Part shown: one piece after another, positions 1 through 64,000 of the stretch
How positions within the stretch are numbered: the first letter of the stretch is position 1
Layout of the letters: every line of letters begins with the position of its first letter
Source of the DNA: Candidatus Omnitrophota bacterium
Lineage (GTDB): Bacteria; Omnitrophota; Gorgyraeia; 2-01-FULL-45-10
Direction of reading: 5' to 3'
DNA length: 64,000 nt
Assembly: GCA_028699255.1 (NCBI GenBank)
Contig: JAQVUX010000007.1
Location: forward strand, 24,670 to 88,669
Made by a program: the position numbers and the translations under genes
The notes under the pieces: generated by a model
What the model saw: only the letters and a program-made list of their open reading frames with translations
Database searches by the model: none
Told to the model about the DNA's origin: nothing

Positions 1-34
1 CAATGCCATCCGGAAATACTCTTTAGGCGATTCT

Positions 35-1363
35 TCATTTTTTCGCAGTTATCGCGGCAGTTATCGCGGCGCCTTTGCCGGAACCGTCTTTAGCAAGAAC
101 CGGCCTGATGAGCGATGCCTTAACACCAAATATCTCATCTAACGCCTTTCGCATATTTGCGGCGAACGTAGGATGTTTCTCGAATACGGAACCGTCGATT
201 GCTATAGTATGGGCGTTCTCAAGCTGTGGATCCATCCTGGTAACGATAGCCGCTATGCAGGCGGCGCTTATCCGCGCGGCGCGGCATGAAACGATCCCGC
301 ATATATCTTTAAAAAGACCTCTGTCTTCTTTGGACGACTGCGAACATCCGAGTTTTTTCAGGATATCGCCTACCCCGTCGAGACCACGCGTCACGTCCGC
401 TTCGACATCCGACATATATTCCGTTCCAAATCCGCCCTTTGTAAATAATCCCGGCATGGAGACGCAGGCGAATTCCTTCTTCGATGACATATCACTCAAC
501 ACCATCCGCGCGACTTCTCCAAGATACATCCCGGAAACCATCTTCTCCAATATCTGCTGACCGGGATTGTCCGAAGCCTCATCGAGTTGCCTGTCGTATG
601 AAGTGGAAATGAGCTTATCGAAATTACCCCATTCGATATTAATTATCATCCGCCCTTTTTTGCCGGATAAGGCAGGCCATTTTTTTATACGCGTCAACTC
701 TTCCGGATAACATGCGTTTGTACCGGTTCCTATTATCACCCCCGCGTCGCAATCAGGGTCTTCGTAACTTTTGGCTATCAGAGTGCCGACGGTATCGTTT
801 ACCAGGGCGGAGATTTTTACGTTATCTATCCGCTTCCTCGCGAACGCTTCGTTCATCAACTTCACGACATCATTACCTACCACACCGGTCGTCTCGAATC
901 CTTTTGTCCAGCACATCAGTATGCCGCTCGAGATCCCCGTCTGTCGTATCGGAAATGAGAAGGTAAAGCCGAGATTCAGGCGGTCTTTTCCGGTTAGATT
1001 ATTTTTTTCCAGGAAAGCGCCGACGCTGTCGGCTATGAAATCGAAGAATATTTCCGCGGTGCCCGTTATCTGTTTCTTCTCGAGCGCAAACTTCATTATC
1101 ACAGGTTCCAGCGCTTTGCGGCCGCCTTTAAGCGTAAGCTTCAGCACCCGGAAGTTCGTCCCGCCGAGATCGAGCGCGATGAAATCGCCTTTCTCGCCGC
1201 CTGTGGGCATGCCGACATATGTGGGGATCATTTTAAGCGAGCTCTCTTCTCCGGCAAGCCCCTTATCCATATCGAGATGGAACGCCTCCACAACCTTCCA
1301 TATCATAGGAACCGGCAGGTCGAATATTCTACCGATCTCTTCGCGCATCGCCATATCCCGCAC
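35..1363 (-). CDS. hexokinase-family sugar kinase (eukaryote-type hexokinase fold)
   Basis: 442 aa; hexokinase signature 'LDLGGTNFRV' and 'GFTFSFP' sugar-binding motif. Confidence 0.75.
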   Translation of the reverse strand: MRDMAMREEIGRIFDLPVPMIWKVVEAFHLDMDKGLAGEESSLKMIPTYVGMPTGGEKGDFIALDLGGTNFRVLKLTLKGGRKALEPVIMKFALEKKQITGTAEIFFDFIADSVGAFLEKNNLTGKDRLNLGFTFSFPIRQTGISSGILMCWTKGFETTGVVGNDVVKLMNEAFARKRIDNVKISALVNDTVGTLIAKSYEDPDCDAGVIIGTGTNACYPEELTRIKKWPALSGKKGRMIINIEWGNFDKLISTSYDRQLDEASDNPGQQILEKMVSGMYLGEVARMVLSDMSSKKEFACVSMPGLFTKGGFGTEYMSDVEADVTRGLDGVGDILKKLGCSQSSKEDRGLFKDICGIVSCRAARISAACIAAIVTRMDPQLENAHTIAIDGSVFEKHPTFAANMRKALDEIFGVKASLIRPVLAKDGSGKGAAITAAITAKK

Positions 1364-1372
1364 CCCCTGATA

Positions 1373-1849
1373 CTACCGGCTTATATTAAGTATCTTATAT
1401 TTCAACACACCCCTCGGCACCTGTATCTCGACCGAATCGCCTTTTTTATGGTTCAATAGGCCGGTACCTACCGGCGACTGGAGCGATATTTTGTTCTGGG
1501 CGTAATCCGCCTCTTCTTCGGATACTATCGTATATTCGAGTTCCTCGCCGGAATCGATATCTTTCAATTTTACGGTCGCCCCTACCAGAACCTCGTCGGA
1601 GGACATTTGTGAATTGTCGATTATTTGCGCGCTCGCAAGCTTCGTCTCGAGTTCGGCGATCTTCTTCTCGTTCATCCCTTGAGCGTCTTTTGCCGAATCA
1701 TACTCGGCGTTTTCACTTATGTCACCGTGAGCCCGCGCCTCGCCTATCGCGCGCGAAAGCTCCCTGCGCTTCGTCGTTTTCAGATACTCAAGTTCTTTCC
1801 TCAGTTTCTCATAACCTTCCGGCGTAAGATGCGTACTACCCCTTGTCAT
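1373..1849 (-). CDS. greA: transcription elongation factor GreA
   Basis: 158 aa; coiled-coil N-domain plus C-terminal GreA/GreB fold; 'AHGDISENAEYD' acidic tip. Confidence 0.85.
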   Translation of the reverse strand: MTRGSTHLTPEGYEKLRKELEYLKTTKRRELSRAIGEARAHGDISENAEYDSAKDAQGMNEKKIAELETKLASAQIIDNSQMSSDEVLVGATVKLKDIDSGEELEYTIVSEEEADYAQNKISLQSPVGTGLLNHKKGDSVEIQVPRGVLKYKILNISR

Positions 1850-1912
1850 AACTACCCCTATCTGGCCAACCGCGCAGGCTGACCGGTAATTTTATTCGGA
1901 TAACCTACACGG

Positions 1913-2560
1913 TTATCCCGTAATCAACTCTTCCATGTCATGCGGTAAAGGCGCTTCGAACTCCATAGACTTCCCGCTGATAGGATGTTTAAACGCAATC
2001 CTTGCGGCGTGGAGGGCAACTCTACCGAACCTTAATTTAAAATCTTTCCTGAAAGCATAAACACTTTCGCCCACTATAGGATGGCTTATCCGGGCTAAGT
2101 GTATGCGTATCTGGTTTGTCCTGCCGGTAACCGGCTCCACCTCGAGAATGCTAAAATCCGCACTGCGTCGTAACGTCCTGTATTTCGTTACCGCCGTATC
2201 GTGCCGCTTCTTATTCCTATTATATATGCCGCTTTCTATCGTGTCGAAATCTTTCGGGATCCTGCCCTGGACGATCGCTATGTAGCGCTTCGATACTTTC
2301 CTCTCCTTAAATTGTTCCATCAAAGATTGCCGGGCGGACTTTCCTTTGGAATATACGATTATGCCTGAGGTTTCGCGATCGAGCCGGTGGCATGGATAAG
2401 CGTTCGCTTCGATGCCGCGCGAGTCGAGCTCTTTATTTAAAAGAGCAGTGAGCGTATTCGTCTCTTTTTTCGGCGTCGGGATTACGAGAAGTCCGGACGC
2501 TTTGTCGCAAACAATCAGCCATTCATCTTCGTAAATGATGCGGTAGCGTTTATCGCCCAT
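1913..2560 (-). CDS. RluA-family pseudouridine synthase
   Basis: 215 aa; catalytic 'HRLDRETSG' motif. Confidence 0.8.
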   Translation of the reverse strand: MGDKRYRIIYEDEWLIVCDKASGLLVIPTPKKETNTLTALLNKELDSRGIEANAYPCHRLDRETSGIIVYSKGKSARQSLMEQFKERKVSKRYIAIVQGRIPKDFDTIESGIYNRNKKRHDTAVTKYRTLRRSADFSILEVEPVTGRTNQIRIHLARISHPIVGESVYAFRKDFKLRFGRVALHAARIAFKHPISGKSMEFEAPLPHDMEELITG

Positions 2561-2568
2561 AGGTTTAA

Positions 2569-3423
2569 TTATACCATTTTGCGGTAATCAGCGTGAAGCA
2601 GTTTTGTAACCGCTCCCGGATGGCCTGTGCCTATAACAGCGTGGCCTATCTTTACAACTGGAATCATCTCCGCCAAAGAATTAGTTAAAAATACCTCATC
2701 GGCATGCATCAGCATATCACGCGTCACCGCGCATTCGGCGGTTTTTATTCCCAATTTGCCGGCCATTTCGATAACGACGCCGCGCGTTATCCCCGGGAGT
2801 ATGCCGCTACCGGTCGATGGCGTCATCAAACGGTCTTTCTTTAAAATAAAGATGTTGCTCGTAGCCGCTTCGGCGACATGCCCCTTCAAATTAACAAGTA
2901 TCGCTTCGTCAAAACCTTTTTTTTGCGCGGCAGATCTTGCCATTATATGTTCCAGGAAATTCAAACTCTTTATCCCGGATAGCGGGGAGCTTTCATTAAT
3001 CGCGATATCCGATACGCAGGCACTTATGCCTCCGGAATAAAACGACTCCGTATATCCGTTAAATCGTTTCATTGTAATAATAACATTCGGCCGCGTCGCG
3101 AGCGGCTCTTCCGCAAGCGTAAAAGACCCTTCGCCGCGCGTTACGATAATTCTAATCGAGGAGTTCTTCATCTGTCCGGAAGAAAGCCCCCCTTGCATAA
3201 CTCCGGCGATATCTTTTCTGCGATACGGGATCTTTATTCCGATACTATCTGCGGAATCGTATAACCTTTTAAGATGGTCGGCCTCTTTGAATATCCTGCC
3301 GGAATATGAGCGCAGGGTCTCGAAAATACCGTCGCCGTAAAGAAATCCGCGATCCGATATGGATATTGCGGCGTTCTTCGTATTCACAAATCTGCCGTTT
3401 TGCCAGGTTTTCACAGTTGCCAC
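2569..3423 (-). CDS. class IV aminotransferase / aminodeoxychorismate lyase (PabC-like)
   Basis: 284 aa fold-type IV PLP enzyme; 13-nt overlap with the upstream pabB suggests translational coupling. Confidence 0.6.
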   Translation of the reverse strand: MATVKTWQNGRFVNTKNAAISISDRGFLYGDGIFETLRSYSGRIFKEADHLKRLYDSADSIGIKIPYRRKDIAGVMQGGLSSGQMKNSSIRIIVTRGEGSFTLAEEPLATRPNVIITMKRFNGYTESFYSGGISACVSDIAINESSPLSGIKSLNFLEHIMARSAAQKKGFDEAILVNLKGHVAEAATSNIFILKKDRLMTPSTGSGILPGITRGVVIEMAGKLGIKTAECAVTRDMLMHADEVFLTNSLAEMIPVVKIGHAVIGTGHPGAVTKLLHADYRKMV

Positions 3424-4811
3424 ACTGCCTCCTTACCGAATTTGCGCCCCGGGGTGCAAATCCCAAGCGCCTTCATTATTCCCGCGGCCTTATCGATCGT
3501 CTCGGCATATTCCGCTTCCGGATCCGAATCCGCAACTATTCCTCCACCCACAGAAAAATATACCCGCTTACCTTTTGCGATAAGAGTTCTTATCACAACC
3601 GACGTATCCATATTCCCGTCGAACGATATATAACCTACAGCGCCTGTATATACAGAGCGTTTCACGCCCTCGAGTTCCTCGATTATCTCCATCGCCCTCA
3701 CCTTCGGCGCGCCGGTTATTGAACCTCCCGGGAAAGAGGCCATAAGACAGTCGATGGGGGTAGCATCCTTCTTAAGCCTTCCTGAAACGGTGGAGACCAT
3801 GTGGATCACGTTGGAAAACTTCTCTATCGCCGCCGGACGGTTAAGTTTCACCGTACCGTAATCGCATATTCTGCCGAGGTCGTTACGCTCAAGATCCACT
3901 ATCATTATGTGTTCGGCGTTGTCTTTTGCGCTCAAAGAAAGCTCGCGCGAAAGCGCCTCGTCGCCGTCTTTTGTAACGCCACGCGGGCGCGTGCCTTTAA
4001 TGGGGCGCGTCTCGATATATCTGCCTTTTTTGAACAAAAATCTCTCCGGCGAAGAACTTAGTATAGCAACATCGCCAAATCCCAGGTACGCGGCAAATGG
4101 CGCCGGCGAAATAGTCCTAAGCCGCGAATACAGGCGCGAGGGCTTAATATCGATATCCGCTTCGAACCTCTGCGAAAGGTTGACCTGGTATATATCGCCT
4201 TTTTTTATGTACTTCTTTGCCTTCTTTATAACCTTAAAATAGCCGGGCTTCGAAAAATTCGATCTCAGTCGCGCCGCCGGCACATCCGAAAGATTATCTC
4301 GACGAGAGATACCGGTCGAGAGGATATTTTTAAATTCCGCCAAACGATTGCCGCCGGCTATATAAGTTTTATGCTTCAGATTATCATACACTATCGCGGT
4401 GTCATAGAAACCCATTATACAATCCGGTACCCCCAGGTCATCAACAGCGCTATCGCGAAGGTTTTCGACAAAACCTTTCATGTCGTACGAGAAATAACCG
4501 ACGCCGCCTGAGGTGAACGGCAGAGCGCGCGGGAGGGCCTTACGCCCGTATTGTTTGAATATATCTTTTAAAACAGCGAAGGGATTTGCCGTGAATGTTT
4601 CATTTTTGCCGCCGGGACGCTCGAGAGTTATGGCCGCGCCTTTACTTTTAAATACAAGGAACGGGTCACACCCGAGGAATGAAAATCTGCCTTGCTTAGC
4701 GTCGGTGAGCGCGCTGTCTAAGAAAAAAACATATGGACGATCCTCAAGCAGATGGAATATTTCTATCGGGGAGATTTTCTTCCGTATCTTTTCGATGGCC
4801 GGATTAGCCAT
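3411..4811 (-). CDS. pabB: aminodeoxychorismate synthase component I (chorismate-binding enzyme, PabB/TrpE family)
   Basis: 466 aa; chorismate-utilising domain; adjacent PabC-like gene. Confidence 0.75.
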   Translation of the reverse strand: MANPAIEKIRKKISPIEIFHLLEDRPYVFFLDSALTDAKQGRFSFLGCDPFLVFKSKGAAITLERPGGKNETFTANPFAVLKDIFKQYGRKALPRALPFTSGGVGYFSYDMKGFVENLRDSAVDDLGVPDCIMGFYDTAIVYDNLKHKTYIAGGNRLAEFKNILSTGISRRDNLSDVPAARLRSNFSKPGYFKVIKKAKKYIKKGDIYQVNLSQRFEADIDIKPSRLYSRLRTISPAPFAAYLGFGDVAILSSSPERFLFKKGRYIETRPIKGTRPRGVTKDGDEALSRELSLSAKDNAEHIMIVDLERNDLGRICDYGTVKLNRPAAIEKFSNVIHMVSTVSGRLKKDATPIDCLMASFPGGSITGAPKVRAMEIIEELEGVKRSVYTGAVGYISFDGNMDTSVVIRTLIAKGKRVYFSVGGGIVADSDPEAEYAETIDKAAGIMKALGICTPGRKFGKEAVWQL

Positions 4812-5304
4812 TAAGCGCTTCCGAAAAAGCGTCCGCGAGAAGGTTTAGCGAGCTTAAAACCTCTTCACTCAGAGGAGACCCCAGGGCGGCCGACTTTGGC
4901 TGGATGGAAACCACGAATATATTAAGATCCTCTTTACCCGTCCTCAATAAATCGGTAAAAAGCCTCGGGGAAGGATTGTGAGTCGAAAAACTGACGTTCA
5001 CTATCTCGTCGAGAGAAAATACGTTTACACTGCCCGGGATCATTCCCATGTCGGCGGCATCTATTAATATTACCGTATCGCACAATGTGGTGAGTATCGG
5101 AAAAATATAATTTTCCGGGGCGGTACCACAATCGAATAAGTGAGCATTGATAGCGCGCGTTTTCAAAATTTCTATCAACCTGGGGCCCAGGCCGTCGTCG
5201 CCACGGATGATATTGCCTATGCCCACTATCGACGCTTTCCCTGAAATCTTAGATTTAATGGATTGGGAAAGTTCGGATCCGGACAGTCCGTTAGAACTTT
5301 TCAA
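4804..5304 (-). CDS. hycI: [NiFe] hydrogenase maturation endopeptidase (HycI/HybD family)
   Basis: 166 aa; 'VGIGNIIRGDDGLG' metal-binding motif typical of hydrogenase C-terminal processing proteases; last gene of the hydrogenase operon. Confidence 0.75.
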   Translation of the reverse strand: MKSSNGLSGSELSQSIKSKISGKASIVGIGNIIRGDDGLGPRLIEILKTRAINAHLFDCGTAPENYIFPILTTLCDTVILIDAADMGMIPGSVNVFSLDEIVNVSFSTHNPSPRLFTDLLRTGKEDLNIFVVSIQPKSAALGSPLSEEVLSSLNLLADAFSEALNG

Positions 5305-5911
5305 GAGTGGCTTTCCTTCTGCATTTGGCGCACAATATCTTCACGCGATCGCTTCGTACAACATAGTCGCGCGCCGTTTGAATAACGCTTTCACCAAAGC
5401 CCATACCTTTTAACGATTCCAAAAACAGTGTCGGATTAGAGAATGCCAAAGGACCTAATTTGCCGGCCACCCACCGAAGATGCGCGCGCGTCGTTATTAC
5501 CTCGCCGCACTCCTCGCAAAGCGCCAGCTCTTTCTCATCCGTCGCCGAGATCATCGACGCCCTGTCGAATCCGGCCAGATCGAAATCGGTAGTATGCCGG
5601 ATACCGGGCGGATTATCGGCTTTTGTAGTACACAGCGCGCTACACTGCCCGCAATAATGGCACTCGTCCAGATGCAGTATCATCCTGCGCGTCGCCTTAT
5701 CCTTTGTAATCACATCCTTGAACTCTATCGCTCTCATAGGGCACACTAGCGCGCACGCGGTACAGCCGATACACCCTTCGTCGGAATACTGTGGCCTGCC
5801 GCGGAAACGCTTCGCCGGCACATGCGGCGCATAAGGAAATTTCGACGTATACGGCCCGGCTATCAGAGCCGTTATAGCTTCTTTAAGTTCTCGTAATTTC
5901 GGTAATCTCAT
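5291..5911 (-). CDS. TYKY/NuoI-like 2x[4Fe-4S] ferredoxin subunit of the membrane-bound hydrogenase (MbhN/HycF-like)
   Basis: Two CxxCxxCxxxCP motifs ('CIGCTACALVCP' and 'CHYCGQCSALC'); within the hydrogenase operon. Confidence 0.65.
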   Translation of the reverse strand: MRLPKLRELKEAITALIAGPYTSKFPYAPHVPAKRFRGRPQYSDEGCIGCTACALVCPMRAIEFKDVITKDKATRRMILHLDECHYCGQCSALCTTKADNPPGIRHTTDFDLAGFDRASMISATDEKELALCEECGEVITTRAHLRWVAGKLGPLAFSNPTLFLESLKGMGFGESVIQTARDYVVRSDRVKILCAKCRRKATLEKF

Positions 5912-6006
5912 ATGCTAAGCTTTACCATGTTGGAAGAATGCCTCAATAACCGTTCCAAGTTTGATCCTATCTATATTCATATTCATCGCGCCCTCCTCCG
6001 CCATAG

Positions 6007-6336
6007 CTACTCTCCGATAGTACCGGTATATTGATCAACGACCGTCTCTTTACATGGCTTGACGTCCGAACGGTAAGCGCCTCTTGCCAGGGCATGCGCC
6101 GAAACCGGAGCGGTCAAAAGAATGAACACCATACATAGGAGCGCCTTAATACCTGTAGCGGTAAATCCCCTGCATATAAAAAGGCCGAGTAATATTCCGC
6201 ACGTCCCAAGGGTCACGCATTTAACGGATGCCTGTAGCCGCGTATAAACGTCCGGGAACCTGACGAGCCCCAGACAACCGAAGAAGTCTAAGATAAGCCC
6301 GATAACGACTAGTGCCATCCCTATATTCTCATTCAT
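6007..6336 (-). CDS. mrpG: Mrp antiporter-module subunit G (MnhG-like)
   Basis: About 110 aa, 3 TM helices. Start placed at the internal Met ('MNENIGM') to avoid overlapping mrpF. Confidence 0.55.
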   Translation of the reverse strand: MNENIGMALVVIGLILDFFGCLGLVRFPDVYTRLQASVKCVTLGTCGILLGLFICRGFTATGIKALLCMVFILLTAPVSAHALARGAYRSDVKPCKETVVDQYTGTIGE

Positions 6337-6688
6337 CGAAATCTTTCCCCTCCAGATATTTCGCAAGCGCCATTATGCCTATAAAACTTTGTAATGCCCA
6401 TGCAAGAGCTATATCTATATACCAGTCCCTTCCCGTCGGTAAACTTAATATAGCGCAAAGCCCGACGATAAGTATCCCAAGCATATCTACGGCAACAGCC
6501 CTGTCAGGCGCAGTAGGCCCTCTCAATATTCTGAAAAGGCAGAGCAGGACGGATATGAGAAGCCAGAGGAACGCCCTGGCAAGAAAATTGGACTGCCACA
6601 TGATCATGGACGAAACCGGCGCGAATAATACCGCCACCGCAATGACCGTTATCAATATAAGCCCGAGCGCCCAGTTAAGATTTTTCAT
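6329..6688 (-). CDS. mrpF: Mrp antiporter-module subunit F (MnhF-like)
   Basis: 119 aa membrane protein with 'RILRGPT..DR..A.D' MnhF-like motif. Confidence 0.55.
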   Translation of the reverse strand: MKNLNWALGLILITVIAVAVLFAPVSSMIMWQSNFLARAFLWLLISVLLCLFRILRGPTAPDRAVAVDMLGILIVGLCAILSLPTGRDWYIDIALAWALQSFIGIMALAKYLEGKDFDE

Positions 6689-6690
6689 AA

Positions 6691-7221
6691 TTATTCGAAT
6701 ATCCTCTTTAAAATACGCCCGTATTTATCCACAACCGGTAGCTTTATATCAGTCGAGGCCTGTGACTCTTTTAAGAACAGCATATGTATGTAAATATAAC
6801 CTCTTTCTTTATCTATATCTACGGTCGTAGCGCCGGGCGTGAATGTTATGGAATTAGCAAGGAACGTAAGCCCTATATCCGATTTAAGATCCGTTTTAAC
6901 TCTTATGGTGGCCGGCCTTATCGGTAATACCGGACAGGCAACCCTCCAGACTACATCTGTAGTTGCCTTCAGGCACTCCCATAAAAAAACCATTGCGTAG
7001 CAAACAAGCCAGAATATTCTTTTGGGCATATTCATCACGCCCGGCTTTTCAGCCGCAGAGGTCTTGGTGGTGCCGTCGGCCAGCTTGAATATATCCACCG
7101 TCATAAGCGTAACGAACAAAGAGATGATAATACCAAGGACGCACTGTTTGACATCGGCCGGCCATGTTAGCGCCAACCAGACGACGAACCATAGGATAAA
7201 TAACGCGGCCTTTTTTATCAT
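6691..7221 (-). CDS. mrpE: Mrp antiporter-module subunit E (MnhE-like)
   Basis: 176 aa; 'FTPGATTVDID' MnhE signature. Confidence 0.6.
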   Translation of the reverse strand: MIKKAALFILWFVVWLALTWPADVKQCVLGIIISLFVTLMTVDIFKLADGTTKTSAAEKPGVMNMPKRIFWLVCYAMVFLWECLKATTDVVWRVACPVLPIRPATIRVKTDLKSDIGLTFLANSITFTPGATTVDIDKERGYIYIHMLFLKESQASTDIKLPVVDKYGRILKRIFE

Positions 7222-8711
7222 CTTACGACCCCGGGGTTGACACAGAAGGAACCTTTTACAAGAACGGCGGCCGCGTTGTTCAGCAGTGCGTTGCCCGCGT
7301 TCGGCATAAGTAAAAATCCTCCGGATATAACGATGACGGCCAGGATCGCGACCGCGACGGCCATGGCCATACTCCTCTTAGCCCCTCCACGGGTAGCGGT
7401 CTCATCGGGCCGCCTGCCGAAGAGTACCGGCGTAAGCGCCCTGAAGTAGTACGCAAGCGTAAGAATGCTTACGGCAACCGCTATGAAGGCGAGCACTGGC
7501 CTATTCGCCTGGATACACGCGAAAATTATTATTAGCTTGCTCCAGAACCCGCCGAGCGGCGGCACGCCGCATATCGAAAGAGCGCCTGCCATCATAGAAT
7601 ATCCGTTGACGGGATTTTTCGCGATTATTCCGGACATACGCTTAAGGTCGTTGGTCTGCTCGGAGTTTTCGGCGATCCCGGAATTTAAAAATAGCGCCGA
7701 CTTGGCCACACTGTGATTAAAAAGATGAAGGAGCGCCCCTACGATGCCGAGCGGCGTTCCTATTCCGAGCCCTAGAAAGATATAGCCAACCTGGCTTATG
7801 CTCGAATATCCGAATAGCCGCCTTATATTCGTTTGTCCGAAAGCGAGTAAAGCCCCCACCAGCATCGAGAGAACGGCCAATGTTATAATGATTGAAGAAA
7901 CCGCGGATGTCATTCCAAAAATATTAAAAAATATCCTGGCAATCACATATATGCCAAGCGTCTTTATGAGTATCCCGGAAGAGGCCGCGGGAATAGTGGC
8001 CGGGGATGAACTGTACGTATCCGGTAGCCACGCGTGAAAAGGCACAGCCGCGGCTTTGAGCCCGAAGCCCATTATGAATAACATACCAACAAAATATAAA
8101 AGTTTTGTACCGCCCGACGCCGCTATTACGCGGGCCATGTCGTTCATATTGAGTGTGGATGTCGCGCCATAAAGAAGCGCTATCCCGAGCAGGACGAAGC
8201 TGGACGCCACAGCGCTCATCACGGCATATTTGAACGACGCCTCAAGGGATGTCGGTTCGGTGCCAAATGCCACCAGCGCGTACACCGCGATAGACGCTAT
8301 CTCCAGAAATACGTAGAGGTTGAATAAATCCGTCGTTATCAGGAGCCCGTTGACACCCGCCATCATTACCATAAGGAGCGTATAATATTTCCACTTATCG
8401 GTATAGCTCTTTATGTACCCTACGGAATATACCGCTATTAAAAATCCGACTAAGTTGACTGTAACCAGCATGAATGCCGATAGCGCGTCGGCGCAGAGCT
8501 GAATGCCGAACGGGGGCATCCAGTTTCCCACATTATAGGATGGCGCCCTGCCCTGCAGGACGAGAGCGGCTACGGCAAGCGAAACCGCCATCATAAAAAA
8601 TGTAGCCGCGCAGGCAATAACGTCCGCGGCCGCCTTCATGCGTTTCGCGAAAAGAGGCGTCAAAAACGCCGCGGTAAGCGGTATCGCTATCAAATATGGT
8701 AGTATCGCCAT
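7218..8711 (-). CDS. mrpD: Mrp subunit D / NuoM-N-like proton-pumping antiporter subunit
   Basis: 497 aa, 14-TM NuoL/M/N family ('WLPDTY' motif). Confidence 0.75.
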   Translation of the reverse strand: MAILPYLIAIPLTAAFLTPLFAKRMKAAADVIACAATFFMMAVSLAVAALVLQGRAPSYNVGNWMPPFGIQLCADALSAFMLVTVNLVGFLIAVYSVGYIKSYTDKWKYYTLLMVMMAGVNGLLITTDLFNLYVFLEIASIAVYALVAFGTEPTSLEASFKYAVMSAVASSFVLLGIALLYGATSTLNMNDMARVIAASGGTKLLYFVGMLFIMGFGLKAAAVPFHAWLPDTYSSSPATIPAASSGILIKTLGIYVIARIFFNIFGMTSAVSSIIITLAVLSMLVGALLAFGQTNIRRLFGYSSISQVGYIFLGLGIGTPLGIVGALLHLFNHSVAKSALFLNSGIAENSEQTNDLKRMSGIIAKNPVNGYSMMAGALSICGVPPLGGFWSKLIIIFACIQANRPVLAFIAVAVSILTLAYYFRALTPVLFGRRPDETATRGGAKRSMAMAVAVAILAVIVISGGFLLMPNAGNALLNNAAAVLVKGSFCVNPGVVR

Positions 8712-8716
8712 CGAGG

Positions 8717-9055
8717 CTATCCCTTAAGTTTGTTTATTCGCGTTATATCGAATGTTCCGTACTTCTCGTAAAGCCGTATCGCGATCGATATCAATAGAAG
8801 TGTTATCGAAAGCCCCAGGACAATCACGGTCAGCACCACCACCTGCGGCAGAGGATCCACCATCTTTGTGATAGCCTGATCGTGAGCGTATATAGGAGAA
8901 CGGCCGTCTTTTACATATCCTATGAGTATGAAGAAAAGATTTACCGCGTATCCCATAATGCATATGCCGATGATTATCTTTATGATATTCCGTTTCCTTA
9001 GGACACAATATAGCCCTATCGAGAAGAGCACCAGGCATAACATATATACCGTCAT
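8717..9055 (-). CDS. mrpC: Mrp subunit C (NuoK-like)
   Basis: 112 aa, 3 TM, NuoK-like. Confidence 0.65.
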   Translation of the reverse strand: MTVYMLCLVLFSIGLYCVLRKRNIIKIIIGICIMGYAVNLFFILIGYVKDGRSPIYAHDQAITKMVDPLPQVVVLTVIVLGLSITLLLISIAIRLYEKYGTFDITRINKLKG

Positions 9056-9067
9056 AAAAGTTTCTTT

Positions 9068-9493
9068 CTATTCCGAGTCTTTGTCCGCTTTTGACAAAAG
9101 TACCAGGGCTAAGAATATGGCAAACAACCCCGCGCCTACTATTATCATTTCACAAAATGGAATTATCGTGTAATTACTGAATATCCTGAAAGGCATATCG
9201 CCGGAAAATCCGTATATTACCGTGTAAAGGAACACGAGCGCGCCGGCGCCTATCGCTATCCGGAGCAGGTTCGCGCGCAGTCTTTTAAGCGCGACCTCTT
9301 TGCCGAATGCCAGCATTATATTTACGAATGAGAGCGCGACTATCACGCCCCCGGCAAATCCGCCACCCGGGGATTCATGCCCGGACATGGTAATATATAC
9401 GCCGTACAGCAGGATAAACCCGAGCGTAAGACGCGTTACCGTCTTGACTATAAGGGTCATACCCTTTTCATGTTTTACGGCCTTAGTATCCAT
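9068..9493 (-). CDS. mrpB: Mrp subunit B (MnhB-like)
   Basis: 141 aa, 4 TM. Confidence 0.55.
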   Translation of the reverse strand: MDTKAVKHEKGMTLIVKTVTRLTLGFILLYGVYITMSGHESPGGGFAGGVIVALSFVNIMLAFGKEVALKRLRANLLRIAIGAGALVFLYTVIYGFSGDMPFRIFSNYTIIPFCEMIIVGAGLFAIFLALVLLSKADKDSE

Positions 9494-9496
9494 CGA

Positions 9497-10015
9497 TTAT
9501 CCTTTACGCCCTATTTTACGCGCAACCGCCAGAACGCCAACTATGGCCGCGAACATCATCGTCGCCTCGCCAAGGGTATCGAGCGCTCTGTAATTTAAAT
9601 TTATCGCGGCGACGATATTCATCGCACCTGTCCGCGTCATGCCCTCCGCTATGTAAGTCCTCGATATACGCATAAGCGGGGAACCAAAATCCGGTATAAA
9701 CTTTATCGCTATGTACGCGCCTGTCAAAAATACGGACACGAAAAGAAGCGTCGCGACCGTATTAAAAACCCACCTGCCGGACGTACTGAACGGGATATCC
9801 CTTCTCGTGGTGGCGCGAATAAGTATTATAAGGCTCAATATCTCTACGACCAACTGCATTATCGCCAGGTCCGGCGCCTTCAACACCAGAAACGCCAGCG
9901 ATAAGCCTATCCCCACCGCGCCTATCGCTATTATGCTCGATAGAAGGTCTTTGGCCACCACTGCTATGATGGCCGCCGTTATCATAAATATAAGTATAAG
10001 ATATATCTCTATCAT
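9497..10015 (-). CDS. MrpA C-terminal-domain-like / MnhB-like membrane subunit
   Basis: 172 aa polytopic protein immediately downstream of the NuoL-like subunit, as in split MrpA. Confidence 0.5.
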   Translation of the reverse strand: MIEIYLILIFMITAAIIAVVAKDLLSSIIAIGAVGIGLSLAFLVLKAPDLAIMQLVVEILSLIILIRATTRRDIPFSTSGRWVFNTVATLLFVSVFLTGAYIAIKFIPDFGSPLMRISRTYIAEGMTRTGAMNIVAAINLNYRALDTLGEATMMFAAIVGVLAVARKIGRKG

Positions 10016-11824
10016 CTATTGCCTCAAAAATATCACGAAGAATATTCCGACCATTCCCAGAAGGCACCATACCATGTATGTAGGTAATATGCCGTTATGC
10101 ATTCGCGCGAGTTTTCCGGTAAAATAGTAAATGATCTTTCGGGCGGTGTTATATATGTCAAGCGAGCCTTCCTCTTCTTTCCTGTACAATTTCCCGAGGC
10201 GAGGCAATTGCCTTATCGTATCGTAAAACTCAGCGCCGGTTACTCTGTCTAATTTCGCGACGTCTTCCCCGCCTACAAACGTATCCACCGTCCGGAATCG
10301 CGCGGGACGCATGATCATATATGCCAGAGCACCCAGGCCCAGCGCGACCAGTATAAGCGCTGTTACGGCCATCGGATCCCACATCCCGCAGTATGTTATG
10401 GCTTTGCCCAACGACGGCGCTATAAATAACGTTATCGGCACGGCGGTGGCAAATATCCCGAATACGATACACGCGGCGGCTAATATGCCCATCGGCACTG
10501 TCATGGAAAGCGCCGCCTCTTTTATACCTTTAAAACCTTCTGCGCTCCGGCCTAAGAATACCGCATGGAGAAGTTTCATGAAACTTGCTACCGTCAGGGC
10601 ACTGCCAAACATCGCCGCTACGAGCCAGACCATCCAGAGCGAATTTTTTGCGGAGGCCGATTCTATTATCCCCTGATATATCATCCATTTTGAAACGAAA
10701 CCGTTAAAAGGCGGAACACCGGATATGGAAAGCGACGCTACAAGACAGGCGACGAATGTGGCAGGCATGTATTTGAATAATCCGCCCAGCTTTGTCATAT
10801 CTGTGGTGTGCATCCGCTTCTCGACGGCGCCTGCCGTAAGGAAGAGGCACGATTTATATATCGCGTTATTGAGCATGTGAAAAAGACCGCCGGCTATGCC
10901 TATAACGCTTCCGGTACCTATACCGAGTACCATATATCCGACCTGCGAGACGGCGTGATACCCCAGGAGCCGCTTCATGTCATGCTGGACGAGCGCGATT
11001 ATAACGGCCACAACTATGGTAACTGAGCCGGCAAGCGAGAGGACAAAATTCGTCGCCGGGTTCATCTCGAAAATATACAAAGAAGCGCGCGCCAGAAGAT
11101 ATATGCCGAGTAATTTGTCGAGACAGGCGGGCAGGTATGCCGCAACATTGGTCGGCGCGAATTCGGCTGTATCCGGTAGCCACGAATGAAAAGGCATCGC
11201 CCCGGCTTTCGCAAAAGCCGCGATCGCAAGCGAAATATAGGCTATATACGCCGCCGGTGATGATAACTGTATATGAACACCGTCTATCACGGAAGACTTG
11301 GATATCTGCCATATAAGGCAGAGGCCGAATATCATGAGAGCGTCTGTCCCGCCTATTATTATAAGCGCTTTCTTTGCCGCCGCGGACGCGTTTTCAGTGC
11401 CTCTGAGGTTTATCATCAGATATAGGAGTGCGGCGAGAAATCCCCAGAAGACTAAGAATGCCGTCATGTCATTCGCGAACGCGACGCCGAGAGAGGAGCC
11501 GAGCGTCATGAGAATATAACCGAAATGCCGCCCCGACGAGCTTTCGACGAATCCAAAAGAATATATCGTTATCAATAGGGCGAATGCGGATACGGCCAGC
11601 GCGATAAATCCCGACAGATTGTCGACAAAGAACAATGGATACGACCCGATGTTATAACTTAGAGGTTTTTTAATGAAAACTGTGAGCGCTCCGGCGAATA
11701 CGGCGAGCGAAACCAACCCGGCTATCGCCTTGGCAAAAACCCTGGCGCGCTCCGGGATGAAGAGGCTGACCGCACCGGCTATTATGGGTGCGGCTATCAG
11801 CAATAAAAGCAGGTTCTGATGCAT
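10016..11824 (-). CDS. mrpA: MrpA/NuoL-like antiporter subunit (MbhH-like)
   Basis: 602 aa; NuoL family; 'HSWLPDT' motif. Confidence 0.75.
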   Translation of the reverse strand: MHQNLLLLLIAAPIIAGAVSLFIPERARVFAKAIAGLVSLAVFAGALTVFIKKPLSYNIGSYPLFFVDNLSGFIALAVSAFALLITIYSFGFVESSSGRHFGYILMTLGSSLGVAFANDMTAFLVFWGFLAALLYLMINLRGTENASAAAKKALIIIGGTDALMIFGLCLIWQISKSSVIDGVHIQLSSPAAYIAYISLAIAAFAKAGAMPFHSWLPDTAEFAPTNVAAYLPACLDKLLGIYLLARASLYIFEMNPATNFVLSLAGSVTIVVAVIIALVQHDMKRLLGYHAVSQVGYMVLGIGTGSVIGIAGGLFHMLNNAIYKSCLFLTAGAVEKRMHTTDMTKLGGLFKYMPATFVACLVASLSISGVPPFNGFVSKWMIYQGIIESASAKNSLWMVWLVAAMFGSALTVASFMKLLHAVFLGRSAEGFKGIKEAALSMTVPMGILAAACIVFGIFATAVPITLFIAPSLGKAITYCGMWDPMAVTALILVALGLGALAYMIMRPARFRTVDTFVGGEDVAKLDRVTGAEFYDTIRQLPRLGKLYRKEEEGSLDIYNTARKIIYYFTGKLARMHNGILPTYMVWCLLGMVGIFFVIFLRQ

Positions 11825-11827
11825 CGG

Positions 11828-13018
11828 CTATCCCCTTACTCCCATCTTCTCTTTAAGCAACCGCGTCTTTTCCTGGGATAATTTTATAAGCTCTTGTACG
11901 CCGAATAGTTCTTTGTCGCGCCAGTCTGTGATAAGCATGCGCTCTGTACAACAATAGCACGGATCGATTGCCGCCAGTATTATCGTCGCGTCCGAGACGG
12001 TCTCGCCTATTACCGTCTCCCGGAACGTCGGAAAATTCATGTAGGTCGGCGCCCTCACCTTGTGCCTGACGGGCGAATTGGTGCCGTCCGATTTTACGTA
12101 ATGGAAACATTCGCCTCTGGGCGCCTCTGCCTGGCCTATACCTTCCCCCGGCGGAATATCCTTCGGATTGGAATCTATCGGCCCGCCCGGCAATTTATCC
12201 AAACATTGCCTTATTATCGATACCGACTCGTACATCTCCAGTATCCTCACGACGACCTTCGCGAATACGTCGCCTTCGGGACGTGTGATGACATTCCATT
12301 TCAGCCGGTCGTAAGCCGCGTACGGATGATCGCGCCTGACGTCTACATCGTAACCTGACGCTCTTGCCGTAGGCCCTAACGCCGCGTAATCTATCGCCTT
12401 GCCCTTCGTAAGTATGCCCACGCCTTTAAGCCGCGCGTGCAATACAGGATCGTCGAGAATAGCGCCGCGCAGCATATCGAGATGTTTTAAAAATTCGTCA
12501 AGGCGCGTCAATATGTACGGTATGTGCTCTTTTTCTATATCACGCCGTACACCGCCGACTTTCATCATGGCATAGTTTTGTCTATTGCCCGTAACCGTTT
12601 CCATTATGTCGCAAATCGGCTCTCTGTACTTCCAGCCCCACATAAATATGGTGTTGTAACCCAAGAAATGTCCCGCCAGGCCCGCCCATAGCATGTGCGA
12701 ATGAAGCCGCTCGAGTTCCTGTATGATGGTTCGTATATACAGAGCCCTGTCCGGTACACTTATGCCGGCCAAATCCTCAACGGCCTGAACACATGTTATA
12801 GGATGCGATGAAGAGCATATCCCGCATATCCGCTCGACGATGAATATCGACTGGTCGAAACTCTTCGCCTCGGACAGTTTCTCTATGCCGCGGTGGTTCC
12901 AGCCGATACGGACATCCACATCCACAACCTTCTCCCCTTCGACCACAAGTTTGTAAAACTCCGGCTCTTCCTGCAGAGGATGATACGGCCCGATCGGTAT
13001 ATGCGCTTTATGGCTCAT
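11828..13018 (-). CDS. group 4 [NiFe] hydrogenase large subunit (NuoD-like, MbhL/EchE type)
   Basis: N-terminal 'RICGICSSSH' and C-terminal 'DPCYCCTER' Ni-Fe ligand motifs. Start taken at 'MSHKAHIPIGPYHP', abutting the NuoC-like gene. Confidence 0.85.
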   Translation of the reverse strand: MSHKAHIPIGPYHPLQEEPEFYKLVVEGEKVVDVDVRIGWNHRGIEKLSEAKSFDQSIFIVERICGICSSSHPITCVQAVEDLAGISVPDRALYIRTIIQELERLHSHMLWAGLAGHFLGYNTIFMWGWKYREPICDIMETVTGNRQNYAMMKVGGVRRDIEKEHIPYILTRLDEFLKHLDMLRGAILDDPVLHARLKGVGILTKGKAIDYAALGPTARASGYDVDVRRDHPYAAYDRLKWNVITRPEGDVFAKVVVRILEMYESVSIIRQCLDKLPGGPIDSNPKDIPPGEGIGQAEAPRGECFHYVKSDGTNSPVRHKVRAPTYMNFPTFRETVIGETVSDATIILAAIDPCYCCTERMLITDWRDKELFGVQELIKLSQEKTRLLKEKMGVRG

Positions 13019-13485
13019 TATGCTTTCCTCGAATCTCTCTTCGGCACTACGAAATTTTTTCTTAAAGGATATACGCCCGACGGCCAATCGTCCGACAGAA
13101 GAAGCGGACGCAAATCATTGTTGCCGTTAAAATGAACGCCGAATAATTCGTGAATCTCCCTTTCTATCCACCAGGCGGACTTCGTTACCGTCGTAATGGT
13201 ATCGATATGCGGATCATTCTTATCCTTCATTATCGCTCTCAGCGATACGATGTATCCCGAAACGTCATCGGCGAAATGATAGAGTATCTCTATCGATTTA
13301 AAATCGTCCACGGCCGTGGCTATATTGAATCTGAGGCCCAGATCCTTGAATATATATTTCGTGAATTCGACAACATCGGCAGGCTCGATGTCAATATAAC
13401 AGCGCTTCCCGTTCTTTTTGTCGATCTTGCGAACTTTTGCGCCGAATTGGTCCTGTATTTTTTTTATTGCGTCGTCTATCTTCAT
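13018..13485 (-). CDS. NuoC-like hydrogenase subunit (MbhK type)
   Basis: 155 aa; 'WIEREIHELFGV' NuoC/30-kDa subunit motif. Confidence 0.75.
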   Translation of the reverse strand: MKIDDAIKKIQDQFGAKVRKIDKKNGKRCYIDIEPADVVEFTKYIFKDLGLRFNIATAVDDFKSIEILYHFADDVSGYIVSLRAIMKDKNDPHIDTITTVTKSAWWIEREIHELFGVHFNGNNDLRPLLLSDDWPSGVYPLRKNFVVPKRDSRKA

Positions 13486-13486
13486 A

Positions 13487-13918
13487 TCATTTCTTCTTTA
13501 CAGCGTTAACCTTATCCAATAATTTCTTTACCCCCGCTATAACCGCTTCAGGTTTCGGCGGACAACCCGGTATATACAGATCGACGGGAATTATCTCGTC
13601 CAGCGGGGAACCCGTATTGTAGCTATCTTTAAAGACACCCCGCGAAGAGCCGCACGCGCCCCACGCTATCACGAACCCGGGCTTCGGCATCATCTCGTAC
13701 AACTTCTTTATCCTGGGAACGCACAGCCGGTTCGTCGAGCCGGTGCAAAGTAAAGCGTCGGCGTGTTTGACACTACCGACTAAAACTATACCGAATCTCT
13801 CGAGGTCATACCGCGGCGTCAGGCAATCGAGTATTTCTATGTCGCAATTATTACAGCTTCCGCTCGAGAGATGAAATACATATAACGATTTGGTTAATAT
13901 TTTTTCTTTTAGTCCCAT
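13487..13918 (-). CDS. NuoB-like [NiFe] hydrogenase small subunit (MbhJ type)
   Basis: 143 aa; four Cys ('GSC', 'NNCD', 'GACGSS', 'PGCPP') for the proximal [4Fe-4S] cluster. Confidence 0.85.
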   Translation of the reverse strand: MGLKEKILTKSLYVFHLSSGSCNNCDIEILDCLTPRYDLERFGIVLVGSVKHADALLCTGSTNRLCVPRIKKLYEMMPKPGFVIAWGACGSSRGVFKDSYNTGSPLDEIIPVDLYIPGCPPKPEAVIAGVKKLLDKVNAVKKK

Positions 13919-13919
13919 G

Positions 13920-14858
13920 TCAGTATCCGAAATATGCCAGTACCGCCGAAATTATCGCCAGCGCCGTAACCGGCCCCCAGAAAAAACGCACCGCCTGATC
14001 TATCCTGACCCTGGGGTTCGTATTCTTTATCACTACGATGGCCGCCAGTATCGCGAGATAGCCTGCGACATTCTTTATAAAAGTTTCGACATCGAATCCG
14101 ATCCCGCCGAAATACAGGATTATCATAAGAACCGGCAGGACAAAAAGCAGTATCGCCTTCGAGAGTTTGAATACGCCGAGCGCCTTGCCCGAATACTCTA
14201 TGTACGAGCCGGCCATGATCTCGGTCTCCGCTTCAGGCATATCGAACGGAGCAAACCCCAGCTTAGCCTGGACGCACAGAAGCATTACGATAAACGATAT
14301 GACGCCGGAGGCGCCCGCTATGATGTGCCCATGCAACGACTGATACGTTATTATATCACCGACCTTTATAGCGTAGCCACACTTTATTACCGGCACCAGG
14401 ACGGAAATTATGAACGGCAGTTCGTAGGCGAGCATGAGTTTCATCTCTCTGGAAGCGCCGAGCGAAGCCAATGGGTTCTCCGACGCGAATGCCCCCAGCA
14501 TCAATGCGATAGCCGGTATCATCAGAAGATATATGACGACTATGAGGTCGCCCAAAAAACCTGCCTGTGGAAAACGGCTTATCACAAGTAATATAGTCGA
14601 GACGATGGTCGCGGAGGCAAGCGACAATAACGGCATCCCGAGAAAGATCGGTTTGGATACATTCACCGGGATAAGCGTCTCTTTATAAAAAAGCAATTTT
14701 ATCACGTCCACAAAGTTCTGATACCACGGCGGCCCCACCCTCCATTGAACCCTGGCGGTAAGTTTCCTGTCCACCCACCCGGCTAAAAGACCGATGGTGG
14801 ATGAGAATATGAAACCGGGAAATACCAAAAACATGAATAGGTATTCGAATATCTTCAT
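13920..14858 (-). CDS. NuoH-like membrane anchor subunit (MbhM type)
   Basis: About 312 aa, 8 TM, NuoH family. Start moved to 'MKIFEYLF' so it abuts the upstream ferredoxin gene. Confidence 0.7.
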   Translation of the reverse strand: MKIFEYLFMFLVFPGFIFSSTIGLLAGWVDRKLTARVQWRVGPPWYQNFVDVIKLLFYKETLIPVNVSKPIFLGMPLLSLASATIVSTILLVISRFPQAGFLGDLIVVIYLLMIPAIALMLGAFASENPLASLGASREMKLMLAYELPFIISVLVPVIKCGYAIKVGDIITYQSLHGHIIAGASGVISFIVMLLCVQAKLGFAPFDMPEAETEIMAGSYIEYSGKALGVFKLSKAILLFVLPVLMIILYFGGIGFDVETFIKNVAGYLAILAAIVVIKNTNPRVRIDQAVRFFWGPVTALAIISAVLAYFGY

Positions 14859-15376
14859 ACGCCCGGCGAGATGCGCTTTTTTACAGGCAAACCGTCGCCG
14901 CTTCCTTCCCATTTTTGTTTCGTCCGTACAAAAAGATGTTCCGATATTTTAAACATACCGTCTTCTTTTTTCTCCTCGAACTCGCCAAAACGTACACCGC
15001 CGCGGCCGCAAAGCTCCAAGCAGACAGGCGACTCACCTTCTTTGAGACGTCCTATGCAATAGTCGCATCTCGAAACTATAAAAGGTATTGTTTCCGGGTA
15101 TATCACGCCGAACGGACACGCCCTCGAGCACGATTTGCACGAGGTACAGCGCATCGTATAGCGCTTGAGCATGTTCGTCCTCTGGAACTCGAGCGCCTCC
15201 CACGGGCACGACGCCACACAGGGCGAATCCTCGCACCGCCTGCAGACGAGCGCGAAGTGCGCGAACTCTATCAGGCTCATCACGCCGTTGTTCGACGGAT
15301 GCTGTATGTAACTGCAGATAGCGCCGCATTCTCCGCAGGCGGAACATGTATCGAGATCTATCAATAATTGTTTCAT
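14855..15376 (-). CDS. HycB/HydN-like multi-[4Fe-4S] ferredoxin subunit
   Basis: 173 aa with 4 Cys clusters (CxxCxxCxxxC series). Confidence 0.7.
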   Translation of the reverse strand: MKQLLIDLDTCSACGECGAICSYIQHPSNNGVMSLIEFAHFALVCRRCEDSPCVASCPWEALEFQRTNMLKRYTMRCTSCKSCSRACPFGVIYPETIPFIVSRCDYCIGRLKEGESPVCLELCGRGGVRFGEFEEKKEDGMFKISEHLFVRTKQKWEGSGDGLPVKKRISPGV

Positions 15377-15377
15377 G

Positions 15378-16196
15378 CTAATCCCAGATATTCGGCAGAT
15401 CTTTTATCTTGTCGTATGTAAATACTGGGCCGTCCTTACACGCGTAATATGGCCCTATCCTGCAATGGCCGCACTTACCTATACCGCAGGACATATTCTT
15501 CTCCATCGATAAATAAACCGTGTTCTCTTTAAAGCCCAGGTCGAGCAGTTTAAAAGTAACGAACTTCATCATTATCGGAGGCCCGCAGACTATGGCGACG
15601 GCGTTATTCACATCTACCAACCCGGGTTTTAACACCGTCGTAACCAATCCTACGTTGCCCTTCCATGTATCGTCGCCCACATCGACGCTTATTTCGATAT
15701 CCACATGGCCGGCTTTGGCGCGCCACGAATCTATCTCGTTCTTATATACGATATCCTTCGATGTCTTCGCCCCGTATTTCAATACTATCTTCTTGTAGTC
15801 GTTAACTTCGTTAAAGAGCGCGTAAAGCAGTGCACGGAGCGGCGCCAGCCCCACGCCGCCGCCGACGATAAAAACCTCTTTACCCTTAAACTCATTCAGC
15901 GGATAACCAAGCCCGTACGGCCCCCTGACGCCCACTATATCGCCGGCCTTCGCCTGATGAATGAGGCTTGTTACGCGGCCTGCGCGCATGATGGTAAAAT
16001 CCAGCACGTCTTTGACATAGTGATTGGATGACGGCGTGAACGGCGCCTCTCCAATCCCGGGAAGCGACACGTCCATGAATTGCCCCGCGCGGAAACCTAT
16101 TCCCGTCTTGGGCCTGAGCGTAAACGTCTTTATATTCTGCGTCTCATCGACGACCTTCAATATCTCGGCTTCTGTATATGCGTATGGATTATTCAT
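15378..16196 (-). CDS. AsrB/HydG-like FAD/NAD(P)-binding oxidoreductase subunit with C-terminal [2Fe-2S]
   Basis: 272 aa. Ferredoxin-NADP reductase-like fold ('GGGVGLAP'). C-terminal 'CGIGKCGHCRIGPYYAC' cluster, as in sulfhydrogenase gamma / anaerobic sulfite reductase B / PyrK. Confidence 0.7.
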   Translation of the reverse strand: MNNPYAYTEAEILKVVDETQNIKTFTLRPKTGIGFRAGQFMDVSLPGIGEAPFTPSSNHYVKDVLDFTIMRAGRVTSLIHQAKAGDIVGVRGPYGLGYPLNEFKGKEVFIVGGGVGLAPLRALLYALFNEVNDYKKIVLKYGAKTSKDIVYKNEIDSWRAKAGHVDIEISVDVGDDTWKGNVGLVTTVLKPGLVDVNNAVAIVCGPPIMMKFVTFKLLDLGFKENTVYLSMEKNMSCGIGKCGHCRIGPYYACKDGPVFTYDKIKDLPNIWD

Positions 16197-17238
16197 GCGG
16201 CGGCTTATTCCATTTACCGGTTACCAGTCCTTTTAAAACCTCCCGCAGATCTATGTCGCCGGGGCAGGCCTCGATGCAACGGCCGCATCCCGTGCAGGCG
16301 AAATAATTCAGGATTTGCGGAAAGAAATCGAATTTCTTTTCGAACCTGTTGCGCAGGCGCTCATAAAGGCGCTTCCTCGGGTTCGCGCCTCCGGCAACTC
16401 TGGCAAACGTGTTATACATGCACGCGTCCCACATCCTGAAACGCTTGTTGCCGCCGGCGGTCTTCTCGTCGTATAAAAGGAAGCAGTGGCACGTCGGGCA
16501 TACGAGGTTGCACGCTCCGCATTCGACGCAGGTGGAAGCGAAATCCTTCCATAGCTCCGTAAGGTTATAGCTCTTCTTCACGGCGCCTCTTATCGCGGAG
16601 GTATCCGGTGTTCCTCTTTTATCGATAAAATACCGGACTTCTCTCGAAACTTTCTCGCGGTTGGCCTGCCGGACATTCAAGTCCGTCGCGGAATGATTTT
16701 TGAAGAACATCTTGAAATTATTTATTATATTTTCGCCTTTTTCGCTCGCGACCTCGACGATGAATGAATCGCCGGCTGGCGACAGATTGATATCGAAATT
16801 TTTCTGCGGATAAGGCGCGCCTTCCATGGCAAGGCAAAAACATGTCTCTTTAGCGTAAGTGCAGTCACAGCCTATTATTATGGTATTATTCCTGTTCTCG
16901 GCGTAGAAAGGATCCTCGACCTCGCCTTTCAGAAATACAAAATCCTGCAGTATAAAACTTGCGAGATCGCAGGCTTTTACGCCGGCGAGAATGACAGGAC
17001 GTTTATCTTTACGGGAAGTGTCTAGTATCTTCTCTCTCGGAGGATTTATGAAACCTTTGACGGGCCGGCTCTGTCTTATACCGCCCAGCTCTATTCTGTC
17101 TTCTTTTTTGGGATCGAATTCGCCGAAGTCAAGCCTCTGCCCGTCGGCATAAGGCAGGAAAACCCTATAATTTGCGGATAGCCTTGCAAAGAGATCGTAT
17201 AGATCTTTTTTGGTGATTTTGTATGTCTTCTTTTCCAT
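16189..17238 (-). CDS. AsrA/HydB-like iron-sulfur subunit (sulfhydrogenase beta-like)
   Basis: 349 aa; 'CVECGACNLVCPTCHC' and 'CTGCGRCIEACP' [4Fe-4S] motifs. First gene of the hydrogenase operon and overlaps the next gene by 8 nt. Confidence 0.65.
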   Translation of the reverse strand: MEKKTYKITKKDLYDLFARLSANYRVFLPYADGQRLDFGEFDPKKEDRIELGGIRQSRPVKGFINPPREKILDTSRKDKRPVILAGVKACDLASFILQDFVFLKGEVEDPFYAENRNNTIIIGCDCTYAKETCFCLAMEGAPYPQKNFDINLSPAGDSFIVEVASEKGENIINNFKMFFKNHSATDLNVRQANREKVSREVRYFIDKRGTPDTSAIRGAVKKSYNLTELWKDFASTCVECGACNLVCPTCHCFLLYDEKTAGGNKRFRMWDACMYNTFARVAGGANPRKRLYERLRNRFEKKFDFFPQILNYFACTGCGRCIEACPGDIDLREVLKGLVTGKWNKPPHE

Positions 17239-17262
17239 AGTGACTCATATAGTCAAGTTCCT

Positions 17263-17291
17263 ATTTTAAAACGGTGGGCGGGTTAAGTCAA
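17263..17291 (-). promoter_or_regulatory. candidate sigma70 promoter of the hydrogenase operon
   Basis: Minus strand TTGACT-17nt-TAAAAT about 20 nt upstream of the AsrA-like start. Confidence 0.4.
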
Positions 17292-18052
17292 TCTAATTTT
17301 AGTCTCTTGCCGTCTTTATCGAATATGCGGAACTTGCTGAGCCTATTCTTCTGAAGCATATACTGTACAGCCGTATTGAGCACACCCAGCCCGTACACAA
17401 CGCTTCTGCGGAAATTTATGGAGGATGATTCTTTCGTATACTGGCTGGGGCATGTTATCTCTCCCACCCTGTAACCGAAATAAAACGCCTGCGCCAATAT
17501 CTGGTTATCGAATATAAAATCGTCCGAATTTTCCAATAGCGGCAGATTCAGAAGAACCTCTCTCGAGAAAGCCCTGTAACCTGTGTGGTACTCGGAGAGT
17601 TTCTCGCCTATCATATTATTCTCTAAGAGTGTCAGCACCCTGTTCGAGATATATTTATACAGCGGCATTCCACCCCTTAACGCCTTATTGCCGAGTATCC
17701 TCGATCCCGTTACAACGTCAAACATTCCGGATGTTATCAATCCTGCCATCGGCGTTATAAGACTCGGAGGATACTGGTAATCGGGGTGAAGCATGATCAC
17801 CACATCCGCACCGAACTTCAGCGCCTCGCGGTAACAGGTTTTCTGGTTCCCGCCATAACCTAAATTCTTGTCATGGATGAACGTTTTTATCTTCAGTCTT
17901 CCGGCGACCTCGACGGTCTTATCGCCCGAGTTGTCGTCCGTAAGGATAATGTCATCCACCACGTCCTTAGGGATATCGTTATAGGTCTTCTCGAGGGTCT
18001 TCTCCGCGTTATACGCCGGCATCACCACGACGATTCTTTTACCGTTCAGCAT
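17288..18052 (-). CDS. family 2 glycosyltransferase
   Basis: 254 aa; 'VVMPAYNAE...DDNSGD' GT-A DxD region. Confidence 0.75.
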
Positions 18053-18980
18053 TTTGCCCTTTTCGGTATATGCTCTTCACAATATATTTAGGCCTCTGTT
18101 TAACTTCTTCGAATATTTTGCCGATATATTGACCTAGGATACTCAGCGAAAGCAGTTGCACCGCTCCCACAAATAATACCACTACCAAAATAGTTGTAAC
18201 CCCATGCGGTGTGCTGGGCGTAAGTATCCTGATAATTATTTGCGCAATCATTCCAAATATTGCTACAAGGAATATTATGAATGAAAATAGCGTTATTATT
18301 TCTAGCGGAACATACGAGAACGAAAAAATTCCTTTTGTGGCCCAATTAAAGTTTTTCAGGAAATTGTTTGTAGTTTTACCGAACATCCTTTCCGCTCGTA
18401 CATACGAAACTCCCACCTGTCTGAAGCCTACCCAGGCGCGTAATCCTCTCAAAAATCTATCGCGCTCCGGGAGCTTCTTCATATGCTCGGCAACCTTCTT
18501 GTCTATCAATGAGAAATCGCCGGCGTCCAGAGGTATTTTTACATACGACAACGCGTGAAATATTCTGTAAAATATCTTGTACGCTATCTGCATTAAAAAG
18601 GGGGCTTCTCTCTTCGCGCGCACACCGTAAACAACATCATATCCTTCCAGCCACTTTTTATACAGCGCCTCTATGAGTTCCGGCGGGTCCTGTAGGTCTC
18701 CGTCAAGAAGCACGACGGCATCACCGTTTGCTATATCCATACCGCTTGTAAATGCCATTTGTGAACTGAAGTTGCGGGAATGATTTACGACAACGATATG
18801 GGTATCTTTTTCGGCAAGTTCCGATAAAATCGCTTCTGTATTATCCGGACTGCCGTCATTTACAAATATAATCTCGTACTCAACCTGTATCTTATTAAAA
18901 ATATCCGTCAGACGTTTATACATATGCGGGATTGCCTGCTCATCCTTATAACATGCTATGATCGCGGATATCTTCTTCAT
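18039..18980 (-). CDS. polyprenyl-phosphate sugar synthase-type GT2 (GtrB/ArnC/DPM1-like) with C-terminal TM helices
   Basis: 313 aa; 'FVNDGSPD', 'DGDLQDPPE' and two C-terminal TM helices. Confidence 0.7.
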
Positions 18981-18991
18981 AATGCCTTTCT

Positions 18992-19495
18992 CTATTTTTT
19001 AAGATTGATGTAATATGGCGCATCGTTTGTTATCATTTCGTCTATAAGCCCGGGCATCTCTTCATTAGCCTTCGGCCATCGCGCGCGTATGTTTGAGAAT
19101 ATGCCCATTACCGCCTTGTCCTCTTCAGCCCAATGCGAAAAGCCGTCGTGAACATAGTCCTTGCCCCTCCCGGCCCCTATCAATTTAACGGGTATTTTTT
19201 CATTATTGATATAGTTTCGAATAGTTTCAAACGGCCTGTATAACAGAAAAGGCGTTATCGAATAAACGAACGGTATCTTGCCTTCCAGAGCCAACCCTAC
19301 ACCGATGCCAGCCATAGATTGTTCCGCAGCGCCCGTGTTTATGAATCTATCCGGGTAATCCAGCATTACCTTATCCCACATCTTATAGCCCAGGTCGCCC
19401 ACAACAACCCATATTTTTTTATTATATCTCATGCGGTCATGCAGAACGTCAGCAAAAACTCTTCGCATTTTTATATCTGACACTTTCTGTCTCAT
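18992..19495 (-). CDS. transketolase, C-terminal section (split transketolase)
   Basis: 167 aa; Pyr/C-terminal domain; paired with the N-terminal subunit upstream. Confidence 0.65.
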   Translation of the reverse strand: MRQKVSDIKMRRVFADVLHDRMRYNKKIWVVVGDLGYKMWDKVMLDYPDRFINTGAAEQSMAGIGVGLALEGKIPFVYSITPFLLYRPFETIRNYINNEKIPVKLIGAGRGKDYVHDGFSHWAEEDKAVMGIFSNIRARWPKANEEMPGLIDEMITNDAPYYINLKK

Positions 19496-20205
19496 ATAAA
19501 TCTTTCCTTTGCTAATTTAAAATCCGCATCTGTCATAACATAATAGTGAGCATCCTGACCATTTAAAAACGGGAGCTGTTCAACTGTAGTTTTGGCAAGA
19601 ACAACTAAAGGATGTCCATGAAATTGCGCCGATAATACCCGTAGAAGCTCCTTCATATCATGCCCGTTTACCGGTTTTACATTATACCCAAATCCTTTTA
19701 CCCTATTACAAAGCAATGATAATGAAACAGACCTATACGCGGCCCAACCGTTCACATTAATTACTATTTTCAAATTATCGACTCTCTCGTCCAGAGCTAT
19801 TCGAAGCGATTCCCAGATACTCCCTTCGGCGCATTCACCGTCTGTGACGACACAATAAACACCCTTCCGCCTGTCCGCTAATGCCATGCCCACGGCTATG
19901 GGAAGCCCTTGCCCCAGGCTTCCGGATGATACATCAATGCCTATCGCGGGGTTTCTATTGGGATGTATGGAAAGATTTTTTATATCTGGGGTTTTTAACA
20001 GTCCGTGTTTTTCCAAAATGGCATAAAGCGCGATACCCGCATGCCCGCCCGACAGGACAAGCCGCTCATTATCGCGCTTGATCTTATAAATAGCGGATAA
20101 TATATCTACCGCGCTCAAGCATGACCCTAAATGCGACAGGTGTTTCTCATGGCTTATCTCTATAATACGCCGGCGGAGATGTTTTTGTTCTTTAGTCATC
20201 TTCAT
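19492..20205 (-). CDS. transketolase, N-terminal (TPP-binding) section
   Basis: 237 aa; 'GHAG', 'GSLGQGL' and 'TDGE' TPP motifs. Confidence 0.7.
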   Translation of the reverse strand: MKMTKEQKHLRRRIIEISHEKHLSHLGSCLSAVDILSAIYKIKRDNERLVLSGGHAGIALYAILEKHGLLKTPDIKNLSIHPNRNPAIGIDVSSGSLGQGLPIAVGMALADRRKGVYCVVTDGECAEGSIWESLRIALDERVDNLKIVINVNGWAAYRSVSLSLLCNRVKGFGYNVKPVNGHDMKELLRVLSAQFHGHPLVVLAKTTVEQLPFLNGQDAHYYVMTDADFKLAKERFI

Positions 20206-20214
20206 ATTACCATT

Positions 20215-30012: not shown

Positions 30013-31007
30013 ATTCTCGGCAATTGCTCGCCCGACAGCATCCCGACAAGCCGTTTGCCGCCGGCAGAAGTCCTCAATAAAACCTTGCCTTTGTTTTCCC
30101 GTGTTACTTCGCCGATTATAGCCGCTTTCTTTCCGTTAACATCTTTCCGGACGGCTCCCAATACTTTGCAAGCGTCTTTTTTTGACACAACCATTATAAC
30201 CCGTCCTTCGCAGGCAAGGTACAGCGGATCAAATCCTAATAATTCGCACGCTTCTCTCACGCCTGCCGATACTGGTATCGCTTTCTCGTCGATAGCTACT
30301 CCAAAACTACGGCGCTCAACCATCTCGTTTAATGTCGTGGCAACGCCTCCCCTCGTCGGGTCTCTCATGAACCTGATGCCTTTCGAAATTGCAAGCGCAC
30401 GGGCTATAAGCGCGTTCAGTGCGGATGAATCGCTTTTTACCTTCGTCTTGAAATCTATACTCTCCCTGGAGGCCATGACGCTTATCGCATGCTCGCCGAT
30501 GGAGCCATTTACTATTATCGCGTCCCCCGGCCTTATCTCGTCGAGCGATAAACCATCATAATATATTTCGCCGACACCGGAGGTATTGATAAATATCTTA
30601 TCGCAACTTCCGCGCTCTACGACCTTTGTATCACCGGTTACTATCGTAACCCGCGCGCGCTTTGCGGCATCCTTCGCGCCGGAGACTATCTTTTCCAGAA
30701 TATTTCTGTCGAGGCCTTCTTCTATTATAAGCGCCAGAGACAAATAAAGCGGCCGCGCGCCGCATACCGCGAGGTCATTGACGGTGCCATACACTGCGAG
30801 GCGTCCGATGTCGCCCCCCGGAAAGAATATCGGGCTGACGACATAAGAGTCGGTCGTGAAAGCTACCTTCGACCTGCCGATATCGAATACGGCGGAATCT
30901 TTTTTCCGCCGCAATATTGCGTTATCAAATTCTTTCATGAAGAGCGAGTCGATGAGTTTATGCATCAAAGTCCCGCCGCTTCCATGTGCCAATGTTATCT
31001 TTTCCAT
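30006..31007 (-). CDS. hypE: hydrogenase maturation carbamoyl dehydratase HypE
   Basis: AIR-synthase-related fold; 'AHGSGG' N-terminus and C-terminal '...LPRIC' invariant Cys. Start taken at 'MEKITLAHGSGG'. Confidence 0.85.
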   Translation of the reverse strand: MEKITLAHGSGGTLMHKLIDSLFMKEFDNAILRRKKDSAVFDIGRSKVAFTTDSYVVSPIFFPGGDIGRLAVYGTVNDLAVCGARPLYLSLALIIEEGLDRNILEKIVSGAKDAAKRARVTIVTGDTKVVERGSCDKIFINTSGVGEIYYDGLSLDEIRPGDAIIVNGSIGEHAISVMASRESIDFKTKVKSDSSALNALIARALAISKGIRFMRDPTRGGVATTLNEMVERRSFGVAIDEKAIPVSAGVREACELLGFDPLYLACEGRVIMVVSKKDACKVLGAVRKDVNGKKAAIIGEVTRENKGKVLLRTSAGGKRLVGMLSGEQLPRIC

Positions 31008-31014
31008 AACTTTT

Positions 31015-32094
31015 TCACCTTCCAGCGTACTTATAATACGCCGCGCAAGTTCCTTCACTCGAAACCATGCAGGCTCCGACAGGATGTTCCGGATCACAAA
31101 GTTTGCCGAAGAGCTTGCATTCCGGCGGAGCCTTAACGCCTTTTATGACATCCCCGCAGATACACGCCCTGTTTTCTTTTGGCTTCGATATCTTCGGAAT
31201 GAATTTTTTATCCGTATCGAAATCCGAAAACTCTTTCCGTATTTTAAGCCCGCTCTTTTTTATAGCGCCTATGCCGCGCCACACCGAGGGATATTCTTCA
31301 AAGACCTTCTTCATGCTTTCCCGGGCGAGCGCGTTGCCATTTTTATTCATCATCCGCGTATATTGTATCTCGACCTTCGGCGTACGCTGTTTCACAAGCA
31401 TAAGTATCGCCTGCAAAATATCGAGCGGCTCAAAACCCGCCACAACGCACCGCTTATTCCGCCGCGGCAGGAATAAGTATGGCGTTATTCCTATTATAAC
31501 GCTGACATGCCCGGGGAGCAAGAATCCGTCGATATTGAGCCGGGGGTCTTCCGTCAGCGTCTTCAACGCCTCCGGCATCGTCTTATGTCCGCATAACACG
31601 GAGAAATTCTTAACCTTGTTCTTTCTGGCCGCAATAATGGACTGCGCTACCGTAGGCGCGGTCGTCTCGAAACCAACCCCAAGAAAAACGATCTCTTTGC
31701 CGGGGTTTTTCTTCGCGAGATCGAGCGCGTCGATACCGGAATACACCATCCGCACGTCCGCGCCGCGCGCCCTCTCCTTCTCAAGCGAGGAATAAGAGCC
31801 CGGCACCTTGAGCATATCGCCGAATGTTGTAATTATCATGTTTTTCCGGGCGGATAATGCTATCGCCTTATCGATAAATTCGTTCGGCGTAACACACACC
31901 GGGCATCCGGGGCCCGAGATCAGGTTTATATTGTCAGGCAACAGATCTTTCAGTCCGAAGCGGAATATGGAAACGGTATGCGTGCCGCAAACTTCCATAA
32001 AATTATACTGCCTGTTCACCTCCACTGACCTGCGTATCTCGGAGGCGACCTTATCTATAAGCTTTTTATTCCTGAATTCGTCAATGTATTTCAT
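31015..32094 (-). CDS. hypD: hydrogenase maturation protein HypD
   Basis: 359 aa; 'CGTHT', 'GPGCPVC' and C-terminal 'CxxC' HypD motifs. Confidence 0.85.
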   Translation of the reverse strand: MKYIDEFRNKKLIDKVASEIRRSVEVNRQYNFMEVCGTHTVSIFRFGLKDLLPDNINLISGPGCPVCVTPNEFIDKAIALSARKNMIITTFGDMLKVPGSYSSLEKERARGADVRMVYSGIDALDLAKKNPGKEIVFLGVGFETTAPTVAQSIIAARKNKVKNFSVLCGHKTMPEALKTLTEDPRLNIDGFLLPGHVSVIIGITPYLFLPRRNKRCVVAGFEPLDILQAILMLVKQRTPKVEIQYTRMMNKNGNALARESMKKVFEEYPSVWRGIGAIKKSGLKIRKEFSDFDTDKKFIPKISKPKENRACICGDVIKGVKAPPECKLFGKLCDPEHPVGACMVSSEGTCAAYYKYAGR

Positions 32095-32303
32095 ATTTTT
32101 AGATTTTTCAATGCCTTGAGGGTTTTGCGCGCCTCGGCCTCTTTCAATTTCTCGATCGCGAACCCCGCGTGCATGAGGATGTAGTCACCGACTTTTGCGG
32201 TCTTCATAAGGGTAAAGTTCGCCCGCTTCTTCAGCCCGCCCGCCTGAACGATGCCTTCATCCCCGTCGATCTTTACAACCTTCATCGGTATCCCTAAACA
32301 CAT
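32091..32303 (-). CDS. hypC: hydrogenase maturation chaperone HypC
   Basis: 70 aa beginning 'MCLGIP'. Confidence 0.85.
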   Translation of the reverse strand: MCLGIPMKVVKIDGDEGIVQAGGLKKRANFTLMKTAKVGDYILMHAGFAIEKLKEAEARKTLKALKNLKI

Positions 32304-33418
32304 ATCGGCCTCTCGTTCGCGATGGCAATCTGCCCGAGCGGTATGCCGGAATCGTCGGTCGATACCTGCGAATTCACATACACCTTAAGGCCTGCAGAGC
32401 TTAAAAGACCGGAGGCTCTCGCCGTAAGGTACTTATTCCGGAATACGCCGCCGCTCAAAACCACCCGGCCCGTTTTAAGCTTACGGCTTAATTTTAAAGA
32501 TACTTTAGTTACAATATCCGCCATAGCATTATGAAATTTACACGCGATCACAGCTTTACCTTTTTTTCCTTTTCTGTTTTTCCGTAGGTCCTTTATAACC
32601 CCTTTTATTACCGGCGCGGTGCCTATTATAAGCATCCCGCCTTTATCCTTAATATCAAACTCATAACTTCCGGAACTTTGGCCGGATACAAGCCGTTCCA
32701 ATTCTACCGGGAGTTGCGCATCTTTCGTGATAACATCCTTCTCCAGTATAATATTCCCTACGGCATCAAACAATCTGCCTGCGCTGGATGTAAACGGCGA
32801 GTTTATGCCTTTATCAATCATCGTCTTCAATACAGCCAGCTCATCCCGCCGCCACCTTCGCGCTGAAACAGGCAGGCGGTTACCAAATGCATGATACATA
32901 TAACTTACTGCCATGCGCCATGGCTGTCTTATCGCCTTTTCTCCTCCCGGCATCGGTATATATTCAAAATGCGCGGCCCTCGTAAAACCTTTCAGGCTTC
33001 CGACAAAAAATTCACCGCCCCAAATATTACCGTCGGAGCCATAACCGGTGCCGTCGAACGCCACGCCGACGACATCACCTTTAATATCGTTATCGGCGAT
33101 CGCGGAAGCGATATGGGCCTCGTGATGCTGTACGGGATATAGAGCCCCGGATTCAGAATAGTTCTCCGCAAACCGGTTCGAAAAATAACCGGGATGCAGG
33201 TCATGCGCGATAATCTGAGGCTTTATCCCAAGCTCTTTTTGGCATTTTTTAACAGCGTCTTCGTATCTTGTAAAATTATCCGGATTCGCCATGTCGCCAA
33301 AACCTTCGGCGAGAAAAGCCTCGCGGCCTCTTGCAAACGCAAACGCGCCCTTCATATCCGCCCCGCATGACAGGATCGGCCTTTTAATTTTGAATGGAAG
33401 AGATATCCGTCGGATCAT
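32294..33418 (-). CDS. hypF: HypF-like carbamoyltransferase, Kae1-like C-terminal domain only (N-terminal acylphosphatase/Zn-finger/YrdC domains absent)
   Basis: 374 aa; 'VQHHEAHIASA' and 'GVAFDGTGYGSDGNIWGGEF' match the HypF Kae1-like domain; upstream neighbour is pdaD, not further hypF sequence. Confidence 0.65.
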   Translation of the reverse strand: MIRRISLPFKIKRPILSCGADMKGAFAFARGREAFLAEGFGDMANPDNFTRYEDAVKKCQKELGIKPQIIAHDLHPGYFSNRFAENYSESGALYPVQHHEAHIASAIADNDIKGDVVGVAFDGTGYGSDGNIWGGEFFVGSLKGFTRAAHFEYIPMPGGEKAIRQPWRMAVSYMYHAFGNRLPVSARRWRRDELAVLKTMIDKGINSPFTSSAGRLFDAVGNIILEKDVITKDAQLPVELERLVSGQSSGSYEFDIKDKGGMLIIGTAPVIKGVIKDLRKNRKGKKGKAVIACKFHNAMADIVTKVSLKLSRKLKTGRVVLSGGVFRNKYLTARASGLLSSAGLKVYVNSQVSTDDSGIPLGQIAIANERPICV

Positions 33419-33462
33419 ATTGAGAATATTATAGTTTCGAAACGCCCGCCTTAAATCAAAAA

Positions 33463-34032
33463 TCAGAATAGGAATACGGCCGCCGCGACCACGGTGGAAT
33501 AGTTGCCTTCCGGGCCTACGACAGCGGATTGGGTGGTATTAGACGTGCGGATTATTTTGTCGCTTAATTGATATATCGCCTTATTCTCGTCCCACGATTT
33601 ATCCTCATCGAATTCGAGCCCAAGCGTGGACGCCAACATTTCTACGGCGAGATCTTCGGCAAGATCGCCTGCGACTTTTTCATTTTGGCCGAAGGAGTGA
33701 TGCTCGCTCAAGTAGCCGTACGCCTGTCGGTCCGCGGGAACCGCGCAACCGATCGATGCCGCGATAAGCCTGTGAGGCTCGTTGCCGCAACATCGCGACA
33801 TGACAGCGTAAGTTATCATACCCGGGTAGAGTTCTTTTAACCCTTCGTTTTTCGATATAACCTTGCATTCGGGCGGCAATATGCTTGAAACATGGACAAG
33901 ATTGCACTTTTCAATACCCGCATCGCGCAAAGCAAGCTCAAAGCTCCGCAATTCCGCCTTATGGACACCGACGCCTTTGGTGAAGAACATTTTTTTCGGC
34001 ACTAACAGGTTTTTTCTCGGAACGAGCAGCAT
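33463..34032 (-). CDS. pdaD: pyruvoyl-dependent arginine decarboxylase
   Basis: '[12 protein letters not shown]' self-cleavage Ser-Ser site region as in PdaD; agmatinase gene adjacent. Confidence 0.65.
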
Positions 34033-34044
34033 CTTTAGTCCTCT

Positions 34045-34929
34045 CTATTTCTTTCCCGCGAATACATAGCCCAGCAGTTTATAGATAAGTTTCGCCGCCA
34101 GGAAGTCGGACGCTATCTGGTCTTTTATCGGACAGAGCTCGACGACATCAAACCCCACTATCCGCCTGTCTCTGGATACATCCCTCAAAAGATCGAGTGT
34201 CTCATACCAGCCGATCCCGCCCGGTTCCGGCGTGCCGACGGCCGGGACTATCGCCGGATCGAATACATCGAGATCTATCGACACATATACATCCTCGCTT
34301 AAAGAATTCGTCGTCTTATCTTTCCACATTGGCGTATCGAGTATATCGTATACGCTTATAGACTTTATCCGGCCGCCAGCCTGAGACGAAGAGAGGAAAT
34401 CCTTCTCTTCCTTCGACATACTGCGGATGCCGACCTGGACGATCGGGCACATTTCGCTTATACGGCGCGCAACGCATCCGTGGTTTAATTTTGAATTGAA
34501 GTATTCGTCCCTCATATCATAATGCGCGTCAAGGTGAAGGACGGATATATTCGGATATACCTCCTTGAAAGCCTTAACCGCGCCTATAGACACCGAGTGC
34601 TCTCCGCCCAACATTACAGGGAACTTGCCCGCTCTCAGAAGCTCCTGCATAGCGGCGCAAACTTTATCGACCATCTCCTGCGAAGCCAAATTTCCTACAT
34701 TAAGCTCATCCATCGTATGGATGCCTATCTTAAACACCTCCTGATTCAGCTCGTCGTCATACAGCTCGAGATACTTGGAAGCGTCGATTATGGCGGAAGG
34801 CCCTTTCGCGGTGCCGTGTATATAGGTAGTCGTCTTGTCGTAAGGCGCCTGCACTATGACGGCTTTGGCTCTCTTATAACTTGCGTACTCATCGGGAAGG
34901 GCTGTAAAATTTTTAGTCTTTTCGCTCAT
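34045..34929 (-). CDS. speB: agmatinase (ureohydrolase family)
   Basis: 294 aa; 'GGEHS', 'DAHYD' and 'SIDLDVFDP' Mn-binding motifs. Confidence 0.75.
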   Translation of the reverse strand: MSEKTKNFTALPDEYASYKRAKAVIVQAPYDKTTTYIHGTAKGPSAIIDASKYLELYDDELNQEVFKIGIHTMDELNVGNLASQEMVDKVCAAMQELLRAGKFPVMLGGEHSVSIGAVKAFKEVYPNISVLHLDAHYDMRDEYFNSKLNHGCVARRISEMCPIVQVGIRSMSKEEKDFLSSSQAGGRIKSISVYDILDTPMWKDKTTNSLSEDVYVSIDLDVFDPAIVPAVGTPEPGGIGWYETLDLLRDVSRDRRIVGFDVVELCPIKDQIASDFLAAKLIYKLLGYVFAGKK

Positions 34930-35924
34930 CGTTTAAGTTTTTTCGAAACCTCTTTTGTCATTTTAAAAATATCCACCGCGGTCCTCTCATTAAGAGTGCC
35001 AACCCCGCAGGACGGAGTAATCATAGATGAAACGGACAGTATGGCTCCGGCGCTCTCCAGCCTTCCTGCAAGCTTTTCCGGCGACTCTTTCGCAACCGCA
35101 TCCGAGGTCGGCACAACCCCCCAGGCGATCGTCCCGCCGCGGGACTGAAACTCTTCCAGCTCACGGCGATACAGCAGGAACTCTCTGGTAAAATTATAGG
35201 CGTCGAAGCTTATTATGTCAACGCCGCTTTTCAAAAGAAGCGGCCAATCCGTATTGCCACAGCAATGCAGGCCGCACAGGGCCCCTTCGTCTTTTATAGC
35301 CGTTATAAGTTCGGTAAGCCTCTCGATGGCATCGCCGGCATTTATATTAACGTAACTTGAGCCGAGCGATACCAGCGACGGCTCGTCTATAAAAATAATA
35401 ACCCCGGACGAGAACGCTTTCAGCTTCCTTATCTGCCATCTGGCCTTCATCGCGAGGACTTTGGTCAATACCTCAAATAGGTCTTTATCATAAAGCACCG
35501 CGCGTTTATCTAAATCTGTGAGAGAAAGCGCGTAACTGACCGGCCCTACCGTCTGGCCTTTTAAAAATTTCACGCCTTCGGGCAAGCTCTGCGCCATACG
35601 GAGAAAAGCGTAAAAACCTTTCGCATAATCTTCCGATATCTTAAAATATTCTACGTCGCAGGCTAAGTATTTTTCGTATACGCTTTCGATCTCGGCAGAG
35701 GCTTTCGCGGCGTTCACATTTATCGTTCGCTTCTTCTCATCGAGAACTATCCCCGGCAGGCCCTCGGAGAACTGGACATACATGTTCTCTAAGAATGATG
35801 TCCGCACCATCTGCGGCCAGAATGGTATCGCAGGGAAGTTATCAAAGATTATCCCGCATGCCGCCTGAGGGTCGCTAAATGGTACGGAACCTACACCTGT
35901 CGCGTCAAAATTGAATTTCGTCAA
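34926..35924 (-). CDS. cobalamin-independent methionine synthase-like (short MetE C-terminal-domain family) / Zn methyltransferase
   Basis: 332 aa; 'IIFIDEPSLV' and 'GLHCCGN' resemble MetE substrate and Zn-binding motifs. Confidence 0.4.
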   Translation of the reverse strand: MTKFNFDATGVGSVPFSDPQAACGIIFDNFPAIPFWPQMVRTSFLENMYVQFSEGLPGIVLDEKKRTINVNAAKASAEIESVYEKYLACDVEYFKISEDYAKGFYAFLRMAQSLPEGVKFLKGQTVGPVSYALSLTDLDKRAVLYDKDLFEVLTKVLAMKARWQIRKLKAFSSGVIIFIDEPSLVSLGSSYVNINAGDAIERLTELITAIKDEGALCGLHCCGNTDWPLLLKSGVDIISFDAYNFTREFLLYRRELEEFQSRGGTIAWGVVPTSDAVAKESPEKLAGRLESAGAILSVSSMITPSCGVGTLNERTAVDIFKMTKEVSKKLKR

Positions 35925-35942
35925 AACTTTCCCTCGAAATTT

Positions 35943-36485
35943 TTACTTTAGATACGCCTTGATAATTTTCTGCTCGGCTACAGGCTTGTCGCCCGCGCCC
36001 GTCGGCATATTCTCGATCTTCTCTACGACATCGTAGCCTGATGTGACTTCGCCAAATATCGTATGGCGTTTTTCAAGCCATGGCGTCGGGGCAACTGTGA
36101 TAAAGAACTGACTGCCGTTTGTATCGGGTCCTCTATTCGCCATTGCGAGGATACCCTTCTTATTAAATGTAACGCCATCTTTGAACTCGTCGGCAAACGT
36201 CCCGCCCGATGCGGAATCCCCGCCGCGGCCGGTACCCGTGGGATCACCACCCTGGATCATGAACCCTTTTATAACCCTGTGAAATATCGTTCCATTGTAA
36301 TAACCCTTTTCTACAAGCGCTTTGAAATTTTCACATGCCTTAGGCGCTGTTTCAGGCATAAGTTTTATTTCTATATTACCCTGCGTCGTTTCCAACACTA
36401 CCGTATTTTTCTCCATACAGAAAACCCCTTTCGCAAAAACGCTTACCAGTAATAACGCCAAAATAACCGTAAACAGATTTCTCAT
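35943..36485 (-). CDS. cyclophilin-type peptidyl-prolyl cis-trans isomerase, secreted
   Basis: 'FHRVIKGFMIQGGDPTGTG' cyclophilin signature. Start taken at 'MRNLFTVILALLL' (signal peptide), preceded by a GGAGG RBS. Confidence 0.8.
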   Translation of the reverse strand: MRNLFTVILALLLVSVFAKGVFCMEKNTVVLETTQGNIEIKLMPETAPKACENFKALVEKGYYNGTIFHRVIKGFMIQGGDPTGTGRGGDSASGGTFADEFKDGVTFNKKGILAMANRGPDTNGSQFFITVAPTPWLEKRHTIFGEVTSGYDVVEKIENMPTGAGDKPVAEQKIIKAYLK

Positions 36486-36504
36486 GACGCTCCTCCATCT
36501 TTCT

Positions 36505-36675
36505 TTAAAATTGTCTCGTAACGCGCCCGACTCCGATATCATCGATCCCCGCGGTCGTGTCCTTACTTATCTCAAGGCCGCCTTCTTTCAGCGGTAAATT
36601 GGCGCACCCGGCAAGAATAACACACACCGATATCGCAAAGATCGCCACAAATATCGCGGAACTCGGACGCGCCAT
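36505..36675 (-). CDS. small putative lipoprotein (56 aa), absent from the ORF track
   Basis: 'MARPSSAIFVAIFAISVCVILAGC' signal peptide with lipobox; ATG directly follows the dCMP deaminase stop. Confidence 0.35.
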   Translation of the reverse strand: MARPSSAIFVAIFAISVCVILAGCANLPLKEGGLEISKDTTAGIDDIGVGRVTRQF

Positions 36676-37137
36676 CTAAACGGTTCTCACTTTCACCTTT
36701 GCTTCACGCAACATCTCTTTCGCCATCCTGTCCGGATAGTCGCCTTTTATCACCACTTCGGTAATGCCGGCGTTTATTATCATCTTGGCGCAGATAACGC
36801 ACGGCTGTGTAGTTGAATAAAGCGATGCGCCTTTAAGACTCGTTCCGTGCAATGCCGCCTGCAGGAACGCATTCTGCTCGCCGTGAAGCCCGCGGCAGAG
36901 TTCATGGCGCTCGCCGGACGGGATATTGAGTTTCTGGCGGATGCATCCGACTTCCTCGCAATGGCGTATCCTCGACGGCGCGCCGTTATATCCGGTCGCC
37001 AGTATCCGCTTATCTTTCACGAGAACCGCGCCTACGTTACGCCGAAGGCATGTCGAACGCCGTGAAATAAGTTCCGCGATCCCGATAAAATACTCATCCC
37101 AACTCGGTCTTTTTTTGTCGGCCTGTGTTTTTTTCAC
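36676..37137 (-). CDS. dCMP deaminase (cytidine/deoxycytidylate deaminase family)
   Basis: 153 aa; 'HGEQNA' and 'PCVICAKMI' zinc motifs. Confidence 0.8.
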
Positions 37138-38396
37138 TATTTTACGAGCCTCCGTATCAGATTTTTATATAACGGAAATTTTTTGGTCAACCTTCCGACT
37201 TCCGTCTTGACGCCTTTTAATTTCTTAGTATTCGAAGGATCGCTTAACACCTCATCGATAAGCACAGCGATGCGGCGCATCTCGCTCTCTTTCATGCCGC
37301 GTGTCGTAACCGCCGGGGTTCCTATGCGTATACCGCTTGCCACAAACGGCGGTTTCGGATCGAACGGTATCAGGTTTTTATTTACCGTTATCCCGACCGT
37401 ATCCAGTACGGAAGCGGCTTCCTTGCCTGTTATATTCCTGGCTGTAAGATCGACTAAAAACAGATGCGTGTCGGTCCCGCCGGCCACTATCCTGTAACCG
37501 AGCCTGGAAAGCTCGTCGGAAAACGCTTTCGCGTTCTTAAGTATCTGCTTCTGATATACCTTGAATTGAGGGGCAAGCGCTTCTTTGAAACATACCGCCT
37601 TGGCGGCGACGATGTGCATGAGCGGCCCGCCCTGCAAACCGGGGAATATCCCCATATCTATGTTCTTGGCAAATTCTTTCCTGCACATTATGAACCCGCC
37701 GCGGGGCCCTCTCATCGTCTTGTGCGTCGTCGACGTAACGAATTGCGCATATGGTACCGGGCTCTGGTGAAGGCCGGAGGCGACGAGTCCCGCTATATGC
37801 GCAATATCGACGAAAAGATACGCGCCTACAGAATCGGCTATCTCCTTAAATCGTTTAAAATCGATCGATCTCGGATAAGCGGACGCTCCGGCGAGTATCA
37901 TTTTAGGCTTCGATGCTTCTGCGATACGGGCGATCTCGTCATAATCCAGCATTTCGGTTTCATGGCTTAAGCCGTACGGCACCATATTGTAAAATTTACC
38001 CGAGAAATTATGCGGATTTCCATGCGAAAGATGCCCTCCGCAGGCAAGGTCCATCGCCATGACGGTATCGCCGAGTTTCACCGCCGCGAAATATACGGCC
38101 ATATTCGCCTGAGTACCGGAATGCGGCTGAACGTTCACGTGTTCCGCTCCGAAAAGTTTTTTGGCGCGATCTATCGCTATCTCTTCGGCAATATCGACAT
38201 TGTGACAACCGTTATACCAGCGCGCATTAGGATATCCTTCGGCGTATTTATTCGTAAGGCACGAGCCCTGCGCTTCGAGCACCTCTTCGGAGACGAAGTT
38301 TTCGCTCGCTATAAGCTCAATATTATCATTCTCCCTCTTCGTCTCGTCGAGAATTGCCCTGTATATTGCCGGATCTTTCTTCTTCAAATTACCCAT
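37137..38396 (-). CDS. glyA: serine hydroxymethyltransferase
   Basis: 419 aa; PLP-lysine region '[12 protein letters not shown]'. Confidence 0.9.
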
Positions 38397-38404
38397 ACTA
38401 CCCC

Positions 38405-38854
38405 CTATTTCAACTTCGCCTCTATCTCTTTTATCTGTTTTACGCGTCTTTCATGGCGATCACCCGCGGCCTCAGTTGTGAGCCATATCTTCAGTATCTC
38501 TTTTGCCTTGGCCGCATTCGTGTAACTTGCCGCAAGCACCAGGACATTGCAGTCATTATGCTCCCGCGACGACTTCGCCATGGCTTTATCGTAACACGCC
38601 GCCGCGCGCACACCGTGCACCTTATTAGCGATTATAGCCATGCCGACGCCTGTCTTGCAGATCAGTACCCCTCTTTCGGCCTTGCCTGCGGAAACGGCCT
38701 TAGCCACCTCGAATCCTATCATGGGATAGTCGCAGGAATCTTTCGAATGCGTTCCCATGTCTTTTACTTCGTATTTTTTATCCGTTAAAAATTTTATAAT
38801 CTTCTCTTTGAGTTCGTATCCGCCGTGATCGCTTCCTATGGCAATTTTTTTCAT
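38405..38854 (-). CDS. rpiB: ribose-5-phosphate isomerase B
   Basis: '[12 protein letters not shown]' RpiB/LacAB N-terminus; start moved to this Met. Confidence 0.8.
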
Positions 38855-39948
38855 AAAATCCCCGCTATCCTCTCTACTTCTTCTTTTATTACATTTAGGC
38901 ACGCCCTATATCCGGCGGCATCCATCCCTATCGGATCGGGTATCTCCGGATCCGCGGGCTTTCCCGACACCATTCCATACTCTCGTAACAAAAAAGTCTT
39001 GCCGGCGGCCTCGGGCACCTGTCTTATTATTTCGCTCTTGTGTGCCCGGCTCATTACAAATATCAGGTCGGACTCTTTTATAATATCGTCGGTAATGCTC
39101 GTGGAGCGCATGCCCGACACATCGACACCTTCGGAATCCATCACGTTTATAGTCTCGACCATAGGCGGAAATCCGTCTATAGCCCGTGTCCCGGCTGAAC
39201 GTACCGTTATACCGGGCTTGCCGAGTTCTTCCAGGCGTTTTTTAAGCAAACCTTCCGCCATTATCGAACGGCAGGAGTTGCCGGTGCAGATAAATAAAAC
39301 CGATTTAACGTTGGGCATAAAATTACTGTTTATTTTTATGGCTTCCAATATTTCCGCGGTGCTTATCGCCCCTTCCCGCAATACCTTCGGCGGCGTAACG
39401 CTCATATCCACAACCGTCGATTCTATGCCGACTTTTGCGGGCCCGGCTGACAGTAAAATATCTATCAGGCCGTCCATCTGCGCTAAAACCTCCTGCGGGG
39501 TCACCGGGGGAGTGCGTCCGCTTATATTTGCGCTGGGCACAGCTACCGGAAATCCCGCATGCTTAAGAAGCATGATGGCCGTCTTGTTCGCCGGCATCCT
39601 GAATCCGGTCTTTCGGCCGTCGCCCGTTTTCAATATTATCGTAAGAGGGCCGGGCCAGTATTTATCAACGAGCGCTTTTGCCTGAGGCGCCAGATCACAG
39701 CCAAATTTCGTTATCATGGCAATGTCGCAGATCATGACGGTAAAAGGCTTATCCGCAGGCCTTGCCTTGACTTTGTTCAATCTCGCGATCGCGCGCTCGT
39801 CCAGAAGATTGGCGCCCAGGCCGTAAACCGTTTCGGTAGGAAACGCCACGAGCTGTCCGCTTTTTAGCGCGTCGGCGGCGACAGCTATTATTTTTTCATC
39901 CGGATTTTCCGGATCTATTTTAAGAACAAGTGTTTTTATTTTTTCCAC
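38851..39948 (-). CDS. L-threonylcarbamoyladenylate synthase (Sua5/YrdC/YwlC) fused to a low-molecular-weight protein phosphatase (YwlE-like)
   Basis: N-terminal 'VAFPTETVYGLGAN' YrdC motif; C-terminal 'VLFICTGNSCRS' LMW-PTP P-loop. Confidence 0.75.
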   Translation of the reverse strand: MEKIKTLVLKIDPENPDEKIIAVAADALKSGQLVAFPTETVYGLGANLLDERAIARLNKVKARPADKPFTVMICDIAMITKFGCDLAPQAKALVDKYWPGPLTIILKTGDGRKTGFRMPANKTAIMLLKHAGFPVAVPSANISGRTPPVTPQEVLAQMDGLIDILLSAGPAKVGIESTVVDMSVTPPKVLREGAISTAEILEAIKINSNFMPNVKSVLFICTGNSCRSIMAEGLLKKRLEELGKPGITVRSAGTRAIDGFPPMVETINVMDSEGVDVSGMRSTSITDDIIKESDLIFVMSRAHKSEIIRQVPEAAGKTFLLREYGMVSGKPADPEIPDPIGMDAAGYRACLNVIKEEVERIAGIL

Positions 39949-40455
39949 TTACAAATTACACTTTACGCATTTTTTATTTTTCTGCCTGATGTTATCGCAA
40001 AGTTCTTTTTTAAATTTCACGAGCTGTTTCTCGATCCTTTTGTCGTTAAGACTAAGTATCTGGAGCGCCAATAATCCTGCATTCCTGGCTCCGGAGACAC
40101 CTATGCTGACCGTAGCCACCGGTACCCCGGACGGCATCTGGACGGTTGAAAATAATGAGTCGATACCTTTCAATTCTTTAGTCTCCATCGGAACGCCTAT
40201 TACCGGCAGTGTGGTATGGCTGGCGATGACTCCCGCAAGATGCGCGGCTCCGCCGGCGGCCGCTATTATGACTTTGAAGCCCCGGGCTCTGGCTGAGGCC
40301 GCAAACTTAGCCGTATCATGCGGCGAACGGTGCGCGGACAATATCTTCATCTCGTATCCCGTGCCGTTATCCCGCAGGATCTTCGCCGTTTCGTTCATGA
40401 CCGGCATATCGGAATCGCTTCCCATCACGATCGCAATAAATGTTTTTTTAGGCAT
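39949..40455 (-). CDS. purE: N5-carboxyaminoimidazole ribonucleotide mutase
   Basis: 168 aa; 'VMGSDSD' and 'SAHR' PurE motifs. Confidence 0.85.
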   Translation of the reverse strand: MPKKTFIAIVMGSDSDMPVMNETAKILRDNGTGYEMKILSAHRSPHDTAKFAASARARGFKVIIAAAGGAAHLAGVIASHTTLPVIGVPMETKELKGIDSLFSTVQMPSGVPVATVSIGVSGARNAGLLALQILSLNDKRIEKQLVKFKKELCDNIRQKNKKCVKCNL

Positions 40456-40490
40456 TGAGCCTCCTTAAAATTACACTCACTAAATGCGGA

Positions 40491-41783
40491 TTATTTCCTT
40501 TTGATCGCCCGCGCTCCTATATCTCTTCTGTAGTGCATCTTATCAAAATGCACCGCCCTGACCGCATTATAACAATTGTCCATCGCTTCCTGCATATTGT
40601 CTCCGAGAGCGGTAATATTTAAAACCCTGCCACCGGATGTAATAAGTAATCCCTGCGCGTCCGTAGCGCGTCTGCCAAGTTTTGTGCCCGCATGGAATAT
40701 TATGACATCTTTCATCGCCGCCGCTTCATCGAGGCCTTTTATCTCCATACCCTTATCGAACTTATTAGGATATCCGCCGGAGGCCGCCACGACCGATACA
40801 CAAGGCCTGGGATCCCAGACGAGAGAAAGGTTCGCGAGATTTCCCGCGGCCGAACGCTCCATCGCCTCGACCAGATCGCTCTTAAGCCGCGGCATTATAG
40901 CCTGCGTTTCGGGATCGCCAAAACGGGCGTTGAATTCCAGGACAAACGGGCCATCCTTAGTTATCATTATGCCGGCGTAAAGTACACCTCTATAAGGTGT
41001 GCCCTCCTTCGCCAGCGTATCTATGATCGGCCGGAGCATCTTATCGATTATCTCTTTAAAAAGAGATTCGGTAACAACAGGTGCGGGAGAATACGCGCCC
41101 ATACCGCCCGTATTGGCTCCCATGTCGCCATCGAATATTCTTTTATGATCCTGGCTTGAGGCAAGCGGCACTATATTTTTACCGTCGGAAAGGACTATTA
41201 TTGAGGCCTCTTCACCAAAAAGGCAATCTTCTATTATAATTTTATCGCCCGAAGCGCCGAATACCCTATCGACCATCATCGTCTTTAAGGCCGTCTTCAC
41301 GTCACCGATAGTCTTGCATATCACCACGCCTTTGCCGGCGCATAAACCATCCGCCTTTACGACGAGCGGCAGTTTCCTGCCCGAGGCATATTTAACAGCG
41401 GCGTCAAAATCGCTGAATACCTCGAAAGCGGCCGTAGGAACAAGCGCGCGCTGCATAAGGCGTTTCGCGAATATCTTACTGCCCTCTATCGCGGCGCAAT
41501 CTTTCGTCGGGCCGAATATCCTTAAACCTTCCTTCTGAAATCTATCGACGATACCTTTTACCAGCGCCGCTTCCGGGCCGACCACGGTAAAGTCTATTCT
41601 GTTGGATTTGGCAAATTTCAGGAGGGAGTCAACATCATCCGCTTCTATATTGACGAGCTCCGCCACATTAGCAATACCACCGTTACCGGGAGCGCAATAG
41701 ATCTTCGAGCATTTAGTACTCTGGGCTATCTTCCAGCATAGCGCATGTTCCCGCCCGCCGGAACCGACTACAAGTATCCGCAT
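40491..41783 (-). CDS. purD: phosphoribosylamine-glycine ligase
   Basis: ATP-grasp; 'MRILVVGSGGREHAL' N-terminus. Confidence 0.85.
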   Translation of the reverse strand: MRILVVGSGGREHALCWKIAQSTKCSKIYCAPGNGGIANVAELVNIEADDVDSLLKFAKSNRIDFTVVGPEAALVKGIVDRFQKEGLRIFGPTKDCAAIEGSKIFAKRLMQRALVPTAAFEVFSDFDAAVKYASGRKLPLVVKADGLCAGKGVVICKTIGDVKTALKTMMVDRVFGASGDKIIIEDCLFGEEASIIVLSDGKNIVPLASSQDHKRIFDGDMGANTGGMGAYSPAPVVTESLFKEIIDKMLRPIIDTLAKEGTPYRGVLYAGIMITKDGPFVLEFNARFGDPETQAIMPRLKSDLVEAMERSAAGNLANLSLVWDPRPCVSVVAASGGYPNKFDKGMEIKGLDEAAAMKDVIIFHAGTKLGRRATDAQGLLITSGGRVLNITALGDNMQEAMDNCYNAVRAVHFDKMHYRRDIGARAIKRK

Positions 41784-42790
41784 GAACATCCTTCCCGGAT
41801 GATAACTTCCTTCTTACCTTTTATGACACTGCCTATAAGGTGCGCGCTGACGCCGGAGGCCTTTAACACCGCGATCGATTTATCGGCATCGGCCGGCGAC
41901 ACTACAACCACCATGCCTATGCCCATATTGAGCGCCCTGTACATTTCTTTATCGTCGACTCTCCCGGCCTTCTTTATCTTTAAAAATATCTCCGGCACCC
42001 GCCACGAATCTTTATATATCTTGATGGCCATGCCGGACGGTATTATCCGCGGTATCTTATCGTAGAAAGCGCCGCCGGTTATATTGGCAATACCTTTAAT
42101 ATCTATCTTCTTTTTAAGCTCAAGGACGCTCTTACTATAAAGCCGCGTCGGCGCCAGAAGCTCTTTCGAATATCTCTTCAACTCTTTAGCGCCAAACGCC
42201 TTCCTGATGAGCGAATAACCGTTCGAATGCGGTCCGGTCGATTCCAGGCCTATTACCACATCGCCTATCTTCGTAGCATGTCCGTCGATAACATCTTTTC
42301 TATCTACGATACCGACGCCAAACCCCGCAAGGTCGTACTCACCCGGCGCGTAGATCCCCGGCATCTCCGCCGTCTCTCCTCCTACCAGCGCGTATCCGGC
42401 TTCGCGGCAACCGTCGGCGATGCCTTTCACGACATCACGCAAAACGGACGAACGTATCTTCCCCGTCGAGACATAGTCGAGAAAGAAGAGTCCCTCCGCG
42501 CCCGAACAGAGTATGTCGTTGGCGCTCATCGCGACTAAGTCTATGCCGATCGTGTCGTGTTTATCGGCTAAGAATGCTATCTTGAGTTTTGTGCCGACCC
42601 CATCGGTAGAGGATACGAGTATCGGATCCGCGAACCTGCGGAAGTCGGGCCTGAAGAGCGCGCCGAAAGAACCGACCTCGCTCATGACACCCTTTATCTT
42701 AGTCGAAGCGGCAAAGCGCTTGTACGACTTCACAAGCTCGTTCGCCTTATCGATATCGACTCCGGAGGATTTATAAGTTAATCGCTTCAT
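41768..42790 (-). CDS. purM: phosphoribosylformylglycinamidine cyclo-ligase (AIR synthetase)
   Basis: PurM family; start moved to 'MKRLTYKSSGVD' to avoid overlapping purC. Confidence 0.8.
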   Translation of the reverse strand: MKRLTYKSSGVDIDKANELVKSYKRFAASTKIKGVMSEVGSFGALFRPDFRRFADPILVSSTDGVGTKLKIAFLADKHDTIGIDLVAMSANDILCSGAEGLFFLDYVSTGKIRSSVLRDVVKGIADGCREAGYALVGGETAEMPGIYAPGEYDLAGFGVGIVDRKDVIDGHATKIGDVVIGLESTGPHSNGYSLIRKAFGAKELKRYSKELLAPTRLYSKSVLELKKKIDIKGIANITGGAFYDKIPRIIPSGMAIKIYKDSWRVPEIFLKIKKAGRVDDKEMYRALNMGIGMVVVVSPADADKSIAVLKASGVSAHLIGSVIKGKKEVIIREGCSCGYL

Positions 42791-42794
42791 TTTC

Positions 42795-43499
42795 TTACTC
42801 CAGCACCCGGCGCAGGACCTCCTGGTATGCTTCTTCGACACCGCCCAGATCGCGGCGGAAACGGTCTTTATCGAGCTTCTCGTTGGTCTCTTTATCCCAG
42901 AGCCGGCAAGTATCCGGAGAAACTTCGTCGGCTAAAATTATCTTGTTCTTGTAACGGCCGAACTCAAGCTTGAAATCGACCAGCGTAAGAGCCTTGGAAT
43001 TAAAGAATGTCTTGAGCGCCTCATTAACCATAAATGAGTATTTCTTTATCGTATCAAGCTCTTTATCGGTAGCGATATCGAGGGCCCTGATATGATATTC
43101 GTTGATAAGCGGATCGTGGAGCTTGTCTTCCTTGTAATGATATTCGAGAACCGCCTCTTTTAAAACTATCCCCTCCTCGAGGCCGAGGAGCTTCGCCATG
43201 CCGCCGGCTACGATATTACGCACCGTAACCTCGACGGGCACTATCTGCACTCTCTTGACAAGCATATCCCTGTCGTTTAAGCGTTTCACGAAATGCGTAG
43301 GTATCCCCTTCTTCGACAGGAGTGTAAATATTTTTTCGGATAACTTATTATTTATAATGCCTTTGTTAACTATCGTGCCCCGCTTCGTCGCGTCGAAAGC
43401 CGTAGCGTCGTCCTTAAACTCCTGTATTAGTAAATCCGGGTCTTCGGTCTCGAACAATATCTTGGCTTTGCCTTCATATATCTGTTTCAATTTATTCAT
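42795..43499 (-). CDS. purC: SAICAR synthetase
   Basis: 234 aa; 'YEGKAKILF' N-terminus. Confidence 0.85.
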   Translation of the reverse strand: MNKLKQIYEGKAKILFETEDPDLLIQEFKDDATAFDATKRGTIVNKGIINNKLSEKIFTLLSKKGIPTHFVKRLNDRDMLVKRVQIVPVEVTVRNIVAGGMAKLLGLEEGIVLKEAVLEYHYKEDKLHDPLINEYHIRALDIATDKELDTIKKYSFMVNEALKTFFNSKALTLVDFKLEFGRYKNKIILADEVSPDTCRLWDKETNEKLDKDRFRRDLGGVEEAYQEVLRRVLE

Positions 43500-43521
43500 C
43501 TCTTCTCCTATCCGGTATGCG

Positions 43522-44814
43522 CTAAATCCCTACTTTTCTGAATATCCTGTCGACATTCTTCATGTAATATTTGATGTCGAATATCTCCTCTATCTCCTCT
43601 TCATTCAAGACCGAGCGGATACCGTCGTCCGATAACACCGCGGCCTTGAATTCGATCCCCGCTTCTTTGGCGTTAAAAGCCGCCGCCTGTATTTTGTCAT
43701 ACGCCTCATTGCGAGTAAGCCCTTTATCTATCATGTTAACCAGAAGGCGTCCTGAAAACACGATCCCCTTGGACATATTCAGGTTCTCGAGCATCCTGTC
43801 CTGGTGGACTACTAAATGGGCTATAATATCCATGAATTTGTTCAGCATATAATCGAGCGCGATCGTCGAATCCGGGAGGATAACACGCTCCGCCGACGAG
43901 TGCGATATGTCGCGCTCGTGCCATAGTACCATATTCTCCATTGAGACGAGCGCGTTCGCGCGGAGTATCCTGGCAAGGCCTGCGATCCTCTCGCATGTGA
44001 TAGGGTTCTTCTTGTGCGGCATGGCGCTCGACCCCTTTTGCGTCTTCGAGAAATACTCTTCGACCTCGCCTATCTCCGTATGCTGGAGGTTCCTGAATTC
44101 CGTCGCGAATTTCTCGAGGGACGTTCCCATGATAGCTATGGCACTCAAAAACTCCGCGTGGCGGTCACGCTGAAGTATCTGGTTCGATGAGCGCGCGGGT
44201 TTGAGGCCGAGTTTTTTGCAGGTATACTCCTCCACAAACGGGTCGATATTCGCGTATGTACCGACGGCGCCCGATATCTTCCCGACGGATATCGTCTGGC
44301 GGGCGCGTTCCAGGCGTTCAAGCGAACGCCGCGTCTCATCGTAATATAACGCCAACTTCAGCCCGAATGTCGTAGGTTCCGCGTGGACAGAATGCGTCCT
44401 GCCGGCCATAAGCGTCTTCTTGTGTTGACACGCCTTGCGAGCCATTATCTTTAGAAGTTTTTGCGCGTCTTCGATCAGAATATCACAGGCATCGCGCATC
44501 TGGACTGAAAGCGCGGTGTCGAGCACATCGCTCGAGGTAAGCCCCATGTGTACATATTTCGCGTCTTCACCGATGTGCTCGGAGATGTTCTTTAAGAAAG
44601 CGATGACGTCGTGGTTCGTCTCCAGTTCGATCTCGCGTATCCGCTCGACGCTAAAACGAGCCTTCTTCTGTATCTGGAATAAGGATTGCTTGGGTATCTT
44701 CCCGAGCCTTGCGAGAGCCTCGCAGGCAAATAGCTCGACATCGAGCATAGCTTTGAAGCGGTTCTCGTCGCTCCATATCGCCGACATCCTGGGCAGTGAG
44801 TATCTGGGTATCAT
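43522..44814 (-). CDS. purB: adenylosuccinate lyase
   Basis: 430 aa; fumarase/aspartase family 'SSAMPHKKNP' signature. Confidence 0.85.
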   Translation of the reverse strand: MIPRYSLPRMSAIWSDENRFKAMLDVELFACEALARLGKIPKQSLFQIQKKARFSVERIREIELETNHDVIAFLKNISEHIGEDAKYVHMGLTSSDVLDTALSVQMRDACDILIEDAQKLLKIMARKACQHKKTLMAGRTHSVHAEPTTFGLKLALYYDETRRSLERLERARQTISVGKISGAVGTYANIDPFVEEYTCKKLGLKPARSSNQILQRDRHAEFLSAIAIMGTSLEKFATEFRNLQHTEIGEVEEYFSKTQKGSSAMPHKKNPITCERIAGLARILRANALVSMENMVLWHERDISHSSAERVILPDSTIALDYMLNKFMDIIAHLVVHQDRMLENLNMSKGIVFSGRLLVNMIDKGLTRNEAYDKIQAAAFNAKEAGIEFKAAVLSDDGIRSVLNEEEIEEIFDIKYYMKNVDRIFRKVGI

Positions 44815-44843
44815 GTATCCGCCTTATGGTAATTGACTATATT

Positions 44844-44878
44844 TAGAGATAATATTTTATATTATATTGCGGGTGAGT
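44844..44878 (-). promoter_or_regulatory. candidate sigma70 promoter of the purB-purC-purM-purD-purE...glyA gene string
   Basis: Minus strand TTGACA-16nt-TATAAA(AT) upstream of purB; SD 'AAGGCGGA' before ATG. Confidence 0.4.
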
Positions 44879-44907
44879 GTCAACCTATTGTTTGAGAAGG
44901 CAATTCG

Positions 44908-45855
44908 CTACTCTTTATGCTTACCGCATCTTGAACCAAGATGGCCTGCAGTACTATTATTAACCAATATCCTGGTAATATCGCACCGGTTCGGGCAATC
45001 ATCGCATATAAAAAATTCCGTTCCAATATCGTCCTCCAGCACATCGAACCCTTTAAACTTTGTCTGCCCGATACCTTCTTTTATCGCAAGAAGCGCCGCC
45101 CCTATAGCTCCGGTGATCTTGTGCTCTTTCGGCACAGTCATCTTTAGCCCCAGTTCACGCTCGAAAGCGGCTACCACACCCTGGTTGGAGGCTACCCCAC
45201 CGACAAATACGACTGGCGTGAGAATAGGCCTGTTCTTCGCGACGCTATTTATAAAATTCCTCACAAGGCCTTCGCACAGGCCGTTGACGATATCTTCCGC
45301 CTTACATCCCATAGCGGCTTTATGTATCATATCGCTTTCCGAAAATACCGCGCACTTGGCCGCGATGTTAACTTTGAGCGTCGATCTCGAAGCGTAATTG
45401 CCAAATTCCTCTATGGGTATTTTAAGCCGGTGGGCCTGAGACGTTAAAAAGGAGCCGGTGCCGGCGGCGCACAGTGTGTTCAGGTTATACCAGACAGGTA
45501 CGCCGTTTTTGAGCGCTATCGCCTTGGAATCCTGTCCGCCGATCTCGATGATAGAGGCAACGCCTGAATCATAATGCAGGGCAGACACCGTCTGTGCCGT
45601 CACTTCATTTTTAATAATATCGGCGCCCATAAGAAGCGCTGCTATCTTCCTGCCGCTACCGGTAACGCCTACACCATCTATCCGAAAATCCTGTTTGTGC
45701 GCTTCCTCTCTTATCCGATGTAGCGCCTGCTTAAGCGCCTTGATCGGCATTCCCGCGGTATCCAGGTAAACACTGGAGCGCAAATTCTTTTCTTCGTCCA
45801 GCACCGCCATCTTGACAGAGACCGAACCTATGTCAACTCCGAGGAAAAATTTCAC
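44908..45855 (-). CDS. BadF/BadG/BcrA/BcrD-type ATPase (acyl-CoA dehydratase activase-like) with C-terminal Cys cluster
   Basis: 315 aa; ASKHA fold 'GVDIGSVSVKMAV'; C-terminal 'CDDCPNRC...C'. Confidence 0.6.
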   Translation of the reverse strand: MKFFLGVDIGSVSVKMAVLDEEKNLRSSVYLDTAGMPIKALKQALHRIREEAHKQDFRIDGVGVTGSGRKIAALLMGADIIKNEVTAQTVSALHYDSGVASIIEIGGQDSKAIALKNGVPVWYNLNTLCAAGTGSFLTSQAHRLKIPIEEFGNYASRSTLKVNIAAKCAVFSESDMIHKAAMGCKAEDIVNGLCEGLVRNFINSVAKNRPILTPVVFVGGVASNQGVVAAFERELGLKMTVPKEHKITGAIGAALLAIKEGIGQTKFKGFDVLEDDIGTEFFICDDCPNRCDITRILVNNSTAGHLGSRCGKHKE

Positions 45856-46781
45856 CGAGCGTCCTTTCTCATCTTCACCATATCCGCAAACGACTCTATC
45901 CTGGTCTGCCAGTGTGTTTCCAGTGTCGCCTCATCTATACTCAGAAACAATACCGGCATATTATAGTCACGGCTTATACACTCCACTATAGGCTCAATGG
46001 CCGTTTCCGGATTGCACGCAAAAGGCTTAAGCATCACAACGCCGTCGTAGCCTTCCTCCGCATACTTAACCATTTTTACCAGGTTCTCGTTGGCATGGCC
46101 GCCAATCCTCGCAGGAAAATATTTGCCGGCTATCCTGCCATATCTGCTTACACCGCTTATACCGAACATGTCCTGGAAAAGCATTTCTAGATTCGTAGAA
46201 AGACACAGCCACCTATCCACAAACAGGCCCATACTTTGCAGCTTTTTGACTATATCCATATTGAGCGTACTTTCATTGCAGACATATACTTCGCCTATTA
46301 TGCCTACCCTGGTATCTGAAGAAATATTTATTTTTTCTTCGACAGCGTCGAGCGCCTTTACTTTTTTAAAGAACTCCGCCATTGTCTTTATCAGCTTCAG
46401 CAATGATATATCCGGGAATATCCGTTTTATGTCGCGGTAAAATTTGAGCGGCCGGCGCACGCTCAAAGAACACATCCTGAAATCATAACCGAGATCCTTC
46501 ATTATCCGAGCCTGCACAACGGCATAACAGCGCAAAATACACCAACCATACGTATTAGCCATAACGATCGTGTCGGCCCCGCCCTCCACCGCCTCGATCA
46601 TAGTACCGAGAGTTATCTTGAACGGATAGCATATGTCGCCGGGCGAGTATCTGGTACCAAGTTCGATGGTACGTTTAGTTATAGGCGGAGGGTCGACAAC
46701 TTCAGCGCCGAGTTCCCGGAAAAGCCAGGATAAAACTACGGTATATTGGCCGTATCGAGGAAATGATAATTTTGGTTTCAT
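45852..46781 (-). CDS. DUF2229-like protein (activase-associated uncharacterised domain)
   Basis: 309 aa; 4-nt overlap with the upstream ATPase gene; family call from memory. Confidence 0.4.
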   Translation of the reverse strand: MKPKLSFPRYGQYTVVLSWLFRELGAEVVDPPPITKRTIELGTRYSPGDICYPFKITLGTMIEAVEGGADTIVMANTYGWCILRCYAVVQARIMKDLGYDFRMCSLSVRRPLKFYRDIKRIFPDISLLKLIKTMAEFFKKVKALDAVEEKINISSDTRVGIIGEVYVCNESTLNMDIVKKLQSMGLFVDRWLCLSTNLEMLFQDMFGISGVSRYGRIAGKYFPARIGGHANENLVKMVKYAEEGYDGVVMLKPFACNPETAIEPIVECISRDYNMPVLFLSIDEATLETHWQTRIESFADMVKMRKDAR

Positions 46782-47527
46782 GCATTATCTTTCGAAAGCG
46801 ATGGTAGGCGTAGCATTGATACCCACGAGTATGTCGCCATAAATAAACACACAGCTTGTGCAAAAGTTATACCCATAAATATAGGCGGGCTATCCACTCT
46901 AAAAAATTCGATGAAAAACCTACCGATGCAATATAAAAAAAGAGTTAGCAGGAAAGTCTTCCCCGGAATGTTTTTCCACCTTCCATATACAACTCTGGCT
47001 GTTAGATATACGGTAATAAGCAGAATGGCCTCATATATTTGCGTAGGATGCCTTACTATATTATCAACTAATTCGAATGTAACCCCAAAATACGAGCCTG
47101 TGGGCCTTCCATAACAGCAACCCGCCATAAAACATCCGACCCGTACAAAAGCCTGGCTAAATATAAGGAACGGCGCAAGGTAATCTGCTAAGGTCGGAAA
47201 ATCTTTACGGGCAATTATCGAATAAACGGCAATCGCTATTATGTTAAATAGCAGGGCTCCAAAATAAGCAAATCCGTTTTTCATTGAAAAAATATTTGGA
47301 ATCGTGAGTCTGTGATATCCTTGATACAGAATGATATGCAATATTCTTGAACCGAGTAAACCCATTATAAGAAATGTAAAACCGATGCACGCCAACGCCG
47401 TACGGCTCATTATAAAATCACGCGGTCTCAAATATATTATTAGCGCAATACAGATAAAAGCGCCGGAAAGAAGTAATACATGCCAACTCGAAATAGTTGC
47501 ATTACATATGTTAATGTTCGGACACAT
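46778..47527 (-). CDS. lgt: prolipoprotein diacylglyceryl transferase
   Basis: 249 aa, 7 TM; 'RVGCFMAGCCYGRPT' and 'RHPTQIYEA' Lgt signature motifs. Confidence 0.7.
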   Translation of the reverse strand: MCPNINICNATISSWHVLLLSGAFICIALIIYLRPRDFIMSRTALACIGFTFLIMGLLGSRILHIILYQGYHRLTIPNIFSMKNGFAYFGALLFNIIAIAVYSIIARKDFPTLADYLAPFLIFSQAFVRVGCFMAGCCYGRPTGSYFGVTFELVDNIVRHPTQIYEAILLITVYLTARVVYGRWKNIPGKTFLLTLFLYCIGRFFIEFFRVDSPPIFMGITFAQAVCLFMATYSWVSMLRLPSLSKDNA

Positions 47528-47955
47528 TAGTACCCAATCGAACCATTTTGATCCATAGTAATAATACCTATATTTTCAAAATATTTTGTTGTTGCCAGGC
47601 ACCCTTTACCTGTAGTTTGCGCGGTAGAATTAAATGTACCGATAAATGTGGTGGTCGTAGCGGAAACACTATACTCGAGGGATTCGGTATATCGGCCATT
47701 CATATATATATCTTTCATATAAACACTTAAAGGCCCGGCGGCCCATTGATTTTTATTTACGCTTACATAACTACCATACTCGATGTAATACAACTGTTCC
47801 GCCGTCCTGATAGTACCAAGTGTAACTATTGCTTCTGACTGTTTCGCTTTCTTTATATTCCCCGACATCATAGGAAGCGCTATTGCCGATAATATACAAA
47901 TAATAATAATTACTATTAATAGTTCTATCATTGTGAAACCTTTTTCATTTATCAT
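47527..47955 (-). CDS. type IV pilin / pseudopilin-like protein
   Basis: 'MINEKGFTMIELLIVIIIIC' prepilin leader; start moved to this Met. Confidence 0.75.
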   Translation of the reverse strand: MINEKGFTMIELLIVIIIICILSAIALPMMSGNIKKAKQSEAIVTLGTIRTAEQLYYIEYGSYVSVNKNQWAAGPLSVYMKDIYMNGRYTESLEYSVSATTTTFIGTFNSTAQTTGKGCLATTKYFENIGIITMDQNGSIGY

Positions 47956-49412
47956 TGTCGCCTTCCGATCCAGGTATTTGTCGCCGCGTAGTGCCATTCG
48001 ACTCCGGGAATTGCCGGACGGGAAGCGTAACTACCGCGAACTATCAACCTGTCCTGCGAACGCATCCTGGCAACCCACGGCGCGAACGCTTTGCCTGATT
48101 CATAGTTCCAGTGTATCTTCCTTAGTATCGCGAGATCCTCCGGCGGCATCATCGCCGGCTCAAAACCCAGTATATATTTCCACGGCGCCTTCGGGTTTTT
48201 AAAGAATGTCTGGTAGAAGACATTCATGTCGTCGCTGTATATTATGCCGCCCGGCTCAGGAAGCCATTCGGCCTGTTTCGGATCTTCCCGAGACAGGTAT
48301 TCCGCGGTGAGGTTATAAGTCCATCGGCTGTTTACGTCGGAGCCGGCGGCCAGGAATAATACTGCCGATACGGCTACCGCTACCGCGGCTCTGCGCCATG
48401 ACATGGGATCGAGAACTTCGGTAAATACGCCGTTAATCTCGGCCATTATCCAGAATATTGCCGCTGTCATGCCCCAGTCGGTCCAGAAACGGGACGCGAG
48501 AAACCCAAAAGCCCATCCCGTCACGGCAAGTATAAATATCGGGTTATCGATAACTTTTACGTCCCACTTGCCACGCGCCTTACGCCAGATAAGCATACTG
48601 AGGACAAGGAGCACGGTTATTGCATCGCCGCCAAACGGCTGGAACTCTCCGACGAGAAGGCGCCTGGCCTGCACATCTCCGAAAGCGAGCATCATATGGG
48701 TCAGTGTCTGTTTGAGAAAAAGATACGGATGGCCCGTGAGCGAAGCGCCGGCCAAAATACCTATGCTTACGCATATCGCGAAACGGAGCCCTGCGCGCCA
48801 CTGCCGCGCGAGGAAGAAGCAGGCAACCGGCAACGCAAAAAGATACCAGCTGGCGTGTATCCACGTCGAGAGAGCGACAAGCGCGGTGATAATGCCCATA
48901 ACGGCAAACGGCGCGCTCTTCTCTTTAAGACGCGGCCACAAGAAACAGAGCGTCAATATAACGGCCATCGTAAAGATATAGGGCCGTCCGAGGAAAAGCC
49001 GTATCATAAGATGCGGCGCGCAAACTACGACGGCCAGAAGCGCAACAAGCCATGCTTCGGGGAAATCAAGGAAAAATATAGGAATAATGCAGAACAATAT
49101 AAATAAAGCCGTGACGGAAAAAAATACGAGAGTATCCGGGCCGCATCCTATTGCGCGCTGGACGGCGCCCAGGATAGCGTGCCAGCCCGGATGACTGTCC
49201 ATTTTGAATTCCGGGCGCAGAACGAGTATTTGGTCCCACGCCTTGCCGGAAATGACTTTGGCTGAATGGCGCAGGGCGTCGTCGGGCGGCAAAAAACCGT
49301 AAGACATGACCTTAAGCGGTATGCATACGATAACCGCGACAGCGAGGCAAAAAACCACTACAGGGATGAACTCTCTTACGGCATCGAGCGCTTTATAGTT
49401 TTTTTGCGGCAT
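47952..49412 (-). CDS. polytopic membrane protein, paralog of 23842..25284 (candidate pilin-modifying enzyme)
   Basis: 486 aa; shares 'GFLPPDDALRHSAKVISGK' loop and C-terminal periplasmic domain with the paralog; abuts a pilin gene. Confidence 0.5.
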   Translation of the reverse strand: MPQKNYKALDAVREFIPVVVFCLAVAVIVCIPLKVMSYGFLPPDDALRHSAKVISGKAWDQILVLRPEFKMDSHPGWHAILGAVQRAIGCGPDTLVFFSVTALFILFCIIPIFFLDFPEAWLVALLAVVVCAPHLMIRLFLGRPYIFTMAVILTLCFLWPRLKEKSAPFAVMGIITALVALSTWIHASWYLFALPVACFFLARQWRAGLRFAICVSIGILAGASLTGHPYLFLKQTLTHMMLAFGDVQARRLLVGEFQPFGGDAITVLLVLSMLIWRKARGKWDVKVIDNPIFILAVTGWAFGFLASRFWTDWGMTAAIFWIMAEINGVFTEVLDPMSWRRAAVAVAVSAVLFLAAGSDVNSRWTYNLTAEYLSREDPKQAEWLPEPGGIIYSDDMNVFYQTFFKNPKAPWKYILGFEPAMMPPEDLAILRKIHWNYESGKAFAPWVARMRSQDRLIVRGSYASRPAIPGVEWHYAATNTWIGRRQ

Positions 49413-49471
49413 AATCCCCTTTTAATTATAAGAGATAATATTACATTTATTTCGCCCCGTTGTCAATGTAG

Positions 49472-49500
49472 TTGACATGGGCGGCATTATCAATTAAAAT
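49472..49500 (+). promoter_or_regulatory. consensus sigma70 promoter with overlapping palindrome
   Basis: TTGACA-17nt-TAAAAT; palindrome TTGTCAAtgtagTTGACA spans the -35; AGGAG RBS 10 nt before the ATG at 49538. Confidence 0.55.
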
Positions 49501-49537
49501 GAAACGCACTACGAAAAAAATAGGAGAAAAAAACGAC

Positions 49538-50989
49538 ATGATAGAGTTCAAAAATAAAGTTCTTATTATAGGTTACGGTTCGGTATGTAAATGCGTGCTA
49601 CCCATATTATTTAAACACGTCCGCATCCCTTATAAAAATGTAACGATAATCGATTTTGAAGATAAGCGCGAAGAACTGCGTGAATGGATCAGGAAAGGCA
49701 TTACGTACCGCCGCGAAAAGATAACGCCCTCGAACATAACTCACGTCCTGGCTAAATATGTTTCGTCGGGCGGGCTTATAATAGACCTGGCGTGGAACAT
49801 CTCCTGTATCGACATACTTACCTGGTGCCACAATAACCATGTACTTTATATCAACACCTCCGTCGAAGAATGGGACCCGTATACAAACATAGAAGCAAAG
49901 CCACCCCTCGAAAAATCGCTTTATTACAGGCATATGGAACTGCGCCAGGTAACGAGCAGTTGGGAAAACTCGGCGATTACCGCTATAGTCGATCATGGGG
50001 CGAACCCCGGACTCATCTCGCATTTTACGAAGAAAGGCCTTATAGATATAGCGGGTAAACTAATACGCGATAAAGCGGTTACCAAAAAAGACGCTAAAGA
50101 ACTCGAAGGCCTTATGCGCGAAAAAGATTTCGCCAATCTTTCAATGAAACTCGAAGTTAAAACTATCCATTGCTCCGAACGCGACACTCAGGTCACAAAC
50201 AGGCCGAAGGAAGTCGGCGAGTTCGTCGGAACCTGGTCGATCGAAGGCTTGAGGGAGGAAGGCATATCACCGGCTGAGATGGGATGGGGCACTCACGAAA
50301 AGATGCTTCCACCATTCGCCAACGCGGCAAGTTACGGCCCCGGCAACCAGATATTTATTTCACAGATGGGTATGAACACATGGGTCCGCTCCTGGGTTCC
50401 TGGTTATGAAATTATTGGCATGGTCATAAGGCATGGTGAAGCGTTCTCGATATCGGAGAAGCTTACCGTCTGGAAAAACGGAAAGCCCATATACAGGCCG
50501 ACAGTCCATTACGCCTACATGCCATGCAATGAAACACTAACTTCACTCTACGAACTTCGCTGTAGAAACTACGACCTCCAGCCAAAGCTCCGCATAATGT
50601 CGGACGAGATAACCGGCGGTGAAGACATCCTCGGCGCGCTCATAATGGGACACAAGTATAATTCGTGGTGGACCGGGAGCGTTCTCAGCGTAGATGAATC
50701 AAGAAAACTCGTCCCCCACCAGAACGCGACAACGATGCAGGTCGCTATTGGCGTCGTCTCCGCTACAACGTGGATGATAGAAAATCCGCACAAGGGCGTC
50801 TGCGTGCCCGACGACCTGCCTCATGATTACATACTGGATATAGCAAAACCGTATCTTGGGAAGCTGGTGTCGCAACCTTACAACTGGACGCCGCTCACCA
50901 ATTACAGGGCATTCTTTAAGGAGAATCCAAACTCCTCGCTCGATACGAAAAACCTCTGGTGCTTCAAGAACTTCATGTTCAGGGATTAA
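49538..50989 (+). CDS. saccharopine-dehydrogenase-family polyamine enzyme (homospermidine synthase-like / carboxy(nor)spermidine dehydrogenase-like)
   Basis: 483 aa; Rossmann 'VLIIGYGSVC'; 'DHGANPGLISHF' block. Start reassigned from 49472 because that ATG lies inside the -35 box. Confidence 0.5.
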   Translation: MIEFKNKVLIIGYGSVCKCVLPILFKHVRIPYKNVTIIDFEDKREELREWIRKGITYRREKITPSNITHVLAKYVSSGGLIIDLAWNISCIDILTWCHNNHVLYINTSVEEWDPYTNIEAKPPLEKSLYYRHMELRQVTSSWENSAITAIVDHGANPGLISHFTKKGLIDIAGKLIRDKAVTKKDAKELEGLMREKDFANLSMKLEVKTIHCSERDTQVTNRPKEVGEFVGTWSIEGLREEGISPAEMGWGTHEKMLPPFANAASYGPGNQIFISQMGMNTWVRSWVPGYEIIGMVIRHGEAFSISEKLTVWKNGKPIYRPTVHYAYMPCNETLTSLYELRCRNYDLQPKLRIMSDEITGGEDILGALIMGHKYNSWWTGSVLSVDESRKLVPHQNATTMQVAIGVVSATTWMIENPHKGVCVPDDLPHDYILDIAKPYLGKLVSQPYNWTPLTNYRAFFKENPNSSLDTKNLWCFKNFMFRD

Positions 50990-50991
50990 TC

Positions 50992-52134
50992 ATGGAAGAG
51001 ATAAACTTACCGGAATTAAAAAAGATCGCGGAAAAGAACGGTACGCCCGTATTGGTAATAGATCACGAGAAGATACGGCAGAACTATAAGGAGTTTCGCG
51101 AAGCTCTGCCGCGCATACAGGCCTATTACGCGGTCAAGGCTAACTCCACCCCGGAGATCGTGGAAACACTCTATAAGCTGGGCGCGAGTTTCGATGTCGC
51201 CTCGTTCCCGGAGTTCCGCATCGTTTACGAGAATATAAAGAATATGCCCTCCAAAGAGCGGCAGGATTTCATCTGGGACAAGATAATTTACGCCAACACG
51301 ATAAAACAGGTCGAGACATTGCGTGAGCTCGACGTATATAAGCCGCTCGTTACCTTCGATAATCCCGAGGAATTGAAGAAGATAGTAAAAGACGCGCCGC
51401 ACGCAGGGCTCGTCTTACGCATACGCGTCCCGAACACCGGATCGATGGTCGAGCTTTCATCAAAGTTCGGAGCGGATCCCAGTGAAGCGGTAGACCTGAT
51501 AATAGAAGCGTTCAAATCCGGGCTTGTGGTCGAGGGTATAAGTTTTCACGTCGGAAGCCAGTGTAATAATTTCGAAAATTATATGCAGGCTCTGCAAATG
51601 TCGTCGGACATAATGAGAGAGGCCGCATCGCGCGGGCACAAGATAAACATATTGGACATAGGCGGCGGCTTCCCGGTCAGATATAACAGCAAAGTGAAAG
51701 CTTTCAAGACCCTGGCTCGCAAATTAAATACCGAGATAAACAGGTTATTCCCAAAAGATATCGAAATACTCGCGGAGCCCGGACGGTTCATGGTGGCCAA
51801 TGCCGGTACACTTGTAGCCAAGGTCATAGGAAAGGCTATCCGCGACGAGAAGACGTGCTACTACATAGACGATGGCATCTATCACACCTTCTCGGGGATC
51901 CTTTTCGACCACTGCACCTATCCTCTGAAGGCGTTCAAAGATGGCGAGACAAAAGTATCGGCCGTATTCGGGCCGACCTGCGACGCACTCGATACCATAT
52001 CTATCGCCGAGGAGCTTCCGGAGCTTGAGATAGGCGATCTGGTCTACGCGGAAAATATCGGGGCATATTCAATAGCGTCTTCGACATACTTTAATGGCTT
52101 CCCGCCGGCAAAAGTAGTGCATATCAATAAATAA
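50992..52134 (+). CDS. fold-III PLP-dependent decarboxylase (ornithine/DAP/carboxy(nor)spermidine decarboxylase family)
   Basis: 'YAVKAN' PLP-lysine motif; 'GGGFPV' motif; start at 'MEEINLPEL'. Confidence 0.7.
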   Translation: MEEINLPELKKIAEKNGTPVLVIDHEKIRQNYKEFREALPRIQAYYAVKANSTPEIVETLYKLGASFDVASFPEFRIVYENIKNMPSKERQDFIWDKIIYANTIKQVETLRELDVYKPLVTFDNPEELKKIVKDAPHAGLVLRIRVPNTGSMVELSSKFGADPSEAVDLIIEAFKSGLVVEGISFHVGSQCNNFENYMQALQMSSDIMREAASRGHKINILDIGGGFPVRYNSKVKAFKTLARKLNTEINRLFPKDIEILAEPGRFMVANAGTLVAKVIGKAIRDEKTCYYIDDGIYHTFSGILFDHCTYPLKAFKDGETKVSAVFGPTCDALDTISIAEELPELEIGDLVYAENIGAYSIASSTYFNGFPPAKVVHINK

Positions 52135-52163
52135 CATCCGTCATTGCGAGCGAAGTAATACAT

Positions 52164-52198
52164 TAAAAAAGCTATGGCTTTAAGCCATAGCTTTTTTA
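52164..52198. terminator. bidirectional Rho-independent terminator
   Basis: AAAAAA-agctatggc-tttaa-gccatagct-TTTTTT perfect hairpin flanked by A and T tracts; serves the plus-strand decarboxylase gene and the minus-strand tRNA-fMet. Confidence 0.7.
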
Positions 52199-52244
52199 AT
52201 TTGGTAGCGGGGGTCCGATTCGAACGGACGACCTTTGGGTTATG

Positions 52245-52866
52245 CTTACCACTACAGCTTTCGCTGCCTCCGAGCTATCGGAGTTTGTAGTCCGGACTAT
52301 ACCTTCATCCTATATGCTATCAGGATGCCTGCCGTCTAGTCTCTACACCTTCCCGCCGGTATTCTGACGGGCTTGGCTCGGTATTACCATTTCAGGCTTC
52401 ACCGAGTTTGACAGGTTTTCATTTAGCCGTTACCGGCTAAACAGCCCTTGGACAATAATTCCCATCGCTCTTTATACATCGCCGATCTAGGTTTACGTTG
52501 CCGCTTCTTCGTCTCTACCAAGCTGATACCGCTCTTATAGGTAGAAAATTCAAAAAACGGGATAACGTAAAATTTTTCCAACCGCTCGATGTACACTATT
52601 GCAAAGTCAAAGTCGTTTTCGCCATAACGCGATCTTAACATACGCCGGCGATTCGTCTTTGTCCTGCGGGTATCGACAGTATAACTACCATTGTAATACC
52701 ACGCGCTCTTCACCTGTATTTTTAGAAGCTTCCCACCTACATCGAGTGCAAGATCATAGGGCAATCTATCCCCTACCGGCCTTAGCACTCTGAAGCCTCT
52801 TTTGAGTAGCGCGGTTACAACGGCAGACTCTGCAATATCAGCTTTGAGCTTTGTGTCCATAACTTG
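52245..52866 (-). mobile_element. group I-like intron (622 nt) in the tRNA-fMet anticodon loop
   Basis: 5' exon ends in U and the intron ends in G. 3' region carries R-like 'GAGACUAGACGG' and S-like 'AAGGUAUAGUCC' elements that can form P7, plus a P-like 'CGGCGGGAAGG'. An ORF fills the 5' two-thirds. Confidence 0.65.
52423..52860 (-). CDS. intron-encoded PD-(D/E)xK nuclease (homing endonuclease candidate)
   Basis: 145 aa; 'AESAVVTALLKRGFRV...YDLALDVGGKLLKIQVK' restriction-endonuclease-like core (D...D...QxK); basic C-terminal region; lies wholly inside the intron. Confidence 0.6.
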   Translation of the reverse strand: MDTKLKADIAESAVVTALLKRGFRVLRPVGDRLPYDLALDVGGKLLKIQVKSAWYYNGSYTVDTRRTKTNRRRMLRSRYGENDFDFAIVYIERLEKFYVIPFFEFSTYKSGISLVETKKRQRKPRSAMYKERWELLSKGCLAGNG

Positions 52867-52910
52867 AGCCCAACGAGCTACCAGGCTGCTCCACCCCGCA
52901 ATGTAATTTT

Positions 52911-52940
52911 ATTATAACAAAATACGTCGGAGTATTGCAA
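52911..52940 (-). promoter_or_regulatory. sigma70 promoter of tRNA-fMet
   Basis: Minus strand TTGCAA-18nt-TATAAT ending about 9 nt before the mature tRNA 5' end. Confidence 0.55.
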
Positions 52941-52953
52941 CTCTTATTATTTA

Positions 52954-55096
<2,143 letters not shown>

Positions 55097-55113
55097 CCGC
55101 GCACCTTCTTCTA

Positions 55114-55428
55114 TTATATTAACGACTTTATCTTGCTCTCGATCGCTTCTTTCGAATTTACGCCGGTGATCCTGGCGGCCTCTTTGCCGTCCTTGAAAAG
55201 GACGAGCGTCGGTATATTCATTATGGATAATTCCGTCGCTATCTCGGGGAATTCATCGACGTTCGACTTCATCACTTTGAGCTCACTTCCCATCTCATGA
55301 GCTATCCGCTCCACCGACGGGGCAATGATCTTGCAGGGCATACACCACGGCGCCCAGAAATCGACAAGCACCGGTTTTAACGACCTCAAAACCTCTTCCT
55401 CAAAACTCTCCTGAGTTAACTCCAACAT
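55114..55428 (-). CDS. thioredoxin with variant CMPC active site
   Basis: 'DFWAPWCMPCK' active site; start taken at 'MLELTQ', preceded by a G-rich SD. Confidence 0.75.
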   Translation of the reverse strand: MLELTQESFEEEVLRSLKPVLVDFWAPWCMPCKIIAPSVERIAHEMGSELKVMKSNVDEFPEIATELSIMNIPTLVLFKDGKEAARITGVNSKEAIESKIKSLI

Positions 55429-55556
55429 CTTTACCCTACCCCCTATTTTCTGCAACATTATAAAGGCTGGTTTTTTGCAGGATCCGGCCTATTTGCAAAT
55501 GATGCTTGAAGCCATATTATAAAGCTTATCACGCCATCTTTCAAGCCTGATATTCA

Positions 55557-55585
55557 TTGACAATCGCAAGCAGGTATTGTATCTT
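55557..55585 (+). promoter_or_regulatory. sigma70 promoter for the small Cys-rich ORF
   Basis: TTGACA-17nt-TATCTT; GAGGT RBS 6 nt before the ATG at 55605. Confidence 0.45.
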
Positions 55586-55604
55586 ATATTCAAACGAGGT
55601 AACT

Positions 55605-55778
55605 ATGGCACAAAATCAAATAAATTGCTGCGAATCATGCCAGGTATATTGGACCTGCGAGACCAAATGGTACCGCGGCGAAAAGGGCGAAGAGAATCTC
55701 TGTTGCCCCATCTGCAATTACTTCATCACCTGCACCGAAAAGGCTAAAGCCTCGAAGTGTCATGGCGCGAAGAAGTAA
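55605..55778 (+). CDS. small cysteine-rich protein (57 aa, 9 Cys)
   Basis: 'MAQNQINCCESCQVYWTCETKWYRGEKGEENLCCPICNYFITCTEKAKASKCHGAKK'; good promoter and RBS; 3' end overlaps the convergent MFS gene by 35 nt. Confidence 0.4.
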   Translation: MAQNQINCCESCQVYWTCETKWYRGEKGEENLCCPICNYFITCTEKAKASKCHGAKK

Positions 55779-57012
55779 TCAGCCGCACCACCCCGCATAT
55801 AAAGTATACGAAACCTACTGATATTATTATCCAGAATCTGTCTATGAATTTCGCCGCGTACGCGGCTACGAACATAAACACGAGAAATGCCAGGTGTATC
55901 ACAGCCTCGAGCGAACTAAATATCCTCCCCCTGACCTCTTCGGGCATAGTTTCGTGAGCCAGCGTATTGGTCGTAAGCATTATCGGACTCACTGCCGCGC
56001 CGAGTAACCCTATGAGGATGCCACCCAGGAAAATACTGGGATGATGATTCACCACTATCGTAAATACTATTATAGCCAGCCCGGTCGCGATGAAACTTAA
56101 ATGTATCGCCTTCTGTCTTGAAAACTTCTGGCAGAATTTACCATAAAGCATCGACCCGATAAGAAGCCCGCCCACAAGGAACATCCCTAAAAACCCGAGA
56201 TCTCTGGTCGAAGTACCGAACGCGCTCTGTATAAATACGATTATGACGCACGATATCGTGCCGATGCCGGCCATGAGGAGAAAAAATACGTAAACCACGA
56301 ACCGCATCTCTTTATATTTCGTAAGATACCCCAAGCCTTCTTTTATTTCACTGAATATCGTCCGCCTGAGCGAATTATCGATAGCCTGCCCGGTCACGGC
56401 CAGGTCTTCCCTGACATCCGCGGCAAAAGAACGATTCGCTATCATCGCTATGAGCGCGGCGGATAAGAAGAAGGTGAGGCTATCGATGTAGAAACCGCCT
56501 ATCGCCCCGATAAACGCTATATTCACTATCACACCGGCCACGACGAGTCCGACGACGTTACCTATCATATGAGTCGCGTCATTGAGCGTATTGGCTACGA
56601 GCAGTTTATCTTTAGGAACGAGTTCCGGTATGAGCGCCATCTTCGATGGTATAAAGAAACGCGCTATCGAGAATATCAGGAATATGGCAAGATATACGAG
56701 GAGTATCTGGTTGGCGCGGATGAATAGCGGTATTAAGAGCACCAGGGTGCCCCTCAATATGTCCGATATCACCATTATCTTGCGACGGTCGAGCCTGTCG
56801 ACCCACGCTCCGGCTATGGGGCCTACGACAAATACCGGGATTATTGTAAAAGATATGAGTTTGGCCAGCGCCATCTCGGAACCGGGATTACGCTGGTAAA
56901 CGAGCGCTACGAGCGCCATCTGGTTTAAGCGATCCCCGAAATTGGATATCACCTGTCCGAGCCAGAGAAAAAAGAAGTTTTTGTTTGTAAGTACGTCCCG
57001 AAAGTGCGTCAT
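55744..57012 (-). CDS. MFS transporter
   Basis: 422 aa, 12 TM, MFS motif region 'GPIAGAWVDRLDRRK'. Confidence 0.8.
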   Translation of the reverse strand: MTHFRDVLTNKNFFFLWLGQVISNFGDRLNQMALVALVYQRNPGSEMALAKLISFTIIPVFVVGPIAGAWVDRLDRRKIMVISDILRGTLVLLIPLFIRANQILLVYLAIFLIFSIARFFIPSKMALIPELVPKDKLLVANTLNDATHMIGNVVGLVVAGVIVNIAFIGAIGGFYIDSLTFFLSAALIAMIANRSFAADVREDLAVTGQAIDNSLRRTIFSEIKEGLGYLTKYKEMRFVVYVFFLLMAGIGTISCVIIVFIQSAFGTSTRDLGFLGMFLVGGLLIGSMLYGKFCQKFSRQKAIHLSFIATGLAIIVFTIVVNHHPSIFLGGILIGLLGAAVSPIMLTTNTLAHETMPEEVRGRIFSSLEAVIHLAFLVFMFVAAYAAKFIDRFWIIISVGFVYFICGVVRLITSSRHDTSRL

Positions 57013-58227
57013 CTATATTATTTTTCCGTCTGAAGCCGTGGCATCGATGCCCGGAGGGGACTTGTGCCACTTATACCCGCCTGCGGCATCCTGATATCCC
57101 CTGTCGAAAAGTCGTCTCATCGCCTTTGGATCGAACATCTCCTTGTTATTCTGTACAAAATCGGAAGGAATGAACGCGAGATTGTAATCGGTACCGCGCT
57201 GTCTGGCAAACGTGTATATCCTGTACGCGTCGCCGATGCCCTGCGAATCGATGATCGCATCAAATGATCTCTGGGCGAGCGATATCAGGTTATCGTCCAC
57301 TCTCTTATACACCGGTGTCATGTAGCCGTTGCGTATCACATAGATTTTGCCTTTGATCTTGGCAGGATTTATACCCAGACCTTTCGCGGCATGCGCCATA
57401 CCCTCTAAAAGGTTATAGGTAGTAAATACCTGAGTAAGCGTTCCGCCATCAACGTGAATCTCATCGTATATTTTCCCGTCCACTTCAACATGAAATACAG
57501 ACGGCGGGAATATCATCGGTATTGCGGCCGAAGCAACAATAACCTTGCGGAATAATTCCACATCACCCCTGCATGCTATGACCCCCATATCCCATATAAC
57601 AAAACGTTGTGTGTCAAGATTGGCTGTGCCTACAAAAAGACGCCGCCCCCGCCTGTGCTGAACGGCTATTTTATCCAATATGTCCTTATTAACCATTTTC
57701 GCTATCGTCCTGGCGAGCGGCGCGTTACTTACCAGGGAATCTCCAAATAACGCCATGAGCGGAGGCTTGAGCCCGATAACGTCCTTCGTCGACATGTTCG
57801 TATAACACATTTCCAATTCATCGTCATAATCTTTGCCCAGGAAAACGAATGGAGCTATGATGGCCCCGGTGCTTACCCCTGTTATGACTTTAAATAACGG
57901 ACGCGTTCCAGCCTCCGACCAACCCTTCAATAACCCGGCGCCATAAGCGCCGTTAGCGCCGCCGCCTGATATGGCAAGAAGCACGTATTCTTTTGTGCCG
58001 TCGCGGCCGGTCGGAAAATCTTTAGGGTCCTCCTCTTTGACCGACATCAGCAAGTTCTCCTGCAATGCCGTCTTAGTCTCGCCCTGCATTATGCGTATCC
58101 CGTCCACATTGCTGATCCTGGCCTTCATAATAAGATCGGGAGGCACAGGATGACGTATCGTTGCGCATCCGGAAGCGGCAAAAAATAGAGAGGTGGAAAT
58201 GAGGAGTGAGGGTATTACCTTCTTCAT
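57013..58227 (-). CDS. patatin-like phospholipase, lipoprotein
   Basis: 'GGGANGAYGAG', 'GVSTGA' (GxSxG) and 'DGG' patatin motifs. Start taken at 'MKKVIPSLLISTSLFFAASGC' (lipobox). Confidence 0.7.
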   Translation of the reverse strand: MKKVIPSLLISTSLFFAASGCATIRHPVPPDLIMKARISNVDGIRIMQGETKTALQENLLMSVKEEDPKDFPTGRDGTKEYVLLAISGGGANGAYGAGLLKGWSEAGTRPLFKVITGVSTGAIIAPFVFLGKDYDDELEMCYTNMSTKDVIGLKPPLMALFGDSLVSNAPLARTIAKMVNKDILDKIAVQHRRGRRLFVGTANLDTQRFVIWDMGVIACRGDVELFRKVIVASAAIPMIFPPSVFHVEVDGKIYDEIHVDGGTLTQVFTTYNLLEGMAHAAKGLGINPAKIKGKIYVIRNGYMTPVYKRVDDNLISLAQRSFDAIIDSQGIGDAYRIYTFARQRGTDYNLAFIPSDFVQNNKEMFDPKAMRRLFDRGYQDAAGGYKWHKSPPGIDATASDGKII

Positions 58228-58369
58228 AGTAATGACCTTTTCGGTATGCTTATTTGTAGAATAGGACTCGCAATCAACCCGCAAACTACCATGTGCTTCG
58301 TAGCACCAATTAACTTTGTTGTAATCTCTACGAAGCCTCATCCCGTCTCACTATAATAGCGGAGTAGGA

Positions 58370-58445
58370 TGGAGCTGGCGAATGGATTCGAACCATCGAC
58401 CTGCGGTTTACGAAACCGCTGCTCTACCAACTGAGCTACGCCAGC
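58370..58445 (-). tRNA. tRNA-Thr(CGU)
   Basis: 76-nt cloverleaf GCTGGCG...CGCCAGCTCCA; anticodon loop TTCGTAA; GTTCGAATC T-loop. Confidence 0.85.
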
Positions 58446-58775
58446 ACGCGTATTCTTACTCAAACAATTCAATGCGCATAGCAGTCTCTCCGAAGCTCGA
58501 CTCTTACCTAACTGCCTTAAGAGCGAAGGAGGACCAACTGCCCCGCCATCTGTCTTACTCATGGCGGGGTCCCGCCCCCTGTTTTACTCCGGGCGGGAAG
58601 CTACGCCAGCACGCGTATTCTTACTCAAACAATTCAATGCGCATAGCAGTCTCTCCGAAGCTCGACTCTTACCTAACTGCCTTAAGAGCGAAGGAGGACC
58701 AACTGCCCCGCCATCTGTCTTACTCATGGCGGGGTCCCGCCCCCTGTTTTACTCCGGGCGGGAAGCTACGCCAGC
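58446..58775. repeat. perfect tandem duplication, 2 x 165 bp, directly upstream of tRNA-Thr
   Basis: Copies 58446..58610 and 58611..58775 are identical. Each ends with the first 12 nt of the tRNA (GCTGGCGTAGCT on the minus strand) and contains two hairpins with similar loops. Confidence 0.85.
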
Positions 58776-59017
58776 CTGAAAATTTACGAAGTAAATTTTC
58801 GCTCCGAAGCCTGCTGGAAAATTATCGAAGAGAATTTTCCAGCGCTTAGGCGAGGAGCAAAAACATTACTACCTTTGATTTGCGCCTGCAATGCTTATGC
58901 GAGGGGCAACTTCCCCAAAAGCGCCAAGAATTTTCCAGCGCTTAGACTAGATGCGAATTATAACCATGAGAATTATATCAAATTTTGCAACGTGTGTAAA
59001 TGGAAGGTTTAGTGGGT

Positions 59018-59257
59018 TCATTCATGATGTCCGCCTTCATCTCCGAATGAAGGCTCATCGGTATGGCTGTAGGAAGGCTCGAAACTTTCATTGTCATCGG
59101 ACGGGCGCTCACCTTCCGCGCTCGCCCAGCTCGGCATGGCTTCAGGAATGTTTCCAGTGGCGACCTGCTGAACATTATCCTCACCGGTATTCTTGGCTTC
59201 ATCGGCATAGATATTGATAGCTAACAGCAAACAGATAATCGTCAATAATAGCTTCAT
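59018..59257 (-). CDS. small secreted acidic protein
   Basis: 79 aa; signal peptide 'MKLLLTIICLLLAINIYA'; Asp/Glu-rich; GGAG RBS. Confidence 0.5.
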   Translation of the reverse strand: MKLLLTIICLLLAINIYADEAKNTGEDNVQQVATGNIPEAMPSWASAEGERPSDDNESFEPSYSHTDEPSFGDEGGHHE

Positions 59258-59422
59258 CTTATTTCTTCTCCGGCGGCGTTACTTTATAAGCCGCTTCATT
59301 ACGAGATGGCTTCGATTATGCCTTTTTCTTAAAAGCACTGCTTATAAGGATGCCCAGCGAGGCGAAGATGATATCTATTATGGACAATATAATACCTATC
59401 CCCGATTAATTTGATTAACTGA

Positions 59423-60394
59423 TTACAAGTTATCGCAAACACTTTTCCAGTCATCTTCTTTCCATAGGAGATTGCCTGTATTAAATAGATACCCTTTATC
59501 GTGTGAAAATTCACCGATCCCTTCAAACTGAACTTTCCCTTTATCCGGCAATTCTTCTTTGGTTTTTACTGTATCGAGATCACCGGGATTTATCGGGCCG
59601 TTCCATTGGTGAATTTTGAAATGCATCCTGCCCTTGCTTCCTGAATATGACAGGTTTGAATATTTATCTGTCTTACGCACAAACCCGCATATATAAGCAG
59701 GGATAGGCTTGAAAACAGGTAATTTATCATATATGATGCCCGATTCTTCTTTGGTAAGGCTTCCCATATCTTCACCACGCTTGAGAACTTTATCTTTAAA
59801 CACGCTTATTTTTTTGAAGAAAGCAAGTAAGTGATCTCTCCCGGCGCCTACTTTGACAAGAACGTGAATATCAGAGTGATTAAATTGATCGCCGGGTATA
59901 TCCATCCAAATACCGTTCCATTTTGTAGTCTTCACAGCTATATTAAGCCGGGGAGTATGGGCCTGTCCGCCTGCTCTTTTTACCTTGTGAATATCCATAG
60001 GCAGATATTCTTCTAACTTACCGACTTCGTGTCCAAGTTCAGCATCAATATTGCATTTCTTTTTTAGAAAAAGAACGAAGGCGTATTCTCCGAGATATCC
60101 CCTTGTCATATCCGCCCATAACTGGCCCAAATCTCTTTGCCTGCTACTTCCATAATCAGTCGGAGCAGTCGTGCCTAAAATTTTAAGCGCATCTATGCAC
60201 ATTCTTGCATAACCATCTTCGTCGATCATAACGCAATTAGGCAGAAATCTTTCATTGAGCCATTGCTCTGCGGTAAAAGTCTCGGTAATCTCACTGCCAA
60301 ATTCAGCTTTTTGCAAAATCTTCAATGCATCATCACTGTCAACGCCGAGCCGAGCTTCGATGGTCTTTAATATATCGGCTAATGCCATACTCAT
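59423..60394 (-). CDS. putative type II restriction endonuclease
   Basis: 323 aa with no recognisable family motif; 4-nt overlap with the upstream C5-cytosine methyltransferase gene. Confidence 0.45.
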   Translation of the reverse strand: MSMALADILKTIEARLGVDSDDALKILQKAEFGSEITETFTAEQWLNERFLPNCVMIDEDGYARMCIDALKILGTTAPTDYGSSRQRDLGQLWADMTRGYLGEYAFVLFLKKKCNIDAELGHEVGKLEEYLPMDIHKVKRAGGQAHTPRLNIAVKTTKWNGIWMDIPGDQFNHSDIHVLVKVGAGRDHLLAFFKKISVFKDKVLKRGEDMGSLTKEESGIIYDKLPVFKPIPAYICGFVRKTDKYSNLSYSGSKGRMHFKIHQWNGPINPGDLDTVKTKEELPDKGKVQFEGIGEFSHDKGYLFNTGNLLWKEDDWKSVCDNL

Positions 60395-61515
60395 ACCGCT
60401 ACTTTCTGCAAAAGTTCCTCTTCGAATAAGTCGGTCTCAATATTTATATTCGCTTTTACCGATGGATAATCAATCCCTGCGAATGTTTTTAATACAGCTT
60501 TGAATATTTCGACTGACATTTTTGGAGGCACCGCCATACCGATCTGGCGCCTGACGCTTTCCTTCGATCCTTCAAATATGAAATCATCCGGGAAGGATTG
60601 TATTCTTGCCCGCTCTCTGTTTGTTAATGCGCGGGGCTCGCTCCAATGATAGCCGTGCGTTCCGCCTCCTCCGCTACCTGTCAGGGTATATGAAGGTCTG
60701 TCGGGATGCAACCGACGGTAAATCTGACTCAATTTTGCGCCTTTTACATTCAATTTGAGATGATCCGGCAGGTTTGCAGTCCAGGCGTTTTGACCCGGCT
60801 TGGTATGTTTGAGGCGTTCGACTACGATGGCAGACTGCGTCGTCTTGTCACTATTTGGCGCATCCGGACTTATGGGAGGATTTTCGATCGCTTCACGCGC
60901 AGTGATATATTTTTGCACCGTTGTGGGCGCAGGCACTTTATAGACGAGACCGAGCCCTTTATCGATACCAACAATAATTATACGATGCCTGAATTGCGGT
61001 ACACCATACTCTTCGCATTTATATAGATGCGCTGTCAGATTATAGCCACGACCGGCCTCTTGCAGATCGTTAAGAATTTTTTTGAACGCGAGGCCATTAT
61101 TGGCGCTTGCTATACCTCCAACATTTTCCGCAATAAAAAATTCGGGCTTGGAATGATCCAGGATGGTAAGACCGTATGTGTATAGCGGACCAAACTCGCC
61201 CTGAAAACCCTTTTGTTTTCCTACAAGGCTGAAATCATTACATGGAAATCCATACGCAAAGGCATTAACTTTTGGAAGGGATAAAAGATCGAGCTCTCTC
61301 ACATCATCACATATTACTATTTCTGGCTTGTCAGGGTAGATATTCCGTCGGTACGTAGCGCAGGTATCTTCATCGTAGTCATTTGCCCACTTATGGGATA
61401 TGCTGTAAACGGCATCTTTAGTCTCAATCTTCGCTTGCGATGCCCCAAAAGCTAACCCGCCGGGCCCGCAAAACAATTCTCCGAGTTCAAATACCATATG
61501 TTTTTTATGCACCAT
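60391..61515 (-). CDS. dcm: DNA (cytosine-5)-methyltransferase
   Basis: Motif I 'FCGPGGL', motif IV 'GFPCNDFS', motif VI 'ENV', and C-terminal motifs. Confidence 0.85.
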   Translation of the reverse strand: MVHKKHMVFELGELFCGPGGLAFGASQAKIETKDAVYSISHKWANDYDEDTCATYRRNIYPDKPEIVICDDVRELDLLSLPKVNAFAYGFPCNDFSLVGKQKGFQGEFGPLYTYGLTILDHSKPEFFIAENVGGIASANNGLAFKKILNDLQEAGRGYNLTAHLYKCEEYGVPQFRHRIIIVGIDKGLGLVYKVPAPTTVQKYITAREAIENPPISPDAPNSDKTTQSAIVVERLKHTKPGQNAWTANLPDHLKLNVKGAKLSQIYRRLHPDRPSYTLTGSGGGGTHGYHWSEPRALTNRERARIQSFPDDFIFEGSKESVRRQIGMAVPPKMSVEIFKAVLKTFAGIDYPSVKANINIETDLFEEELLQKVAV

Positions 61516-61607
61516 ATACCTCTTATATATTTATATTATATCATCGGTAATGGACCGGAGCAAGACGAATGGCAGATATGAAAATAAAAACAGGTAATAA
61601 TAATTTG

Positions 61608-61844
61608 TTAGTAACTGAAAAGATCTTTGAGTGAGTAATTTTTTGCCGCGGCTCTATTTATCGCCCTTAGGATCTTGAGCTTGACATTAGGCGTCAACCG
61701 CCTGCCCTTGACAGCCCGCGAAACCATCTTATGCGTTATCTGCTCCGTCGAGGCGGCCACTATATCATGAGCTTTCAACTTATACTGCGCCATGATACCG
61801 GCCATAGGCTGTTCCCCCAACGCTCTTTCCATATTATTCGCCAT
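61608..61844 (-). CDS. small basic hypothetical protein (possible DNA-binding / R-M controller)
   Basis: 78 aa, upstream of the dcm gene on the same strand. Confidence 0.3.
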   Translation of the reverse strand: MANNMERALGEQPMAGIMAQYKLKAHDIVAASTEQITHKMVSRAVKGRRLTPNVKLKILRAINRAAAKNYSLKDLFSY

Positions 61845-61866
61845 CTCTACTATCTACTTACAGTCC

Positions 61867-62439
61867 CTAATATCGGCTGTTGTCTTTAAGCTGTTTTTCC
61901 AATTCTTCGACTTTTTTCTTCAATTCTATTATCCGTATTTCCCTGTCGGTCACGGCGGTAGTAAATATTTCCAACTGGTTTACCTTATCGCGTAATTCGT
62001 CCAATATCTTCTTGCGCTGGGCGATGTCCCTGCCGCTACCACACAGGCCTACTATTCTTCCGGAAGGATCTTTGAGCAGTGAACTGGCGAATTCATACAT
62101 GACGTAGGAGCCGTCCTTGGCGACAACCCGCGCTTCAACTTTCGCAAACCCCGCTGTCCATACTTTTGCAATGGCCGCGGCCAGGATATCTTTATCTTCC
62201 GGGGCAATAAAATCTACGGGGCTTTTTAAGGCTATTTCTTCATTACTGCAACCGGTTACCTTCACAAAAGCATCGTTCCATAATAAAAACCTGCCGGTTG
62301 AATCAATCACATAAACAGCGTCCTGCAAAGTATCCAATATACTCCTGTACAGCGCATTGGATTCTTTCAATAAATACACGGCCTCCTCGCGCACCAACAC
62401 ATTTTTCCCATTATTCGCGTGTTTATTTTGATTTGGCAC
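61867..62439 (-). CDS. PAS-domain protein with C-terminal coiled coil
   Basis: 190 aa; PAS fold ('DAVYVIDSTGRFLLWNDAF'), no output domain. Confidence 0.6.
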   Translation of the reverse strand: MPNQNKHANNGKNVLVREEAVYLLKESNALYRSILDTLQDAVYVIDSTGRFLLWNDAFVKVTGCSNEEIALKSPVDFIAPEDKDILAAAIAKVWTAGFAKVEARVVAKDGSYVMYEFASSLLKDPSGRIVGLCGSGRDIAQRKKILDELRDKVNQLEIFTTAVTDREIRIIELKKKVEELEKQLKDNSRY

Positions 62440-62482
62440 GGTTTCACCTCACTTGCGGTTATGTTCGCGTTTTCTCAGTAAG

Positions 62483-62950
62483 CTAACTTTCACACTTCAT
62501 CGGTAAATATGCCTGCCACTCGTCCGGATTGCCCGTTTTATACCATTTCTTATACGCGGCTATATAATAACATAACCCTTTTATGTTGCCGCCATTCCAT
62601 CGTGAACCATAAATCCAACCATCAGTAGCTGATGATAGGCAGTATGTAAACTCCCTTGAATTAGCGCTACTATAGATATCGACCCCCAAAATATCTCTAA
62701 TCTCCGAGGTAGAAACATCTCCGGCATTTGTGGGGACAGTCCACCATGTTGTCACAAAATATTTTCCATTGTTTATATAATACTTCTCCTGAGCAATCCT
62801 AAGAAGTATTATCGTTTCATACACATCTGTCAGCTTAGCTTTTATTATCATGCCCCGCATCATCGGGACTGCTACTGCGGCAAGGACGCCGATAATTACC
62901 ATGACCATTGTAAGTTCTACCAATGAAAAACCTTTTGAGATATGCCTCAT
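62483..62950 (-). CDS. type IV pilin-like protein (tandem paralog 1)
   Basis: 'MRHISKGFSLVELTMVMVIIG' leader with G/F site; C-terminal Cys pair. Confidence 0.75.
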   Translation of the reverse strand: MRHISKGFSLVELTMVMVIIGVLAAVAVPMMRGMIIKAKLTDVYETIILLRIAQEKYYINNGKYFVTTWWTVPTNAGDVSTSEIRDILGVDIYSSANSREFTYCLSSATDGWIYGSRWNGGNIKGLCYYIAAYKKWYKTGNPDEWQAYLPMKCES

Positions 62951-63014
62951 TCAAAAATCCTTTTATTATATTTAATCCTACAAATCATAATGTAGTCGCA
63001 TTCGACTAAACAAG

Positions 63015-63476
63015 CTAACTTTCACACTTCATCGGTAAATATGCCTGCCACTCATCTGGAGACCATGTTTTATACCATTTTTTATACATGGCTATATAAT
63101 GACATAATCCCCTTATATTACCCGCATTCCATTTAGCGCCGTAAATCCAGCCCTCAGTAGCTGAAGTGAGATAGTATGTAAACTCTAAATTGGCGTTAGC
63201 ATAAACATCTACTCCGAGATTATTCTTAATCTCCGCAGTCACGATATCTCCTGTCGCGGGATTTGTCCACCCTGTTGCCACAAAATATTTTCCACTATCT
63301 ATATAATACTTCTCTTGTGCGGTTTTGAGAGCTATCATTGTTGTATACATATCAGTCAGCTTAGCTTTTATCACTACTCCGCGCAACATCGGAACTGCTA
63401 TCGAGGAGAGTATCCCGATTATTACCACGACTACTAAAAGCTCTATCAGCGTAAAACCTTTTAGATCGCATCTCAT
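63015..63476 (-). CDS. type IV pilin-like protein (tandem paralog 2)
   Basis: 'MRCDLKGFTLIELLVVVVIIG'; highly similar to 62483..62950, including the 3' flank. Confidence 0.75.
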   Translation of the reverse strand: MRCDLKGFTLIELLVVVVIIGILSSIAVPMLRGVVIKAKLTDMYTTMIALKTAQEKYYIDSGKYFVATGWTNPATGDIVTAEIKNNLGVDVYANANLEFTYYLTSATEGWIYGAKWNAGNIRGLCHYIAMYKKWYKTWSPDEWQAYLPMKCES

Positions 63477-63537
63477 CCTAAAATCTCCACTAAGATAAAC
63501 TAATTTTCTTACCTGCCGCCAAGTTATTAATTTTATC

Positions 63538-64000
63538 TTATAATGCCTGTTTCAAAAAATATCCTTTGAGATATTCCGTTTCCGGGATGGCCCGCACGAT
63601 CGGGTGATCCTCGGCCTGATGACATCGCTTGAGTATGGTAAACTTCTTCCCCGCGGCGGACTCGGCGTCTTTAAGGACTTTCGCGAATTGCGCATTGGGC
63701 ATATTGTGTGAACAGGAGAACGTCGCCAGTATCCCACCGTCGGAGAGCGCCTTCATCGCGAGGACGTTGAGCTCGCGGTAGCCCCGCGACGCGCTCGCAA
63801 GCGACTGGCGGCTCTTTAAAAAAGAGGGTGGGTCGAGTATTATTATGTCGAATTTCTCTCCCGAGGCGTTAGCTTCTTTTAGGAAATTGAACGCGTCGGA
63901 TTTTTTAAACTCCGTCCTGTCGGAGACACCGTTTATCCCGGCATTTTCCCGGGCGAACGAAAGCCAGTCCTCTTTTATATCCACGCCGAGGACACTCTGC
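63538..64000 (-). CDS. class I SAM-dependent RNA methyltransferase (RlmI/RlmK-like), 5' portion outside the window
   Basis: 'FDIIILDPPSF' motif; reading frame continues past the window edge. Confidence 0.6.
   Translation of the reverse strand, partial: QSVLGVDIKEDWLSFARENAGINGVSDRTEFKKSDAFNFLKEANASGEKFDIIILDPPSFLKSRQSLASASRGYRELNVLAMKALSDGGILATFSCSHNMPNAQFAKVLKDAESAAGKKFTILKRCHQAEDHPIVRAIPETEYLKGYFLKQAL

What the first reader, a model, noticed from the sequence alone, without database searches (positions are those of the whole stretch)
4804..17291. 17-gene operon fusing AsrAB-like NAD(P)H/FAD module, group-4 [NiFe] hydrogenase core and a complete MrpABCDEFG module
All 17 genes are on one strand, with overlaps or gaps of 12 nt or less between them, apart from a single 95-nt spacer. 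A promoter-like TTGACT-17-TAAAAT sits upstream of the first gene. The order is:
- AsrA/HydB-like and AsrB/HydG-like (FAD, 2Fe-2S, 4Fe-4S)
- HycB-like polyferredoxin
- NuoH-, NuoB-, NuoC- and NuoD-like subunits, the last with intact Ni-Fe Cys ligands
- MrpA, an MrpA-C-terminal-domain-like protein, MrpB, C, D, E, F, G
- TYKY-type ferredoxin
- HycI protease

Characterised Mbh, Mbx, Mbs, Ech and FHL complexes use a different gene order and lack a sulfhydrogenase beta/gamma-type module. This layout implies an ion-translocating hydrogenase wired directly to NAD(P)H, so H2 evolution or uptake would be coupled to the pyridine-nucleotide pool and to Na+/H+ transport. It is potentially an undescribed group-4 subtype. 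The operon also runs without a break into pabB and the PabC-like gene (8-nt hycI/pabB overlap), which is an odd pairing.
Basis: partly seen in the sequence, partly recalled or inferred. Interest (0 to 1): 0.75.

Follow-up and report, generated by a model that had tools for sequence, protein, structure and literature searches.

The report
Hun membrane hydrogenase operon, Omnitrophota
This is a real, intact 16-gene "Hun" operon plus its maturation protease, encoding a membrane-bound nickel-iron hydrogenase joined to a sodium/proton antiporter module; the operon type has already been described from metagenomes, including this phylum, but its electron donor has never been tested.

Summary

The novelty claim does not hold. 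Gene for gene, this is the 16-subunit hunA-P operon named by Glass et al. 2021 (bioRxiv 10.1101/536078), followed by hycI. That paper lists Omnitrophica among the carriers. Carnevali 2019, Méheust 2020 and Williams 2021 describe the same type under other names. The large subunit carries the Hun signature CGIC...CYCC.

In 116 related loci from 15 or more phylum-level groups, the order A-O, then P and hycI, is kept wherever the contig reaches. Four loci have the Mrp genes displaced or not adjacent.

The NAD(P)H idea remains plausible and differs from the published ferredoxin model. HunA and HunB are closest to Pyrococcus sulfhydrogenase I beta and gamma. The FAD, NAD(P) and 2Fe-2S motifs of HunB are nearly invariant in 83 orthologues. 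No biochemistry exists.

Additional findings:
- The promoter-like site is conserved in relatives.
- The 95-nt spacer is the relic of a PhoU-like gene.
- The pabB/pabC linkage is conserved only in one Omnitrophota subclade.

The parts
17263..17291 (-). Sigma-70-like promoter TTGACT-17-TAAAAT upstream of hunA
   Evidence: 10 of 12 matches. The element is conserved as TTGACTT-17-TAAAAT in 7 relatives with different upstream genes.
16189..17238 (-). hunA: AsrA / sulfhydrogenase-beta-like Fe-S subunit (349 aa)
   Evidence: Pfam Fer4_22 1.2e-29. Best PDB match is SHI beta, 9nez_B, 3.5e-35. It falls below all NCBIfam equivalog cut-offs. Twelve Cys are invariant in A2, the 10-sequence alignment of the window protein and 9 of its best hits.
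15378..16196 (-). hunB: AsrB / sulfhydrogenase-gamma-like FAD, NAD(P), [2Fe-2S] subunit (272 aa)
   Evidence: Pfam FAD_binding_6, NAD_binding_1 and DHODB_Fe-S_bind. Best PDB match is SHI gamma, 9nez_C, 5.2e-55. The motifs EAPFTPSS, GGGxGxAPxR, CGPPxMMK and the 2Fe-2S Cys are invariant in about 80 of 83 orthologues.
14855..15376 (-). hunC: four-cluster polyferredoxin (HycB/CooF/DmsB type, 173 aa)
   Evidence: Pfam Fer4_11. Four Cys motifs are visible in the translation. PDB hits include HycB, 7z0s_B.
13920..14858 (-). hunD: NuoH/MbhM-like membrane subunit
   Evidence: Pfam NADHdh 6.9e-58. The ATG at 14858 gives an ATGA overlap with the hunC stop codon.
13487..13918 (-). hunE: NuoB-like hydrogenase small subunit
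   Evidence: Pfam Oxidored_q6 8e-28. Cluster Cys motifs are present.
13018..13485 (-). hunF: NuoC-like subunit
   Evidence: Pfam Complex1_30kDa 1.7e-24.
11828..13018 (-). hunG: [NiFe] large subunit with L1 RICGIC, L2 DPCYCCTER and a 36-aa C-terminal extension
   Evidence: Best PDB matches are MbhL 6cfw_L (5.4e-90) and HycE 7z0s_E (7.4e-85). The CYCC signature is present in 58 of 62 orthologues.
10016..11824 (-). hunH: MrpA/NuoL-like antiporter-type subunit (602 aa)
   Evidence: Pfam Proton_antipo_M. PDB matches are MbhH 6cfw_H (1e-47) and MrpA 7qru_A (7e-44).
9497..10015 (-). hunI: MbhD+MbhE fusion, equivalent to the MrpA C-terminal domain
   Evidence: Pfam MbhD and MbhE. It matches residues 654-812 of MrpA, 6z16_A.
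9068..9493 (-). hunJ: MrpB-like
   Evidence: Pfam MnhB 5.9e-19.
8717..9055 (-). hunK: MrpC/NuoK-like
   Evidence: Pfam Oxidored_q2 9e-27.
7218..8711 (-). hunL: MrpD-like antiporter-type subunit (497 aa)
   Evidence: Pfam Proton_antipo_M 3e-64. The best NCBIfam hits are antiporter subunit D families.
6691..7221 (-). hunM: MrpE-like
   Evidence: Pfam MNHE 1.4e-34.
6329..6688 (-). hunN: MrpF-like
   Evidence: Pfam MrpF_PhaF.
6007..6336 (-). hunO: MrpG-like
   Evidence: Pfam PhaG_MnhG_YufB 3.4e-24.
5912..6006 (-). 95-nt spacer: degenerate, frameshifted 3' end of a lost PhoU-domain gene
   Evidence: The spacer reads AMNMNIDRIKLG, then a frameshift, then LLRHSSNMVKLSI*. The PhoU C-terminus of L081 reads ANMYFDMLDFTGNLARHSSSIVKLF*. 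An intact PhoU-like gene sits at this junction in 16 of 21 close-clade loci.
5291..5911 (-). hunP: NuoI/HycF-like 2x[4Fe-4S] subunit with a C-terminal CxxC...CxxC
   Evidence: Pfam Fer4_7. Best PDB match is HycF, 7z0s_F, 8e-13. Best NCBIfam hit is the FHL iron-sulfur subunit.
4804..5304 (-). hycI-type large-subunit maturation endopeptidase
   Evidence: Pfam HycI. TIGR00072 scores 101 bits against a cut-off of 47. It follows hunP in all 40 comparison loci that reach that point.
2569..4811 (-). pabB (3411-4811) and a class IV aminotransferase / PabC-like gene (2569-3423): co-oriented neighbours, not part of Hun
   Evidence: pabB passes the TIGR00553 cut-off, 354.7 against 328.4. The linkage is kept in the close Omnitrophota clade and in L142 and L144. 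It is absent in L106, L122, L152-L163 and the short variants.

Best explanation
This is an Omnitrophota copy of the Hun operon (hunA-P) with hycI.

**Proposed assembly (inferred from homology)**
- A peripheral arm built like formate hydrogenlyase: HunC (HycB-like), HunP (HycF-like), HunE (small subunit), HunG ([NiFe] large subunit), HunF.
- An anchor, HunD (NuoH-like).
- An Mrp/Mbh-type membrane arm with two antiporter-like subunits (HunH, HunL) plus HunI, J, K, M, N, O.
- In place of the formate dehydrogenase of FHL, the input module is HunAB, a homologue of the beta/gamma (diaphorase) pair of cytoplasmic sulfhydrogenase.

**Proposed mechanism (inferred, not shown)**
- NAD(P)H binds HunB.
- Electrons pass FAD, then [2Fe-2S] in HunB, then the HunA clusters, the four HunC clusters, the two HunP clusters, the HunE cluster, and finally the Ni-Fe site.
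- This redox reaction is coupled to H+/Na+ movement through the Mrp-like arm.
- NAD(P)H (about -320 mV) is a weaker reductant than H2/H+ (-414 mV at 1 bar). The complex would therefore evolve H2 at the expense of the ion gradient, or with little gain at very low H2. At high H2 it would run backwards, as an ion-pumping H2:NAD(P)+ oxidoreductase.
- HycI trims the 36-residue tail of HunG after Ni insertion.

**Shown versus inferred**
- Shown here: gene content, order, ligand motifs, homologies, conservation and promoter conservation.
- Inferred: complex formation, donor identity, direction and ion specificity.
For: - The identity with Hun is one-to-one: 16 genes in the published order and the published HunG signature CGIC...CYCC.
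- In 80 genome loci anchored on HunA, the order A-B-C-D-E-F-G-H-I-J-K-L-M-N-O holds wherever the contig reaches. Their labels include Omnitrophota, Planctomycetia, Nitrospirota, Elusimicrobia, Atribacterota, Clostridia, Spirochaetota, Desulfosarcina variabilis and others.
- In 36 metagenome loci anchored on HunP, O-(PhoU)-P-hycI holds in every case.
- The L1 motif R[IV]CGIC is present in 62 of 62 HunG orthologues and L2 DPCYCCTER in 58 of 62.
- For the NAD(P)H input: HunB matches SHI gamma at 5e-55 and HunA matches SHI beta at 3.5e-35.
- All named NCBIfam relatives of HunB are NAD(P)-linked flavoproteins.
- The FAD motif, GGGxGxAPxR, a basic residue at position 144, CGPPxMMK and the 2Fe-2S cysteines are conserved in about 80 of 83 orthologues across phyla.
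- HunB is better conserved than HunA (52-87% against 35-82% identity).
- The FHL-like wire is supported by HunP's best match to HycF and HunC's membership of the HycB/CooF class.
- A conserved promoter precedes hunA.
Against: - There is no biochemical, structural or expression evidence for any Hun complex (searches found no follow-up work).
- The only published model proposes reduced ferredoxin as the donor through HunABC.
- NAD(P)H-driven H2 evolution is endergonic under standard conditions. An energy-conserving role therefore needs low H2 or the reverse direction.
- NADH versus NADPH cannot be decided from sequence.
- In four loci (L017, L033, L043, L075) hunP-hycI follow hunG directly. In L033 and L043, hunH-K homologues lie divergently upstream. 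L017 shows only a hunH-like hit upstream, and L075 shows no Mrp homologues in the sequence held. The coupling to Mrp is therefore modular, not obligatory.
- HydDB classification and a large-subunit phylogeny could not be run here.
Confidence: 0.6

Rival explanations
1. Ferredoxin-driven Mbh-like respiratory hydrogenase (the model of Glass et al. 2021). Reduced ferredoxin from fermentation donates to exposed clusters of HunA, HunC or HunP. Protons are reduced to H2 and the Mrp arm exports Na+/H+ for ATP synthesis. HunB would be an accessory or regulatory flavoprotein, or a side entry.
For: - This is the published interpretation, and it matches the generic HydDB description of group 4g.
- The best solved relative of HunG is ferredoxin-dependent MbhL.
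- The reaction is exergonic and fits an ion-pumping arm with two antiporter-like subunits.
- In relatives, a NIL-domain 2x[4Fe-4S] ferredoxin gene sits directly upstream of hunA.
Against: - It does not explain why an FNR-type NAD(P)-binding domain with all its motifs is kept nearly invariant in 83 orthologues across phyla.
- It does not explain why the closest characterised relatives of HunAB are the NAD(P)H-oxidising beta/gamma pair of sulfhydrogenase.
- Mbh needs no such module: ferredoxin docks at the NuoI-like subunit.
Confidence: 0.25
2. HunAB-HunC feed or draw electrons for a different terminal reaction, such as reduction of sulfur, polysulfide or sulfite, or a molybdopterin-dependent substrate. 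The Ni-Fe site would be secondary, as in the Mbs and Mbx relatives or the sulfur reductase activity of sulfhydrogenase.
For: - HunA and HunB score nearly as well to AsrA and AsrB as to the sulfhydrogenase subunits. AsrB scores 232.6 bits against a cut-off of 288.6.
- In some lineages a molybdopterin protein is inserted between hunB and hunC.
Against: - No AsrC/siroheme or molybdopterin gene is in or next to this operon.
- All four Ni-Fe cysteines are conserved, whereas Mbs and Mbx lack them.
- A dedicated HycI protease is conserved at the 3' end, and hypCDE and the hypF C-terminal half lie nearby. Both point to a working hydrogenase.
Confidence: 0.07
3. Two machines share one transcript: a small Ech-like hydrogenase (HunA-G plus HunP) and an independent Mrp Na+/H+ antiporter (HunH-O), with no physical coupling.
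For: In the variant loci L017, L033, L043 and L075, hunP-hycI follow hunG directly. In L033 and L043, hunH-K homologues are divergently transcribed upstream. L017 shows only a hunH-like hit upstream, and L075 shows none.
Against: - In the great majority of loci hunP, an essential peripheral-arm subunit, lies downstream of the whole Mrp block, and junctions are overlapping.
- In the solved Mbh and Mbs structures the homologous Mrp-type subunits are integral to the complex.
Confidence: 0.08

Closest known systems
Hun supercomplex operon (hunA-P), Glass et al. 2021, bioRxiv 10.1101/536078 / Environ Microbiol
   Same: The same 16 genes in the same order. HunAB are AsrAB-like with no AsrC. HunG carries the CGIC...CYCC motifs. 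The membrane module is Mrp-type. Omnitrophica are explicitly listed as carriers.
   Different: This copy has lost the PhoU-like gene seen in many Omnitrophota copies, which the paper does not mention. It carries hycI and pabB/pabC downstream. The paper proposes ferredoxin as donor, whereas the motif conservation found here favours NAD(P)H.
'Mbh-Mrp-oxidoreductase type' group 4 hydrogenase of Saganbacteria and Elusimicrobia (Carnevali 2019 PMC6349859; Méheust 2020 10.1101/765248)
   Same: The region combines asrA, asrB, cooF-like, hydrogenase and Mrp-like genes. The nearest relatives were noted in Zixibacteria and Omnitrophica.
   Different: Those loci also carry an unclassified molybdopterin oxidoreductase, which is absent here.
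Pyrococcus furiosus Mbh (group 4d, PDB 6CFW)
   Same: It has the best solved match to HunG (5.4e-90) and to HunH (1e-47), and MbhD/E equivalents are present. It is a group 4 [NiFe] hydrogenase with an Mrp-derived membrane arm.
   Different: The mbhA-N gene order differs. Mbh has one antiporter-like subunit against two here. It has no beta/gamma-like or HycB-like subunits, and its donor is ferredoxin, docking at MbhN (established knowledge).
E. coli formate hydrogenlyase (group 4a, PDB 7Z0S)
   Same: HunG matches HycE at 7.4e-85. HunP's best match is HycF, including the C-terminal CxxC...CxxC. HunC is HycB-class. The large subunit has a HycI-processed C-terminal tail.
   Different: There is no FdhF: the input module is SHI beta/gamma-like. 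The membrane arm is a full Mrp set rather than HycC/HycD.
Pyrococcus furiosus sulfhydrogenase I (group 3b, PDB 9NEZ)
   Same: Its beta and gamma subunits are the closest solved relatives of HunA and HunB. Its gamma subunit is the NADPH/FAD/[2Fe-2S] diaphorase.
   Different: It is cytoplasmic, with a group 3 alpha/delta catalytic pair. HunG scores only 32-42 bits to the HydA and ShyA models.
Anaerobic sulfite reductase AsrABC
   Same: HunA and HunB hit the AsrA and AsrB models at 1.9e-38 and 4e-69.
   Different: Both score below the equivalog cut-offs, and there is no AsrC.

Membership tests
Hun complex (Glass et al. 2021) | 16 genes in the order AsrA-like, AsrB-like, ferredoxin, NuoH, NuoB, NuoC, NuoD, then eight Mrp-type genes, then a NuoI-like gene | tested here: met
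   Searches match the description read one-to-one.
Hun complex (Glass et al. 2021) | HunG metal-site motifs L1 CGIC and L2 CYCC | tested here: met
   RICGIC and DPCYCCTER are in the translation. The same motifs occur in 60 and 58 of 62 orthologues respectively.
Hun complex (Glass et al. 2021) | AsrAB-like pair without AsrC | tested here: met
   No siroheme or NIR_SIR-type protein is among the operon or neighbouring genes.
Hun complex (Glass et al. 2021) | Orthology with the operon in Atribacteria and other deep-biosphere phyla | tested here: met
   The Atribacterota locus L026, the Elusimicrobia locus L021 and the Clostridia locus L024 have the same order, with 61-68% HunG identity. Kosmotoga was not among the 80 loci kept.
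Hun complex (Glass et al. 2021) | HydDB assigns HunG to group 4g, in a clade distinct from other 4g enzymes | not testable with these tools
Only PDB bit scores were obtained.
Mbh (group 4d) | mbhA-N architecture with a single antiporter-like subunit and no extra soluble input module | tested here: not met
   There are two Proton_antipo_M subunits plus HunABC, and the order differs.
Formate hydrogenlyase (group 4a) | FdhF formate dehydrogenase as the electron input | tested here: not met
   No molybdopterin protein is present in the operon or its immediate neighbours, nor among the other window ORFs scanned.
Sulfhydrogenase (group 3b) | Group 3 alpha/delta catalytic subunits together with beta/gamma | tested here: not met
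   HunG scores 32-42 bits against cut-offs of 700-880 for ShyA and HydA. HunA and HunB are also below the ShyB, HydB, HydG and ShyC cut-offs.
Anaerobic sulfite reductase AsrABC | AsrA and AsrB equivalog scores and presence of AsrC | tested here: not met
   AsrA scores 132.5 against a cut-off of 323. AsrB scores 232.6 against 288.6. There is no AsrC.
Mrp antiporter module | Equivalents of MrpA, B, C, D, E, F and G | tested here: met
   All seven families were found. MrpA is split into HunH and HunI.
NAD(P)H-dependent flavoprotein (FNR/PyrK superfamily), for HunB | Flavin motif, GxGxxP nucleotide motif, CGPP motif and 2Fe-2S cysteines | tested here: met
   The motifs are present in the window protein and conserved in about 80 of 83 orthologues. 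Actual binding and NADH/NADPH preference were not testable.

The most novel reading that the evidence does not exclude
Hun may be a reversible, ion-coupled NAD(P)H:H+ oxidoreductase. That would make it a membrane hydrogenase that uses or builds a Na+/H+ gradient to connect the pyridine-nucleotide pool directly to H2. No characterised group 4 enzyme has this coupling, and the published Hun model, which assumes ferredoxin, does not propose it. If so, many uncultured anaerobes in 15 or more phylum-level groups could re-oxidise NAD(P)H to H2 without a bifurcating hydrogenase.
Probability: 0.45. Interest if true: 0.65.

Novelty: already known. Interest (0 to 1): 0.3.

Why it matters
This window adds no new kind of system. 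It is one more copy of a predicted complex that several metagenomic papers have already noted.

What remains open, and worth an experiment, is the enzyme's chemistry. Hun-type operons are widespread: 725 HunA clusters at 50% identity score E<=1e-30, and loci were found in 15 or more phylum-level groups, including the cultured Desulfosarcina variabilis. They keep an intact NAD(P)-binding flavoprotein at the electron-input end.

If NAD(P)H is the partner, Hun would be a new coupling site between the pyridine-nucleotide pool, H2 and the ion gradient in sediment and subsurface anaerobes. That would change the energy budgets inferred from MAGs that currently label it 'ferredoxin-coupled group 4g'.

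Tried and rejected
A 10-sequence alignment worked.
- Literature searches for follow-up work on 'Hun' and Kosmotoga membrane hydrogenases found nothing beyond the papers cited. So did the search for other asrA/asrB-linked group 4 enzymes and for the paper behind the SHI structure 9NEZ.
- NCBIfam has no model that any of HunA, HunB, HunG or HunP passes, so no curated name applies.
- HunC is a generic four-cluster ferredoxin. Its PDB hits do not single out HycB.
- The idea that pabB/pabC are functionally part of the system was rejected. The linkage is absent in distant Hun operons, including loci with 1-9 kb of sequence after hycI.
- The promoter scan alone is not significant: 38 sites against 25.8 +/- 5.7 expected. 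Only the cross-genome conservation gives it weight.
- The tblastn hit of PhoU to the spacer is weak on its own (E 6.6 over the whole window). It is accepted because of its exact position, strand and extended DNA-level similarity.
- Structure prediction was not run. Single-chain models would not resolve donor identity, and no multimer tool was available.

Full report
**Observation.** The window holds 17 consecutive minus-strand ORFs from 17238 down to 4804.
- an AsrA/HydB-like Fer4_22 protein
- an AsrB/HydG-like protein with FAD_binding_6, NAD_binding_1 and the DHODB 2Fe-2S domain
- a Fer4_11 polyferredoxin
- NuoH-, NuoB-, NuoC- and NuoD-like subunits
- a 602-aa antiporter-like subunit
- an MbhD+MbhE fusion that matches the C-terminal domain of MrpA in solved Mrp structures
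- MrpB, C, D, E, F and G equivalents
- a NuoI/HycF-like 2x[4Fe-4S] protein
- HycI

The large subunit has both metal-binding motifs (RICGIC, DPCYCCTER) and a 36-residue tail after the second motif, the substrate for a HycI-type protease. With the internal ATG starts, all junctions are overlaps or gaps of 12 nt or less, apart from one 95-nt spacer (5912-6006). hycI overlaps pabB by 8 nt.

**Promoter.** TTGACT-17-TAAAAT lies at 17291-17263. The scan alone is weak, with 38 sites found against 25.8 expected. An alignment of the region upstream of hunA tells more. In seven relatives the same TTGACTT-17-TAAAAT is kept about 25 nt before the start codon, while the surrounding sequence and the upstream gene differ. 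The upstream gene is a NIL-ferredoxin in some relatives, a small unannotated gene at the end of a divergent pilin-like (N_methyl/Lcl_C) cluster in one, and a glycosyltransferase in the window. hunA therefore most likely starts a transcription unit.

**Identity.**
- The large subunit has hundreds of homologues at 81-94% identity, and those with names come from Candidatus Omnitrophota MAGs.
- Glass et al. 2021 (bioRxiv 10.1101/536078) described a 16-subunit operon, hunA-P. HunAB are AsrAB-like, HunC is a ferredoxin, HunD is NuoH-like, HunEFG form the hydrogenase core, HunH-O are the Mrp-type subunits and HunP completes the hydrogenase module.
- The HunG signature is CGIC...CYCC. The operon was found in Atribacteria, Firmicutes, Omnitrophica, Elusimicrobia, Bacteroidetes and Kosmotoga.
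- The window operon matches this gene for gene and carries the signature.
- Carnevali et al. 2019 saw asrA, asrB, cooF, hydrogenase and Mrp-like genes together in Saganbacteria and noted Omnitrophica relatives.
- Méheust et al. 2020 called it the 'Mbh-Mrp-oxidoreductase type'.
- Williams et al. 2021 and 2022 reported 'Group 4g, Mrp-linked' hydrogenases in Omnitrophota and Auribacterota.

**Independent test of conservation, anchored on HunA.** HunA has 725 clusters at 50% identity with E<=1e-30. A scan of one genome per species with a HunA alignment returned 80 loci. Their labels include Omnitrophota, Planctomycetia, Nitrospirota, Elusimicrobia, Atribacterota, Clostridia, Sumerlaeota, Spirochaetota, Hydrogenedentota, Fermentibacteria, Brocadiaceae, Aerophobetes, Auribacterota, Latescibacterota and the isolate Desulfosarcina variabilis Montpellier.

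tblastn with the window proteins shows the order A-B-C-D-E-F-G-H-I-J-K-L-M-N-O in every locus, as far as the contig or flank reaches. Four loci are exceptions (L017, L033, L043, L075). There hunP and hycI follow hunG directly. In L033 and L043 hunH-K homologues lie divergently upstream, L017 has only a hunH-like hit upstream, and L075 shows none.

**Independent test of conservation, anchored on HunP.** A second scan of metagenome contigs gave 36 loci long enough to read. All show O-(PhoU)-P-hycI. The L1 motif is present in 62 of 62 HunG orthologues and DPCYCCTER in 58 of 62.

**How it likely works.** Comparison with solved structures shows a chimera.
- HunG is closest to P. furiosus MbhL (5.4e-90) and E. 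coli HycE (7.4e-85).
- HunP is closest to HycF, including its C-terminal CxxC...CxxC.
- HunC belongs to the four-cluster HycB/CooF/DmsB class.
- HunH and HunI match MbhH, MrpA and MbhD/E.
- HunA and HunB are closest to the beta and gamma subunits of P. furiosus sulfhydrogenase I (9NEZ; 3.5e-35 and 5.2e-55).

No NCBIfam equivalog cut-off is reached by HunA, HunB, HunG or HunP, so these are distinct families.

In 83 HunB orthologues several features are essentially invariant: the flavin motif EAPFTPSS, the nucleotide motif GGGxGxAPxR, a basic residue at position 144 after the second strand, CGPPxMMK and the 2Fe-2S cysteines. HunB is also better conserved than HunA. Such conservation is hard to reconcile with a purely ferredoxin-fed wire.

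I therefore favour NAD(P)H as the partner. Electrons would run from HunB through HunA, HunC, HunP and HunE to the Ni-Fe site, coupled to ion movement in the Mrp-like arm. From the standard potentials (-320 mV against -414 mV), H2 evolution from NAD(P)H would need either the ion gradient or very low H2. The reverse reaction could pump ions. All of this is inference, since no assay or structure of any Hun complex exists in the literature I could search. The published ferredoxin model remains the main rival.

**The spacer.** In 16 of 21 close-clade loci a roughly 200-aa PhoU-domain gene lies between hunO and hunP. In six more distant genomes it lies between hunG and hunH. The window's 95-nt spacer aligns with the last 30 or so codons of that gene, with a frameshift, and ends in a stop codon that overlaps the hunP start. 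The single large gap in the operon is thus a deletion scar, not a regulatory spacer.

**pabB and pabC.** pabB passes the aminodeoxychorismate synthase model cut-off. The class IV aminotransferase is ambiguous between PabC and branched-chain aminotransferase. The pair follows hycI in the close Omnitrophota clade and in two intermediate loci. It is missing in L106, L122, the distant clade L152-L163 and the short variants, although sequence continues after hycI there. It is lineage-specific synteny.

**Verdict.** It is an instance of a previously described, biochemically uncharacterised operon type. The only point with some novelty value is the donor question, which the sequence evidence tilts toward NAD(P)H.

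Noticed in passing
window 5912-6006 (minus strand): The only sizeable intergenic gap in the operon is a frameshifted relic of the 3' end of a PhoU-domain gene. That gene is intact between hunO and hunP in most close relatives, and between hunG and hunH in six other genomes. A PhoU-like protein therefore looks like a recurrent, unreported accessory of Hun operons.
   Followed up: yes
window 17288-28800: An 11.5-kb block separates hunA from the NIL-domain ferredoxin, the PRK04334/AbpE-like gene and the hyp genes (28851-33418). In relatives L081, L083 and L086 those genes sit directly upstream of hunA. The block holds two GT2 glycosyltransferases, a split transketolase, a methyltransferase, an epimerase, two unknown 480- and 563-aa proteins, and type II secretion F and E genes. 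GC drops to 0.40-0.45 across 18-26 kb, which suggests an insertion.
   Followed up: partly
window 28851-30012; L081 4315-5458; L083 4537-5676; L086 4502-5660: A conserved pair lies between hypE and hunA in relatives: a 135-aa NIL-domain 2x[4Fe-4S] ferredoxin and a roughly 240-aa protein (NCBIfam PRK04334.1-3 'hypothetical protein', 290 bits against a cut-off of 271; Pfam AbpE_bact in the precomputed hits). These could be further Hun-associated factors in Omnitrophota, such as a ferredoxin partner.
   Followed up: no
window 32294-33418: The HypF homologue is only the C-terminal Kae1-like half (374 aa, HypF_C + HypF_C_2). The acylphosphatase, zinc-finger and YrdC domains are missing. The same short form occurs in relatives L081, L083 and L086. 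No N-terminal half was found among the window ORFs scanned with Pfam, which were most of those of 130 aa or more.
   Followed up: no
window 2569-4811; L081, L083-L085, L088-L144: pabB and a class IV aminotransferase follow hycI, with overlapping or near-overlapping junctions, across a whole Omnitrophota subclade. In the window and its closest relatives a pseudouridine synthase, greA and hexokinase come next. No pabA-like gene is adjacent.
   Followed up: partly
L017, L033, L043, L075: Short Hun variants occur in an uncultured bacterium, two Spirochaetota and an Auribacterota. The order is hunA-G followed directly by hunP and hycI. In L033 and L043 hunH-K homologues are divergently transcribed upstream. 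L017 has only a hunH-like hit upstream, and L075 shows no Mrp homologues in the sequence held. The hydrogenase core with HunABC is therefore a separable module.
   Followed up: partly
L005 upstream of hunA; L029, L032, L057, L070: Some genomes carry a second, distant set 6-9 kb upstream of the Hun operon. In L005 this is NuoH-, NuoI- and HycI-like genes; in L029 both AsrA- and AsrB-like genes; in L032, L057 and L070 an AsrB-like gene alone. These probably belong to additional hydrogenases.
   Followed up: no
window 59423-61515: A C-5 cytosine DNA methylase (60391-61515) sits next to an unannotated 323-aa ORF (59423-60394), in a stretch of lower GC (0.44). This is possibly a restriction-modification pair.
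   Followed up: no

Follow-up and report, generated by a model that had tools for sequence, protein, structure and literature searches.

A tRNA-fMet gene of Omnitrophota split by a group I intron that encodes a homologue of the homing endonuclease I-Ssp6803I

The window analyzed here, a stretch of 64,000 nucleotides from a Candidatus Omnitrophota bacterium, carries on its minus strand a tRNA-fMet gene in two pieces. The 5' exon (34 nt, 52867..52900) comprises tRNA positions 1-33, namely the 5' strand of the acceptor stem, the D arm, the 5' strand of the anticodon stem, and nucleotides C32 and U33. The 3' exon (43 nt, 52202..52244) comprises positions 34-76, from C34, A35 and U36 through to an encoded CCA. 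Between positions 33 and 34 lie 622 nt (52245..52866, minus), of which the first base is C52866 and the last is G52245, and within these is an ORF of 145 amino acids plus stop (52423..52860, minus). A preliminary description of this DNA had recognized the two tRNA halves and the distance between them. ARAGORN calls no tRNA in the unspliced region, and it calls a 77-nt tRNA-Met(CAT) only after the 622 nt are deleted. Its sole call across the whole window is a tRNA-Thr.

The promoter and terminator hairpin that had been proposed for this gene are both present, as consensus matches only. The sigma-70-like promoter (52911..52940, minus) consists of TTGCAA at 52940..52935, an 18-nt spacer and a TG-extended TATAAT at 52916..52911; it agrees with the consensus at 10 of 12 positions and ends 10 nt ahead of tRNA position 1. 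The same promoter accompanies the tRNA in relatives, even where the cassette is inverted. Directly after CCA is an intrinsic-terminator-like hairpin (52162..52200, minus), which has an 18-bp stem and then a T run and which sits between the tRNA and a convergent decarboxylase gene (50959..52134, plus).

Of the 77 positions of the joined tRNA, 69 agree with E. coli tRNA-fMet. In the structure drawn by ARAGORN, U1 and U72 are unpaired, the anticodon loop reads CUCAUAA, and pairs 29-31:39-41 are three G:C pairs (GGG/CCC), all of which agree with the initiator features listed earlier for this gene. The pair A11:U24 is present as well on direct reading of the sequence. Once joined, the split gene forms a CAU cloverleaf with the identity elements of an initiator tRNA, and its exon ends are identical in 74 related loci. 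No second initiator tRNA was found within the 64-kb window, either by ARAGORN or in a search for matches to the anticodon arm. Two matches to the initiator anticodon arm, at 31426 and 48156, have two mismatches each and were set aside as chance, since they occur at the expected frequency and lack flanking similarity.

The insert is a group I intron of IC3-like type, with a conserved P3-P9 core whose structure, including the P7 pseudoknot, is kept by compensatory changes. The Rfam model RF00028 (Intron_gpI) matches 52269..52461 (minus) over model positions 1-253 of 253, with a score of 58.7 bits (E = 2.5e-12; gathering score 50). A U closes the 5' exon and G52245 closes the intron, just as the preliminary description had noted, and the terminal G is invariant across 57 introns. 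The ribozyme portion is approximately 205 nt long (52245..52449), rather than the 180 nt first suggested.

Helices P2, P3, P4-P5, P6, P7, P8 and P9/P9a/P9b were assigned by hand on the window sequence (all positions on the minus strand). P2 is a 9-bp hairpin with a GUAA tetraloop (52421..52442). P3 pairs 52415..52410 with 52333..52328, and its span (52328..52415) encloses P4-P5 (52405..52378), P6 (52377..52347) and the 5' strand of P7 (GACUA, 52341..52337), which is an R-like element. After the P8 hairpin (52327..52306) comes the 3' strand of P7 (UAGUC, 52299..52295), an S-like element that pairs with 52341..52337 to form the P7 pseudoknot, as had been anticipated for these two elements. In the P9 domain (52245..52290), CUAC (52290..52287) pairs with GUGG (52252..52249); P9a (52283..52268) and P9b, which has a GAAA loop (52266..52255), lie within the domain, and it closes with UAAG ending in the terminal G52245.

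This assignment was then applied to 57 related intron cores aligned with MAFFT. For P2-P9 and P7 together, 95.5% of cells form standard pairs, a measure that benefits from the structure having been worked out on the window sequence itself; shifting the 3' partners by 1-3 columns lowers the value to 30-40%. Changes on both sides are found in 38 of the 54 pairs across the 57 introns, and none of 500 shuffles attained any of the observed measures. Helices from P3 through P7 (helices 2-7) are 96-100% paired. P7 is 100% paired and has one covarying pair; compensatory changes occur in 9/9 pairs of P2 (93.6% of cells paired) and in 5/6 pairs of P8. The segment GUAGAGACU in the P3-P7 5' region is invariant, and the R-like GUAGAGACUAG and S-like AUAGUCC are essentially so. 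The CUAC/GUGG pairing of P9 is formed in 97.8% of cells, and its variable pair alternates between UA, CG and UG; a different P9 register, ACUA/UAGU, was dropped with 80.7% of cells paired. Over 206 aligned nt, the core shares 77.7% identity with an ORF-less tRNA-fMet intron from Omnitrophota (GCF_004102945.1), which was assigned to class IC3 by those who published it.

A putative internal guide sequence, AAG-GGCU (52443..52449, minus), immediately precedes P2. Its GGCU (52446..52443) can pair with exon nucleotides G30-U33 as P1, which places U33 (52867) opposite G52446, and its AAG (52449..52447) may form P10 with the 3' exon. P1 would have only 4 bp, two of them G-U, and so has little margin, although short P1 helices are typical of tRNA-borne IC3 introns. 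P10 would have two of three pairs with the exon CAU. Relatives mostly have AUG or GUG at this position, both of which are able to pair with CAU; P10 is presumably weaker in the window because AAG is present instead. Because the exon bases are invariant, variation in P1 and P10 is one-sided, and these two pairings are therefore predicted from complementarity.

The ORF begins with an ATG 6 nt beyond the 5' splice site. It fills the loop of P1, as is evident from relatives that have no ORF (such as L060: GGGCU|CAAGAAAUGGGCUG...). The preliminary description treated the ORF as the remainder of the insert, separate from the ribozyme; in fact, its final ~9 codons traverse the guide sequence and P2, and its stop codon (TAA, 52425..52423) lies within the 3' strand of P2. 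The same description assigned the 145-amino-acid product a PD-(D/E)xK core, and this part holds. The product matches Pfam family PF11645 (PDDEXK_5) with 146 bits (E = 9e-43; gathering score 26.1) over profile positions 1-137 of 138, and comparison with the I-Ssp6803I structure (PDB 2OST), which had been recommended, gives E = 4.9e-47. By this measure the ORF is full length, with no truncation or frameshift relative to the Pfam profile.

In an alignment of 12 homologues that includes I-Ssp6803I, the product and that enzyme share 59% identity; D36, Q49 and K51 do not vary among the aligned sequences, and E11 is almost invariant. We take these four to be the catalytic-motif residues of I-Ssp6803I, whose catalytic residues were reportedly derived from its structure by Zhao et al. 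in 2007. The product is thus a clear homologue of I-Ssp6803I, and its family membership predicts a PD-(D/E)xK homing endonuclease of the same type. The NCBI entry for the exact protein, from a Candidatus Omnitrophica MAG, carries the product name "group I intron-associated PD-(D/E)XK endonuclease"; despite this specific name, NCBIfam gives no family match for the endonuclease.

A homology search with the endonuclease yielded 1,654 clusters at 90% identity (E <= 1e-3), and an exhaustive search of 50%-identity representatives yielded 231 at E <= 1e-10. In data with one genome per species, at least 354 stretches encode a relative of the enzyme. Both tRNA-fMet exons could be identified in 74 of the best 80 of these loci. 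In 61 of these 74, the endonuclease gene lies within an intron of 617-683 nt at U33|C34, with a start codon typically 2-10 nt, and up to ~27 nt, past the splice site.

Most of these loci are labeled Omnitrophota, or have Omnitrophota-like enolase and FtsB-like neighbors under a "Planctomycetia" label. Others are found in different genomic contexts, including long contigs labeled Deltaproteobacteria (474 kb) and Bacteroidetes (145 kb), and further labels among them are Patescibacteria, Melainabacteria, Runella and Cytophagales. The form of the tRNA-fMet intron that carries the endonuclease gene is common in Omnitrophota and present in other phyla. In a rough neighbor-joining tree of the endonucleases, which has no bootstrap support, genes labeled as other phyla fall inside Omnitrophota clades. 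The preliminary description had offered lateral transfer or an unrecognized wider distribution as explanations for an intron of this kind outside cyanobacteria. Both find support, given the at least 354 genomes, the 61 intronic loci among the best 80, and the existence of intron-less alleles in close relatives.

The locus itself is native to Omnitrophota, because its gene neighborhood is common to many genomes of the phylum: the split tRNA-fMet gene recurs together with enolase and an FtsB-like gene, the former at 47 and the latter at 41 related loci. When metagenome contigs were scanned for the exact spliced junction plus the T arm of the window's lineage, 33 contigs were found to carry an identical, uninterrupted tRNA (the intron-less allele, with GCTCGTTGGGCTCATAACCCAAAGG; L111 and L092 are examples). 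Of the 33, 29 have one or more of the three genes that flank the tRNA in the window, with enolase up to 92% identical, and L111 also has the window's tRNA-Thr(CGT). ARAGORN called a 77-nt tRNA-Met(CAT) in 14 of the 14 intron-less contigs checked, and the endonuclease is absent from all 33. Enolases of intron-bearing relatives are 85-93% identical, the same range as those of intron-less ones. Thus, alleles with and without the intron share one syntenic site among close relatives, which is the pattern expected of an intron that is mobile or was recently gained or lost.

These comparisons bear on whether the split gene might be an artefact of assembly or binning, in which a cyanobacterial or phage intron fragment was misjoined into an Omnitrophota contig. 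The source genome is metagenome-assembled, so the concern is a natural one. However, the same exons, intron and ORF, with enolase and FtsB-like flanks, occur in dozens of independently assembled MAGs, the exons are identical to those of the relatives' intron-less allele at the same locus, and the endonuclease shares only 59-64% identity with its cyanobacterial counterparts. We regard an artefact as extremely improbable.

The locus could also be a decayed relic, that is, a pseudogene whose intron no longer splices, while an intact initiator tRNA from another part of the genome does the work. The imperfect P10 of the window copy is what such decay might leave behind. Yet the exons keep every initiator hallmark, including the close match to E. 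coli tRNA-fMet, and the promoter and terminator are in place. All core helices pair in the window copy, in a fold that covaries across relatives, and the ORF spans essentially the whole Pfam profile. The gene also occupies the conserved enolase/FtsB-like/tRNA-fMet position, at which relatives retain an intron-less tRNA-fMet, and the window has no other initiator-like anticodon arm. A relic is accordingly very unlikely, if somewhat less so than a misassembly.

A less improbable alternative, which we still consider unlikely, is an intron that splices and no longer moves. Its endonuclease would be inactive, or would be kept for another role such as aiding RNA folding, and the intron would be inherited only vertically. 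Endonuclease genes commonly decay after their introns become fixed (the Goddard-Burt cycle, cited in PMC1995217). Against this, the protein shares 59% identity with the active I-Ssp6803I and retains the invariant D36, Q49 and K51, and its gene is free of truncations and frameshifts. Moreover, alleles with and without the intron both occur among relatives whose enolases are 85-93% identical, and endonuclease genes labeled as other phyla lie inside Omnitrophota clades of the tree; both of these patterns fit ongoing mobility.

The explanation that we favor, with a probability of approximately 0.92, is that this is a native Omnitrophota tRNA-fMet gene split at 33/34 by a 622-nt IC3-type group I intron, which carries an I-Ssp6803I-family endonuclease gene in its P1 loop and which is predicted to splice and to home. 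The gene's own promoter would give rise to a precursor transcript of ~700 nt, in which the 3' ~205 nt of the intron would fold into the P2-P9 ribozyme. Pairing of GGCU with exon G30-U33 would form P1, with U33 opposite G, and external guanosine would then attack after U33. The freed exon would in turn attack after the terminal G52245, so that ligation yields ...GGGCU|CAUAACCC... and hence a functional tRNA.

The endonuclease, for its part, would be translated either from the precursor or from the intron once excised. If it acts like I-Ssp6803I, it should cut the DNA of the anticodon arm of intron-less tRNA-fMet genes (GCTCGTTGGGCTCATAACCCAAAGG), and recombinational repair could then copy the intron into the cut allele, a process known as homing.

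The closest known system is the intron of Synechocystis sp. PCC 6803 and its enzyme I-Ssp6803I, reportedly the subject of work by Biniszkiewicz et al. in 1994, Bonocora & Shub in 2001 and Zhao et al. in 2007 (PDB 2OST). Its target arm presumably differs from that of the window only at the 28:42 base pair. The host gene and the insertion site (33/34) are the same, and so is the enzyme family (PF11645, 59% identity), which supports the likeness to cyanobacterial tRNA-fMet introns drawn in the preliminary description. The sizes are nearly equal also, in that the Synechocystis intron is 655 nt long and encodes the 150-aa I-Ssp6803I (PMC1995217), compared with 622 nt and 145 aa in the window. In contrast, the hosts belong to different phyla (Cyanobacteriota versus Omnitrophota), and the enzymes have diverged by ~41%.

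Other small IC3-type introns in anticodon loops, with short P1 helices and GNRA loops on P2 and P9, are those of cyanobacterial and plastid tRNA-Leu(UAA) and of Azoarcus tRNA-Ile. Unlike the window intron, these reside in other tRNAs at another insertion position and have no endonuclease ORF; the tRNA-Leu intron, for example, is inserted at 34/35 (PMC13011429).

The distribution of such introns was surveyed in 4,934 complete genomes by Nakagawa et al. (mSystems 2026; PMC13011429). That survey gives 33/34 as the tRNA-fMet insertion site and found only two PF11645-bearing tRNA-fMet introns in those complete genomes, both in Cyanobacteriota. It also records IC3 tRNA-fMet introns without an ORF from Omnitrophota, Nitrospirota, Desulfobacterota and Bacteroidota (PMC13011429, Table S5), and it concludes that endonuclease-bearing tRNA introns are rare and that draft genomes may show more. 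The ORF-less introns share the insertion site and the ribozyme lineage of the window intron; however, they are 245-303 nt long and lack an endonuclease gene, whereas the window has the endonuclease-bearing form.

Several components of our finding are already known. The architecture is textbook knowledge for Synechocystis, the protein is named in NCBI, and ORF-less introns have been published for the phylum. Our literature search found no paper that describes the endonuclease-bearing form in Omnitrophota, and this form is new for the phylum in the literature searched. The finding leaves the known mechanism unchanged.

Some relatives of the endonuclease are encoded outside introns. In 13 of the best 80 loci, the tRNA-fMet intron has no ORF (195-324 nt), and the gene for a homologous endonuclease stands on its own next to the tRNA. 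The RF00028 gathering score is reached by 8 of these 13 introns. The 13 loci include four from cyanobacteria and one (L009) from a close relative of the window organism, which has the same neighbors as the window and yet has a free-standing endonuclease and an ORF-less intron. In Scytonema (L071), the endonuclease gene begins ~95 nt past the CCA end, beyond a terminator hairpin.

Free-standing homologues also occur on four viral contigs, within tRNA arrays and by an intron-less tRNA-Met(CAT) gene. The viral genes end no more than 6 nt from the adjacent tRNA-Met(CAT) or slightly overlap it. In the rough neighbor-joining tree (again, without bootstrap support), free-standing and intronic genes are interleaved at several places, and I-Ssp6803I is sister to free-standing cyanobacterial genes.

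Models for the formation of mobile group I introns, in which an endonuclease and an intron come together by collaborative homing or endonuclease invasion, were put forward by Zeng et al. 2009 and Bonocora & Shub 2009 (reviewed in PMC3984707). The 13 loci among the best 80 match the precursor state that these models propose. The published cases, by contrast, are two phage systems in protein-coding genes (PMC3984707); the states described here are found in bacterial chromosomes at a tRNA gene, and the window itself represents the fused, composite state.

One reading of these loci, for which we judge the odds to be even, is that the tRNA-fMet IC3 intron, together with the PF11645 endonuclease, displays the proposed stages in the birth of a mobile intron, in chromosomes as well as in phages; tRNA introns with an endonuclease gene would then be common in Omnitrophota and would cross phyla. 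In the first stage, a free-standing endonuclease gene would abut an intron-less tRNA-Met(CAT) gene, as in the phage tRNA arrays. In the second, it would stand beside a tRNA-fMet gene with an ORF-less intron (13/80 loci), and in the third, it would have become part of the intron, in the P1 loop (the window and 61/80 loci). Because the second and third stages are interleaved on the enzyme tree, the endonuclease gene may have moved into and out of the intron repeatedly. If this reading is correct, it runs counter to the conclusion from complete genomes that such introns are rare and that their horizontal transfer is infrequent (PMC13011429).

In any case, judging by the related loci, tRNA-fMet introns with an endonuclease gene appear to be far commoner outside cyanobacteria than the complete-genome survey indicated, and the comparative pattern across these loci is a more interesting lead than the window element itself. 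Intron-plus, intron-minus and free-standing-endonuclease states exist in one lineage, which makes it a convenient test system for how endonucleases and introns become joined. Because standard tRNA finders miss the split gene, an initiator tRNA would seem to be lacking from the genome that contains the window, as from dozens of others in Omnitrophota. If this is the sole tRNA-fMet gene in the cell, all translation initiation in the organism would depend on a splicing step catalyzed by RNA.

Endonuclease homologues of the PF11645 family are also found outside introns. At 13 loci encoding relatives of the window endonuclease (L009, L028, L050, L058, L060, L064, L065, L071, L075, L076, L078, L079 and L080), the endonuclease gene is free-standing and adjoins a tRNA-fMet gene interrupted by an ORF-less intron. 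In L071, for example, tRNA-fMet (1086..~1405) carries a 244-nt intron, and the endonuclease gene lies at 1501..1971. The endonuclease gene is 3' of tRNA-fMet in most of the 13 loci, with a gap of ~50 nt to ~1.2 kb (L028, L050), and in L058 the two genes are on opposite strands. True cyanobacteria account for four of these loci, and the organism with L009 is closely related to that of the window. This arrangement resembles the precursor state of "collaborative homing," which was previously described for two phage systems only (PMC3984707).

Free-standing homologues are also present in four IMG/VR viral contigs: L081 (1501..1997), L082 (1501..1995), L083 (1501..2000) and L084 (1501..1999). The homologues (53-55% identical) are encoded within tRNA gene arrays of phage-like contigs. 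The 3' end of each endonuclease gene overlaps, or is at most 6 nt from, an intron-less tRNA-Met(CAT) gene, and no group I intron is present at these four loci. This arrangement suggests intron-less homing against CAT-anticodon tRNA genes of competing phages. Just 5' of the endonuclease gene, L084 also encodes a suppressor-type tRNA (1374..1447) with the anticodon TTA, which reads UAA. This tRNA is a hint of stop-codon reassignment in the phage.

In the window, an FtsB/DivIC-like coiled-coil protein of 92 aa (52954..53232, minus strand) and enolase (53214..54500, minus strand) are encoded upstream of tRNA-fMet by genes that overlap by 19 nt; both provisional labels serve only as synteny markers. 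A putative PLP-type decarboxylase gene (50959..52134, plus strand), a synteny marker labeled from sequence alone, is downstream and convergent. In close relatives that have the intron-less allele, the whole cassette of promoter and tRNA-fMet resides between the FtsB-like and decarboxylase genes in either orientation: L088, L089, L091, L094, L099 and L114 form one group, and L087, L092 and L111 the other, to which the intron-bearing cassette at 52162..52940 of the window also belongs. In L041, the cassette is inverted and the intron is present.

Three consecutive G:C pairs in the anticodon stem are generally taken as a hallmark of initiator tRNAs. The window tRNA-fMet keeps all three. In many Omnitrophota tRNA-fMet genes (for example, L015, L022, L025, L027, L032 and L040; exon ends GCAAGGCT and CATAACCTTG), A29:U41 replaces G29:C41, and thus two of the three pairs are left.

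In most loci, the endonuclease start codon (52860 in the window) is just 2-10 nt past the 5' splice site. Therefore, any ribosome-binding site must reside inside the tRNA 5' exon, in the D arm or anticodon stem, and consequently endonuclease translation would compete with P1 formation or tRNA folding on the same precursor.
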